DNA of 64,000 nucleotides from positions 19,919,365 through 19,983,364 of the forward strand of contig NC_092678.1 of the NCBI RefSeq assembly GCF_964355755.1. Reading direction: 5' to 3'. The position numbers and the translations under genes were made by a program. How positions within the stretch are numbered: the first letter of the stretch is position 1; every line of letters begins with the position of its first letter. The stretch is from Antedon mediterranea. Taxonomy: Eukaryota; Animalia; Echinodermata. Under the pieces are notes generated by a model. That model did not search any database. It was not told the origin of the DNA and saw nothing but the letters and a program-made list of their open reading frames with translations. Shown here one piece after another: positions 1 through 64,000 of this stretch.

Positions 1-155
1 GTTTGGCAGAGTGAATGGCAAGCGTGCTCACAATCCCCTTTGGCTGTCTTGATGTCATGACACACACACAGTTATCAATGAGGCACTTGTCAAACTTCAT
101 GGTATCAGTCACACAAAAATGATTGGAAATGTAATTTTATTTCAAACCTAGTTAC

Positions 156-1110
<955 letters not shown>

Positions 1111-2314
1111 AATTAAAACTGTGTAATTTCGCTAATAGTATAATAAAGTAGTCTTATATTGGTGACTATTTACAAAAAAGACCGGTACCCACGCGCGTTT
1201 ATTGTACGTTCTTAAGCTACCAAATGAGGGCGCCATCATCACATACTTTTTCTTTTATTAATATTAGTTTGATGATCTTTAATAAAAAAGATCACCTATT
1301 GTTATTGTATAAAATCTTTATTATTTCTCGTTTTTTTTTTAATTTTTTTTAAATACATCAATTATTGAATACTAGACAATTGTCAATTAAGAAATTGTCC
1401 GCCGCTTTTAGTAAAATACAAAATATATACAGTAAAACCTAAAGTATTATTGACAGATGTAGTATTTACAAGCAAAAAATGAATCCCGAAATTTATATTC
1501 CGTTTGAATGAAGAATATAACATAAGTGTTTAGGCCTACATCAAAATCTAATATTCGTTACAATATAGATTAAATGTGGTAAATAAGTCACATAGCATAG
1601 GCAATCTTCAGGAAAAACGTAGGCCTAGATAATGTTCACTGTTTACGTACCATGCCTTAGCAGACCTACCGTAAAATCGGTCAAGGAGCTATATTTTTAT
1701 AATCGAAATGATGTGTTATCCTGTGTAGTTAATTCTTAAGTCTACAGAACACACTATTTTCTTACAAACATTAACACAAGAAAATTCAACATAAAGAAAG
1801 GGGTTTGCAACGAAGAGATTACGAACAGAGAGACATTAAAAAAAAAAAAAAAAATCACAAGTAAACTTTAGAAGTAGGACATTTAAACAGAAAAACCAAT
1901 TCCCGTCTTGCTTTCCTGAAATGGGGGAAACGGTGTACTAAAGTATTATACAATTCATTTGTAGACTATATATATACAACATTATAATAATACATGTTAA
2001 TAAACCAATATAATGTTGATTTCTTTTTTACCAAGTCATGTTTCATTTCATACCTATACAATTTCTTTAGTTTGTAAACATTAATGTTTAAAAAACAAAA
2101 ATTCTTTGTGCTGCACTTGGGGTAAAGCGTATGACATTTCGGTGCGCTTTGCAAGACGTCACACAATCACCATGGATAGAAATGTAAACGTACGCACGAA
2201 ACAAAACCTCAAATGGCAACTAGCGACAGATGGCTGGTGAATAGCCCGATAAATATCGGTCGTTTTTCCAGTCTTTACAACCGTTTTCGGAAGTATTTTA
2301 ATAAATTAATTGAT

Positions 2315-5300
2315 ATGCCTATTTCTCTTTGTTGTGGAATTAAACTCCGCCTTCCCAAATGTTTACGTAGAACAAGAATAGGTAAGTTGATTACGTTACA
2401 ACATAGGCCTAGTCTGATTCTAACTTTAGGCAAGTTATCCTATCTAGGCGCACACCTATGCCTAATTTGATTATATTACAATGATCTGCGCACTTAATTA
2501 GTAACTTGTGTTGTTTTCTTTACATTTTTGGTAGGCCTATGTACACTTTAAAAAGATAAGATAAGGTTAAAAGTATTAAAACTATGGGAAAATGGCATAA
2601 TTATTGTTAAAAATAATGTATGTTTATGTAACCATAGTTACTGAACTTGTAGTGGTGCGTATAAAATGTCGCGTATGAAAGAGCATCAGCGCGGTGTTAC
2701 TAGTTGACCTCTCTCACGCCGTCACGAGATCACAAAAAGCGGTGTGACGTATGCAAAACAATGAATTGCTCTGGGGGCGTGGCCTGTATTATAATCATAA
2801 TGCTATTGGTGTAAAGTTGGGCGCTTATTTACGTCATAAGAAAAGTAAAACAAAAATCGTGATACGTCGTCGTGTGTGTTTGTTGTTGTGTGTGCGCGGC
2901 GGAGGCGTGACGCGGTCATACCGCCGGTGGTGGTCGGTCGGATCATGGATTCTTTAATCCATGGTCGGATGATCCGTGGACGTGGTATAGTTGGTACGCT
3001 TAGACCTAGGGCCTAGCTAGGCTAGGCCTAGTAGTAGAAGCAGTGTAGTAGGCCTACTGGCCAAAACCTCATATAGATAGATAGGCCTATAGTTATTGCC
3101 CAAGGTATACTATGGCTACTATGCAAACATGCCTAACTAGCTCTAGGCTAGGCCTAGGCCTAGGCTAGACCTAGTCCTAGCCTAGCTAGTAGGGCCTGGC
3201 CCTAGAGGCTACTTTAGGCTAGCCTAGAGAACTAGCCTCTAGGTAGCCTCTAGGTAGGGCCAGCAGGCTAGGCCTAGGCTAGGCCCTATCTATAGTATAG
3301 GCCTAGTTAGGCTAGCCTACCTAGCTAGGCCTATACTATAGATAGGGCCTTGCCTAGTCTAGCCTAGGCCTACAATTCTACTATCTAGTACTAGGCTAGT
3401 AGGCATAAGCATGTAGGTCTAGCTAGGCTGCCTATATAGGCCTAGGGCCTAGCTAGGCCTACCTACCCCTACTCTAGGGCTAGGCTAAAGCTAGTGTAGC
3501 TGGCTAGACTAGCTAGGGCCTGCTAGTTCCTCTAGCTAGCTAGGCTAGCCTCTAGCCAGCTACACTAGCTTAGCCTCTAGCTTTAGCCTAGGGTAGGTAG
3601 GCCTAGTTAGTATATAGGCAGCCTAGTAGAGGCCTTAGCCTAGTACTAGCTAGTAGAAGGCTAGCCTCTAGCTAGGGCTAAGCCTACTAGGCTAGACTAG
3701 CTACTAGCCTAGTATTAATTATTAGTTTAATAGTTAGTATTACGAGGCCTCTCACTAGGCGATCCTATACTAAAGCTACCCAAGACTGAGTATAAGAGCC
3801 TACCTAGCTAGGAGGCCTGGCTAGTATTTTAGGCTGGGCCCTATCTAGCCTAGTTGATATCCCTTCCCAACCAACACTCTATCTTCACACATTGCAAGGC
3901 CGTAGCGAGAGGTTAAAATCAGACGAAGCAATACTTTTAATATAAATTATATTATATAAAATATGACCTCAGCTTCTTAGTGGGGTGGGTTGTGAAATTT
4001 TCAGAGATAATTCGAGCGCCTCTTCTTCCTCATGCTAACTACGGCACTGCATTGTTCATAGTGGTATCTTTTTTTGTAGTTGTAGCAGTCTTACCAGCAG
4101 GACCCCCAGCCCCAGTAGTAGCAGCAGCAACAGGAGATGAAGAAGATGAATCCTATAGACCAATAGATGGAAGTTCAAACAATCAATCATCATCTTCACC
4201 TGCTGCAGGTAGGCCAGTCTTGCATAATAGCCTATCATTTACTATTTTCCTTAGGACACCACAGATTTGTATACAGTATAGGGTGTGCTGTTGGAATATA
4301 TTTACTTTAGAATTAAAGATTAATTTGAAAAACTTTTATCACAGTCAAGTCACTCACTCCTGGCCTGAATGACTTATTACAACTAACAAGCGCAAAACAT
4401 CTGCGATTGACACTAAAACTAGACACGTCCACCACCTGCCAGACATCGCAACTTGCAGTCAAGAGCACCAATGACGAAGATGTACAACTCAAAAAGCGTG
4501 CAGCTACATTTGTGCAAGATATCCTAGCCACTGCAGTTGCAAAATGCCAAGCCATAGAACAAGACGAGAACAACACTGACCGTAAGAACATACACTACCA
4601 TCATGCCTAAAAGTAGTTCAAGCCATCAAAGGTGGAGCATGTGTACCTAAAGCCAACCTCTCCCCAACACCCAACCCAGTCCACCTCGTTAAATAAACCA
4701 ATCTGGAATTTGATGATGAATAATGGTTATTTGAATTTTTTTTAAATAAAGTTTTTTTTTTATCTTAATCATTATTAAAAGAATTGTATAATAATTGATT
4801 ATAATTGTTGACATATCAAAATAATTGTAATAATATCTTTATAGACAAGGCAACTATAGCACAGCAGCCAGCTGAAACCTCCACCTCTGATGAGGATGTC
4901 GAGCTTGACAATCTGGCAACAAGTCTTGTGGAAGAAACTTTGTCAATAGTAATGGCAGAACAACTGGCCACTGTTCATAACAATGAAGCACATCACCCAA
5001 CTGCAGGTAGGCCAGTCTTGCATAATAGCTTATCATTTAATATTTTCTTTAGGACATCACACATGATTTGTTTTAGTGTATATTAGTATGCTGTTGGAAT
5101 ATATTACTTTCTAATTAAAGTTTAATTTGAAAAAACTTTTATCACAGTCAACTCACTCACTCCTGACCTGAATGACTCATTACAACTAACAAGCGCAAAA
5201 CATCTGCGATCGACACAAAAACTAGACACGTCCACCTGCCAGACATCGCAACTTGCAGTGAAGAGCATCAATGACGAAGATATGCAAGTCAAACAGCGTG

Positions 5301-8300
5301 CAGCTACCTTTGTGCAAGATGTCCTAGCCACTGCAGTTGCAAAATGCCAAGCCATAGAACAAGACGAGAACAACACTGACCGTAAGAACATACACTACCA
5401 TCATGCCTAAGCCAATTGAAAGGCCTACCACTAGCATAAATAGATATCGAAAAGTAATTCAAGCCATCAAATGTGGAGCATGTGTACCTAAAGACAACCT
5501 CTCTCCAACACCCACCCCAGTCCACCTCGTTAAATAAACCAATCAATCTCTCATCTTTTTTTTATAATTGATTAAATTCTCTTTCACATTTATATTTAGA
5601 TTTGTTCTTAGAATTGAAGGACAAAATATATAGCTCATGTTTTTCTGTTTTCTTTTCGTCTCTTAATTTAATTTTCTTGTTTTGTTTTTAGATAAACAAT
5701 TTGATGATGAATAACGGTTATTTAAATTTTTTTTAAATAAAGTCATTTTTTTTTATCTTAATCATAAAAGAATTGTATAATAATTGATTATAATTTTAGA
5801 CATATCAAAATAATTGTAATAATATCTCTATAGACAAGGCAACTGAAGCACAGCAGCCAGCTGAAACCTCCACCTCTGATGAGGATGTCGAGCTTGACAA
5901 TCTGGCAACAAGTCTTGTGGAAGAAACTTTGTCAATAGTAATGGCAGAACAACTGGCCACTGTTCATAACAATGAAGCACATCATCCAACTGCAGGTAGG
6001 CCAGCCTTGCATAATAGCTTATCATCTAATATTTTCTTTAGGACATCCCACATGATTTGTTTTAGTGTATATTGGTATGCTGTTGGAATATCTTTATAAT
6101 TAAAGTTTAATTTGAAAAAACTTTTATCACAGTCAACTCACTCACTCCTGGCCTGAATGACTCATTACAACTAACAAGCGCAAAACATCTGCGATCGACA
6201 CAAAAACTAGACACGTCCACCTGCCAGACATCGCAACTTGCAGTCAAGAGCATCAACGACGAAGATATACAAGTCAAACAGCGTGCAGCTACATTTGTAC
6301 AAGATGTCCTAGCCACTGCAGTTGCAAAATGCCAAGCCATAGAACAAGACAAGAACAACACTGACCGTAAGAACATACACTACCATCATGCCTAAGTCAA
6401 TTGATAGGCCTACCACTAGCATAAATAGATATCGAAAAGTAGTTCAAGCCATCAAAGGTGGAGTATGTGTACCTAAAGCCAACCTCTCCCCAACACCCAC
6501 CACAGTCCACCTCGTTAAATAAACCAATCAATCTCTCATCTTTTTTTTATAATTGATTAAATTCTTGTTCACATTTATATTTAGATTTCTTCTCAGAATT
6601 GAAGGACAAAATATATAGCTCATGTTTTTCTGTTTCCTTTTCATCTCTTAATTTAATTTTCTTGTTTTGTTTTTAGATAAAGAATTTGATGATGAATAGC
6701 GGTTAATTAAATTTTTTTTAAATAAAGTCATTGTTGTTTTATCTTAATCATAAAAGAATTGTATAATAATTGATTATAATTTTTGACATATCAAAATAAT
6801 TGTAATAATATCTCTATAGACAAGGCAACTGAAGCACAGCAGCCAGCTGAAACCTCCACCTCTGATGAGGATGTCGAACTTGACAATCTGGCAACAAGTC
6901 TTGTGGAAGAAACTTTTTCAATAGTAATGGCAGAACAACTGGCTACTGTTCATAACAATGAAACACATCATCCAACTGCAGGTAGGCCAGTCTTGCATAA
7001 TAGCTTATCATTTAATATTTTCTTTAGGACATCCCACATGATTTGTTTAAGTGTATATTAGTATGCTGTTGGAATATATTACTTTAGAATTAAAGTTTAA
7101 TTTGAAAAAACTTTTATCACAGTCAACTCACTCACTCCTGGCCTGAATGACTCATTACAACTAACAAGCGCAAAACATCTGCGATCGACACAAAAACTAG
7201 ACACGTCCACCTGCCAGACATCGCAACTTGCAGTGAAGAGCATCAATGACGAAGATATGCAAGTCAAACAGCGTGCAGCTACCTTTGTGCAAGATGTCCT
7301 AGCCACTGCAGTTGCAAAATGCCAAGCCATAGAACAAGACGAGAACAAGACTGACCGTAAGAACATACACTACCATCATGCCTAAGCCAATTGAAAGGCC
7401 TACCACTAGCATAAATAGATATCGAATAGTAGTTCAAGCCATCAAAGGTGGAGCATGTGTACCTAAAGCCAACCTCTCCCCAACACCCACCCCAGTCCAC
7501 CTCGTTAAATAAACCAATCAATCTCTCATCTTTTTTTTATAATTGGTTAAATTCTCTTTCACATTTATATTTAGATTTGTTCTCAGAATTGAAGGACAAA
7601 ATATATAGCTCATGTTTTTCTGTTTTCTTTTCGTCTCTTAATTTAATTTTCTTGTTTTGTTTTTAGATAAACAATTTGATGATGAATAACGGTTATTAAA
7701 ATATTTTTTTAATAAAGTCATTTTTTTTTATCTTAATCATAAAAGAAATGTATAATAATTGATTATAATTTTAGACATATCAAAATAATTGTAATAATAT
7801 CTTTATAGACAAGGCAACTGAAGCACAGCAGCCAGCTGAAACCTCCACCTCTGATGAGGATGTCGAGCTTGACAATCTGGCAACAAGTCTTGTGGAAGAA
7901 ACTTTGTCAATAGTAATGGCAGAACAACTGGCCACTGTTCATAACAATGAAGCACATCATCCAACTGCAGGTAGGCCAGCCTTGCATAATAGCTTATCAT
8001 CTAATATTTTCTTTAGGACATCCCACATGATTTGTTTTAGTGTATATTGGTATGCTGTTGGAATATATTACTTTATAATTAAAGTTTAATTTGAAAAAAC
8101 TTTTATCACAGTCAACTCACTCACTCCTGACCTGAATGACTCATTACAACTAACAAGCGCAAAACATCTGCGATCGACACAAAAACTAGACACGTCCACC
8201 TGCCAGACATCGCAACTTGCAGTGAAGAGCATCAATGACGAAGATATGCAAGTCAACCAGCGTGCAGCTACCTTTGTGCAAGATGTCCTAGCCACTGCAG

Positions 8301-11300
8301 TTGCAAAATGCCAAGCCATAGAACAAGACGAGAACAACACTGACCGTAAGAACATACACTACCATCATGCCTAAGTCAATTGATAGGCCTACCACTAGCA
8401 TAAATAGATATCGAAAAGTAGTTCAAGCCATCAAAGGTGGAGCATGTGTACCTAAAGCCAACCTCTCCCCAACACCCACCCCAATCCACCTCGTTAAATA
8501 AACCAATCAATCTCTCATCTTTTTTTTATAATTGGTTAAATTCTCTTTCACATTTATATTTAGATTTGTTCTCAGAATTAAAGGACAAAATATATAGCTC
8601 ATATTTTTCTGTTTCCTTTTCATCTCTTAATTTAATTTTCTCTTTTTGTTTTTAGATAAAGAATTTGATTATGAATAATGGTTATTTAAATTTTTTTAAA
8701 TTAAAGTCATTTTTTTTATCTTAATCATAAAAGAATTGTATAATAATTGATTATAATTTTTGACATATCAAAATAATTGTAATAATATCTCTATAGACAA
8801 GGCAACTGAAGCACAGCAGCCAGCTGAAACCTCCACCTCTGATGAGGATGTCGAGCTTGACAATCTGGCAACAAGTCTTGTGGAAGAAACTTTGTCAATA
8901 GTAATGGCAGAACATCTGGCCACTGTTCATAACAATGAAGCACATCATCCAACTACAGGTAGGCCAGCCTTGCATATTAGCTTATCATTTAATATTTTCT
9001 TTAGGGCATCCCACATGATTTGTTTTAGTGTATATTAGTATGCTGTTGGAATATATTACTTTATAATTAAAGTTTAATTTGAAAAAACTTTTATCACAGT
9101 CAACTCACTCACTCCTGGCCTGAATGACTCATTACAACTAACAAGCGCAAAACATCTGCGATCGACACTAAAACTAGACACGTCCACTTGCCAGACATCA
9201 CAACTTGCAGTCATGAGCACCATTGATGAAGATGTGCATCTCAAACAGCAGGCAGCTACCTTTGTACAAGATGTCCTATCAACTGAAGTTGCAAAATGTC
9301 AAGACGAGAACAACACTGACCGTAAGAACATACACTATCATCAATTGATAACATACAGTATTTATTTGTAGATATCTAAAAGAAGTTTTAAGCTGTCAAA
9401 AAGGAGTGCGTGTACCTGTAGCCAATCTCTCTCCCAACACCCACCCAGTTAAATAGACCAATCAATCTTTCATCTTTTGTTTTTTTAAACAGATTCTTGT
9501 TTACATTTGTTCATTCTCATTTTTAAAGGAGACAGTATATTAAGCTCATCTTTTTCTGTTTTCTTTTCATCTCTTAATTTCCTTTTCATGCTTTGTTTTT
9601 CGACGAAAAATGTTATGATGAATAAAGAAAATTTGAATAAAAAAAAGATAAATATTCATGATTTGTTGTTATAATTGTTATTATTATTGTATAATTTTTA
9701 GAATATTAATTAAATAGTAATAATTATCAAACAAATTTCTCTATAGACAAGGCAACTGAAGCCCAGCAGAATACTGCAGCAGAGCAGACAACTGCAGAAA
9801 AGCAAACAACTGCAGCCTCCATCTCTGAGGAGGATGAGGAGCTCGACAAGCTTTCAAATTCTGTTGTTCAAGATGTTTTGTCGAAGGTCGCAGAAAATCT
9901 TGCCACCGCCAACCTGCTAACTGAAAAACAGCAGCCACCTGAATCAGCCTACACGGATACAGTAGAGAAAGATCAGAGGAAAGGTACAATATGACTTTTC
10001 ATTCATATGAATTTTCATTTAAGCTTAACCAATCATTTCCATACTGTTATATTTTTTAACAATTTGAAATCTATATTGTAACATATCAGTAACTGAATTT
10101 GCTTTTACCCTGCGCTAGATCTCACAACCGATACTTGCACAGAATACGGAGACCCTTTCTTCGGAATCAAAGGAGATACTGCTATGGCAGGTGGACAATT
10201 TGTAAGTAACTCATAGACCTCACAAAAACAGGTACACAACAAGCAGTGGCATGAGCCTATTTCAATGTACTTAATTTACTGAATGTGAAAAGAGTGAAAA
10301 AATAATTCGGCTTCCCAAAAATAATTTAAAAATAAAGAAGATCTAGGCTATCAAACAACAGGACACTGACCATCCTTGTACATAAAACGTTTTGTGCGGA
10401 TGCGATATGATTATGCCCCACCCCACAACATTTCATTAGAGTCTATGTGACTGGTAGTACCAAAACGGTACCATCCATAATCCGTATTATTTTTTTAAAA
10501 TTTTTACTATGTTTGAATTTTTTATAGGCATCAGATTGCAAAAGCATCCAGGAACAGAATGATGAAATGGATGAAGCATTTTATAAGTATGGAGTGGAAA
10601 GTGATTATGACTGGATAGACATGGGACCTTCAGACCCAAGCGATGAAGAACCAGATGCCTGGGTGAGGCAGAGAGCTATCGCCCAGAGATTAGCAGCCAA
10701 GGCTGCGAGGAGATCTTTGAATATTAACCCTGGTAAGCCAACTGAAGCCTCCATCTGTGATGATGATGAGGAGCTGAACAATCATCCAACTACAGGTAGG
10801 TCAGCCTTTCATAATAGCTTATCATTTAATATTTTCTTTAGGACATCCCACATGATTTGTTTTATTGTATATTAGTATGCTGTTGGAATATATTACTTTA
10901 TAATTAAAGTTTAATTTGAAAAAACTTTTATCACAGTCAACTCACTCACTCCTGGCCTGAATGACTCATTACAACTAACAAGCGCAAAACATCTGCGATC
11001 GACACTAAAACTAGACACGTCCACCTGCCAGACATCACAACTTGCAGTCATGTTCACCAATGATGAAGATGTGCATCTCAAACAGCAAGCAGCTACCTTT
11101 GTACAAAATGTCCTATCAACTGCAGTTGCAAAATGTCAATACGAGAACAACACTGACCGTAAGAACATACACTATCATCAATTGGTAACATACAATATTT
11201 ATTTGTAGATATCTAAAAGAAGTTTTAAGCTGTAAAAAAGGAGTGTGTGTACCTGTAGCCAATCTCTCTCCCAACACCCACCCAGTTAAATAGACCAATC

Positions 11301-12817
11301 AATTTTTCATCTTTTGTTTTTTTAAACAGATTCTTGTTTACATTTGTTCATTGTAATTTTTAAAGGAGACAGTATATTAAGCTCATCTTTTTCTGTTTTC
11401 TTTTCATCTCTTAATTTCCTTTTCATGCTTTGTTTTTCGACGAAAAATGTTATGATGAATAAAGAACATTTGAATAAAAAAAAGATAAATATTCATGATT
11501 TGTTGTTATAATTGTTATTATTATTGTATAATGTTTAAAATATTAATTAATTGTAATAATTATCAAACAAATTTCTCTATAGACAAGGCAACTGAAGCCC
11601 AGCAGAATACTGCAGCACAGCAGACTACTGCAGAAAAACAAACAACTGCAGCCTCCATCTCTGAGGAGGATGAGGAGCTCGACAAGCTTTCAAATTCTGT
11701 TGTTCAAGATGTTTTGTCAAAGGTCGCAGAAAATCTTGCCACCGCCAACCTGCTAACTGAAGAACAGCAGCCACCTGAATCAGCCAACACGGATACAGTA
11801 GAGAAAGATCAGAGGAAAGGTACAATATGACTTTTCATTCATATGAATTTTCATTTAAGCCTTAACCAATCATTTCCTATACTGTTATTTTTTTTAACAA
11901 TTTGAAATCTATATTATAACATATCAGTAACTGAATTTCCTTTTACCCTGCCCTAGATCTCACAACCGATATTTGCACAGAATACGGAGACCCTTTCTTC
12001 GGAATCAAAGGAGATACTGCTATGGCAGGTGGACAATTTGTAAGTAACTCATAGACCTCACAAAAACAGGTACACAACAAGCAGTGGCATGAGCCTATTT
12101 CAATGAATGTGAAAAGAGTGAAAAAATATTTCGGCTTCCCAAAAATAATTTAAAAATAAAGAAGATCTAGGCTATCAAACAACAGGACAATGACCATCCT
12201 TGTACATAAAACGTTTTGTGCGGATGCGATATGATTATGCCCCACCCCACAACATTTCATTAGAGTCTATGTGACTGGTAGTACCAAAACGGTACCATCC
12301 ATAATCCATATTATTTTTTTTAAGTTTTTACTATGTTTGAATTTTTTATAGGCATCAGATTGCAAAAGCATCCAGGAACAGAATGACGAAATGGATGAAG
12401 CATTTTATAAGTATGGAGTGGAAAGTGACTATGACTGGATAGACATGGGACCTACAGACCCAAGCGACGAAGAACCAGATGCCTGGGTGAGGCAGAGAGC
12501 TATCGCCCAAAGATTAGCAGCTAAGGCTGCTATGAAATCATCGAATATTAACCCTGGTAAGTTTATTTTTATTTTTAAAAGCTGATTTGTTTGTCTACGC
12601 TTTACAAATTCTTCCCTATTAGTAGGGCCTCATGAGTACTAAAAATATTCATTCATTTTAATGTTTAGACCAACACGAGCTACAAGACGTCGACAATGAT
12701 GAGGAAACAAATTGCCGACCAATAGTAGTTGACATGACATCACTGGCTGACATGACAGCAGATGATGATCCAAACTTAACCTATCATGATGCTACGATAG
12801 ACCAATACAATTACTGA
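2315..12817 (+). CDS. Copy 1: multi-exon acidic repeat protein (~1294 aa predicted), putative lipid-anchored multivalent AKAP-like scaffold with 14 helix exons
   Basis: Exons: ex1 2315-2381, ex2 4080-4208, B 4345-4581, A 4845-5006, then four further B/A pairs at ~990 bp period, B' ~9100, C 9747-9983, D 10119-10201, E+ 10528-10795, B', C, D, E, F 12669-12817 (TGA). All junctions are GT-AG, the phases are compatible (1-1; D 1-0; E 0-1) and the summed length 3885 nt is divisible by 3. AATAAA at 12928. Function inferred from motifs. Confidence 0.8.
2650..2990. promoter_or_regulatory. CpG-rich motif cluster in intron 1 (TGACG half-sites, TTACGTCA, GGGGCGTGGC GC-box), repeated in each copy
   Basis: Local CpG enrichment in AT-rich DNA, with Sp/KLF-like and CRE-like motifs kept in all five copies. 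Confidence 0.4.
2995..3855. repeat. CTAG/AGGCCT/TAG-rich low-complexity palindromic tract in intron 1 (also ~17455-18115, ~29570-30170, ~43695-44335, ~55310-55962)
   Basis: Dense ctag, taggccta and gctagc words. Perfect 26 bp inverted repeat at 3281-3306/3325-3350. Confidence 0.9.
3895..4049. mobile_element. ~155 bp MITE-like element in intron 1 (also 18167-18322, 30212-30367, 44379-44534, 56011-56166)
   Basis: Terminal inverted repeats caaggccgtag ... ctacggccctg (10/11 match in copies 2-5), flanked by the direct repeat CATTG on both sides. No coding capacity. Confidence 0.6.
4345..9320 (+). repeat. Internal ~990 bp tandem module (exon A 162 nt + intron + exon B 234 nt + intron). Equivalent blocks at ~18610-23580, ~30650-35635, ~44820-47790, ~56455-61390
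   Basis: acaaggcaactgaagcacagcagcc recurs at ~4845 (variant), 5834, 6820, 7809 and 8797, and likewise in the other copies. Confidence 0.97.
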
Positions 12818-12927
12818 ATACTTTAATCATATTTACAATGGACTAATTATAATCATTTCAATATTAATTTTACGATAAAGATACATTATTTGATATGTTT
12901 GTTTTATGAAATTTACAGTTGTGCAAT

Positions 12928-12933
12928 AATAAA
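12928..12933 (+). terminator. Probable polyadenylation signal AATAAA of copy 1 (conserved after each complete copy)
   Basis: gtgcaatAATAAAtg ~110 nt after the stop, followed by a T/GT-rich tract. Confidence 0.5.
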
Positions 12934-14682
12934 TGATAATTTGATATATATTGTAAACTTTGTTTTTAATTTTATTTATTTCTCTTTCGGGCTTTTGATT
13001 TTAATATAGTTAATGAAATCTTTTTACTTTCCTACATTGAAGTACTTTCTATTATAATAATTATAAATAAGAAATTTCACCTAATTAACACATAAAGTAC
13101 TACAAATCATTATTGTAAATTCTGTATGATTTTAATTGGTTCTAAATTTATTATATCCTTATTCTCATTCTTAAATAATTTTGATAATTTAATAAATACA
13201 ATTTTTGAATACTAGTATTGTAAATGTTAAAATTATTGAGAGAATTTAAAATATTAATTAATTCAGGCTCCTCTGATTATTGTTAAAAAATAAAATTAAC
13301 ACTCTGACAACATAAAATAGTTAAACAGTGCCATCTATTTTTAACGGTCGATAAACTTTTTAACAGCAGTTAGGCCCAACTTTCGGTTCACGATGTGAGG
13401 ACATAGTTACCATTTCTGGCATTATTATTATTATTATTTTATTTTTCTTTTATTAGGTGATATTTTATAATAAAAAGATCACTTATTGTTATTGTATGAA
13501 AATATCATTATTGTTTTACTTTATTTTTAGTCGCGTTCAACGGTCGGTCGGTTGGTCGGTAAATACTAACTTGAGCACACGACTGCAACCATGTATATGG
13601 ACTTGTTTCTTATTTTTACTATTTCAAAGAATTATTTTTTCACCAAAACACTTGGCGTCGGGAACCAGGGGGATGGGGGAAAGCCCACTGAAAGCTCGGC
13701 TCTTTGAGTAATTTATAGATCGTTTCAATCGATTTCTGAACACATAAAAATTCCTCCCAGAAGAATACAATTAGGTTACGCATTTTTAAAGCACTGGTCC
13801 TGATGCCCACACACAAAATATATAATCTGTATTTGTATGTAGATACTGTATTTTCAGAAATTACATACGATATGTCGATATAAGAAGTCTTACTTTCTTA
13901 TTCATTTCAATAATTTAATGATTTTGCCTTTCAAAAGTGAGGTACTGGTACTGGTACTGGTTCAAATAACCGTCTCACAGAGACATCTGGTAGCCATTGA
14001 CTTGAAGTTGGCATTTGGATGTGTTACTTTTAAATGTAGGCCTACAGTATGAGAGTGACTACTACCAAATTACACAGTCACAAAACAACTTATAAAACAG
14101 TTCATATGAGGTGGACAATCACTCACTAATCAAATTATCTACAACTCCGTGGATGCGTAAGATCGTATCTGTAAATTTGGTGTTTTACTATTAGAACTTT
14201 TAATTTATGTCCACTTGTCTGTTGTTAGTAACATACCTTTTACGAGCTTTTATAGAATTTTCTTCTTTATGGCATGAGAAAATTTCCCGAATGATCTTAA
14301 TCGAAACCGTACTGAGTTTGGTCTTCTAGCGTCCCAGCCGCTCCCCCAAAAGTCATCCATTCAGAAGCACTGATGAACACAGTTTATCCGTGGTGGCTAT
14401 GAGTGGTCCGGTCACGTCCCGGGACATGACTAATTATAATCACTTCACTATAATATCACTATAATTATAATCGCTTCGCTCGCGTACCATCTAGATCGTG
14501 CCCATAGATGGTTCTCGAATACATAGTAATTTCAGCGTTAAAAAATTGGCGACTTCAAATGTACATGCAAGACAATTAAATCGGTGATTTATGTACTCAA
14601 CTAAAATTAGCATCCTGGGAATTACTTCCGAAAGAGAAACTTGTCACAAAATAAGACCAATTGTTTTGAAACAAACTAAATG

Positions 14683-14942
14683 TGTGTTTTGTATGCAACA
14701 TGAGGGTTGAGGGATGGGGAAGAGGATGGGTGCAAAGACGAAAAATTTGTGTTTTGTATGCAACATAAGGGTTGAGGGATGGGGAAGAGGATGGGTGCAA
14801 AGACGAACAATTTGTGTTTTGTATGCAACATGAGGGTTGAGGGATGGGGAAGAGGATGGGTGCAAAGACGAACAATTTGTGTTTTGTATGCAACATGAGG
14901 GTTTAGGGATGGGGAAGAGGATGGGTGCAAAGACGAACAATT
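14683..14942 (+). repeat. 65 bp minisatellite x4, G-rich
   Basis: gtatgcaaca at 14691, 14756, 14821 and 14886. The unit contains gggttgagggatggggaagaggatggg. Confidence 0.95.
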
Positions 14943-16673
14943 TTTAAATATATTCTTTATCCATTTAGTAACGAAATATCAATTGTTTTCATGTTTTACA
15001 AATAATATACCACTAAACCATGGAGGTATTTATACCTCCATGACTAAACACAGTAAAACATTGCTATTTAATACTTTGTTAAAACTGTCACCGTATAGTC
15101 GATTGAAATAGTACAGTACATGTAACGATACATCACTTATACGACGTTTATATTTTTTTGTACAGTAATTAGATTATTAATTAATATTAACGTTCAGAAG
15201 GAACTGTCAGTAATAAAGTAAACATCTCTATTCGGGGGAAATCGTAAGTTCGCTTTAATCGTCAATAAATAATTATCTAACTTAACTTAATTAGTATGTC
15301 TAATGGTTTTGAATTGTTTCTTAGATTAGAGCCAATTCATATTTAAGTTGGTTTCTAACCGCCAAAGTTGTTCTGCGTTTAGGGCATGTGATCCTTCATA
15401 CCGTACCTTAGGCATATCCCCTAATGGCTTTACAATGTTACTTATGCCAGTGAGTGGGAGGGTGGTGGTGTGGGTGGTGGTGGTTTAACTGCAATAATAA
15501 AGATGATTGTACATAATAGATGGCGACTGGAAAGGCTAGCTCATTATCCGTTAAAAAAAATACCTATATCCAACCTCTGCAGCACAGATTGGATAAAATG
15601 GATCGAATTTCTGTTATGGCTGTACAGCACTTGTCTTTACGACGCCTGAGGGAATAGACACTTGTGGAACTGAGATTGGAATGTTCCATTTATCGCAAAA
15701 CAGTTGTATAAATGTATATTAAATCTATCAAAGTAGTATTTTTTAAAGAAAATCGGTCTGTCTTCAACATTATGATGCTGTACTCGAGCTGTTCAACCAG
15801 TTTTCAGCTATTAAAAACCATTATCGTATTAGGGGATAGGAAAATGCGAAGCATCCTCGTATTATTGTGTGCGGGTATTTTTCAAGATGGACATCCATTA
15901 GACAGTGTATACCACGATCGAAAAACACCCCTATTTGGGGCAAATCGTTGAACTTAAATTCGTTTTAATCGTCAATAACTAATTATCGAACTCAATTTAA
16001 TTAGTAAACTGGGTTACATCAGGCGATTAAAATCAGTACCGAAAGTACGAACCAACTTTATATACCATCGAGTAAACATTCTAGAAATAACGCGCGATTT
16101 ACCGAATTTTGCCCTTACGTAAATTTATATATAGATGCCCGGGAGCACTCTATAGAATTGCAATGAATTGTGTGTTTGTATTAACTTAATGCTGTACTTT
16201 ATTCTTTATTCTTACAACCAACAGTGCACGGGTTCATAATACAAATATATATTTAAAAACACAACGATAACATGTTTATAATAATACCGTTCAAAAAACA
16301 TTTAAATTGCGAACCGCAACAGTTAAAAATACCTAAACAATTATTAGATTTATAATTATAAATCTTGAAACGAAGATTATGAACACAGACATTAAATTAA
16401 ATTAGATTAAGACATTTAAACTGAAAAATAAAGTCCTGTTTTGCTTTTCCTGAAATGGGGGAAACGACAGGGTAGGCCTATACTATATAACTTAATTTTG
16501 TAGACGATTTCAATAAATCGTATAAATTAATAATATAACACATAGGCCATGTTTCATTTTATACCTACAATTTCTTAAAATTATTTTTTTGTTTGTAAAC
16601 ATTAATGTTTAAAAAACAAACATTCTTTGTGCCGCACTTGGGGTATGCGTATGACATGTCGGTGCGCTTTGCA

Positions 16674-16681
16674 TGACGTCA
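16674..16681. promoter_or_regulatory. CRE palindrome TGACGTCA ~170 bp upstream of the MPISLCC ATG (also 28799-28806, 42912-42919, 54536-54543; AGACGTCA variant at 2154-2161)
   Basis: Exact match to the CREB/ATF consensus in four of five copies. Function not shown. Confidence 0.5.
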
Positions 16682-16844
16682 CACAATCACCATGGATAGA
16701 AATGTAAACGTACGCACGAAACAAAACCTCAAATGGCAACTAGCGACAGCTTGTGCCGGATGGCTGGTGAATAGCCCGATACATATCGGTCGTTTTTCCA
16801 GTCTTTACAACCGTTTTCGGAAGTATTTTAATAAATTAATTGAT

Positions 16845-19800
16845 ATGCCTATTTCTCTTTGTTGTGGAATTAAACTCCGCCTTCCCAAATGTTTACGTAG
16901 AACAAGAATAGGTAAGTTGATTACGTTACATTACAACATAGGCCTAGTCTGATTCTAACTTTAGGCAAGTCATCCTATCTAGGCACCATGCCTAATTTAG
17001 ATTATAATTATTACAACACTTAATTAGTAACTGGTGTTGTTTTCTTTACATTTTTGGTAGGCCTATGTACACTTTAAAAAAATAAGGTTAAAAGTATTAA
17101 AACTATGGGAAAATGGCATAATTATTGTTACAATAATGTTTGTTTATGTAACCGTAGTTACTGAACTTGTAGTGGTGCGTATAAAATGGTCGCGTAAAAG
17201 AGCATCAGCGCGGTCTTAGTTGACCTCTCACGTCACGAGATCACAAAAAGCGGTGTGACGTATGTAAAACAATGAATTGCTCTTGGGGGCGTGGCCTGTA
17301 TTATAATCACAATGCTATTGGTGTAAAGTTAGGCGCTTAATTACGTCATAAAATGAAAAAAAAATCGTGATACGTTGCGAGTGTGACGTGTGGTGGGGGG
17401 TGTGTTTGTCGAGAGTCGGTGGTTGATCGGGGTCGGATCCGTGGACGTGGTAGTTTGTACTAGCTTAGGCCTTAGGCTAGCTATAGGCCTACTAGGCCTA
17501 GTAGTAGAAGCAGTAGGCCTACTGGCCAAAACCTCAAAACATGCCTAGGTAGCGGTACTACTACTAGCCTACTACAGTAGTACTACTAGTATAGGGTAGG
17601 CCTAGTACTAGCCTAGCCTAGCTAGCCTATAGAGGGCCTAGCTAGACTAGAGCCTGCCCTGCGTGAGGCTAGCCTAGCCTCAGCTCAGGCCTAGCTAGCT
17701 AGAGTAGTAGGTCTAGACTCTCTAGGCCTAATGCTAGTCATCTAGGCCCTAGCTAGGCTAGCCTCTAGCCAGCTACACTAGCTTAGCCTCTCTATAGCTT
17801 TAGCCTAGGCTAGTAGGGTAGGTAGGCCTAATTAATTAGTATATAGAATTATAGGTTAGGCAGCCTAACCTAGAGGCCTACTACTAGGCTAGCCTAGGCC
17901 TTAGCCTAATACTAGCTAGTAGAAGGCTAGCCTCTAGCTAGGGCTAGGCCTACTATTATAGGCTAGACTAGCCTAGTATTAACTATTAGTTTAATAGTTT
18001 AGTATTACGAGGCCTCTCACTAGGCGATCCTATACTAAGCTACCCAAGAGTATAAGAGCCTACCTAGCTAGGAGGCCTGGCTAGTATTTTAGGCTGTGCC
18101 CTATCTAGCCTACAGTAGTTGATATCCCTTCCCAACCAACACTCTATCTTCACACGTGAGACATTGCAAGGCCGTAGCGAGAGGTTAAAATGAGACGAAG
18201 CAATATGCTTTTAATATAATTATATTATATAAAATATGACCTCAGCTTCTTAGTGGGCTGGGTTGTGAAATTTTCAGAGATAATTCGAGCGCCTCTTCTT
18301 CCTCATGCTAACTACGGCCCTGCATTGTTCATATTGGTATCTTTTTTTGTAGTTGTAGCAGTCTTACCAGCAGGACCCCCAGCCCCAGTAGTAGCAGCAG
18401 CAACAGGAGATGAAGAAGATGAATCCTATAGACCAATAGATGGAAGTTCGAACATTCAATCATCATCTTCACCTGCTGCAGGTAGGCCAGCCTTGCATAA
18501 TAGCCTATCATTTACTATTTTCCTTAGGACACCACAGATTTGTATACAGTATATAGGGTATGCTGTTTACTTTAGAATTAAAGATTAATTTGAAAAACTT
18601 TTATCACAGTCAACTCACTCACTCCTGGCCTGAATGACTTATTACAACTAACAAGCGCAAAACATCTGCGATTGACACTAAAACTAGACACGTCCACCTG
18701 CCAGACATCGCAACTTGCAGTCAAGAGCACCAATGACGAAGATGTGCAACTCAAAAAGCGTGCAGCTACATTTGTACAAGATGTCCTAGCCACTGCAGTT
18801 GCAAAATGCCAAGCCATAGAACAAGACGAGAACAACACTGACCGTAAGAACATACACTACCTTTATGCCTAAGCCAATTGATAGGCCTACCACTAGCATA
18901 AATAGATATCGAAATAATTTTCTTGTTTTGTTCTTAATCTTAGATAAAGAATTTGATGATGAATAATTGTTATTTGAATTTTTTTTAAATAAAGTCTTTT
19001 TTTTATCTTAATCATAAAAGAATTGTATAATAATTGATTATAATTTTAGACATATCAAAATAATTGTAATAATATCTCTTTAGACAAGGCAACTGAAGCA
19101 CAGCAGCCAGCTGAAACCTCCACCTCTGATGAGGATGTCGAGCTTGACAATCTGGCCACAAGTCTTGTGGAAGAAACTTTGTCAGTAGTAATGGCAGAAC
19201 AACTGGCAACTGTTCATAACAATAAAGCACATTATCCAACTGCAGGTAGGCCAGCCTTGCATAATAGGTTATCATTTAATATTTTCTTTAGGACATCCCA
19301 CATGATTTGTTTTAGTGTATATTAGTATGCTGTTGGAATATATTACTTTAGAATTAAAGTTTAATTTGAAGAAACTTTTATCACAGGCAACTCACTCACT
19401 CTTGGCCTGAATGATTCATTACAACTAACAAGCACAAAACATCTGCGATCGTCACAAAAACTAGACACGTCCACCTGCCAGACATCTCAACTTGCAGTCA
19501 AGAGCACCAATGACGAAGATGTACAACTCAAAAAGCGTGCAGCTACATTTGTGCAAGATATCCTAGCCACTGCAGTTGCAAAATGCCAAGCCATAGAACA
19601 AGACGAGAACAACACTGACCGTAAGAACATACACTACCATCATGCCTAAGCCAATTGAAAGGCCTACCACTAGCATAAATAGATATCGAAAAGTAATTCA
19701 AGCCATCAAATGTGGAGCATGTGTACCTAAAGACAACCTCTCCCCAACACCCAACCCAGTCCACCTCGTTAAATAAACCAATCAATCTCTCATCTTTTTT

Positions 19801-22800
19801 TTATAATTGATTAAATTCTCTTTCACATTTATATTTAGATTTGTTCTCAGAATTGAAGGACAAAATATATAGCTCATGTTTTTCTGTTTTCTTTTCGTCT
19901 CTTAATTTAATTTTCTTGTTTTGTTTTTAGATAAACAATTTGATGATGAATAACGGTTATTTAAATTTTTTTTAAATAAAGTCATTTTTTTTTATCTTAA
20001 TCATAAAAGAATTGTATAATAATTGATTATAATTTTAGACATATCAAAATAATTGTAATAATGTCTCTTTAGACAAGGCAACTGAAGCACAGCAGCCAGC
20101 TGAAACCTCCACCTCTGATGAGGATGTCGAGCTTGACAATCTGGCAACAAGTCTTGTGGAAGAAACTTTGTCAATAGTAATGGCAGAACACCTGGCCACT
20201 GTTCATGACAATGAAGCACATCATCCAACTGCAGGTAGGCCAGCCTTGCATAATAGCTTATCCTCTAATATTTTCTTTAGGACATCCCACATATTTTTTT
20301 TTTAGTTTATATTAGTATGCTGTTGGAATATATTACTTTATAATTAAAGTTTAATTTAAAAAAACTTTTATCACAGTCAACCCACTCACCCCTAGCCTGA
20401 ATGACTCATTACAACTAACAAGCGCAAAACATCTGCGATCGTCACAAAAACTAGACACGCCCACCTGCCAGACATCTCAACTTGCAGTCAAGAGCACCAA
20501 CGACAAAGATGTACAACTCAAAAAGCGTGCAGCTACATTTGTGCAAGATATCCTAGCCACTGCAGTTGCAAAATGCCAAGCCATAGAACAAGACGAGAAC
20601 AACACTGACCGTAAGATCATACACTACCATCATGCCTAAGCCAATTGAAAGGCCTACCACTAGCATAAATAGATATCGAAAAGTAATTCAAGCCATCAAA
20701 TGTGGAGCATGTGTACCTAAAGACAACCTCTCCCCAACACCCAACCCAGTCCACCTCGTTAAATAAACCAATCAATCTCTCATCTTTTTTTTATAATTGG
20801 TTAAATTCTCTTTCACATTTATATTTAGATTTGTTCTCAGAATTGAAGGACAAAATATATAGCTCATGTTTTTCTGTTTTCTTTTCGTCTCTTAATTTAA
20901 TTTTCTTGTTTTCTTTTTAGATAAACAATTTGATGATGAATAACGGTTATTTAAATTTTTTTTAAATAAAGTCATTTTTTTTTATCTTAATCATAAAAGA
21001 ATTGTATAATAATTGATTATAATTTTAGACATATCAAAATAATTGTAATAATATCTTTATAGACAAGGCAACTGAAGCACAGCAGCCAGCTGAAACCTCC
21101 ACCTCTGATAAGGATGTCGAACTTGACAATCTGGCAACAAGTCTTGTGGAAGAAACTTTGTCAATAGTAATGGCAGAACACCTGGCCACTGTTCATAACA
21201 ATGAAGCACATCATCCAACTGCAGGTAGGCCAGCCTTGCATAATAGCTTATCATCTAATATTTTCTTTAGGACATCCCACATATTTTTTTTTTTAGTTTA
21301 TATTAGTATGCTGTTGGAATATATTACTTTATAATTAAAGTTTAATTTGAAAAAACTTTTATCACAGTCAACCCACTCACCCCTAGCCTGAATGACTCAT
21401 TACAACTAACAAGCGCAAAACATCTGCGATCGTCACAAAAACTAGACACGTCCACCTGCCAGACATCTCAACTTGCAGTCAAGAGCACCAATGACGAAGA
21501 TGTACAACTCAAAAAGCGTGCAGCTACATTTGTGCAAGATATCCTAGCCACTGCAGTTGCAAAATGCCAAGCCATAGAACAAGACGAGAACAACACTGAC
21601 CGTAAGAACATACACTACCATCATGCCTAAGCCAATTGAAAGGCCTACCACTAGCATAAATAGATATCGAAAAGTAATTCAAGCCATCAAATGTGGAGCA
21701 TGTGTACCTAAAGACAACCTCTCCCCAACACCCACCCCAGTCCACCTCGTTAAATAAACCAATCAATCTCTCATCTTTTTTTTATAATTGGTTAAATTCT
21801 CTTTCACATTTATATTTAGATTTGTTCTCAGAATTGAAGGACAAAATATATAGCTCATGTTTTTCTGTTTTCTTTTCGTCTCTTAATTTAATTTTCTTGT
21901 TTTGTTTTTAGATAAACAATTTGATGATGAATAATGGTTATTTAAATTTTTTTTAAATAAAGTCATTTTTTTTTATCTGAATCATAAAAGAATTGTATAA
22001 TAATTGATTATAATTTTAGACATATCAAAATAATTGTAATAATATCTCTATAGACAAGGCAACTGAAGCACAGCAGCCAGCTGAAACCTCCACCTCTGAT
22101 GAGGATGTCGAGCTTGACAATCTGGCAACAAGTCTTGTGGAAGAAACTTTGTCAATAGTAATGGCAGAACACCTGGCCACTGTTCATAACAATGAAGCAC
22201 ATCATCCAACTGCAGGTAGGCCAGCCTTGCATAAAAGCTTATCATCTAATATTTTCTTTAGGACATCCCACATATTTTTTTTTTTAGTTTATATTAGTAT
22301 GCTGTTGGAATATATTACTTTATAATTAAAGTTTAATTTGAAAAAACTTTTATCACAGTCAACCCACTCACCCCTAGCCTGAATGACTCATTACAACTAA
22401 CAAGCGCAAAACATCTGCGATCGTCACAAAAACTAGACACGTCCACCTGCCAGACATCTCAACTTGCAGTCAAGAGTACCAATGACGAAGATGTACAACT
22501 CAAAAAGCGTGCAGCTACATTTGTGCAAGATATCCTAGCCACTGCAGTTGCAAAATGCCAAGCCATAGAACAAGACGAGAACAACACTGACCGTAAGAAC
22601 ATACACTACCATCATGCCTAAGCCAATTGAATGGCCTACCACTAGCATAAATAGATATCGAAAAGTAATTCAAGCCATCAAATGTGGAGCATGTGTACCT
22701 AAAGACAACCTCTCCCCAACACCCACCCCAGTCCACCTCGTTAAATAAACCAATCAATCTCTCATCTTTTTTTTATAATTGGTTAAATTCTCTTTCACAT

Positions 22801-25800
22801 TTATATTTAGATTTGTTCTCAGAATTGAAGGACAAAATATATAGCTCATGTTTTTCTGTTTTCTTTTTGTCTCTTAATTTAATTTTCTTGTTTTGTTTTT
22901 AGATAAACAATTTGATGATGAATAACGGTTATTTAAATTTTTTTTAAATAAAGTCTTTTTTTTTATCTTAATCATAAAAGAATTGTATAATAATTGATTA
23001 TAATTTTAGACATATCAAAATAATTGTAATAATATCTTTATAGACAAGGCAACTGAAGCACAGCAGCCAGCTGAAACCTCCACCTCTGATGAGGATGTCG
23101 AGCTTGACAATCTGGCAACAAGTCTTGTGGAAGAAACTTTGTCAATAGTAATGGCAGAACAACTGGCCACTGTTCATAACAATGAAGCACATCATCCAAC
23201 TGCAGGTAGGCCAGCCTTGCATTATAGCTTATCATCTAATATTTTCTTTAGGACATCCCACATGATTTGTTTTAGTGTATATTAGTATGCTGTTGGAATA
23301 TATTACTTTAGAATTAAAGTTTAATTTGAAAAAACTTTTATCACAGGCAACTCACTCACTCTTGGCCTTAATGGCTCATTACAATTAACAAGCGCAAAAC
23401 ATCTGCGATCGACACAAAAACTAGACACGTGTACCTGTGAGACATCACAATTTGCAGTCAAGACCAACTATAATGAGGATGTACAACTCAAACAGCGTGT
23501 AGCTACATTTATACAAGATGTCCTAGCCACTGCAGTTGCAAAATGTCAAGCCATAGAGCAAGACGAGAACAACACTGACCGTAAGAACATACACTACCTT
23601 TATGCCTAAGCCAATTGATAGGCGGCCTAACCAACCGATTTCCTAAACTGTTATATTTATTAACAATTAGAAATCTATATTATAACATATCAATAACCCA
23701 ATTTGTTTTTGCTCTCCCCCTCCTCCTAGACCTCACAACCTATACTTGTACAGATCGATGGTCAGAATATGGAGACACTTTCTTCAGATTGAAAGGAAAT
23801 ACTATGGCAGGTGGCCACTTTGTAAGTAACTCATAGACCCTGCCCCACAAAAACATGTACAAAGGCAGTGGCATGTGCCTCTTTCAATGTACGCAGTTTA
23901 ATGAATGTCAAAAAAGAGGAAAACAAATTCTGCTTCCCAAAAATAATTTTTTCCCAACAAAAGCAAAAACCAGAAAAAGAAAATTTAGGCAAAATAAAGA
24001 CGATCTAGGCTACCAAACAACAGGACACTGACCTTCACTACATAAAACGTTATTATGCGGATGCTATACGATTATGCCCAACCCCACATTAGGCGACTGG
24101 TAGTACCACGGTACCATCCTTAGTCCATATTATTTTTTTTTTTTTTACTATGTTTGAATTTTTTATAGGCATCAGATTGCAAAAGCATCCAGGAACAGAA
24201 TGACGAAATGGATGAAGCATTTTATAAGTATGGAGTGGAAAGTGATTATGACTGGATAGACATGGGACCTTCAGACCCAAGCGATGAAGAACCAGATGCC
24301 TGGGTGAGGCAGAGAGCTATCGCCCAGAGATTAGCAGCCAAGGCTGCAAGGAGATCTTTGAATATTAACCCTGGTAAGCCAACTGAAGCCTCCATCTGTG
24401 ATGATGATGAGGAGCTGAACAATCATCCAACTACAGGTAGGTCAGCCTTGCATAATAGCTTATCATTTAATATTTTCTTTAGGACATCCCACATGATTTG
24501 TTTTAGTGTATATTAGTATGCTGTTGGAATATATTACTTTATAATTAAAGTTTAATTTGAAAAAACTTTTATCACAGTCAACTCACTCACTCCTGGCCTG
24601 AATGACTCATTACAACTAACAAGCGCAAAACATCTGCGATCGACACTAAAACTAGACACGTCCACCTGCCAGACATCACAACTTGCAGTCATGAGCACCA
24701 TTGATGAAAATGTGCATCTCAAACAGCAGGCAGCTACCTTTGTACAAGATGTCCTATCAACTGCAGTTGCAAAATGTCAAGACGAGAACAACACTGACCG
24801 TAAGAACATACACTATCATCAATTGATAACATACAGTATTTATTTGTAGATATCTAAAACTTAAAAGAAGTTTTAAGCTGTAAAAAAGGAGTGTGTACCT
24901 GTAGCCAATCTCTCTCCCAACACCCACCCAGTTAAATAGACCAATCAATCTTTCATCTTTTGTTTTTTTAAACAGATTCTTGTTTACATTTGTTCATTCT
25001 AATTTTTAAAGGAGACAGTATATTAAGCTCATCTTTTTCTGTTTTCTTTTCATCTCTTAATTTCCTTTTCATGCTTTGTTTTTCGACGAAAAATTTTATG
25101 ATGAATAAAGAAAATTTGAATAAAAAAAGATAAATATTCATGATTTGTTGTTATAATTGTTATTATTATTGTATAATCTTTAGAATATTAATTAATTGTA
25201 ATAATTATCAAACAAATTTCTCTATAGACAAGGCAACTGAAGCCCAGCAGAATACTGCAGCAGAGCAGACAACTGCAGAAAAGCAAACAACTGCAGCCTC
25301 CATCTCTGAGGAGGATGAGGAGCTCGACAAGCTTTCAAATTCTGTTGTTCAAGATGTTTTGTCGAAGGTCGCAGAAAATCTTGCCACCGCCAACCTGCTA
25401 ACTGAAGAACAGCAGCCACCTGAATCAGCCTACACGGATACAGTAGAGAAAGATCAGAGGAAAGGTACAATATGACTTTTCATTCATATGAATTTTCATT
25501 TAAGCCTTAACCAATCATTTCCATACTGTTATTTTTTTTAACAATTTCAAATCTATATTATAACATATCAGTAACGGAATTTCCTTTTACCCTGCCCTAG
25601 ATCTCACAACCGATACTTGCACAGAATACGGAGACCCTTTCTTCGGAATCAAAGGAGATACTGCTATGGCAGGTGGACAATTTGTAAGTAACTCATAGAC
25701 CTCACAAAAACAGGTACACAACAAGCAGTGGCATGAGCCTATTTCAATGTACTTAATTTACTGAATGTGAAAAGAGTGAAAAAATAATTCGGCTTCCCAA

Positions 25801-26455
25801 AAATAATTTAAAAATAATGAAGATCTAGGCTATCAAACAACAGGACAATGACCATCCTTGTACATAAAACGTTTTGTGCGTATGCGATATGATTATGCCC
25901 CACCCCACAACATTTCATTAGAGTCCACGGTACCATCCATAATCCGTATTATTTTTTTAAAGTTTTTACTATGTTTGAATTTTTTATAGGCATCAGATTG
26001 CAAAAGCATCCAGGAACAGAATGACGAAATGGATGAAGCATTTTATAAGTATGGAATGGAAAGTGACTATGACTGGATAGACATGGGACCTACAGACCCA
26101 AGCGACGAAGAACCAGATGCCTGGGTGAGGCAGAGAGCTATCGCCCAAAGATTAGCAGCTAAGGCTGCTATGAAATCATCGAATATTAACCCTGGTAAGT
26201 TTATTTTTATTTTTAAAAGCTGATTTGTTTGTCTACGCTTTACAAATTCTTCCCTATTAGTAGGGCCTCATGAGTACTAAAAATATTCATTCATTTTAAT
26301 GTTTAGACCAACACGAGCTACAAGACGTCGACAATGATGAGGAAACAAATTGCCGACCAATAGTAGTTGACATGACATCACTGGCTGACATGACAGCAGA
26401 TGATGATCCAAACTTAACCTATCATGATGCTACGATAGACCAATACAATTACTGA
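16845..26455 (+). CDS. Copy 2 of the repeat-protein gene (~1221 aa predicted; 5 A + 7 B/B' + 1 C helix exons)
   Basis: Order ex1 (16845-16911), ex2 (18353-18481), B,(A,B)x5, D', E+, B', C, D, E, F (26307-26455). Splice sites are conserved and I saw no in-frame stops. Confidence 0.8.
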
Positions 26456-27642
26456 ATACTTTAATCATATTTACAATGGACTAATTATAATCATTTCAAT
26501 ATTAATTTTTACGATAAGGATACATTATTTGATATGTTTGTTTTATGAATTTTACAGTTGTGCAATAATAAATGAAAATTTGATATATATATTGTAAACT
26601 TTGTTTTTAATTTTATTTATTTCTCTTTCGGGCTTTTGATTTTAATATAGTTAATGAAATCTTTTTACTTTCCTACATTGAAATACTTTCTATTATAATA
26701 ATTATAAATAAGAAATTTCACCTAATTAACACATAAAGTACTACAAATCATTATTGTAAATTATGTATGATTTTAATTGGTTCTAAATTTATTATATCCT
26801 TATTCTCATTCTTAAATAATTTTGAATACTAGTATTGTAAATGTTAAAATTATTGAGAGAATTTAAAATTTTAATTAATTCAGGCGTCTCTGATTATTGT
26901 TAAAAAAATAAAAATAACACTCTGACAACATAAAATAGTTAAACAGCGCCATCTATTTTTAACGGTCGATAAACTTTTTAACAGCAGTTAGGCCCAACTT
27001 TCGGTTCACGATGTGAGGACATAGTTACCATTTCTGGCATTATTATTATTTTATTTTTCTTTTATTAGGTGATATTTTATAATAAAAAGATCACTTATTG
27101 TTATTGTATGAAAATATTATTATTGTTTTACTTTATTTTTAGTCGCGTTCAACGGTCGGTCGGTTGGTCGGTAAATACTAACTTGAGCACACGACTGCAA
27201 CCATGTATATGGACTTGTTTCTTATTTTTACTATTTCAAAGAATTATTTTTTCACCAAAACACTTGGCGTTTGTCCATCCATAGTCGTCAGTTCTTGCAC
27301 TTTTTTTTAATACCTTTTTGACAAAATTCTCCGGCCCAATTTCCACATTTAAATTAGTTTATTTTTGCACAGTGACAACATCGTCGCAGATCCGTTTTTA
27401 ATAGTGGGTAAAGGGATGTATAAAAATGAAATACTTTGCGAGCGAACCAAGGGCCCGGGTCGGGAACCAGGGGGATGGGGGAAAGCCCACTGAAAGCTCG
27501 GCTCTTTGAGTAATTTATAGATCGTTTCAATCGATTTCTGAACACATAAAAATTCCACCCAGAAGAATACAATTAGGTTACGCATTTTTAAAGCACTGGT
27601 CCTGATGCCCCACTGGGTATATATTCACACAAAATATATAAT

Positions 27643-27820
27643 CTGTATTTGTATGTAGATACTGTATTTGTATGTAGATACTGTATTTGTATGTAGATAC
27701 TGTATTTGTATGTAGATACTGTATTTGTATGTAGATACTGTATTTGTATGTAGATACTGTATTTGTATGTAGATACTGTATTTGTATGTAGATACTGTAT
27801 TTGTATGTAGATACTGTATT
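27643..27820 (+). repeat. 19 bp minisatellite (ctgtatttgtatgtagata) ~9 copies
   Basis: Direct tandem repeat read from the sequence. Confidence 0.95.
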
Positions 27821-28969
27821 TTCAGAAATTACATACGATATGTCGATATAAGAAGTCTTACTTTCTATTTCATTTCAATAATTTAACGATTTTTGCCTTT
27901 CAAAAGTGAGGGGGACAACCACTCACTAATCAAATTATCTACAACTCTGTGGATGCGTAAGATCGTATCTGTAAATTTGGGGATTTACTATTAGAACTTT
28001 TAATTGATGTCCACTTGTCTGTTGTTAGTAACATACCTTTTACGAGCTTATATCGAATATTCTTCTTATGGCATGAGAACATTTCCCGAATGATCTTAAT
28101 CGAAACGGTACTGAGTTTGGTCTTCTAGCGTCCCAGCCGCTCCCCCAAAAGTCATCCATTCAGAAGCACTGATGAACACAGTTTATCCGTGGTGGCTATG
28201 ATTGGTCCGGTCCCGGGACATGACTAATTATAATCATGCCCAGGAGCACTCTATAGAATTGCAATGAATTGTATGTCTGTATTAACTTAATGCTGTACTT
28301 TATTCTTTATTCTTACAACCAACAGTGCACGGGTTCATAATACAAATATATATTTAAAAACACAACGATAACATGTTTATAATAATACCGTTCAAAAAAC
28401 ATTTAAATTGCGAACCGCAACAGTTAAAAATACCTAAACAATTATTAGATTTATAATTATAAATCTTGAAACGAAGATTATGAACACATACATTAAATTA
28501 AATTAGATTAAGACATTTAAACAGAAAAAAAAATAAATAAAATAAAGTCCTGTTTTGCTTTTCTTTTAAATGGGGGAAACGATATATACTATATAACTAT
28601 AGATTTAATAGTTAATTAATTTTTGTAGACGATTTCAATAAATCGTATAAATTAATAATATAACACATAGGCCATGTTTCATTTTATACCTACACTTTCT
28701 TAAAATTATTTTTTTGTTTGTAAACATTAATGTTTAAAAAACAAACATTCTTTGTGCCGCACTTGGGGTATGCGTATGACATGTCGGTGCGCTTTGCATG
28801 ACGTCACACAATCACCATGGATAGAAATGTAAACGTACGCACGAAACAAAACCTCAAATGGCAACTAGCGACAGCTTGTGCCGGATGGCTGGTGAATAGC
28901 CCGATAAATATCGGTCGTTTTTCCAGTCTTTACAACCGTTTTCGGAAGTATTTTAATAAATTAATTGAT

Positions 28970-31900
28970 ATGCCTATTTCTCTTTGTTGTGGAATTAAAC
29001 TCCGCCTTCCCAAATGTTTACGTAGAACAAGAATAGGTAAGTTGATTACGTTACATTACAACATAGGCCTAGTCTGATTCTAACTTTAGGCAAGTTATCC
29101 TATCTAGGCACCATGCCTAATTTAGATTATATTACAATGATCTGCGCACTTAATTAGTAACTGGTGTTGTTTTCTTTACATTTTTGGTAGGCCTATGTAC
29201 ACTTTAAAAAGATAAGGTTAAAAGTATTAAAACTATGGGAAAATGGCATAATTATTGTTACAATAATGTTTGTTTATGTAACCGTAGTTACTGAACTTGT
29301 AGTGGTGCGTATAAAATGGTCGCGTAAAAGAGCATCAGCGCGGTCTTAGTAGTTGACCTCTCACGTCACGAGATCACAAAAAGCGGTGTGACGTATGTAA
29401 AACAATATTATTGCTCTGGGGGGCGTGGCCTGTATTATAATCACAATGCTATTGGTGTAAAGTTAGGCGCTTATTTACGTCATAAAATGAAAAAAAAATC
29501 GTGAGTGTGTGGGGTGTGTTTGTCGAGAGTCGGTGGTTGATCGGGGTCGGATCCGTGGACGTGGTAGTTTGTAGCCTACTAGCTTAGGCCTAGGCTAGCA
29601 GGCCTAGTACTAGTAGTAGAAGCAGTAGGCCTACTGGCCAAAACCTCAAAACATGCCTAGCTAGGCCTAGGTAGCGGTACTATCCTACTACAGTAGTACT
29701 ACTAGCCTAGTATAGGGTAGGCCTAGCTACTAGCCTAGCCTATAGAGGGCCTAGCTAGATAGAGGCTAGCCTAGCCTCAGCTCAGCAGGCCTAGCTAGTA
29801 GTAGGTCTAGACTCTCTAGGCCTAATGCCAGTGATCTAGGCCCTAGCTAGGCTAGCGTCTAGCCAGCTACACTAGCTTAGCCTCTCTATAGGTTTAGCCT
29901 AGGCTAGTAGGGTAGGTAGGCCTATCTAGTTAGTATATAGGCAGCCTAGCCCTATAGAGGCCTACTACTAGGCTAGGCCTTAGCCTAGTACTAGCTAGTA
30001 GAAGGCTAGCCTCTAGCTAGGCTAGGGCTAGGCCTACTATTATTAGTTTAATAGTTTAGTATTACGAGGCCTCTCACTAGGCGATCCTATACTAAGCTAC
30101 CCAAGAGTATAAGAGCCTACCTAGCTAGGAGGCCTGGCTAGTATTTTAGGCTGTGCCCTATCTAGCCTAGTTGATATCCCTTCCCAACCAACACTCTATC
30201 TTCACACATTGCAAGGCCGTAGCGAGAGGTTAAAATCAGACGAAGCAATATGCTTTTAATATAATTATATTATATAAAATATGAACTCAGCTTCTTAGTG
30301 GGCTGGGTTGTGAAATTTTCAGAGATAATTCGAGCGCCTCTTCTTCCTCATGCTAACTACGGCCCTGCATTGTTCATATTGGTATCTTTTTTTGTAGTTG
30401 TAGCAGTCTTACCAGCAGGACCCCCAGCCCCAGTAGTAGCAGCAGCAACAGGAGATGAAGAAGATGAATCCTATAGACCAATAGATGGAAGTTCGAACAA
30501 TCAATCATCATCTTCACCTGCTGCAGGTAGGCCAGCCTTGCATAATAGCCTATCATTTACTATTTTCCTTAGGACACCACAGATTTGTATATAGGGTATG
30601 CTGTTTACTTTAGAATTAAAGATTAATTTGAAAAACTTTTATCACAGTCAACTCACTCACTCCTGGCCTGAATGACTTATTACAACTAACAAGCGCAAAA
30701 CATCTGCGATTGACACTAAAACTAGACACGTCCACCTGCCAGACATCGCAACTTGCAGTCAAGAGCACCAATGACGAAGATGTGCAACTCAAAAAGCGTG
30801 CAGCTACATTTGTACAAGATGTCCTAGCCACTGCAGTTGCAAAATGCCAAGCCATAGAACAAGACGATAACAACACTGACCGTAAGAACATACACTACCT
30901 TTATGCCTAAGCCAATTGATAGGCCTACCACTAGCATAAATAGATATCGAAATAATTTTCTTATTTTGTTTTTAGATAAAGAATTTGATGATGAATAATT
31001 GTTATTTGAATTTTTTTTAAATAAAGTCTTTTTTTTATCTTAATCATAAAAGAATTGTATAATAATTGATTATAATTTTTGACATATCAAAATAATTGTA
31101 ATAATATCTCTATAGACAAGGCACCTGAAGCACAGCAGCCAGCTGAAACCTCCACCTCTGATGAGGATGTCGAGCTTGACAATCTGGCAACAAATCTTGT
31201 GGAAGAAACTTTGTCAATAGTAATGGCAGAACACCTGGCCACTGTTCATGACAATGAAGCACATCATCCAACTGCAGGTAGGCCAGCCTTGCATAATAGC
31301 TTATCATTTAATATTTTCTTTAGGACATCCCACATGATTTGTTTTAGTGTATATTAGTATGCTGTTGGAATATATTACTTTAGAATTAAAGTTTAATTTG
31401 AAAAAAACTTTTATCACAGGTAACTCACTCACTCTTGGCCTGAATGATTCATTACAACTAACAAGCGCAAAACATCTGCGATCGACACAAAAACTAGACA
31501 CGTCCACCTGCCAGACATCGCAACTTGCAGTCAAGAGCATCAATGACGAAGATATGGAAATCAAACAGCGTGCAGCTACCTTTGTGCAAGATGTCCTAGC
31601 CACTGCAGTTGCAAAATGCCAAGCCATAGAACAAGACGAGAACAACACTGACCGTAAGAACATACACTACCATCATGCCTAAGCCAATTAATAGGCCTAC
31701 CACTAGCATAAATAGATATCGAAAAGTAGTTCAAGCCATCAAAGGTGGAGCATGTGTACCTAAAGCCAACCTCTCCCCAACACCCATCACAGTCCACCTC
31801 GCTAAATAAACCAATCAATCTCTCATCTTTTTTTTATAATTAGTTAAATTCTTGTTCACATTTATATTTATATTTGTTCTCAGAAATGAAGGACAAAATA

Positions 31901-34900
31901 TATAGCTCATGTTTTTCTCTTTCCTTTTCATCTCTTAATTTAATTTTCTTGTTTTGTTTTTAGATAAAGAATTTGATGATGAATAACGGTTATTTGAATT
32001 TTTTTTTAAATAAAGTCATTTTTTTTTATCTTAATCATTTAACAGAATTGTATAATAATTGATTATAATTTTTGACATATCAAAATAATTGTAATAATAT
32101 CTCTATAGAAAAGGCAACTGAAGCACAGCAGCCAGCTGAAACCTCCACCTCTGATGAGGATGTCGAGCTTGACAATCTGGCCACAAGTCTTGTGGAAGAA
32201 ACTTTGTCAGTAGTAATGGCAGAACAACTGGCAACTGTTCATAACAATAAAGCACATTATCCAACTGCAGGTAGGCCAGGCTTGCATAATAGGTTATCAT
32301 TTAATATTTTCTTTAGGACATCCCACATGATTTGTTTTAGTGTATATTAGTATGCTGTTGGAATATATTACTTTAGAATTAAAGTTTAATTTGAAAAAAC
32401 TTTTATCACAGGCAACTCACTCACTCTTGGCCTGAATGATTCATTACAACTAACAAGCACAAAACATCTGCGATCGTCACAAAAACTAGACACGTCCACC
32501 TGCCAGACATCTCAACTTGCAGTCAAGAGCATCAATGACGAAGATGTGCAACTCAAAAAGCGTGCAGCTTCATTTGTACAAGATGTCCTAGCCACTGCAG
32601 TTGCAAAATGCCAAGCCATAGAACAAGACGAGAACAACACTGACCGTAAGAACATACACTACCATCATGCCTAAGCCAATTAATAGGCCTACCACTAGCA
32701 TAAATAGATATCGAAAAGTAGTTCAAGCCATCAAAGGTGGAGCATGTGTACCTAAAGACAACCTCTCCCTAACACCCACCCCAGTCCACCTCGCTAAATA
32801 AACCAATCAATCTCTCATCTTTTTTTTTATAATTGATTAAATTCTTGTTCACATTTATATTTAGATTTCTTCTCAGAATTGAAGGACAAAATATATAGCT
32901 CATGTTTTTCTGTTTCCTTTACATCTCTTAATTTAATTTTCTTTGTTTGTTTTTAGATAAAGAATTTGATGATGAATAACGGTTATTTGAATTTTTTTTT
33001 AAATAAAGTCATTTTTTTTTATCTTAATCATTTAACAGAATTGTATAATAATTGATTATAATTTTTAACATATCAAAATAATTGTAATAATATCTCTATA
33101 GACAAGGCAACTGAAGCACAGCAGCCAGCTGAAACCTCCACCTCTGATGAGGATGTCGAGCTTGACAATCTGGCAACAAGTCTTGTGGAAGAACCTTTGT
33201 CAATAGTAATGGCAGAACACCTGGCCACTGTTCATAACAATGAAGCACATCATCCAACTGCAGGTAGGCCAGCCTTGCATAATAGCTTATCATTTAATAT
33301 TTTCTTTAGGACATCCCACATGATTTGTTTTAGTGTATATTAGTATGCTGTTGGAATATATTACTTTATAATTAAAGTTTAATTTGAAAAAACTTTTATC
33401 ACAGTCAACTCACTCACTCCTGGCCTGAATGACTCATTACAACTAACAAGCGCAAAACATCTGCGATCGACACAAAAACTAGACACGTCCACATGCCAGA
33501 CATCGCAACTTGCAGTGAAGAGCATCAATGACGAAGATATGCAAGTCGAACAGCGTGCAGCTACCTTTGTGCAAGATGTCCTAGCCACTGCAGTTGCAAA
33601 ATGCCAAGCCATAGAACAAGACGAGAACAACACTGACCGTAAGAACATACACTACCATCATGCCTAAGCCAATTAATAGGCCTACCACTAGCATAAATAG
33701 ATATCGAAAAGTAGTTCAAGCCATCAAAGGTGGAGCATGTGTACCTAAAGCCAACCTCTCCCCAACACCCATCACAGTCCACCTCGCTAAATAAACCAAT
33801 CTCTCATCTTTTTTTTATAATTGGTTAAATTCTTGTTCACATTTATATTTAGATTTTTTCTCAGAATTGAAGGACAAAATATATAGCTCATGTTTTTCTG
33901 TTTTATTTTCATCTCTTAATTTAATTTTCTTGTTTTGTTTTTAGATAAAGAATTTGATGATGAATAACGGTTATTTAAATTTTTTTTAAATAAAGTCATT
34001 TTTTTTTATCATCTTAATCATAAAAGAATTATATAATAATTGATTATAATTTTGACATATCAAAATAATTGTAATAATATCTCTATAGACAAGGCAACTG
34101 AAGCACAGCAGCCAGCTGAAACCTCCACCTCTGATGAGGATGTCGAGCTTGACAATCTGGCCACAAGTCTTGTGGAAGAAACTTTGTCAGTAGTAATGGC
34201 AGAACAACTGGCCACTGTTCATAACAATGAAGCACATCACCCAACTGCAGGTAGGCCAGCCTTGCATAATAGCTTATCATTTAATATTTTCTTTAGGACA
34301 TCCCACATGATTTGTTTTAGTGTATATTAGTATGCTGTTGGAATATATTACTTTAGAATTAAAGTTTAATTTGAAAAAACTTTTATCACAGGCAACTCAC
34401 TCACTCTTGGCCTGAATGATTCATTACAACTAACAAGCGCAAAACATCTGCGATCGTCACAAAAACTAGACACGTCCACCTGCCAGACATCTCAACTTGC
34501 AGTCAAGAGCACCAATGACGAAGATGTGCAACTCAAAAAGCGTGCAGCTACATTTGTACAAGATGTCCTAGCCACTGCAGTTGCAAAATGCCAAGCCATA
34601 GAACAAGACGAGAACAACACTGACCGTAAGAACATACACTACCATCATGCCTAAGCCAATTAATAGGCCTACCACTAGCATAAATAGATATCGAAAAGTA
34701 GTTCAAGCCATCAAAGGTGGAGCATGTGTACCTAAAGCCAACCTCTCCGCAACACCCACCCCAATCCACCTCGCTAAATAAACCAGTCAATCTCTCATCT
34801 TTTTTTTTATAATTGATTAAATTCTTGTTCACATTTATATTTAGATTTCTTCTCAGAATTGAAGGACAAAATATATAGCTCATGTTTTTCTGTTTCCTTT

Positions 34901-37900
34901 TCATCTCTTAATTTAATTTTCTTGTTTTGTTTTTAGATAAAGAATTTGATGATGAATAGCGGTTATTTAAATTTTTTTTAAATAAAGTCATTTTTTTTTA
35001 TCTTAATCATAAAAGAATTGTATAATAATTGATTATAATTTTAGACATATCAAAATAATTGTAATAATATCTCTATAGACAAGGCAACTGAAGCACAGCA
35101 GCCAGCTGAAACCTCCACCTCTGATGAGGATGTCGAGCTTGACAATCTGGCAACAAGTCTTGTGGAAGAAACTTTGTCAATAGTAATGGCAGAACACCTG
35201 GCCACTGTTCATGACAATGAAGCACATCATCCAACTGCAGGTAGGCCAGCCTTGCATAATAGCTTATCATTTAATATTTTCTTCAGAACATCCCACATGA
35301 TTTGTTTTAGTGTATATTAGTATGCTGTTGGAATATATTACTTTAGAATTAAAGTTTAATTTGAAAAAACTTTTATCACAGGCAACTCACTCACTCTTGG
35401 CCTTAATGGCTCATTACAATTAACAAGCGCAAAACATCTGCGATCGTCACAAAAACTAGACACGTCCACCTGCCAGACATCACAACTTGCAGTCATGAGC
35501 ACCATTGATGAAGATGTGCATCTCAAACAGCGGGCAGCTACCTTTGTACAAGATGTCCTATCAACTGCAGTTGCAAAATGTCAAGCCATAGAGCAAGACG
35601 AGAACAACACTGACCGTAAGAACATACACTACCTTTATGCCTAAGCCAATTGATAGGCGGCCTAACCAACCGATTTCCTAAACTGTTATATTTATTAACA
35701 ATTAGAAATCTATATTATAACATATCAATAACCCAATTTGTTTTTGCTCTCCCCCTCCTCCTAGACCTCACAACCTATACTTGTACAGATCGATGGTCAG
35801 AATATGGAGACACTTTCTTCAGATTGAAAGGAAATACTATGGCAGGTGGCCACTTTGTAAGTAACTCATAGACCCTGCCCCACAAAAACATGTACAAAGG
35901 CAGTGGCATGTGCCTCTTTCAATGTACGCAGTTTAATGAATGTCAAAAAAGAGGAAAACAAATTCTGCTTCCCAAAAATAATTTTTTCCCAATCAAAAAC
36001 AAAAACCAGAAAAAGAAAATTTAAGCAAAATAAAGACGATCTAGGCTACCAAACAACAGGACACTGACCTTCACTACATAAAACGTTATTATGCGGATGC
36101 TATACGATTATGCCCAACCCCACATTAGGCGACTGGTAGTACCACGTTACCATCCATAGTCCATATTATTTTTTTTTTTTTACTATGTTTGAATTTTTTA
36201 TAGGCATCAGATTGCAAAAGCATCCAGGAACAGAATGACGAAATGGATGAAGCATTTTATAAGTATGGAGTGGAAAGTGATTATGACTGGATAGACATGG
36301 GACCTTCAGACCCAAGCGATGAAGAACCAGATGCCTGGGTGAGGCAGAGAGCTATCGCCCAGAGATTAGCAGCCAAGGCTGCAAGGAGATCTTTGAATAT
36401 TAACACTGGTAAGCCAACTGAAGCCTCCATCTGTGATGATGATGAGGAGCTGAACAATCATCCAACTGCAGGTAGGTCAGCCTTGCATAATAGCTTATCA
36501 TTTAATATTTTCTTTAGGACATCCCACATGATTTGTTTTAGTGTATATTAGTATGCTGTTGGAATATATTACTTTATAATTAAAGTTTAATTTGAAAAAA
36601 CTTTTATCACAGTCAACTCACTCACTCCTGGCCTGAATGACTCATTACAACTAACAAGCGCAAAACATCTGCGATCGACACTAAAACTAGACACGTCCAC
36701 CTGCCAGACATCACAACTTGCAGTCATGAGCACCATTGATGAAGATGTGCATCTCAAACAGCAGGCAGCTACCTTTGTACAAGATGTCCTATCAACTGCA
36801 GTTGCAAAATGTCAAGACGAGAACAACACTGACCGTAAGAACATACACTATCATCAATTGATAACATACAGTATTTATTTGTAGATATCTAAAAGAAGTT
36901 TTAAGCTGTAAAAAAGGAGTGTGTGTACCTAAAGCCAACCTCTCTCCCAACACCCACCCAGTTAAATAGACAAATCAATTTTTCATCTTTTTTTTTTTTT
37001 TAAATAAATTCTTGTTTACATTTGTTCATTCTAATTTTTGAACGAGACAGTATATTAAGCTCATCTTTTTCTGTTTTCTTTTCATCTCTTAATTTCCTTT
37101 TCATGCTTTGTTTTTCGACGAAAAATGTTATGATGAATAAAGAACATTTGAATAAAAAAAAGATAAATATTCATGATTTGTTGTTATAATTGTTATTATT
37201 ATTGTATAATTTTTAGAATATTAATTAATTGTAATAATTATCAAACAAATTTCTCTATAGACAAGGCAACTGAAGCCCAGCAGAAAACTGCAGCACAGCA
37301 GACAACTGCAGAAAAACAAACAACTGCAGCCTCCATCTCTGAGGAGGATGAGGAGCTCGACAAGCTTTCAAATTCTGTTGTTCAAGATGTTTTGTCAAAG
37401 GTCGCAGAAAATCTTGCCACCGCCAACCTGCTAACTGAAAAACAGCAGACAACTGATGCCCAGCAGCCACCTGAATCAGCCTACACGGATACAGTAGAGA
37501 AAGATCAGAGGAAAGGTACAATATGATTTTTCATTCATTTGAATTTTCATTTAAGCCTAACCAATCATTTCCTATACTGTTATATTTTTTAACAATTTGA
37601 TATCTATATTATAACATATCAGTAACTGAATTTGCTTTTACCCTGCCCTAGATCTCACAACCAATACTTGCACAGAATATGGAGACCCTTTCTTCGGAAT
37701 CAAAGGAGATACTGCTAAGGCAGGTGGACAATTTGTAAGTAACTCATAGACCTCACAAAAACAGGTACACAACAAGCAGTGGCATGAGCCTATTTCAATG
37801 TACTTAATTTACTGAATGTGAAAAGAGTGAAAAAATAATTCGGCTTCCCAAAAATAATTTAAAAATAAAGAAGATCTAGGCTATCAAACAACAGGACACT

Positions 37901-38525
37901 GACCATCCTTACATAAAACGTTATGTGCGGATGCGATATGATTATGCCCCACCCCACAACATTTCATTAGAGTCTATGTGACTGGTAGTACCAAAACGGT
38001 ACCATCCATAATCCGTATTATTTTATTTTTTTTATTTACTATGTTTTAATTTTTTATAGGCATCAGATTGCAAAAGCATCCAGGAACAGAATGACGAAAT
38101 GGATGAAGCATTTTATAAGTATGAAGTGGAAAGTGATTATGACTGGATAGACATGGGACCTACAGACCCAAGCGACGAAGAACCAGATGCCTGGGTGAGG
38201 CAGAGAGCTATTGCCCAAAGATTAGCAGCTAAGGCTGCTATGAAATCATCGAATTTTAACCCTGGTAAGTTTATTTTTATTTTTAAAAGCTGATTTGTTT
38301 GTCTACGCTTTACAAATTCTTCCCTATTAGTAGGGCCTCATGAGTACTAAAAATATTCATTCATTTTAATGTTTAGACCAACACGAGCTACAAGACGTCG
38401 ACAATGATGAGGAAACAAATTGCCGACCAATAGTAGTTGACATGACATCACTGGCTGACATGACAGCAGATGATGATCCAAACTTAACCTATCATGATGC
38501 TACGATAGACCAATACAATTACTGA
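28970..38525 (+). CDS. Copy 3 of the repeat-protein gene (~1227 aa predicted; 13 helix exons)
   Basis: Same exon order as copy 2. Exon C (from 37261) has an in-frame 18-nt insertion. Terminal exon ends TAC TGA at 38525. Confidence 0.8.
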
Positions 38526-39080
38526 ATACTTTAATCATATTTACAATGGACTAATTATAATCATTTCAATATTAATTTTTACGATAAGGATACATTATTT
38601 GATATGTTTTTTTTATGAATTTTACAGTTGTGCAATAATAAATGATAATTTGATATATATTGTAAACTTTGTTTTTAATTTTATTTATTTCTCTTTCGGG
38701 CTTTTGATTTTAATATAGTTAATGAAATCTTTTTACTTTCCTACATTGAAGTACTTTCTATTATAATAATTATAAATAAGAAATTTCACCTAATTAACAC
38801 ATAAAGTACTACAAATCATTATTGTCAATTCTGTATGATTTTAATTGGTTCTATATTAATTATATCCTTATTCTCATATAAAACAAAAAATCAATAAAAC
38901 CGCTAAACTCAGTTTTTAAATAATTTTGATAATTTAATAAATAAACTTTTTGAATACTAGTATTGTAAGATGAAATGACAGAAATGTTAAAATTATTGAG
39001 AGAATTTAAAATATTAATTAATTCAGGCTTCTCTGATTATTGTTAAAAAAACAAAAAATAACACTCTGACAACATAAAAT

Positions 39081-39116
39081 CAGAGCCATATATAAAATTA
39101 TATATATATGGCTCTG
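39081..39116. mobile_element. 36 bp palindromic insertion with an 8 bp target-site duplication, unique to copy 3
   Basis: cataaaat [cagagccatatata-aaattata-tatatatggctctg] cataaaat. Other copies have a single cataaaat (e.g. 13311-13318). Confidence 0.75.
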
Positions 39117-39836
39117 CATAAAATAGTTAAACAGCGCCATCTATTTTTAACGGTCGATAAACTTTTTAACAGCAGTTAGGCCCAACATTCGGTTCACGAT
39201 GTGAGGACATAGTTACCATTTCTGGCATTATTATTATTATTATTTTATTTTTCTTTTATTAGGTGATATTTTATAATAAAAAGATCACTTATTGTTATTG
39301 TATGAAAATATTATTATTGTTTTACTTTATTTTTAGTCGCGTTCAACGGTCGGTCGGTTGGTCGGTAAATACTAACTTGAGCACACGACTGCAACCATGT
39401 ATATGGACTTGTTTCTTATTTTTACTATTTCAAAGACTTATTTTTTCACCAAAACACTTGGCGTTTGTCCATCCATAGTCGTCAGTTCTTGCACTTTTTT
39501 TAAATACCTTTTTGACAAAATTCTCCGGCCCAATTTCCACATTTAAATTAGTTTATTTTTGCACAGTGACAACATCGTCGCAGATCCGTTTTTAATAGTG
39601 GGTGAAGGGACGTATAAAATGAAATACTTTGCGAGCGAACCAAGGGCCCGGGGTCGGGGACCAGGGGGATGGGGGAAAGCCCACTGAAAGCTCGGCTCTT
39701 TGAGTAATTTATAGATCGTTTCAATCGATTTCTGAACACATAAAAATTCCACCCAGAAGAATACAATTAGGTTACGCATTTTTAAAGCACTGGTCCTGAT
39801 GCCCCACTGGGTATATATTCACACAAAATATATAAT

Positions 39837-40205
39837 CTGTATTTGTATGTAGATACTGTATTTGTATGTAGATACTGTATTTGTATGTAGATACTGTATT
39901 TGTATGTAGATACTGTATTTGTATGTAGATACTGTATTTGTATGTAGATACTGTATTTGTATGTAGATACTGTATTTGTATGTAGATACTGTATTTGTAT
40001 GTAGATACTGTATTTCTATGTAGATACTGTATTTGTATGTAGATACTGTATTTGTATGTAGATACTGTATTTGTATGTAGATACTGTATTTGTATGTAGA
40101 TACTGTATTTGTATGTAGATACTGTATTTGTATGTAGATACTGTATTTGTATGTAGATACTGTATTTGTATGTAGATACTGTATTTGTATGTAGATACTG
40201 TATTT
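39837..40205 (+). repeat. 19 bp minisatellite (ctgtatttgtatgtagata) ~19 copies
   Basis: Direct tandem repeat. Only a single unit lies at the homologous sites ~13827 and ~51688. Confidence 0.95.
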
Positions 40206-40859
40206 TCAGAAATTACATACGATATGTCGATATAAGAAGTCTTACTTTCTATTTCATTTCAATAATTTAATGATTTTGCCTTTCAAAAGTGAGGGGGACA
40301 ATCACTCACTAATCAAATTATCTACAACTCCGTGGATGCGTAAGATCGTATCTGTAAATTTGGGGATTTACTATTAGAACTTTTAATTGATGTCCCCTTG
40401 TCTGTTGTTAGTAACATACCTTTTACGAGCTTTTATAGAATATTCTTCTTATGGCATGAGAAAATTTCCCGAATGATCTTAATCGAAACGGTACTGAGTT
40501 TGGTCTTCTAGCGTCCCAGCCGCTCCCCCAAAAGTCATCCATTCAGAAGCACTGATGAACACAGTTTATCCGTGGTGGCTATGAGTGGTCCGGTCACGTC
40601 CCGGGACATGACTAATTATAATCACTATAATATCACTATAATTATAATCGCTTCGCTCGCGTACCATCTAGATCGTGCCCATAGATGGTTCTCGAATACA
40701 TAGTAATTTCAGCGTTAAAAAATTGGCGACTTCAAATGTACATGCAAGACAATTAAATCGGTGATTTATGTACTCAACTAAAATTAGCATCCTGGGAATT
40801 ACTTCCGAAAGAGAAACTTGTCACAAAATAAGACCAATTGTTTTGAAACAAACTAAATG

Positions 40860-41119
40860 TGTGTTTTGTATGCAACATGAGAGTTGAGGGATGGGGAAGA
40901 GGATGGGTGCAAAGACGAACAATTTGTGTTTTGTATGCAACATGAGGGTTGAGGGATGGGGAAGAGGATGGGTGCAAAGACGAACAATTTGTGTTTTGTA
41001 TGCAACATGAGGGTTGAGGGATGGGGAAGAGGATGGGTGCAAAGACGAACAATTTGTGTTTTGTATGCAACATGAGGGTTTAGGGATGGGGAAGAGGATG
41101 GGTGCAAAGACGAACAATT
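40860..41119 (+). repeat. 65 bp minisatellite x4 (spacer 3 copy)
   Basis: Same unit as 14683-14942. Confidence 0.95.
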
Positions 41120-43082
41120 TTTAAATTTTTTTTTTTATCCATTTAGTAACGAAATATCAATTGTTTTCATGTTTTACAAATAATATACCACTAAACCATG
41201 GAGGTATTTATACCTCCATGACTAAACACAGTAAAACATTGCTATTTTTAAATATTAAGTATTAAATATAAGTATTAAAATACTTTGTTAAAACTGTCAC
41301 CGTATAGTCGATTGAAATAGTACAGTACATGTAACGATACATCACTTATACGACGTTTATATTTTTTTTGTACAGTAATTAGATTATTAATTAATATTAA
41401 CGTTCAGAAGGAACTGTCAGTAATAAAGTAAACATCTCTATTCGGGGAAAATCGTAAGTTCGCTTTAATCGTCAATAAATAATTATCTAACTTAACTTAA
41501 TTAGTAGGTCTAATGGTTTTGAATTGTTTCTTAGATTAGAGCCAATTCATATTTAAGTTGGTTTCTAACCACCAAAGTTGTTCTGCGTTTAGGGCATGTG
41601 ATCCTTCATACCGTACCACAGGCCTATCCCCTAATGGCTTTACAATGTTACTTATGCCAGTGAGTGGGAGGGTGGTGGTGTGGGTGGTGGTGGTTTAACT
41701 GCAATAATAAAGATGATTGTACATAATAGATGGCGACTGGAAAGGCTAGCTCATTATCCGTTAAAAAAAATACCTATATCCAACCTCTGCAGCACAGATT
41801 GGATAAAATGGATCGAATTTCTGTTATGGCTGTACAGTACTTGTCTTTACGACGCCTGAGGGAATAGACACTTGTGGAACAGAGATTGGAATGTTCCATT
41901 TATCGCAAAACAGTTGTATAAATGTATATTAAATCTATCAAAGTAGTATTTTTTAAAAAAAATCGGTCTGTCTTCAACATTATGATGCTGTACTCGAGCT
42001 GTTCAACCAGTTTTCAGCTATTAAAAACCATTATCGTATTAGGGGATAGGAAAATGCGAAGCATCCTCGTATTATTGTGTGCGGGTATTTTTCAAGATGG
42101 ACATCCATTAGACAGTGTATACCACGATCGAAAAACACCCCCTATTTGGGGCAAATCGTTGAACTTAAATTCGTTTTAATCGTCAATAACTAATTATCAA
42201 ACTCAATTTAATTAGTAAACTGGGTTACATCAGGCGGTTAAAATCAGTACCGAAAGTACGAACCAACTTTATATACCATCGAGTAAACATTCTAGAAATA
42301 ACGCGCGATTTACCGAATTTTGCCCTTACGTAAATTTATATATAGATGCCCGGGAGCACTCTATAGAATTGCAATGAATTGTGTGTTTGTATTAACTTAA
42401 TGCTGTACTGTATTCTTTATTCTTACAACCAACAGTGCACGGGTTCATAATACAAATACATATTTAAAAACACAACGATAACATGTTTATAATAATACCG
42501 TTCAAAAAACATTTAAATTGCGAACCGCAACAGTTAAAAATACCTAAACAATTATTAGATTTATAATTATGAATCTTGAAACGAAGATTATGAACACAGA
42601 CATTAAATTAAATTAGATTAAGACATTTAAACAGAAAAAAAAAAATAAAAAAAATAAAGTCCTGTTTTGCTTTTCTTTTAAATGGGGGAAACGATATATA
42701 CTATATAACTATAGATTTAATAATTCAATAACTTTGTAGACGATTTCAATAAATCGTATAAATTAATAATATAACACAAATAGGCCATGTTTCATTTTAT
42801 ACCTACACTTTCTTAAAATAATTTTTTTGTTTGTAAACATTAATGTTTAAAAAACAAATATTCTTTGTGCCGCACTTGGGGTATGCGTATGACATGTCGG
42901 TGCGCTTTGCATGACGTCACACAATCACCATGGATAGAAATGTAAACGTACGCACGAAACAAAACCTCAAATGGCAACTAGCGACAGCTTGTGCCGGATG
43001 GCTGGTGAATAGCCCGATAAATATCGGTCGTTTTTCCAGTCTTTACAACCGTTTTCGGAAGTATTTTAATAAATTAATTGAT

Positions 43083-46000
43083 ATGCCTATTTCTCTTTGT
43101 TGTGGAATTAAACTCCGCCTTCCCAAATGTTTACGTAGAACAAGAATAGGTAAGTTGATTACGTTACAACATAGGCCTAGTCTGATTCTAACTTTAGGCA
43201 AGTTATCCTATATAGGCACCATGCCTAATTTAGATTATAATTACAATGATCTGCGCACTTAATTAGTAACTGGTGTTGTTTTCTTTAAATTTTTGGTAGG
43301 CCTATGTACACTTTAAAAAGATAAGGTTAAAATTTTTAAAACTATGGGAAAATGGCATAATTATTGTTACAATAATGTTTGTTTATGTAACCGTAGTTAC
43401 TGAACTTGTAGTGGTGCGTATAAAATGGTCGCGTAAAAGAGCATCAGCGCGGTCTTAGTTGACCTCTCACGTCACGCGTACGAGATCACAAAAAGCGGTG
43501 TGACGTATGTAAAACAATGAATTGCTCTGGGGGGCGTGGCCTGTATTATAATCACAATGCTATTGGTGTAAAGTTAGGCGCTTATTTACGTCATAAAATG
43601 AAAAAAAAATCGTGATACGTCGCGAGAGTGTGTGGGGTGGGTGTGTTTGTCGAGAGTCGGTGGTTGATCGGGGTCGGATTCGTGGACGTGGTAGTTTGTA
43701 CTAGGCCTAGCTTAGGCCTAGGCTAGCTATAGGCCTAGGCCTAGTAGTAGTAAGCAGTAGTAGTAAGCAGTAGGCCTACTGGCCAAAACCTCAAAACATG
43801 CCTAGCTAGGCCTAGGTAGCGGTACTAGCCTACTACAGTAGTACTACTAGTATAGGGTAGGCCTAGCTAGGCCTATAGGCCTAGCCTATAGAGGGCCTCT
43901 AGAGGCTAGCCTCAGCTCAGGCCTAGCTAGTAGTAGTAGGTCTAGACTCTCTAGGCCTAATGCTAGTCATCTAGGCCCTAGCTAGGCTAGCGTCTAGCCA
44001 GCTACACTAGCTTAGCCTCTCTATAGGTTTAGCCTAGGCTAGTAGGGTAGGTAGGCCTATAGGCCTAGTTAGTATATAGGCAGCCTAGCCCTAGAGGCCT
44101 ACTACTAGGCTAGCCTACTAGGCCTTAGCCTAGTACTAGCTAGTAGAAGGCTAGCCTCTAGCTAGGGCTAGGCCTACTATTATAGGCTAGACTAGCCTAG
44201 TATTAACTATTAGTTTAATAGTTTAGTATTACGAGGCCTCTCACTAGGCGATCCTATACTAAGCTACCCAAGAGTATAAGAGCCTACCTAGCTAGGAGGC
44301 CTGGCTAGTATTTTAGGCTGTGCCCTATCTAGCCTATTTGATATCCCTTCCCAACCAACACTCTATCTTCACACATTGCAAGGCCGTAGCGAGAGGTTAA
44401 AATCAGACGAAGCAATATGCTTTTAATATAATTATATTATATAAAATATGAACTCAGCTTCTTAGTGGGCTGGGTTGTGAAATTTTCAGAGATAATTCGA
44501 GCGCCTCTTCTTCCTCATGCTAACTACGGCCCTGCATTGTTCATATTGGTATCTTTTTTTGTAGTTGTAGCAGTCTTACCAGCAGGACCCCCAGCCCCAG
44601 TAGTAGCAGCAGCAACAGGAGATGAAGAAGATGAATCCTATAGACCAATAGATGGAAGTTCAAACAATCAATCATCATCTTCACCTGCTGCAGGTAGGCC
44701 AGCCTTGCATAATAGCCTATCATTTATTATTTTCCTTAGGACACCACAGATTTGTATACAGTATATAGGGTATGCTGTTTACTTTAGAATTAAAGATTAA
44801 TTTGAAAAACTTTTATCACAGTCAACTCACTCACTCCTGGCCTGAATGACTTATTACAACTAACAAGCGCAAAACATCTGCGATTGACACTAAAACTAGA
44901 CACGTCCACCTGCCAGACATCGCAACTTGCAGTCAAGAGCACCAATGACGAAGATGTGCAACTCAAAAAGCGTGCAGCTACATTTGTACAAGATGTCCTA
45001 GCCACTGCAGTTGCAAAATGCCAAGCCATAGAACAAGACGATAACAACACTGACCGTAAGAACATACACTACCTTTATGCCTAAGCCAATTGATAGGCCT
45101 ACCACTAGCATAAATAGATATCGAAATAATTTTCTTGTTTTGTTTTTAGATAAAGAATTTGATGATGAATAATTGTTATTTGAATTTTTTTTAAATAAAG
45201 TCTTTTTTTTATCTTAATCATAAAAGAATTGTATAATAATTGATTATAATTTTTGACATATCAAAATAATTGTAATAATATCTCTATAGACAAGGCACCT
45301 GAAGCACAGCAGCCAGCTGAAACCTCCACCTCTGATGAGGATGTCGAGCTTGACAATCTGGCAACAAGTCTTGTGGAAGAAACTTTGTCAATAGTAATGG
45401 CAGAACACCTGGCCACTGTTCATGACAATGAAGCACATCATCCAACTGCAGGTAGGCCAGCCTTGCATAATAGCTTATCATTTAATATTTTCTTTAGGAC
45501 ATCCCACATGATTTGTTTTAGTGTATATTAGTATGCTGTTGGAATATATTACTTTAGAATTAAAGTTTAATTTGAAAAAACTTTTATCACAGGTAACTCA
45601 CTCACTCTTGGCCTGAATGATTCATTACAACTAACAAGCGCAAAACATCTGCGATCGACACAAAAACTAGACACGTCCACCTGCCAGACATCGCAACTTG
45701 CAGTCAAGAGCATCAACGACGAAGATATGGAAATCAAACAGCGTGCAGCTACCTTTGTGCAAGATGTCCTAGCCACTGCAGTTGCAAAATGCCAAGCCAT
45801 AGAACAAGACGAGAACAACACTGACCGTAAGAACATACACTACCATTATGCCTAAGCCAATTAAAAGGCCTACCACTAGCATAAATAGATATCGAAAAGT
45901 AGTTTAAGCCATCAAAGTTGGAGCATGTGTACCTAAAGCCAACCTCTCCCCAACACCCACCACAGTCCACCTCGTTAAATAAACCAATCTCGCATCTTTT

Positions 46001-49000
46001 TTTTTATAATTGGTTAAATTCTTGTTCACATTTATATTTAGATTTGTTCTCAGAATTGAAGGACAAAATATATAGCTCATGTTTTTCTTTTTTCTTTTCG
46101 TCTCTTAATTTAATTTTCTTGTTTTGTTTTTAGATAAAGAATTTGATGATGAAGAACGGTTATTTAAATTTTTTTTTAAATAAAGTCATTTTTTTTTTAT
46201 CTTAATCATAAAAGAATTGTATAATAATTGATTATAAGTTTAGACATATCAAAATAATTGTAATAATATCTCTATAGACAAGGCAACTGAAGCACAGCAG
46301 CCAGCTGAAACCTCCACCTCTGATGAGGATGTCGAGCTTGACAATCTGGCAACAAGTCTTGTGGAAGAAACTTTGTCAATAGTAATGGCAGAACACCTGG
46401 CCACTGTTCATAACAATGAAGCACATCATCCAACTGCAGGTAGGCCAGCCTTGCATAATAGCTTATCATCTAATTTTTTCTTTAGGACATCCCACATGAT
46501 TTGTTTTAGTGTATATTAGTATGCTGTTGGAATATATTACTTTATAATTAAAGTTTAATTTGAAAAAAACTTTTATCACAGTCAATTCACTCACTCCTGG
46601 CCTGAATGACTCATTACAACTAACAAGCGCAAAACATCTGCGATCGACACAAAAACTAGACACGTCCACCTGCCAGATATCGCAACATGCAGTGAAGAGC
46701 ATCAATGACGAAGATATGCAAGTCAAACAGCGTGCAGCTACCTTTGTGCAAGATGTCCTAGCCACTGCAGTTGCAAAATGCCAAGCCATAGAACAAGACG
46801 AGAACAACACTGACCGTAAGAACATACACTACCATCATGCCTAAGCCAATTGAAAGGCCTACCACTAGCATAAATAGATATCGAAAAGTAGTTCAAGCCA
46901 TCAAAGGTGGAGCATGTGTACCTATGCCAACCTCTCCCCAACACCCACCCCAGTCCGCCTCGTTAAATAAACCAATCTCTCATCTTTTTTTTTATAATTG
47001 GTTAAATTCTTGTTCACATTTATATTTGGATTTGTTCTCAGAATTGAAGGACAAAATATATAGCTCATGTTTTTCTGTTTCCTTTTCATCTCTTAATTGA
47101 ATTTTCTTGTTTTATTTTTAGATAAAGAATTTGATTATGAATAACGGTTATTTAAATTTTTTTTAAATAAAGTCATTTTTTTTTATCTTAATCATAAAAG
47201 AATTGTATAATAATTGATTATAATTTTTGACATATCAAAATAATTGTAATAATATCTCTATAGACAAGGCAACTGAAGCACAGCAGCCAGCTGAAACCTC
47301 CACCTCTGATGAGGATGTCGAGCTTGACAATCTGGCAACAAGTCTTGTGGAAGAAACTTTGTCAATAGTAATGGCAGAACAACTGACCATTGTTCATAAC
47401 AATAAAGCACATCACCCAACTGCAGGTAGGCCAGCCTTGCATAATAGCTTATCATTAGGACATCCCACATGATTTGTTTTAGTGTATATTAGTATGCTGT
47501 TGGAATATATTACTTTAGAATTAAAGTTTAATTTGAAAAAACTTTTATCACAGGCAACTCACTCACTCTTGGCCTTAATGGCTCATTACAATTAACAAGC
47601 GCAAAACATCTGCGATCGACACAAAAACTAGACACGTCCACCTGTGAGACATCACAATTTGCAGTCAAGAGCAACAATAATGAGGATGTACAACTCAAAC
47701 AGCGTGTAGCTACATTTATACAAGATGTCCTAGCCACTGCAGTTGCAAAATGTCAAGCCATAGAGCAAGACGAGAACAACACTGACCGTAAGAACATACA
47801 CTACCTTTATGCCTAAGCCAATTGATAGGCGGCCTAACCAACCGATTTCCTAAACTGTTATATTTATTAACAATTAGAAATCTATATTATAACATATCAA
47901 TAACCCAATTTGTTTTTGCTCTCCCCCTAGACCTCACAACCTATACTTGTACAGATCGATGGTCAGAATATGGAGACACTTTCTTCAGATTGAAAGGAAA
48001 TACTATGGCAGGTGGCCACTTTGTAAGTAACTCATAGACCCTGCCCCACAAAAACATGTACACAGGCAGTGGCATGTGCCTCTTTCAATGTACGCAGTTT
48101 AATGAATGTCAAAAAAGAGGAAAACAAATTCTGCTTCCCAAAAATAATTTTTTCCCAACAAAAGCAAAAACCAGAAAAAGAAAATTTAAGCAAAATAAAG
48201 ACGATCTAGGCTACCAAACAACAGGGCACTGACCTTCACTACATAAAACGTTATTATGCGGATGCTATACGATTATGCCCAACCCCACATTAGGCGACTG
48301 GTAGTACCAAAACGGTACCATCCATAGTCCATATGTTTTTTTTGTTTTTTTTACTATGTTTGAATTTTTTATAGGCATCAGATTGCAAAAGCATCCAGGA
48401 ACAGAATGACGAAATGGATGAAGCATTTTATAAGTATGGAGTGGAAAGTGATTATGACTGGATAGACATGGGACCTTCAGACCCAAGCGATGAAGAACCA
48501 GATGCCTGGGTGAGGCAGAGAGCTATCGCCCAGAGATTAGCAGCCAAGGCTGCAAGGAGATCTTTGAATATTAACACTGGTAAGCCAACTGAAGCCTCCA
48601 TCTGTGATGATGATGAGGAGCTGAACAATCGTCCAACTGCAGGTAGGTTAGCCTTGTATAATAGCTTATCATTTAATATTTTCTTTAGGACATCCCACAT
48701 GATTTGTTTTAGTGTATATTAGTATGCTGTTGGAATATATTACTTTATAATTAAAGTTTAATTTGAAAAAAACTTTTATCACAGTCAACTCACTCACTCC
48801 TGGCCTGAATGACTCATTACAACTAACAAGCGCAAAACATCTGCGATCGACACTAAAACTAGACACGTCCACCTGCCAGACATCACAACTTGCAGTCATG
48901 AGCACCATTGATGAAGATGTGCATCTCAAACAGCAAGCAGCTACCTTTGTACAAGATGTCCTATCAACTGCAGTTGCAAAATGTCAAGACGAGAACAACA

Positions 49001-50677
49001 CTGACCGTAAGAACATACACTATCATCAATTGATAACATACAGTATTTATTTGTAGATATCTAAAAGAAGTTTTAAGCTGTCAAAAAGGAGTGTGTGTAC
49101 CTGTAGCCAATCTCTCTCCCAACACCCACCCAGTTAAATAGATCAATCAATCTTTCATCTTTTGTTTTTTTAAACAGATTCTTGTTTACATTTGTTCATT
49201 CTCATTTTTAAAGGAGACAGTATATTAAGCTCATCTTTTTCTGTTTTCTTTTCATCTCTTAATTTCCTTTTCATGCTTTGTTTTTCGACGAAAAATTTTA
49301 TGATGAATAAAGAACATTTGAATAAAAAAAGATAAATATTCATGATTTGTTGTTATAATTGTCATTATTATTGTATAATCTTTAGAATATTAATTAATTG
49401 TAATAATTATCAAACAAATTTCTCTATAGACAAGGCAACTGAAGCCCAGCAGAATACTGCAGCACAGCAGACTACTGCAGAAAAACAAACAGCTGCAGCC
49501 TCCATCTCTGAGGAGGATGAGGAGCTCGACAAGCTTTCAAATTCTGTTGTTCAAGATGTTTTGTCGAAGGTCGCAGAAAATCTTGCCACCGCCAACCTGC
49601 TAACTGAAGAACAGCAGCCACCTGAATCAGCCTACACGGATACAGTAGAGAAAGATCAGAGGAAAGGTACAATATGACTTTTCATTCATATGAATTTTCA
49701 TTTAAGCCTTAACCAATTATTTCCATACTGTTATTTTTTTTAACAATTTGAAATCTATATTATAACATATCAGTAACTGAATTTGCTTTTACCCTGCCCT
49801 AGATCTCACAACCGATACTTGCACAGAATACGGAGACCCTTTCTTCGGAATCAAAGGAGATACTGCTATGGCAGGTGGACAATTTGTAAGTAACTCATAG
49901 ACCTCACAAAAACAGGTACACAACAAGCAGTGGCATGAGCCTATTTCAATGTACTTAATTTACTGAATGTGAAAAGAGTGAAAAAATAATTCGGCTTCCC
50001 AAAAATAATTTAAAAATAAAGAAGATCTAGGCTATCAAACAACAGGACAATGACCATCCTTGTACATAAAACGTTTTGTGCGGATGCGATATGATTATGC
50101 CCCACCCCACAACATTTCATTAGAGTCTATGTGACTGGTAGTACCAAAACGGTACCATCCATAATCCGTATTATTTTTTTTAAGTTTTTACTATGTTTGA
50201 ATTTTTTATAGGCATCAGATTGCAAAAGCATCCAGGAACAGAATGACGAAATGGATGAAGCATTTTATAAGTATGGAATGGAAAGTGACTATGACTGGAT
50301 AGACATGGGACCTTCAGACCCAAGCGACGAAGAACCAGATGCCTGGGTGAGGCAGAGAGCTATCGCCCAAAGATTAGCAGCTAAGGCTGCTATGAAATCA
50401 TCGAATATTAACCCTGGTAAGTTTATTTTTATTTTTAAAAGCTGATTTGTTTGTCTACGCTTTACAAATTCTTCCCTATTAGTAGGGCCTCATGAGTACT
50501 AAAAATATTCATTCATTTTAATGTTTAGACCAACACGAGCTACAAGACGTCGACAATGATGAGGAAACAAATTGCCGACCAATAGTAGTTGACATGACAT
50601 CCCTGGCTGACATGACAGCAGATGATGATCCAAACTTAACCTATCATGATGCTACGATAGACCAATACAATTACTGA
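43083..50677 (+). CDS. Copy 4 of the repeat-protein gene (~957 aa predicted; 3 A + 5 B/B' + 1 C = 9 helix exons)
   Basis: Same architecture with two fewer ~990 bp A/B modules. Terminal exon ends at 50677. Confidence 0.8.
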
Positions 50678-52543
50678 ATACTTTAATCATATTTACAATG
50701 GACTAATTATAATCATTTCAATATTAATTTTTACGATAAGGATACATTATTTGATATGTTTGTTTTATGAATTTTACAGTTGTGCAATAATAAATGATAA
50801 TTTGATATATATTGTAAACTTTGTTTTTAATTTTATTTATTTCTCTTTCGGGCTTTTGATTTTAATATAGTTAATGAAATCTTTTTACTTTCCTACATTG
50901 AAGTACTTTCTATTATAATAATTATAAATAAGAAATTTCACCTAATTAACACATAAAGTACTACAAATCATTATTGTAAATTCTGTATGATTTTAATTGG
51001 TTCTAAATTTATTATATCCTTATTCTCATTCTTAAATAATTTTGATAATTTAATAAATACAATTTTTGAATACTAGTATTGTAAATGTTAAAATTATTGA
51101 GAGAATTTAAAATATTAATTAATTCAGGCTCCTCTGATTATTGTTAAAAAATAAAATTAACACTCTGACAACATAAAATAGTTAAACAGTGCCATCTATT
51201 TTTAACGGTCGATAAACTTTTTAACAGCAGTTAGGCCCAACTTTCGGTTCACGATGTGAGGACATAGTTACCATTTCTGGCATTATTATTATTATTATTT
51301 TATTTTTCTTTTATTAGGTGATATTTTATAATAAAAAGATCACTTATTGTTATTGTATGAAAATATTATTATTGTTTTACTTTATTTTTAGTCGCGTTCA
51401 ACGGTCGGTCGGTTGGTCGGTAAATACTAACTTGAGCACACGACTGCAACCATGTATATGGACTTGTTTCTTATTTTTACTATTTCAAAGAATTATTTTT
51501 TCACCAAAACACTTGGCGTCGGGAACCAGGGGGATGGGGGAAAGCCCACTGAAAGCTCGGCTCTTTGAGTAATTTATAGATCGTTTCAATCGATTTCTGA
51601 ACACATACAAATTCCTCCCAGAAGAATACAATTAGGTTACGCATTTTTAAAGCACTGGTCCTGATGCCCACACACAAAATATATAATCTGTATTTGTATG
51701 TAGATACTGTATTTTCAGAAATTACATACGATATGTCGATATAAGAAGTCTTACTTTCTTATTCATTTCAATAATTTAATGATTTTGCCTTTCAAAAGTG
51801 AGGTACTGGTACTGGTACTGGTTCAAATAACCGTCTCACAGAGACATCTGGTAGCCATTGACTTGAAGTTGGCATTTGGATGTGTTACTTTTAAATGTAG
51901 GCCTACAGTATGAGAGTGACTACTACCAAATTACACAGTCACAAAACAACTTATAAAACAGTTCATATGAGGTGGACAATCACTCACTAATCAAATTATC
52001 TACAACTCCGTGGATGCGTAAGATCGTATCTGTAAATTTGGTGTTTTACTATTAGAACTTTTAATTTATGTCCACTTGTCTGTTGTTAGTAACATACCTT
52101 TTACGAGCTTTTATAGAATTTTCTTCTTTATGGCATGAGAAAATTTCCCGAATGATCTTAATCGAAACCGTACTGAGTTTGGTCTTCTAGCGTCCCAGCC
52201 GCTCCCCCAAAAGTCATCCATTCAGAAGCACTGATGAACACAGTTTATCCGTGGTGGCTATGAGTGGTCCGGTCACGTCCCGGGACATGACTAATTATAA
52301 TCACTTCACTATAATATCACTATAATTATAATCGCTTCGCTCGCGTACCATCTAGATCGTGCCCATAGATGGTTCTCGAATACATAGTAATTTCAGCGTT
52401 AAAAAATTGGCGACTTCAAATGTACATGCAAGACAATTAAATCGGTGATTTATGTACTCAACTAAAATTAGCATCCTGGGAATTACTTCCGAAAGAGAAA
52501 CTTGTCACAAAATAAGACCAATTGTTTTGAAACAAACTAAATG

Positions 52544-52803
52544 TGTGTTTTGTATGCAACATGAGGGTTGAGGGATGGGGAAGAGGATGGGTGCAAAGAC
52601 GAAAAATTTGTGTTTTGTATGCAACATGAGGGTTGAGGGATGGGGAAGAGGATGGGTGCAAAGACGAACAATTTGTGTTTTGTATGCAACATGAGGGTTG
52701 AGGGATGGGGAAGAGGATGGGTGCAAAGACGAACAATTTGTGTTTTGTATGCAACATGAGGGTTTAGGGATGGGGAAGAGGATGGGTGCAAAGACGAACA
52801 ATT
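52544..52803 (+). repeat. 65 bp minisatellite x4 (spacer 4 copy)
   Basis: Same unit as 14683-14942. Confidence 0.95.
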
Positions 52804-54706
52804 TTTAAATATATTCTTTATCCATTTAGTAACGAAATATCAATTGTTTTCATGTTTTACAAATAATATACCACTAAACCATGGAGGTATTTATACCTCC
52901 ATGACTAAACACAGTAAAACATTGCTATTTAATACTTTGTTAAAACTGTCACCGTATAGTCGATTGAAATAGTACAGTACATGTAACGATACATCACTTA
53001 TACGACGTTTATATTTTTTTTGTACAGTAATTAGATTATTAATTAATATTAACGTTCAGAAGGAACTGTCAGTAATAAAGTAAACATCTCTATTCGGGGG
53101 AAATCGTAAGTTCGCTTTAATCGTCAATAAATAATTATCTAACTTAACTTAATTAGTAGGTCTAATGGTTTTGAATTGTTTCTTAGATTAGAGCCAATTC
53201 ATATTTAAGTTGGTTTCTAACCGCCAAAGTTGTTCTGCGTTTAGGGCATGTGATCCTTCATACCGTACCTTAGGCATATCCCCTAATGGCTTTACAATGT
53301 TACTTATGCCAGTGAGTGGGAGGGTGGTGGTGTGGGTGGTGGTGGTTTAACTGCAATAATAAAGATGATTGTACATAATAGATGGCGACTGGAAAGGCTA
53401 GCTCATTATCCGTTAAAAAAAATACCTATATCCAACCTCTGCAGCACAGATTGGATAAAATGGATCGAATTTCTGTTATGGCTGTACAGCACTTGTCTTT
53501 ACGACGCCTGAGGGAATAGACACTTGTGGAACTGAGATTGGAATGTTCCATTTATCGCAAAACAGTTGTATAAATGTATATTAAATCTATCAAAGTAGTA
53601 TTTTTTAAAGAAAATCGGTCTGTCTTCAACATTATGATGCTGTACTCGAGCTGTTCAACCAGTTTTCAGCTATTAAAAACCATTATCGTATTAGGGGATA
53701 GGAAAATGCGAAGCATCCTCGTATTATTGTGTGCGGGTATTTTTCAAGATGGACATCCATTAGACAGTGTATACCACGATCGAAAAACACCCCTATTTGG
53801 GGCAAATCGTTGAACTTAAATTCGTTTTAATCGTCAATAACTAATTATCGAACTCAATTTAATTAGTAAACTGGGTTACATCAGGCGATTAAAATCAGTA
53901 CCGAAAGTACGAACCAACTTTATATACCATCGAGTAAACATTCTAGAAATAACGCGCGATTTACCGAATTTTGCCCTTACGTAAATTTATATATAGATGC
54001 CCGGGAGCACTCTATAGAATTGCAATGAATTGTGTGTTTGTATTAACTTAATGCTGTACTTTATTCTTTATTCTTACAACCAACAGTGCACGGGTTCATA
54101 ATACAAATATATATTTAAAAACACAACGATAACATGTTTATAATAATACCGTTCAAAAAACATTTAAATTGCGAACCGCAACAGTTAAAAATACCTAAAC
54201 AATTATTAGATTTATAATTATAAATCTTGAAACGAAGATTATGAACACAGACATTAAATTAAATTAGATTAAGACATTTAAACTGAAAAATAAAGTCCTG
54301 TTTTGCTTTTCCTGAAATGGGGGAAACGACAGGGTAGGCCTATACTATATAACTTAATTTTGTAGACGATTTCAATAAATCGTATAAATTAATAATATAA
54401 CACATAGGCCATGTTTCATTTTATACCTACAATTTCTTAAAATTATTTTTTTGTTTGTAAACATTAATGTTTAAAAAACAAACATTCTTTGTGCCGCACT
54501 TGGGGTATGCGTATGACATGTCGGTGCGCTTTGCATGACGTCACACAATCACCATGGATAGAAATGTAAACGTACGCACGAAACAAAACCTCAAATGGCA
54601 ACTAGCGACAGCTTGTGCCGGATGGCTGGTGAATAGCCCGATACATATCGGTCGTTTTTCCAGTCTTTACAACCGTTTTCGGAAGTATTTTAATAAATTA
54701 ATTGAT

Positions 54707-57700
54707 ATGCCTATTTCTCTTTGTTGTGGAATTAAACTCCGCCTTCCCAAATGTTTACGTAGAACAAGAATAGGTAAGTTGATTACGTTACATTACAACA
54801 TAGGCCTAGTCTGATTCTAACTTTAGGCAAGTCATCCTATCTAGGCACCATGCCTAATTTAGATTATATTACAACACTTAATTAGTAACTGGTGTTGTTT
54901 TCTTTACATTTTTGGTAGGCCTATGTACACTTTAAAAAGATAAGGTTAAAAGTATTAAAACTATGGGAAAATGGCATAATTATTGTTACAATAATGTTTG
55001 TTTATGTAACCGTAGTTACTGAACTTGTAGTGGTGCGTATAAAATGGTCGCGTAAAAGAGCATCAGCGCGGTCTTAGTTGACCTCTCACGTCACGAGATC
55101 ACAAAAAGCGGTGTGACGTATGTAAAACAATGAATTGCTCTTGGGGGCGTGGCCTGTATTATAATCACAATGCTATTGGTGTAAAGTTAGGCGCTTAATT
55201 ACGTCATAAAATGAAAAAAAAATCGTGATACGTTGCGAGTGTGTGGTGGGGGGTGTGTTTGTCGAGAGTCGGTGGTTGATCGGGGTCGGATCCGTGGACG
55301 TGGTAGTTTGTACTAGCTTAGGCCTTAGGCTAGCTATAGGCCTACTAGGCCTAGTAGTAGAAGCAGTAGGCCTACTGGCCAAAACCTCAAAACATGCCTA
55401 GGTAGCGGTACTACTACTAGCCTACTACAGTAGTACTACTAGTATAGGGTAGGCCTAGTACTAGCCTAGCCTAGCTAGCCTATAGAGGGCCTAGCTAGAC
55501 TAGAGCCTGCCCTGCGTGAGGCTAGCCTAGCCTCAGCTCAGGCCTAGCTAGCTAGAGTAGTAGGTCTAGACTCTCTAGGCCTAATGCTAGTCATCTAGGC
55601 CCTAGCTAGGCTAGCCTCTAGCCAGCTACACTAGCTTAGCCTCTCTATAGCTTTAGCCTAGGCTAGTAGGGTAGGTAGGCCTAATTAATTAGTATATAGA
55701 ATTATAGGTTAGGCAGCCTAACCTAGAGGCCTACTACTAGGCTAGCCTAGGCCTTAGCCTAATACTAGTAGAAGGCTAGCCTCTAGCTAGGGCTAGGCCT
55801 ACTATTATAGGCTAGACTAGCCTAGTATTAACTATTAGTTTAATAGTTTAGTATTACGAGGCCTCTCACTAGGCGATCCTATACTAAGCTACCCAAGAGT
55901 ATAAGAGCCTACCTAGCTAGGAGGCCTGGCTAGTATTTTAGGCTGTGCCCTATCTAGCCTAGTTGATATCCCTTCCCAACCAACACTCTATCTTCACACG
56001 TGAGACATTGCAAGGCCGTAGCGAGAGGTTAAAATGAGACGAAGCAATATGCTTTTAATATAATTATATTATATAAAATATGACCTCAGCTTCTTAGTGG
56101 GCTGGGTTGTGAAATTTTCAGAGATAATTCGAGCGCCTCTTCTTCCTCATGCTAACTACGGCCCTGCATTGTTCATATTGGTATCTTTTTTTATAGTTGT
56201 AGCAGTCTTACCAGCAGGACCCCCAGCCCCAGTAGTAGCAGCAGCAACAGGAGATGAAGAAGATGAATCCTATAGACCAATAGATGGAAGTTCGAACAAT
56301 CAATCATCATCTTCACCTGCTGCAGGTAGGCCAGCCTTGCATAATAGCCTATCATTTACTATTTTCCTTAGGACACCACAGATTTGTATACAGTATATAG
56401 GGTATGCTGTTTACTTTAGAATTAAAGATTAATTTGAAAAACTTTTATCACAGTCAACTCACTCACTCCTGGCCTGAATGACTTATTACAACTAACAAGC
56501 GCAAAACATCTGCGATTGACACTAAAACTAGACACGTCCACCTGCCAGACATCGCAACTTGCAGTCAAGAGCACCAATGACGAAGATGTGCAACTCAAAA
56601 AGCGTGCAGCTACATTTGTACAAGATGTCCTAGCCACTGCAGTTGCAAAATGCCAAGCCATAGAACAAGACGAGAACAACACTGACCGTAAGAACATACA
56701 CTACCTTTATGCCTAAGCCAATTGATAGGCCTACCACTAGCATAAATAGATATCGAAATAATTTTCTTGTTTTGTTCTTAGATAAAGAATTTGATGATGA
56801 ATAATTGTTATTTGAATTTTTTTTAAATAAAGTCTTTTTTTTATCTTAATCATAAAAGAATTGTATAATAATTGATTATAATTTTAGACATATCAAAATA
56901 ATTGTAATAATATCTCTTTAGACAAGGCAACTGAAGCACAGCAGCCAGCTGAAACCTCCACCTCTGATGAGGATGTCGAGCTTGACAATCTGGCCACAAG
57001 TCTTGTGGAAGAAACTTTGTCAGTAGTAATGGCAGAACAACTGGCAACTGTTCATAACAATAAAGCACATTATCCAACTGCAGGTAGGCCAGCCTTGCAT
57101 AATAGGTTATCATTTAATATTTTCTTTAGGACATCCCACATGATTTGTTTTAGTGTATATTAGTATGCTGTTGGAATATATTACTTTAGAATTAAAGTTC
57201 AATTTGAAGAAACTTTTATCACAGGCAACTCACTCACTCTTGGCCTGAATGATTCATTACAACTAACAAGCACAAAACATCTGCGATCGTCACAAAAACT
57301 AGACACGTCCACCTGCCAGACATCTCAACTTGCAGTCAAGAGCACCAATGACGAAGATGTACAACTCAAAAAGCGTGCAGCTACATTTGTGCAAGATATC
57401 CTAGCCACTGCAGTTGCAAAATGCCAAGCCATAGAACAAGACGAGAACAACACTGACCGTAAGAACATACACTACCATCATGCCTAAGCCAATTGAAAGG
57501 CCTACCACTAGCATAAATAGATATCGAAAAGTAATTCAAGCCATCAAATGTGGAGCATGTGTACCTAAAGACAACCTCTCCCCAACACCCAACCCAGTCC
57601 ACCTCGTTAAATAAACCAATCAATCTCTCATCTTTTTTTTATAATTGATTAAATTCTCTTTCACATTTATATTTAGATTTGTTCTCAGAATTGAAGGACA

Positions 57701-60700
57701 AAATATATAGCTCATGTTTTTCTGTTTTCTTTTCGTCTCTTAATTTAATTTTCTTGTTTTGTTTTTAGATAAACAATTTGATGATGAATAACGGTTATTT
57801 AAATTTTTTTTAAATAAAGTCATTTTTTTTTATCTTAATCATAAAAGAATTGTATAATAATTGATTATAATTTTAGACATATCAAAATAATTGTAATAAT
57901 ATCTCTATAGACAAGGCAACTGAAGCACAGCAGCCAGCTGAAACCTCCACCTCTGATGAGGATGTCGAGCTTGACAATCTGGCAACAAGTCTTGTGGAAG
58001 AAACTTTGTCAATAGTAATGGCAGAACACCTGGCCACTGTTCATGACAATGAAGCACATCATCCAACTGCAGGTAGGCCAGCCTTGCATAATAGCTTATC
58101 CTCTAATATTTTCTTTAGGACATCCCACATATTTTTTTTTTAGTTTATATTAGTATGCTGTTGGAATATATTACTTTATAATTAAAGTTTAATTTGAAAA
58201 AACTTTTATCACAGTCAACCCACTCACCCCTAGCCTGAATGACTCATTACAACTAACAAGCGCAAAACATCTGCGATCGTCACAAAAACTAGACACGTCC
58301 ACCTGCCAGACATCTCAACTTGCAGTCAAGAGCACCAACGACAAAGATGTACAACTCAAAAAGCGTGCAGCTACATTTGTGCAAGATATCCTAGCCACTG
58401 CAGTTGCAAAATGCCAAGCCATAGAACAAGACGAGAACAACACTGACCGTAAGATCATACACTACCATCATGCCTAAGCCAATTGAAAGGCCTACCACTA
58501 GCATAAATAGATATCGAAAAGTAATTCAAGCCATCAAATGTGGAGCATGTGTACCTAAAGACAACCTCTCCCCAACACCCAACCCAGTCCACCTCGTTAA
58601 ATAAACCAATCAATCTCTCATCTTTTTTTTATAATTGGTTAAATTCTCTTTCACATTTATATTTAGATTTGTTCTCAGAATTGAAGGACAAAATATATAG
58701 CTCATGTTTTTCTGTTTTCTTTTCGTCTCTTAATTTAATTTTCTTGTTTTGTTTTTAGATAAACAATTTGATGATGAATAACGGTTATTTAAATTTTTTT
58801 TAAATAAAGGCTTTTTTTTTTATCTTAATCATAAAAGAATTGTATAATAATTGATTATTATAATTTTAGACATATCAAAATAATTGTAATAATATCTTTA
58901 TAGACAAGGCAACTGAAGCACAGCAGCCAGCTGAAACCTCCACCTCTGATGAGGATGTCGAGCTTGACAATCTGGCAACAAGTCTTGTGGAAGAAACTTT
59001 GTCAATAGTAATGGCAGAACACCTGGCCACTGTTCATAACAATGAAGCACATCATCCAACTGCAGGTAGGCCAGCCTTGCATAATAGCTTATCATCTAAT
59101 ATTTTCTTTAGGACATCCCACATATTTTTTTTTTTAGTTTATATTAGTATGCTGTTGGAATATATTACTTTATAATTAAAGTTTAATTTGAAAAAACTTT
59201 TATCACAGTCAACCCACTCACCCCTAGCCTGAATGACTCATTACAACTAACAAGCGCAAAGCATCTGCGATCGTCACAAAAACTAGACACGTCCACCTGC
59301 CAGACATCTCAACTTGCAGTCAAGAGTACCAATGACGAAGATGTACAACTCAAAAAGTGTGCAGCTACATTTGTGCAAGATATCCTAGCCACTGCAGTTG
59401 CAAAATGCCAAGCCATAGAACAAGACGAGAACAACACTGACCGTAAGAACATACACTACCATCATGCCTAAGCCAATTGAAAGGCCTACCACTAGCATAA
59501 ATAGATATCGAAAAGTAATTCAAGCCATCAAATGTGGAGCATGTGTACCTAAAGACAACCTCTCCCCAACACCCACCCCAGTCCACCTCGTTAAATAAAC
59601 CAATCAATCTCTCATCTTTTTTTTATAATTGGTTAAATTCTCTTGAATTGAAGGACAAAATATATAGCTCATGTTTTTCTGTTTTCTTTTCGTCTCTTAA
59701 TTTAATTTTCTTGTTTTGTTTTTAGATAAACAATTTGATGATGAATAACGGTTATTTAAATTTTTTTTAAATAAAGTCTTTTTTTTTTATCTTAATCATA
59801 AAAGAATTGTATAATAATTGATTATAATTTTAGACATATCAAAATAATTGTAATAATATCTCTATAGACAAGGCAACTGAAGCACAGCAGCCAGCTGAAA
59901 CCTCCACCTCTGATGAGGATGTCGAGCTTGACAATCTGGCAACAAGTCTTGTGGAAGAAACTTTGTCAATAGTAATGGCAGAACACCTGGCCACTGTTCA
60001 TGACAATGAAGCACATCATCCAACTGCAGGTAGGCCAGCCTTGCATTATAGCTTATCATCTAATATTTTCTTTAGGACATCCCACATGATTTGTTTTAGT
60101 GTATATCAGTATGCTGTTGGAATATATTACTTTAGAATTAAAGTTTAATTTGAAAAAACTTTTATCACAGGTAACTCACTCACTCTTGGCCTGAATGATT
60201 CATTACAACTAACAAGCGCAAAACATCTGCGATCGACACAAAAACTAGACACGTCCACCTGCCAGACATCGCAACTTGCAGTCAAGAGCATCAACGACGA
60301 AGATATGGAAATCAAACAGCGTGCAGCTACCTTTGTGCAAGATGTCCTAGCCACTGCAGTTGCAAAATGCCAAGCCATAGAACAAGACGAGAACAACACT
60401 GACCGTAAGAACATACACTACCATCATGCCTAAGCCAATTAAAAGGCCTACCACTAGCATAAATAGATATCGAAAAGTAGTTTAAGCCATCAAAGTTGGA
60501 GCATGTGTACCTAATGCCAACCTCTCCCCAACACCCACCACAGTCCACCTCGTTAAATAAACCAATCTCTCATCTTTTTTTTAATAATTGGTTAAATTCT
60601 TGTTCACATTTATATTTAGATTTGTTCTCAGAATTGAAGGACAAAATATATAGCTCATGTTTTTCTTTTTTCTTTTCGTCTCTTAATTTAATTTTCTTGT

Positions 60701-63700
60701 TTTGTTTTTAGATAAAGAATTTGATGATGAATAACGGTTATTTAAATTTTTTTTAAATAAAGTCTTTTTTTTTTATCTTAATCATAAAAGAATTGTATAA
60801 TAATTGATTATAATTTTAGACATATCAAAATAATTGTAATAATATCTTTATAGACAAGGCAACTGAAGCACAGCAGCCAGCTGAAACCTCCACCTCTGAT
60901 GAGGATGTCGAGCTTGACAATCTGGCAACAAGTCTTGTGGAAGAAACTTTGTCAATAGTAATGGCAGAACAACTGGCCACTGTTCATAACAATGAAGCAC
61001 ATCATCCAACTGCAGGTAGGCCAGCCTTGCATTATAGCTTATCATCTAATATTTTCTTTAGGACATCCCACATGATTTGTTTTAGTGTATATTAGTATGC
61101 TGTTGGAATATATTACTTTTGAATTAAAGTTTAATTTGAAAAAAACTTTTATCACAGGCAACTCACTCACTCTTGGCCTTAATGGCTCATTACAATTAAC
61201 AAGCGCAAAACATCTGCGATCGACACAAAAACTAGACACGTGTACCTGTGAGACATCACAATTTGCAGTCAAGAGCAACAATAATGAGGATGTACAACTC
61301 AAACAGCGTGTAGCTACATTTATACAAGATGTCCTAGCCACTGCAGTTGCAAAATGTCAAGCCATAGAGCAAGACGAGAACAACACTGACCGTAAGAACA
61401 TACACTACCTTTATGCCTAAGCCAATTGATAGGCGGCCTAACCAACCGATTTCCTAAACTGTTATATTTATTAACAATTAGAAATCTATATTATAACATA
61501 TCAATAACCCAATTTGTTTTTGCTCTCCCCCTCCTCCTAGACCTCACAACCTATACTTGTACAGATCGATGGTCAGAATATGGAGACACTTTCTTCAGAT
61601 TGAAAGGAAATACTATGGCAGGTGGCCACTTTGTAAGTAACTCATAGACCCTGCCCCACAAAAACATGTACACAGGCAGTGGCATGTGCCTCTTTCAATG
61701 TACGCAGTTTAATGAATGTCAAAAAAGAGGAAAACAAATTCTGCTTCCCAAAAATAATTTTTTCCCAACAAAAGCAAAAACCAGAAAAAGAAAATTTAAG
61801 CAAAATAAAGACGATCTAGGCTACCAAACAACAGGACACTGACCTTCACTACATAAAACGTTATTATGCGGATGCTATACGATTATGCCCAACCCCACAT
61901 TAGGCGACTGGTAGTACCACGGTACCATCCATAGTCCATATTATTTTTTTTTTTTTTACTATGTTTGAATTTTTTATAGGCATCAGATTGCAAAAGCATC
62001 CAGGAACAGAATGACGAAATGGATGAAGCATTTTATAAGTATGAAGTGGAAAGTGATTATGACTGGATAGACATGGGACCTTCAGACCCAAGCGATGAAG
62101 AACCAGATGCCTGAGTGAGGCAGAGAGCTATCGCCCAGAGATTAGCAGCCAAGGCTGCAAGGAGATCTTTGAATATTAACCCTGGTAAGCCAACTGAAGC
62201 CTCCATCTGTGATGATGATGAGGAGCTGAACAATCATCCAACTACAGGTAGGTCAGCCTTGCATAATAGCTTATCATTTAATATTTTCTTTAGGACATCC
62301 CACATGATTTGTTTTAGTGTATATTAGTATGCTGTTGGAATATATTACTTTATAATTAAAGTTTAATTTGAAAAAACTTTTATCACAGTCAACTCACTCA
62401 CTCCTGGCCTGAATGACTCATTACAACTAACAAGCGCAAAACATCTGCGATCGACACTAAAACTAGACACGTCCACCTGCCAGACATCACAACTTGCAGT
62501 CATGTTCACCAATGATGAAGATGTGCATCTCAAACAGCAAGCAGCTACCTTTGTACAAAATGTCCTATCAACTGCAGTTGCAAAATGTCAAGACGAGAAC
62601 AACACTGACCGTAAGAACATACACTATTATCAATTGATAACATACAGTATTTATTTGTAGATATCGAAAAGAAGTTTTAAGCTGTAAAAAAGGAGTGTGT
62701 ACCTAAAGCCAACCTCTCTCCCAACACCCACCCAGTTAAATAGATAAATCAATTTTTCATCTTTTGTTTTTTTAAACAGATTCTTGTTTACATTTGTTCA
62801 TTCTAATTTTTAAAGGAGACAGTATATTAAGCTCATCTTTTTCTGTTTTCTTTTCATCTCTTAATTTCCTTTTCATGCTTTGTTTTTCGACGAAAAATGT
62901 TATGATGAATAAAGAACATTTGAATAAAAAAAAGATAAATATTCATGATTTGTTGTTATAATTGTTATTATTATTGTATAATTTTTAGAATATTAATTAA
63001 TTGTAATAATTATCAAACAAATTTCTCTATAGACAAGGCAACTGAAGCCCAGCAGAATACTGCAGCACAGCAGACTACTGCAGAAAAACAAACAACTGCA
63101 GCCTCCATCTCTGAGGAGGATGAGGAGCTCGACAAGCTTTCAAATTCTGTTGTTCAAGATGTTTTGTCGAAGGTCGCAGAAAATCTTGCCACCGCCAACC
63201 TGCTAACTGAAGAACAGCAGCCACCTGAATCAGCCTACACGGATACAGTAGAGAAAGATCAGAGGAAAGGTACAATATGACTTTTCATTCATATGAATTT
63301 TCATTTAAGCCTTAACCAATCATTTCCATACTGTTATTTTTTTTAACAATTTCAAATCTATATTATAACATATCAGTAACAGAATTTCCTTTTACCCTGC
63401 CCTAGATCTCACAACCGATACTTGCACAGAATACGGAGACCCTTTCTTCGGAATCAAAGGAGATACTGCTATGGCAGGTGGACAATTTGTAAGTAACTCA
63501 TAGACCTCACAAAAACAGGTACACAACAAGCAGTGGCATGAGCCTATTTCAATGTACTTAATTTACTGAATGTGAAAAGAGTGAAAAAATAATTCGGCTT
63601 CCCAAAAATAATTTAAAAATAAAGAAGATCTAGGCTATCAAACAACAGGACAATGACCATCCTTGTACATAAAACGTTTTGTGCGTATGCGATATGATTA

Positions 63701-64000
63701 TGCCCCACCCCACAACATTTCATTAGAGTCCACGGTACCATCCATAATCCGTATTATTTTTTTAAAGTTTTTACTATGTTTGAATTTTTTATAGGCATCA
63801 GATTGCAAAAGCATCCAGGAACAGAATGACGAAATGGATGAAGCATTTTATAAGTATGGAATGGAAAGTGACTATGACTGGATAGACATGGGACCTACAG
63901 ACCCAAGCGACGAAGAACCAGATGCCTGGGTGAGGCAGAGAGCTATCGCCCAAAGATTAGCAGCTAAGGCTGCTATGAAATCATCGAATATTAACCCTGG
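54707..64000 (+). CDS. Copy 5 of the repeat-protein gene; in-frame TGA in exon E+ (62112-62114), so truncated or a possible pseudogene; 3' end outside the window
   Basis: Same exon order as copy 2. gatgccTGAgtgagg here versus gatgccTGGgtgagg in all other E exons. Confidence 0.7.

Follow-up and report, generated by a model that had tools for sequence, protein, structure and literature searches.

A young tandem gene family in the crinoid Antedon mediterranea predicted to encode acidic proteins with 9-14 AKAP-like helices

A 64-kb window of the Antedon mediterranea genome (the whole stretch of DNA analysed here, 64,000 nucleotides) carries five tandem genes on the plus strand, 94-98% identical in their best-aligned blocks, whose predicted spliced products are acidic chains with 9-14 helices each. 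They make up, in whole or in part, a tandem family of recent origin with at least five members in this crinoid, and an LSM-domain gene neighbours them. We consider the chances about even that the products act as membrane-tethered multivalent D/D-docking scaffolds, of RII type rather than RI-selective. The genes, each given from the start of its exon 1, and the features of their 3' parts mentioned below are:

2315..12817, plus strand: gene 1, 21 exons, 14 helices (5 A, 7 B, 2 C)
16845..26455, plus strand: gene 2, 20 exons, 13 helices, product of 1221 aa (short exon 2)
28970..38525, plus strand: gene 3, 20 exons, 13 helices, product of 1227 aa
43083..50677, plus strand: gene 4, 16 exons, 9 helices, product of 957 aa
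54707..64000, plus strand: gene 5, 13 helices and 19 exons within the window, its last exon lying beyond 64000
12352..12817, plus strand: C-terminal exons D2 and F of gene 1
62112..62114, plus strand: TGA nonsense codon replacing a Trp codon in an internal D2 exon of gene 5

All 91 introns of the five genes have GT-AG ends, and the reading frame of genes 1-4 stays open until the stop codon. The first-pass annotation had claimed at least five tandem genes with 9-14 helices each, built from three exon types (A, B and C) that encode an acidic run followed by a helix. On the plus strand type A is represented by 23 exons, type B by 33 and type C by 6, which gives 62 helices at one per exon, and the gene family, the exon logic and the helix counts are confirmed. 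Exon types A, B and C are all symmetric, of phase 1. The predicted proteins range from 957 to 1294 aa with net charges of -88 to -126, the gene 1 product being 1294 aa with the short and 1319 aa with the long form of exon 2. Exons D2 and F together encode an acidic stretch rich in Tyr and Trp, a short helix of basic character and a tail that is again acidic, and the D1-D2 exon pair has an additional internal duplicate.

The docking reading draws on the similarity of the helices to known AKAP anchoring helices. One example of each type is given here:

4470..4556, plus strand: type-B acidic run and helix, LxxxAxxFVxxI/VLxxAV
4886..4972, plus strand: type-A acidic run and helix, LxxxAxxLVxxTLxxVM
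9824..9910, plus strand: type-C acidic run and helix, LxxxSxxVVxxVLxxVA

As had been claimed, every B (33/33) and C (6/6) helix matches the full six-position AKAP pattern and type A falls short of it (0/23), with Thr at the fourth constrained position or, in one copy, Pro. The pattern is permissive, giving 1.33 matches per shuffled 957-aa protein and occurring in 24 of 102 unrelated eukaryotic ORFs, and by itself it is weak evidence, near chance. AKAP helices are amphipathic and 14-18 residues long, and the helices were also scored with BLOSUM62 against the AKAP consensus LxxxAxxIVxxAIxxA (PMC3682517, in extract). By this measure the nine best-scoring windows of the gene 4 protein (13-18 of 28) are its nine helices, and median per-window tail probabilities are 2.4e-4 for A, 1.1e-4 for B and 6.9e-4 for C. 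Equally good windows arise 0.14 (A), 0.05 (B) and 0.46 (C) times per whole shuffled protein, and 3 of 32,966 windows in unrelated proteins reach a score of 18, so that a single helix is only moderately unusual. The seven consensus positions are free of Pro and charge in 60 of the 62 helices, and positions 1, 8, 9, 13 and 17 are hydrophobic in all 62. A hand-relaxed 16-residue pattern gave 0.01 matches per shuffle and none in 34,496 background residues; since its residue classes were picked after the helices had been seen, the BLOSUM score is relied on instead.

The three helix types have just 5-8 of 18 residues in common and are homologous, with 27-32 of 54 nucleotides identical. Because the gene copies are in addition near-identical, the 62 helices represent at most three diverged observations. 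In RI-selective AKAPs helix position 1 is F or Y and position 2 is Ala (PMC12083921). The residue ahead of the first Ala in the crinoid helices is Leu (29), Arg (26), Gln (6) or Cys (1), and F/Y in 0 of 62, so they are not of the RI-selective FA type. No RRxS/T-type PKA site is present in any of the predicted proteins.

The defining feature of an AKAP is that it binds the D/D domain of PKA R subunits directly, in a manner sensitive to proline substitution and competed by Ht31; AKAPs also expose their helices to the cytosol and carry a targeting domain. The AKAP-like reading put forward in the first-pass annotation gains from the stricter consensus fit, the uncharged helix face, the likely cytosolic topology and the lipid-anchor-like N-terminus, and loses from the near-chance behaviour of the six-position pattern and from searches that found no AKAP match in Pfam or PDB. 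HMMER searches with 10 exons, 12 helices and six database models gave no match to Pfam AKAP or RII-binding families (RII-binding, AKAP7, AKAP28, AKAP110 and others) at E<=10 (one scan at E<=1), a negative that is limited for short helices because HMMER filters discard most weak short matches. Sequence searches of PDB brought up no AKAP peptide either (0 matches, and 3 unrelated ones at E 0.5-1.5), and Atlas feature searches gave no usable match. The RII D/D domains taken as stand-ins are matched by RIIa in Pfam and by RII chains in PDB, and a search aimed at the RII of the host itself found only five relatives of the stand-in domain. No relatives outside Antedon mediterranea were found among the candidate proteins, of which only Antedon proteins matched (3 of 81 and 4 of 3913), and a search of 1.84 billion representative proteins gave two matches, both Antedon; the helices therefore draw no support from cross-species conservation. 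The predicted structures, all of low confidence, place a helix at each of the A/B/C sites, connect the helices by coil and contain no folded domain (pTM 0.17-0.25); mean pLDDT was 45.6 and 36.6 in the single-sequence AlphaFold models.

It is conceivable, if unlikely, that the helices dock a target other than a D/D domain, or a membrane (a vinculin-head-type bundle, an EF-hand protein or a lipid surface), and that the AKAP likeness reflects generic amphipathic 3-4 periodicity. This would agree with the permissive pattern and the unmatched profile and structure searches, and type A aligns in the same register with the vinculin-site consensus LxxAAxxVAxxVxxLIxxA (PMC2242828, in extract). Against that consensus, however, A, B and C score 10-12 of 36 (tail p 2.6e-3 to 3.9e-3), and judged by tail probability the AKAP consensus suits them roughly 6 to 25 times better; the Leu of the vinculin motif is replaced by Lys in C and by Thr in B. 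Talin is like the crinoid proteins in having many amphipathic helices of similar periodicity per chain (PMC2242828, in extract), but its vinculin-binding helices sit in folded bundles, and the crinoid fit is weaker there than to the AKAP consensus. As for a lipid surface, modest hydrophobic moments (0.21-0.37) and acidic flanks would make these helices a poor match to lipid-binding ones.

The side of the membrane on which the repeats lie depends on the first two exons:

2315..2381, plus strand: exon 1, identical across all five genes
4005..4079, plus strand: optional 5' extension of exon 2 in gene 1, in frame, weak acceptor
4080..4208, plus strand: short exon 2, T-rich acceptor, the form present in database model P0011

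Exon 1 encodes three cysteines, two of them adjacent at residues 6-7, and a run rich in Lys and Arg, which together likely form an S-acylation plus polybasic membrane anchor; residue 2 is Pro (Asp if an upstream ATG is used) and not Gly. Exon 2 has three in-frame acceptors, and its longest form adds a transmembrane-like stretch. The 75-nt extension, in frame and stop-free in all five genes, would create a 19-residue hydrophobic segment (Kyte-Doolittle, KD19 mean 2.44-2.51) with basic residues ahead of it and acidic residues after it, compared with a maximum KD19 of 1.72 and no transmembrane segment in the short form. Used as a signal anchor behind a cytosolic tail that is basic and S-acylated, this segment would place the repeats outside the cell and make the product an acidic glycoprotein, either shed or held as a type II membrane protein, after the model of fast-evolving lineage-specific surface, gamete or skeletal-matrix proteins. 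We regard such a product as improbable. It would suit a strongly acidic, species-restricted and amplified family, and the predicted proteins have 11-14 N-glycosylation sequons each. Because the five genes resemble one another so closely, the open extension carries little weight. Among 11 acceptors examined, the long one has the most G and the fewest pyrimidines (6 pyrimidines and 5 G per 14 nt, against 11 and 2 in the short one), and model P0011 carries the short exon 2. Sequons were dropped as a sign of secretion, 14 being seen where a hand estimate from composition gives about 13. The short acceptor is likelier to be the one used, in which case there would be no transmembrane segment and the chain would lie in the cytosol.

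The Antedon mediterranea database models use the same A-B, B-A, D1 and D2 joins as ours. Model P0002 (XP_071960899.1) equals the last 399 aa of gene 3, and P0004 agrees from residue 3 onward with the gene 4 protein. P0011 has exon 1 and the short exon 2 and stops past the first B exon, which is read through to give a one-helix form of 152-153 aa. The remaining models begin inside repeat or later exons and join up to eight helices, and in none of the six is exon 1 joined to more than one. In these models the locus breaks up into a one-helix protein and 3' fragments, in place of the proposed single chain of 9-14 helices. They might mean that the short protein, similar to a small membrane AKAP, is the only abundant product, and that the downstream repeats are by-products of unequal crossing-over, separately transcribed or decaying. 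In addition to P0011, an AATAAA in the intron after the first B exon of all five genes (a common motif, with 119 copies in the AT-rich window) is consistent with this, as are the shuffling of repeat units between genes, a pN/pS of 1.04 in exon A, where selection is absent, and the TGA of gene 5, which would end the chain after 11 of its 13 helices. Nevertheless, all B exons retain the GTAAG donor and all A exons their acceptor, other models do join several helices, and none of 96 exons has a frameshift, whereas the lengths of 76 of 96 intron gaps are not divisible by three. The four exon length variants (+3, -12, +18 and +9) are all multiples of three, compared with 20 of 96 intron gaps, and pooled pN/pS is 0.64 (40 synonymous and 85 non-synonymous variants, p=0.014), which indicates weak selection overall. 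We find this one-helix reading, too, quite improbable. Nor does a transposon or opposite-strand gene account for the repeats, because all seven non-exonic ORFs of at least 100 codons are read-throughs of 65-bp and 19-bp tandem arrays.

If the family does encode D/D-docking scaffolds, the spliced products would be long acidic chains, predicted to be mostly unfolded and likely located on the inner membrane face, with the N-terminal cysteines S-acylated. Each helix would fold upon binding and occupy the groove of a single D/D dimer. The most likely source of these D/D domains would be type II PKA regulatory subunits, followed in likelihood by non-kinase D/D proteins (ROPN1L, SPA17 type). Spaced about 50-80 residues apart, the helices would load up to 9-14 dimers per chain, and loaded chains would concentrate or buffer PKA at the membrane. 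Valence may have been raised by tandem duplication of the phase-1 A+B exon pair and gene dose by whole-gene duplication, while read-through of the first B exon would yield the 152-aa one-helix form. A more specific version, which we offer as a tentative possibility, is a membrane-tethered, cAMP-inducible, CRE-driven PKA sponge, encoded by recently amplified genes, that holds 9-14 type II dimers per disordered chain and is switched between one site and 14 by read-through or splicing at the first helix exon. In that case the 14-site array could gather PKA at the membrane into clusters or a separate phase, its valence would be far above that of the described two-site AKAPs, and high valence would have evolved by exon amplification outside vertebrates.

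AKAP18 alpha is acylated, and the short membrane AKAP7/AKAP18 isoforms, together with smAKAP (C2orf88/AKAP19), share with the 152-aa P0011 form a lipid-anchor-like N-terminus, an unstructured chain and an anchoring helix. Unlike smAKAP, which is myristoylated and palmitoylated (PMC13025221, in extract), the crinoid proteins have no Gly2 and hence no myristoylation, and they lack the F/Y-Ala RI motif. Neither smAKAP nor AKAP7 matches the family in sequence or Pfam, and the crinoid long form has 9-14 helices and is encoded in five or more gene copies. SPHKAP/SKIP and AKAP11/AKAP220 are likewise long scaffolds, with two anchoring helices each; they bind two holoenzymes, prefer RI and are reported to be vertebrate inventions, and two-site binding has been proposed to drive large SPHKAP-RI assemblies (PMC12083921; PMC10460453, in extract). 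The crinoid proteins differ from these dual-helix AKAPs in having 9-14 helices derived from exon duplication and no RI motif, and no homology was found. AKAP-like helices are also known to dock RIID2, RID2 or DPY-30 domains of non-kinase proteins (PMC12203939, in extract). Those systems comprise mostly ancient axonemal or chromatin proteins, whereas the crinoid family is species-restricted and has a membrane-anchor-like N-terminus. Ligand helices of PKA-R have five turns and those of DPY-30 four (PMC12203939, in extract); the crinoid hydrophobic face spans positions 1-17, or five turns, which is the PKA-R length and not that of DPY-30.

AKAPs have been described with one helix and in a small subset with two, and most AKAP invention is placed in vertebrates (PMC12083921; PMC10460453, in extract). 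A 9-14-site anchor made by exon duplication in a basal echinoderm would, if true, imply that anchoring valence is freely tunable, and the family would provide a natural series of 1, 9, 13 and 14 sites for questions of how PKA is buffered, concentrated or condensed. If the helices do not bind D/D domains, they would constitute an uncharacterised species-specific repeat family.

Two further elements are found upstream of exon 1, here given for gene 2:

16692..16844, plus strand: upstream ATG and 51 open codons, in frame with gene 2
16674..16681, no strand assigned: full CRE palindrome TGACGTCA, located 171 nt before the ATG in exon 1 of gene 2

In-frame upstream ATGs are also present at 28817, 42930 and 54554 (genes 3-5), the gene 1 counterpart being out of frame, and the 51-codon segment in genes 2-5 encodes a basic amphipathic helix. 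CRE palindromes also lie at 28799, 42912 and 54536 (genes 3-5) and, with that of gene 2, are the only four within the window. These four copies count as a single event, inherited by descent.

Six-frame searches and exon-level BLAST of the window revealed + strand exons of types A (23), B (33) and C (6), and self-comparison resolved five units of ~12-14 kb (genes 1-5, in order along the + strand), the best-aligned blocks of which are 94-98% identical and each of which holds an internal 990-bp repeat. The exon order is 1, 2, (B, A) x3-5, B, D1/D2 or C/D1/D2, B, C, D1, D2 and, last, F, with A, B and C being phase-1 symmetric. All introns in the spliced models of genes 1-5 are GT-AG (91/91), and genes 1-4 translate without an internal stop; gene 5 carries a TGA at 62112 and its last exon is not inside the window. 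The first-pass annotation had described these exon types in tandem genes, with 9-14 helices per gene and acidic products, and the spliced models bear it out: the 62 A/B/C exons give 14, 13, 13, 9 and 13 helices in genes 1 to 5, and the predicted proteins have net charges of -88 to -126.

The C-terminal exons carry motif-like stretches of their own. D2, present twice per gene (e.g. 12352-12556), encodes an acidic stretch, a Tyr-x-x-Ile following acidic residues, which we take to resemble an LC3-interacting motif, and then a basic helix, a possible binder of calmodulin or membranes. Exon F (12669-12817) encodes an acidic tract followed by Tyr-His-Asp-Ala, presumably loosely FFAT-like, but the Tyr is replaced by Asp in P0001 and P0005, two database-predicted Antedon mediterranea proteins, and is therefore probably not constrained.

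Each of the four exon length variants is a multiple of three; in six intron alignments 76 of 96 gaps are not. Among equal-length exon copies (one 237-nt B copy and one 255-nt C copy were omitted) the pooled pN/pS was 0.64 (40 synonymous and 85 non-synonymous variants, p=0.014), exon A alone giving 1.04 and several small exons values close to 1. Genes 2-5 are intermixed in a tree of 23 A-intron-B units, as recent unequal exchange would predict. A 15.9-kb block (10329-26195 vs 48192-64000), 98.4% identical, is the most recent duplication; its copies differ too much to be explained as a simple assembly echo, but may derive from uncollapsed haplotypes. The gene family is real, young and amplified. 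The presence or absence of the following spacer arrays marks units that duplicated together.

Repeat arrays in the intergenic spacers
14679-14943, 65-bp repeat, four copies
40856-41120, 65-bp repeat, four copies
52540-52804, 65-bp repeat, four copies
27643-27821, 19-bp repeat, 9 copies
39837-40205, 19-bp repeat, 19 copies

Exons A, B and C are descendants of one exon; their helices have 5-8 of 18 residues in common, positions 1, 8, 9, 13 and 17 are hydrophobic in 62/62, and Pro or a charge falls on the consensus face in only two. As had been claimed, every B (33/33) and C (6/6) helix fits the six-position pattern of kinase-anchoring proteins (AKAPs), which no A helix does (0/23). This pattern is permissive, with 1.33 matches per shuffled protein; among 102 unrelated ORFs of eukaryotes, 24 contain it. 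A stricter test scored windows by BLOSUM62 against LxxxAxxIVxxAIxxA, the consensus given in PMC3682517. The nine highest-scoring windows of gene 4 were its nine helices, at 13-18 of 28; windows reaching 18, 16 and 14 numbered 0.05, 0.14 and 0.46 per shuffled protein, and three of 32,966 background windows reached 18. Single-sequence models, of low confidence, show a helix at every site, coil in the intervening stretches and no folded domain.

We consider it an even bet that the product is an S-acylated, disordered scaffold whose helices would each fill the groove of a dimerization/docking (D/D) dimer. Type II PKA is the tentative first partner, somewhat short of an even chance, with non-kinase D/D proteins ranked second, following the D/D-interacting-protein (DDIP) concept of PMC12203939. 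None of the 62 helices has the F/Y-Ala start that PMC12083921 gives for RI-selective anchors. A different helix receptor is rather unlikely: tail probabilities were 6 to 25 times larger for the vinculin-site consensus (PMC2242828) than for the AKAP consensus. On the other side, a Pfam search matched no AKAP or RII-binding family, PDB sequence searches returned no AKAP peptide, and Atlas searches gave nothing usable. The proposed AKAP-like function is plausible at even odds. Exon anatomy and frame conservation are seen directly in the sequence; acylation, topology, binding and partner are predicted from it.

Membrane topology depends on exon 2, which has three acceptors, all in frame. Use of the longest (4005 in gene 1) adds a segment of mean hydropathy 2.4-2.5; the product would then be a type II membrane protein and its helices extracellular, ending the AKAP reading. 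Acceptor 4080 has more pyrimidines (11 vs 6 of 14 nt) and fewer G (2 vs 5), drops the hydrophobic segment (maximum hydropathy then 1.72) and is used in P0011, a predicted protein of 152 aa that consists of exon 1, exon 2 in its short form and a single B helix. Because of these features, and of the Cys-Cys (residues 6-7) and basic run in exon 1, we infer a cytosolic chain lipid-anchored at its N-terminus, and a type II membrane or shed acidic protein is improbable. No more probable is a one-helix product with the repeats as passengers, the form that P0011 has. In none of six predicted models is exon 1 joined to more than one helix.

The six models compared (P0001-P0005 and P0011) are predictions. 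P0002, P0003 and P0004 are identical to parts of genes 3, 5 and 4, respectively, with the same joins as here; P0001 and P0005 match none of the five genes exactly and P0011 differs from all by one exon-2 residue, so the 26-Mb contig that carries these genes probably has additional copies close by. Of 81 candidates in an exon D2 search three were returned, and the one with a name is an A. mediterranea protein described as uncharacterized. Sequence searches, whose sensitivity was limited by long repetitive queries and short helices, found no relatives outside this species.

In motif and layout the crinoid family is like an AKAP or DDIP, but binding, the defining feature, is predicted only, and the family is a member of none of the sequence-defined AKAP families tested. 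The multi-site case named in PMC12083921 and PMC10460453 is the dual-helix AKAP; literature searches, covering listings with few subscription papers, found no publication that describes a multi-helix anchor from a crinoid or another echinoderm. The helix spacing of ~50-80 residues would allow simultaneous loading of D/D dimers, and high valence might cluster or buffer PKA. The parallel is SPHKAP, in which a pair of sites has been proposed to drive the formation of large PKA assemblies (PMC10460453).

A full CRE lies 171 nt upstream of genes 2-5 (16674, 28799, 42912, 54536), the only four in the window; it hints at cAMP feedback and represents one event copied four times. The variant TTACGTCA occurs in intron 1 of genes 1-5 (2829, 17341, 29475, 43586, 55199). 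In genes 2-5 a further ATG lies in frame 51 codons before the exon-1 start (16692, 28817, 42930, 54554; context CACCATGG), and initiation there would give the protein an extra amphipathic helix of basic character (moment 0.65). Of 207 intergenic ATGs, 8 are open for that many codons; in gene 1 (2172) the frame is lost through a 10-nt deletion. Intron 1 (2700-3900 and equivalents) has a CpG-rich patch and then a long degenerate TAGGCC/CTAG-rich block; an alternative first exon without coding sequence could lie there. Among proteins encoded at metagenome loci, several PKA-R-like ones (L008, L017, L035, L038, L043, L079) apparently have a Gly2 or Cys-Cys start instead of an N-terminal D/D. Head-to-head with gene 1 is an LSM-domain gene, presumably Sm-F-like (exon 706-831 on the - strand, start near 1111; Pfam LSM E=1.9e-11), which offers a synteny anchor for other echinoderms.

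Follow-up and report, generated by a model that had tools for sequence, protein, structure and literature searches.

A candidate membrane-targeting first exon in a tandem array of acidic repeat-scaffold genes of the crinoid Antedon mediterranea

Introduction

Several proteins held at membranes by acylated cysteines can be compared with the locus described here, as far as they are covered in the available portions of the cited papers. GAP-43 is acylated without myristate, its cysteines lying in a hydrophobic stretch that is followed by basic residues (PMC6944663). In RGS4 the palmitoylated Cys12 adjoins a membrane-targeting helix (PMC4555961), and in ARL13B a helix flanks the palmitoylated C8/9 and targets the protein even without palmitoylation (bioRxiv 10.1101/2021.05.25.445488). 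Among AKAPs, polybasic regions and palmitoyl groups tether the scaffold AKAP79/150 to membranes (PMC12083921), and AKAP18 alpha needs both Gly myristoylation and palmitoylation (PMC2174236, PMC3508976). The docking helix of AKAPs is defined as an amphipathic helix of 14-18 residues (PMC12083921), and predictions of this motif may be wrong, as for talin h50 (PMC10990152). In the available text of PMC2174236 and PMC3508976, the R-binding domain of AKAP7 is reported from lamprey onward, in vertebrates only.

The present work concerns a window of 64,000 nucleotides from the crinoid Antedon mediterranea, in which an initial annotation had singled out a short exon as the acylated N-terminus of an AKAP-like scaffold. 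An anchor would fix the site of action of an unusual, unannotated repeat scaffold. That scaffold with its many helices, and the array that encodes it, pose a larger question than the anchor motif does.

Results and discussion

Organisation of the gene array

Five tandem copies of one intron-rich gene, spaced by approximately 12-14.5 kb, were found across the window, together with an exon of a neighbouring gene:

2315, 16845, 28970, 43083 and 54707, + strand: exon-1 Met codons of copies 1 to 5
4345-12814, + strand: remainder of copy 1, with repeated exons, 14 amphipathic-helix motifs, acidic spacers and the terminal exon
62115-62117, + strand: early stop codon within one of the late exons of copy 5, the other four copies being open
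709-834, - strand: exon assigned to the Sm family (Pfam LSM, E 5e-11), whose gene has a probable first exon near 1101-1110 (- strand)

The Sm-family gene, which we take to be SmF-like, lies head-to-head with copy 1, its exon about 1.5 kb upstream, and forms the left boundary of the array. Copy 1 is the divergent copy at the array edge, and copy 5 is truncated by the window end. Read from the equivalents of Met 2315, the exon models of copies 1-4 give open frames of 1294, 1221, 1227 and 957 aa; their splicing is predicted, and since the intron boundaries were picked by motif, the GT-AG ends of all modelled introns (91/91) serve as a consistency check. After exon 2, each repeated exon contains one amphipathic-helix motif, with 14, 13, 12 and 9 matches in copies 1-4. 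The nonsense codon in copy 5 indicates that single-copy lesions occur and persist.

Counted as internal helix exons (4345-11819 and equivalents), copies 1-5 hold 14, 13, 13, 9 and 13, and every modelled repeat exon is in frame. Both observations would fit unequal crossing-over of the 1-kb exon pair as well as of the 12-14 kb gene. The spacers between copies contain short tandem repeats (14678-14943 and 39837-40205, with units of about 65 and 57 nt), and their content is not the same from unit to unit. The public proteins P0006, P0007 and P0010 match no window copy exactly, which suggests that the array may extend past the window.

One RefSeq model of A. mediterranea, XP_071959964.1, begins at the equivalent of Met 2315 with the same opening residues and uses a 4080-type acceptor; it differs by at least one residue from each window copy and ends by read-through of the third exon's donor. 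A second, XP_071960899.1, is identical to the C-terminal 399 residues encoded by copy 3. The accession next to XP_071959964.1 is a 3' fragment and other models start inside repeats, so the RefSeq annotation is fragmentary. The 3' models of copies 3 and 4 are unconnected to exon 1, which most RefSeq models lack. RefSeq also divides the copies into 5' and 3' genes.

Outside the species, nine helix repeats that match those of the array (E 6.8e-6) were found in XP_033114178.1, an acidic protein of the crinoid Anneissia japonica; since this model opens mid-repeat, it offers no N-terminus for comparison with exon 1. Neither the exons nor the A. mediterranea models had a Pfam match above the cut-off, and a protein atlas search gave no usable match. 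The Pfam matches on the Anneissia protein were histone-fold-like short helices judged generic, the weak PDB sequence matches (alphaRep, LptE and TTI1) were discarded, and P0011 proved to be an unrelated bacterial-type repeat protein.

Putative anchor features of exon 1

The exon at issue in copy 1 is:

2315-2381, + strand: exon 1, with the Met codon, Cys-Cys at 2330-2335, a third Cys at 2360-2362, six K/R and a phase-1 donor at 2382

Sequence comparison bore out the earlier statement that the 67 nt of exon 1 and the AG/GTAAGT donor are identical between copies (5/5), though this identity is weak evidence alone, since at the rate of the flanks 67 nt would stay free of substitutions with a probability of 0.08-0.18. 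The composition of the exon is more distinctive. In the models of copies 1-4, it holds the sole Cys-Cys pair of the whole protein; its net charge is +6, whereas that of the remainder ranges from -94 to -132, and the first acidic residue is at position 42. The cysteine pair sits in a hydrophobic stretch with a basic cluster after it, so that the proposed likeness to GAP-43 holds for what the available portion of PMC6944663 gives as the requirement of that anchor. Among simulated open 22-codon ATG frames, a Cys-Cys at positions 2-10 occurred in 93/13,528, and in combination with at least six K/R and no D/E in 1/13,528 (2/13,490 under a local model), by criteria set post hoc on a sequence already seen.

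Over 19 residues, hydropathy peaked at 1.72 in the RefSeq model of 152 aa and did not exceed 1.26 in the repeat-region models, and thus there is no clear transmembrane segment. Given the sole Cys-Cys pair and the basic exon on an acidic protein, an S-acylated membrane anchor is a reasonable reading, and it is plausible, judging by residue content, that exon 1 acts as such. We regard it as probable that 2315-2381 is a real exon encoding an anchor of a known type. Database searches found no homologs of exon 1 outside A. mediterranea. Contigs from four sequencing runs were compared over 1800-4960; one of them, presumed to be RNA, has coverage of intronic DNA, with no spliced joints and no exon-1 coverage, and is uninformative.

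Probable coding sequence upstream of Met 2315

The region before exon 1 contains the following features (negative positions are relative to Met 2315 or its equivalents):

2228-2229, + strand: site of a 10-nt gap unique to copy 1
2213-2215, + strand: in-frame upstream ATG of copy 1 (-102)
2172-2174, + strand: ATG in a strong context, in frame in copies 2-5 but not in copy 1, where it opens a 22-codon frame
16692-16911, + strand: extended first coding exon of copy 2 (73 codons)
28817-29036, + strand: extended first coding exon of copy 3
42930-43149, + strand: extended first coding exon of copy 4
54554-54773, + strand: extended first coding exon of copy 5
2261-2314, + strand: 18 in-frame codons before Met, a predicted basic amphipathic helix with five K/R, with T-tracts phased in the DNA

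The initial annotation had noted the gap after 2228 and the consequent switch of upstream ATG in copy 1 (-102, against -153 elsewhere), and both observations were confirmed. Three runs of one sample each gave a single contig with the 10-nt-containing form, though rare variants are lost from contigs. As an argument for a start at 2315, however, the gap is poor, since the frame is open in copies 2-5 and copy 1 is the outlier; because copy 5 has a disabling lesion too, the frameshift in copy 1 says little against upstream coding.

In copies 2-5, 56 codons upstream of Met are open, with an in-frame ACCATGG at -153; the chance of 51 open codons is about 0.025. Across the window ACCATGG shows no enrichment (9 seen vs 9.5 expected). 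In the 210 nt of 2172-2381 there are 0-1 substitutions, whereas the flanks carry 9-13 over some 340 nt (four dependent comparisons, Fisher p 0.003-0.058). This low-divergence block, running from the first ATG through the donor, is wider than the 67-nt exon, though promoter constraint or gene conversion could also be its cause.

For the peptide encoded by 2261-2314, the hydrophobic moment as a helix is 0.72, with its peak at 100 degrees; this value ranks first among 11,254 overlapping stop-free 18-mers (six frames, 1-16800) and was equalled by 26/20,000 and 12/20,000 residue shuffles, in a test conceived post hoc, with the sequence already seen. The coding frame is the sole stop-free one on the + strand here, and its moment is the highest of the six frames. 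A low-confidence AlphaFold model also places a helix over these codons (mean pLDDT of the models 41 and 56). The predicted helix would form part of an extended N-terminus of 73 aa with 15 K/R and 2 D/E.

This peptide coincides with a feature of the DNA. The strongest 10-11 nt T periodicity of the first 16.8 kb, a period equal to 3.5 codons, lies at 2261-2314 (5/5,582 windows, all there). With T positions fixed, the observed moment was matched by 99/5,944 open in-frame shuffles and by 152/31,563 over six frames, and synonymous recoding of the peptide gave the observed phasing in just 1.3-3.3% of trials, which indicates that DNA phasing may contribute to the apparent helix. In other strongly phased windows, 0/279 open frames attained a moment of 0.6. 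Neither a coding helix nor DNA phasing accounts for everything at this site. The phasing could be a DNA-bending or nucleosome signal laid over coding sequence.

Judged from frame, divergence and predicted helix, coding sequence upstream of Met 2315 is rather probable, in which case public gene models may omit 51 N-terminal residues. The proposal that 2315 is the true start is weakly supported: RefSeq concurs, but four of the five copies hold the in-frame ATG at -153, the low divergence begins at 2172 and a helix is predicted upstream. Our preferred, still tentative reading is that exon 1 would supply a long, acidic repeat scaffold with its membrane-targeting end, copies 2-5 starting at -153 with a helix before a likely S-acylated Cys-Cys. 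Initiation at -153 would put the predicted basic amphipathic helix ahead of the Cys-Cys; helix and K/R patch would adsorb to anionic membranes, after which a zDHHC enzyme could acylate the Cys-Cys, and perhaps the third Cys too, trapping the protein at the cytosolic leaflet. The anchor would then keep the 9-14 downstream amphipathic helices, possibly PKA-docking, close to the membrane. Copy 1 might start at its own -102 ATG or at Met 2315. Since either start yields a known acyl-anchor layout, membrane adsorption followed by S-acylation appears the most likely function.

A possible but rather unlikely alternative is that translation starts at Met 2315, with Cys6-Cys7 and the basic patch forming a GAP-43-type anchor and the upstream DNA serving as promoter or 5' UTR with phased T-tracts. 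A CpG peak and TGACGTCA, which we take to be a CRE, lie within -200 to -50; in copies 2-5 TGACGTCA is found 11 nt before the -153 ATG (16674-16681 in copy 2), a position as expected for promoter DNA and one that counts against the upstream start. The RefSeq start and the copy-1 frameshift point the same way, and the T-phasing exceeds what the peptide needs. Against a Met-2315 start stand the strong ATG with an open frame in 4/5 copies, the helix statistics, including the failure of open frames in other strongly phased windows to reach 0.6, the breaking up of the locus by RefSeq into fragments with odd starts, and the copy-5 lesion.

Mitochondrial presequences and calmodulin- or partner-binding helices are basic and amphipathic, with few acidic residues. 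A basic N-terminus of this kind might thus target the protein without acylation, the cysteines being incidental, and the amphipathic character and 15 K/R vs 2 D/E of the 73 aa would fit, as would the palmitoylation-independent targeting by the ARL13B helix in the available portion of bioRxiv 10.1101/2021.05.25.445488. We consider this improbable, as a Cys-Cys in hydrophobic context with basic residues after it seldom arises by chance, and helices of the PKA-docking type would presumably work in the cytosol.

A site that also counts against the upstream start overlaps the segment encoding the predicted helix:

2256-2271, + strand: acceptor-like pyrimidine tract and CAG, giving a phase-2 exon from 2272 (in this alternative model only)

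Exon 1 might accordingly be an internal exon from 2272, joined to an upstream exon that the model leaves unplaced, and the 10-nt gap would then be intronic. The tract and CAG at -43 are present in copies 1 and 2, and the 14 codons after 2272 hold the helix alone, with a moment of 0.79 (28/20,000 shuffles). This arrangement is nevertheless quite improbable: there is no strong donor in the 440 nt common to all copies (the best scores 7/9 and is too close), the low divergence reaches back to 2172, and about 1.5 kb upstream of copy 1 there is the head-to-head Sm-gene exon.

Exon 2 and the second CpG-rich stretch

Downstream of exon 1, two further features bear on the transcript:

4080-4208, + strand: exon 2, phase 1-1, Pro/Ala-rich and then an acidic linker
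2641-2990, no strand assigned: second CpG-rich, promoter-like stretch inside intron 1, a possible alternative first exon without the anchor

The acceptor of exon 2 had been placed at 4080 or 4086. Both are candidates, but 4040-4100 holds five AGs (4062, 4080, 4086, 4089 and 4098), and as all five share one frame, alternative acceptors would change only a few residues.

The motifs in 2641-2990 are presumably a GC box, CCAAT and CRE half-sites. That the main transcript arises here, leaving exon 1 minor or unused and the protein unanchored, is very improbable: the stretch is common to all five copies and most RefSeq models are without exon 1, but it diverges more (7-12 substitutions in about 216 nt, copy 1 vs others) than 2172-2381, and one RefSeq model includes exon 1.

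About 800 nt of AGGCCT-rich DNA come after this stretch, and only in copy 1 does an ATG frame run to a phase-1 GT near 2985. An RFX-like half-site at 2214-2220 was considered as a cilia or sperm promoter signal and rejected; since its 7-mer is found again in each of the B exons, it is not distinctive, and no such promoter is claimed.

Relation to AKAPs

The initial annotation had taken the acyl anchor as independent support for an AKAP. This does not follow, since GAP-43, PSD-95, RGS4 and ARL13B carry such anchors too and, to our knowledge, none of them is an AKAP; with acyl anchors on many non-AKAP proteins, exon 1 fits the AKAP reading without lending it independent support. The analogy to AKAP7 also fails at Gly2, residue 2 being Pro, Asp or Ala for the three candidate starts. 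The RI/RII-binding Pfam domain of AKAP7 was not matched by 9 exon translations and 4 full models, no AKAP family match was found in Pfam or PDB, and the helix profile matched no AKAP peptide in PDB. An open-library search found no paper on crinoid AKAPs.

Helices of 14-18 residues, the length given for docking helices in the available portion of PMC12083921, are present: the motif occurs 9-14 times per gene with moments of 0.36-0.55, and a low-confidence model places a helix at 111-136. A more speculative reading, which we consider doubtful, is that of a crinoid-specific, recently amplified array encoding a scaffold that is tethered to membranes and bears 9-14 PKA-docking helices in each chain. 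Alternative starts (-153 and 0) and an intron-1 promoter would toggle the anchor, and copy and repeat number would set the PKA load, with sperm or cilia as possible sites. SKIP and AKAP220, by comparison, have two or three PKA-docking helices, far fewer. If the helices described here bind PKA, about a dozen docking sites per lipid anchor would constitute a natural test of the effect of PKA density at a membrane on cAMP signalling.

Comparison with known membrane anchors

The anchor motif belongs to a class that is already known and is an ordinary device. Comparisons with the described systems follow the available portions of the cited papers. AKAP7/AKAP18 alpha and beta share a Cys-Cys near the N-terminus and an amphipathic helix downstream, but have one helix where the Antedon gene has 9-14. 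AKAP79/150 resembles the locus in the polybasic and palmitoyl tethering of a scaffold; no homology was detected, and it has one PKA helix vs the many candidate helices here. GAP-43 and PSD-95 (PMC6944663) likewise are soluble proteins with cysteines in a hydrophobic context, then basic residues, and no myristate. Their cysteines lie at 3-4, whereas those of exon 1 are residues 6-7 if counted from Met 2315 and residues 57-58 if counted from -153; no sequence homology to exon 1 was found, and acylation here is predicted. If the upstream start is used, the likeness shifts to RGS4 and ARL13B, in which an amphipathic helix adjoins the acylated cysteine or cysteines, with the differences that there is no RGS or GTPase domain here and that the helix is a prediction. 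The anchor is thus probably composed of helix, Cys-Cys and basic patch, nearer to RGS4 or ARL13B than to AKAP7.

Follow-up and report, generated by a model that had tools for sequence, protein, structure and literature searches.

A tandem array of five gene copies

In the window analysed here, a 64-kb stretch of DNA, one uncharacterised gene of the crinoid Antedon mediterranea occurs five times in tandem, and exon mapping placed 91 exons in these copies (Table 1). An AG precedes every one of the 91 exons, and a GT follows all but the four terminal F exons and the last E that is cut by the window end. Our recount of the helix exons gave 14, 13, 13, 9, and 13 for copies 1 to 5, in agreement with an earlier reading made from the DNA letters only (hereafter the sequence-only reading). 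A 16-kb block is duplicated, its ends falling within genes, and copies beyond the window are known solely through RefSeq proteins. An Rfam search of positions 1-30000 returned no matches, and we discounted as shadows the minus-strand ORFs of 90-101 aa, all of which overlie either B exons or a minisatellite.

Table 1. Mapped exons of gene copy 1 and extents of gene copies 2 to 5 (positions in the window)
Feature	Position	Strand	Description
Copy 1 ex1	2315..2381	+	ATG and 22 codons; phase 1 donor; Cys pair, basic residues
Copy 1 ex2	4080..4208	+	129 nt, phase 1-1; acceptor at 4080 shared with RefSeq model P0006
Copy 1 B exon 1	4345..4581	+	237 nt (+3), phase 1-1, one helix
Copy 1 A exon 1	4845..5006	+	162 nt, phase 1-1, one helix
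Copy 1, four more B-A units of ~990 bp	5148..8958	+	B at 5148, 6133, 7123, 8112; A at 5834, 6820, 7809, 8797
Copy 1 B'	9100..9321	+	222 nt, phase 1-1
Copy 1 C	9747..9983	+	237 nt, phase 1-1; encodes one helix; internal repeat of 18 bp
Copy 1 D	10119..10201	+	83 nt, phase 1-0
Copy 1 first E, extended	10528..10795	+	268 nt, phase 0-1; E, C-like and A-like pieces; internal donor after 10732
Copy 1 second B'	10937..11158	+	joint 11158 to 11583 in run X1
Copy 1 second C	11583..11819	+	joined in run X1 both to D and to 12376
Copy 1 second D	11957..12039	+	from exon map and run X1
Copy 1 last E	12352..12556	+	205 nt; cryptic acceptor before 12376
Copy 1 terminal coding exon F	12669..12817	+	includes stop; AATAAA at 12928
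Gene copy 2	16845..26455	+	13 helix exons; 1221 aa with every exon used
Gene copy 3	28970..38525	+	13 helix exons, with a 255-nt C and a B/B' chimera as the last B
Gene copy 4	43083..50677	+	9 helix exons; 957 aa; RefSeq model P0004 derives from this copy
Gene copy 5	54707..63999	+	13 helix exons; in-frame stop at 62112-62114; cut by window end

All 62 helix exons are multiples of three and of phase 1-1. Exon A measures 162 nt in 23 of 23 cases, B 234 nt in 26 of 27 (237 nt in the other), B' 222 nt in six of six, and C 237 nt in five of six (255 nt in the other), while D (83 nt) and D' (92 nt) are both of phase 1-0 and E (205 nt) is of phase 0-1. Mapping has in this way confirmed the proposal that ex2, A, B, B', and C are symmetric phase 1-1 exons and that D (1-0) and E (0-1) complement each other. 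Three features are absent from the sequence-only reading. One is coding ex1, which is intact in all five copies and agrees with the start of RefSeq model P0006, another is the possible extension of the first E of each gene to a later donor, which is the donor that the RefSeq models use, and the third is the in-frame stop of copy 5. A first candidate for exon 1 (about 2946-2984) was rejected, being without an ATG in copies 2-5. Upstream of ex2, an alternative acceptor at 4005 would give a 204-nt ex2 with an added hydrophobic stretch.

Reading frame and selection

The exon-phase pattern is a textbook one, and shows only a coding role and the tandem duplication of exons. As regards the exonic indels, comparison within classes gave +3 in the first B and +18 in the C of copy 3, and comparison between classes gave -12 (B versus B') and +12/-3 (D versus D'). 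All five are multiples of three, just as the sequence-only reading had it. In the introns (86 in eight classes, leaving out the ex1-ex2 intron), we counted about 56 distinct indels, an approximate figure as some events probably reflect split alignments, and 11 of the 56 are multiples of three (10 of 44 without homopolymer slips). In like-for-like tests, frameshifting indels per substitution were 0/134 in exons versus 45/175 in introns (p=8e-11), and the in-frame share was 2/2 versus 11/56 (p=0.047); a comparison of 5/5 with 11/56 (p=7e-4) mixes within- and between-class events. The pN/pS is 0.55 overall (p=0.002; 45 synonymous and 81 non-synonymous variants), and the earlier claim of selection on the reading frame is upheld by this value together with the indel tests. 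The exons are under mild purifying selection. As an argument for exon skipping, frame conservation carries no weight of its own, being equally expected for constitutively included exons.

A very improbable alternative is that the A/B region is a decaying or untranslated expansion, with only B'-C-D-E-F forming the working gene, or that the unit numbers are partly assembly artefacts. This alternative would fit the substitution density, which is equal in exons and introns (about 85 per kb), the pN/pS of A (1.04) and B' (1.13), the one stop in copy 5, and the fragmentary RefSeq models, whose starts fall inside A, B', or D'. Yet the 50 A and B exons carry no frameshift or stop, whereas their introns hold dozens of frameshifting indels; the pN/pS of B is 0.56, and in run X2 the depth of A and B is several-fold that of ex2. 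The units also have private variants, and their divergence of 2-5% far exceeds long-read error.

Recombination and changes in unit number

Within the B-A units, 502 of 1653 informative site pairs are incompatible, with a PHI-like p of 0.0005 and an Rm of 16. Unequal crossover, as put forward in the sequence-only reading, is supported in the form of unequal crossover or gene conversion, because the 23 B-A units are recombinant mosaics, and also by the B/B' chimera that forms the last B of copy 3. The gene copies differ by whole units of 1 kb and 1.8 kb, and unit divergence is nearly equal within a gene (3.5%) and between genes (3.9%). RefSeq protein P0005, in which there are three E modules, matches no copy in the window. 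We infer that crossover between homologous introns would add or remove the 1-kb B-A unit or the 1.8-kb B'-C-D-E unit as a whole, and that helix number most likely came to differ between the gene copies through unequal crossover and gene conversion. Since an exchange between like units preserves the reading frame irrespective of single-exon phase, the symmetry of single exons is best read as the legacy of a founder module of phase 1-1. We rejected contig depth for estimating copy number, as the ratios disagreed among runs X2, X3, and X4 of one sample.

Splicing and transcript models

Four predicted GT..AG joints, spanning B' to F, are present in run X1 (a single run of contigs, only tentatively taken to be RNA) and in none of runs X2-X4. 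The sole alternative joint in X1, from C to E+24, skips D alone, shifts the frame, and meets a stop after three codons. Of the earlier suggestion that valency is tunable, the crossover part is supported, whereas X1 lends the exon-skipping part no support, the only alternative joint being a frameshifting one that skips the non-symmetric D. The term valency itself presupposes a binding partner for the helices. Over 17100-19330, a stretch that begins downstream of ex1, no ex2-B, B-A, A-B, A-A, or B-B joint is listed in runs X1 and X2, where low-depth contigs on repeats mean that absence is implied neither for splicing nor for skipping, and the X1 contigs there run across exon-intron borders. The A/B exons are probably included constitutively in the mRNA.

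We regard it as unlikely that, besides recombination, regulated skipping of single symmetric exons yields isoforms of differing helix number in the manner of oyster bindin. Taken one by one, the helix exons are all symmetric and have intact GT-AG sites, the gene has at least one alternative splice (C to E+24), symmetry and disorder correlate with alternative splicing in the human genes described in PMC3632108, and oyster bindin is a precedent (PMC5712786). Against this, the one alternative joint, besides shifting the frame, does not alter how many helices its own module has, RefSeq model P0004 takes in 13 successive exons of copy 4 and skips none, and none of the three named Antedon RefSeq proteins bears an isoform label. 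Furthermore, splice sites are near-identical within each class, so there is little for selective regulation to act on.

Predicted helices and a putative kinase-anchoring role

For the product, built from repeated one-helix exons, we predict an acidic scaffold (Asp and Glu make up 18% of residues) that is largely disordered. On balance, we think it probable that each helix of this scaffold docks protein kinase A, or else a related RIIa-clan dimer, with unit number set through recombination. Each helix would bind a D/D domain, and exon 1, by way of its Cys pair and basic residues, may tether the protein to a membrane; the long ex2 would add a stretch resembling a membrane span. The hydrophobic positions of an AKAP helix are 2, 5, 6, 9, 10, 13, 14, and 17 (PMC12083921), and in all 62 Antedon helix exons seven or eight of these eight are hydrophobic, one exon having a proline. 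The same holds for 17 of 17 scored helices of the crinoid Anneissia, 16 of which fall below a moment cut-off of 0.30. Shuffled single exons pass the combined helix filter in 1.3-4.5% of trials, although the AKAP face pattern is loose, in that 47% of P0004 shuffles contain at least one passing window. Within A and B, the helix positions are about as variable as the linkers, and variants on the face are mostly conservative (L/V/I, A/V). An AF2 single-sequence model placed isolated helices on these segments, without any compact fold, at a pLDDT of 37, a low confidence that may reflect the lack of an alignment.

RI-selective AKAP helices carry an N-terminal FA motif (PMC12083921). Unlike these, the Antedon helices have no such motif in the register used, and F/Y-A at helix positions 1-2 is absent from the windows scored, which begin with E, Q, H, or R. 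At E<=10, none of nine exon peptides or five full proteins was matched by an AKAP or RII-binding family of Pfam. The only AKAP profile match, SmAKAP on Anneissia protein P0008 (E=0.069), lies below the cut-off, and unrelated helical families, Sgf11_N among them, score higher through summed repeats.

Relatives and alternative partners

Homologue searches returned matches solely from Antedon and Anneissia. In Anneissia japonica, P0007 (XP_033114178.1) matches exon B at E=2e-8 and has ten repeats, with the helix as the aligning part, and P0008 (XP_033109166.1) is modelled with eight repeats ahead of an adhesion-GPCR ectodomain, joined to Cys-rich, GPS, and 7TM sequence. Both proteins (8-10 repeats of 78-87 aa) resemble the Antedon products in having a similar helix per repeat and acidic Ser/Thr-rich linkers, but they have a single helix type per repeat, their linkers align poorly, and the P0008 model has a GPS/7TM tail. 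P0008 may be a fused model, because its start lies inside a repeat and its end after a partial 7TM. Other searches gave little. PDB sequence searches found nothing significant (best E 0.12), Pfam gave only coiled-coil-like matches below threshold for the nine exon peptides, the ESM Atlas yielded no usable feature match and structure matches with a TM by query of <=0.23, and neither Pfam nor the homologue searches turned up a family or named homologue indicating FSIP2 homology.

It is rather improbable that the repeats constitute an extracellular or luminal module, namely an acidic Ser/Thr-rich spacer with an amphipathic helix, in what would be a type II membrane protein if the 4005 acceptor is used. 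Phase 1-1 is typical of extracellular modules, P0008 links its repeats to GPS and 7TM sequence, and there is about one N-glycosylation sequon per Anneissia repeat. The long ex2 is, in addition, open in five of five copies, with a 19-residue hydropathy of 2.51 versus 1.72 after a basic N-terminus. Nevertheless, the short ex2 is the choice of RefSeq, the hydrophobic stretch coincides with a T-rich acceptor tract, sequons are not enriched in Antedon (9 versus 8.1 expected), and P0008 could be the fusion noted above. A 1-nt insertion in the ex2 extension in run X1 also speaks against this module, though at a depth of only 3.2 it is possibly an error.

Binding of the helices to each other or to a different helical partner (a Sus1/ENY2-type clamp, a histone-fold, or a FAT-type domain) in place of a D/D domain seems improbable. 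Sgf11_N scores above the Pfam cut-off on P0007 (32.6 versus 26.2 bits) and P0008 (35 bits), and TFIID_20kDa and CBFD_NFYB_HMF also pass on P0007. These scores, however, add up over the repeats, none of which passes singly, and the Antedon proteins are without a match to these families. We retain D/D docking as the preferred reading. Overall, the mechanism is a known one, and the gene family in which it operates, not described before, likely encodes a many-site kinase-anchoring scaffold.

A bolder version, which we hold to be doubtful, is a crinoid-specific AKAP family of very high valency, in which each gene would anchor up to 9-14 kinase dimers, enough for cross-linking into a lattice or condensate. 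Crossover acting on the 1-kb unit, the 1.8-kb module, and the whole gene would then shape the evolution of valency and dose, which would differ between individuals, and the frameshifting C-to-E splice would be a switch that removes the tail. The open literature, subscription journals being outside our scope, offered no AKAP in crinoids, no THAHIT with AKAP, and no multivalent tandem-repeat invertebrate AKAP with multiple PKA sites. The crinoid genome literature contained nothing on this repeat gene family among the 15 of 55 matches listed.

Comparison with known systems

The interesting part is the gene family itself, an array that recombination has clearly remodelled on more than one scale and that is covered by fragmentary RefSeq models. 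If the helices do bind PKA, the copies would be a natural scaffold series with 9, 13, and 14 sites, far above the two-site AKAPs of the papers cited here, and would allow a direct test of how anchoring valency shapes cAMP signalling. As described for AKAP220, SKIP/SPHKAP (PMC12083921), and RSP3 (PMC3494852), the Antedon proteins are predicted to place an amphipathic helix of 14-18 residues in an otherwise unfolded chain. There is no sequence homology to these proteins. Moreover, those papers describe two helices per protein, whereas Antedon has 9-14, one per exon and variable in number between paralogues.

Symmetric exons are the expected outcome of tandem exon duplication in disordered proteins, and highly similar neighbouring human exons were of the same symmetric phase type in 108 of 118 cases (PMC3632108). 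The proteins covered there share with Antedon the runs of similar same-phase exons, and their disordered modules with short motifs resemble those predicted for Antedon. What is duplicated in Antedon differs from theirs: two or four exons go together with their introns, and these units still recombine within a whole-gene array.

Two marine invertebrate systems are also comparable. Oyster sperm bindin has tandem repeat exons, recombination in introns, and a varying repeat number, and as reported its F-lectin repeats are under positive selection and number 1-5 through demonstrated alternative splicing (PMC5712786). Antedon, unlike bindin, has no predicted folded domain and no in-frame skip joint listed in the one contig run, and bindin-type positive selection on the binding face was not found, pN/pS being below 1 overall. 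The SpTransformer (Sp185/333) genes of sea urchins are likewise clustered, near-identical echinoderm genes with internal repeats, and their family size likely varies among individuals (PMC5491942, PMC8634487). No homology of the Antedon genes to SpTransformer was found, and while SpTrf genes are described as having two exons with the repeats inside exon 2, the repeats in the 16-21 exons of each Antedon copy are exon-intron units.

Gene array and exon map

Self-comparison of the window revealed a tandem array with gene copies of 12–14 kb each, in which 1-kb and 1.8-kb repeats are nested, and protein searches identified the feather star Antedon mediterranea as the source of this DNA, the products being named "uncharacterised" in RefSeq. 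A 16-kb block recurs at 97.7% identity (table), and since it ends inside genes, whole-gene duplication via crossover within the repeats is suggested. Across the five copies, we located 91 exons, plus a coding exon 1 in each, and the resulting map reproduced every exon length, phase, and helix-exon count (14, 13, 13, 9, and 13) of the sequence-only reading. With all exons used, the open frames of copies 1 to 4 are 1294, 1221, 1227, and 957 residues long, respectively. In copy 5, codon 879 is an in-frame TGA stop, with TGG in the other nine E exons. This stop truncates the product after 11 helices unless D' and E are skipped as a pair, and could be an assembly error; the RefSeq model P0003 begins 3' of it, in the B' exon of copy 5 (as located by eye).

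In the first E of each gene, the donor can be read through to a second donor 63 nt on, and this 268-nt form is used by the RefSeq models. The extension itself combines a C-like piece with an A-like 3' end, an exon fusion with the frame kept. At ex2, use of an in-frame acceptor further upstream would lengthen the exon by 25 codons, with a membrane-span-like hydrophobic stretch among them; this extension is open in all five copies and falls on the T-rich tract that belongs to the acceptor of the 129-nt ex2. Also observed before ex2 was a short stretch to which numerous unrelated contigs of two sequencing runs (X1 and X2) contribute very high depth, and which is therefore probably part of a dispersed repeat.

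Positions of repeats, splice joints, and other features in the window
Feature	Positions	Location or remark
Recurring 16-kb block	10023–26195, 47832–64000	
Low-complexity CTAG/CTAGG-rich tract	3000–3850	Intron 1, same place in each copy; strongly different between copies
Upstream extension of ex2	4005–4079	
63-nt extension of first E	10733–10795	
GT..AG joints in X1	11158–11583, 11819–11957, 12039–12352, 12556–12669	
Fifth X1 joint	11819 to 12376	C to 24 nt inside E
Copy-4-like X2 haplotype (599-nt contig)	17894–18504	ex2 region
High-depth stretch	18150–18240	
A exon with proline	33102–33263	Copy 3
In-frame TGA	62112–62114	Copy 5, first E
Minisatellite, 65-bp unit x4	14679–14943, 40856–41120, 52540–52804	Intergenic, three spacers
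Minisatellite, 19-bp unit, 9.4 vs 19.4 times	27643–27821, 39837–40205	Intergenic, two spacers

Conservation of the reading frame

Within exon classes, we found 134 distinct substitutions and two indels, both multiples of 3, as compared to 175 substitutions and roughly 56 indels, of which 11 are multiples of 3, in the 86 introns examined, where leaving out homopolymer slips made little change (10 of 44). A further three exonic indels, which distinguish one class from another, likewise keep the frame. Exons and introns thus differ in frameshifting indels per substitution (p=8e-11), and the earlier observation that only introns carry these holds beyond chance. Selection on the reading frame, as had been proposed, is borne out both by this difference and by a pN/pS of 0.55 (p=0.002; 45 synonymous and 81 non-synonymous variants, two length-variant exons being excluded). 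By class, the ratio is 1.04 for A alone, 0.56 for B, and 0.22 for E, and the amino-acid constraint on the exons is mild. Frame conservation shows that the exons are coding, not that they are optional.

Disordered proteins from tandemly duplicated symmetric exons form a described class (PMC3632108), and intron recombination plus splicing determine the repeat number of oyster bindin (PMC5712786). Given these precedents, the pattern first noted in the Antedon array is, as worded, already known. The crinoid gene family itself appears undescribed so far, with no description found in the literature searched, which lay outside subscription journals.

Recombination among repeat units

Of 1653 pairs of informative sites compared among 23 B-A units, 502 failed the four-gamete test. 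Closely spaced sites were incompatible less often (0.15 vs 0.30, p=0.0005), and at least 16 crossovers are required. Here, recurrent mutation could inflate the raw count of incompatible pairs, but not the distance effect. Unit divergence is 3.5% within and 3.9% between genes. The first four units of copy 5 are common with copy 2, though its fifth is closest to the second of copy 4, and the last B of copy 3 has B' letters across its middle. Moreover, copy 1 has B'-C-D-E twice, while the other copies have B-D'-E and then B'-C-D-E, and P0005, an Antedon RefSeq protein encoded outside the window, contains three E modules. In the DNA-like run X2, an unbroken contig over the ex2 region carries a single copy-4-like haplotype, against several in the window, which hints at turnover or homogenisation differing between individuals, in a comparison where the sampled organism is possibly another species and contigs lose variants. 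Taken as a driver of unit number, recombination is very probable. By reasoning, a crossover between matching positions in two like units preserves the frame as long as the coding length of the unit is divisible by 3, so symmetry of single exons is unneeded. Where helix number had been held to change by crossover or exon skipping, the incompatibilities, the 16 crossovers, and the mosaics uphold the former, while the latter stays a proposal, the sole alternative splice seen being a frameshifting one.

Splicing

All four testable predicted introns were found as GT..AG joints in the X1 contigs (taken as RNA by guess), and none of these four in the X2–X4 contigs. A fifth X1 joint runs from C to a cryptic acceptor, conserved in all ten E exons, at a depth of 13.8 vs 10.1 for C-D, these contig depths being no measure of expression level. 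It skips D alone and shifts the frame, with a stop after three codons and 170 nt before the last junction; as a stop this far upstream usually predicts nonsense-mediated decay, that fate would be expected here. The only alternative splice seen thus lies outside what symmetric cassettes would lead one to expect. The RefSeq protein P0004 contains the peptides of 13 copy 4 exons in unbroken succession. Regulated in-frame exon skipping seems unlikely.

Putative docking helices

Searches of Pfam, the PDB, and the Atlas gave no fitting family, and apart from Antedon proteins the homologue searches found relatives only in Anneissia japonica, namely P0007 (XP_033114178.1; 10 repeats) and P0008 (XP_033109166.1; 8 repeats), with the helix as the aligning part. 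The helices of A, B, B', and C share one alignment register. A-kinase anchoring proteins (AKAPs) are defined by an amphipathic helix of 14–18 residues whose conserved face comprises positions 2, 5, 6, 9, 10, 13, 14, and 17 (PMC12083921). Seven to eight of these positions are filled in all 62 helix exons and in 17 Anneissia helices, most of the latter lying below the moment cut-off used here. In a shuffle control, single exons passed in 1.3–4.5% of trials, and shuffled whole proteins often passed once. The Pfam AKAP profiles gave no significant match, and an AF2 model predicts, at low confidence, separate helices and no fold. Such helices fail to separate PKA from DPY-30 binding (PMC3494852).

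In P0008 as modelled, the repeats precede a Cys-rich region, followed by a GPS motif and part of a 7TM; this reflects either a genuine fusion to an adhesion GPCR or a chimeric model. If the model is right, its repeats would be extracellular, which counts against the AKAP reading, as does the lack of a significant AKAP profile match. On balance, we lean slightly toward the helices being putative docking sites for D/D (docking/dimerisation) domains. Those of A, C, and Anneissia presumably most resemble the AKAP18 and Ht31 helices. In copy 3, one A exon encodes proline at position 13 of the helix face, a residue that would probably weaken this putative site.
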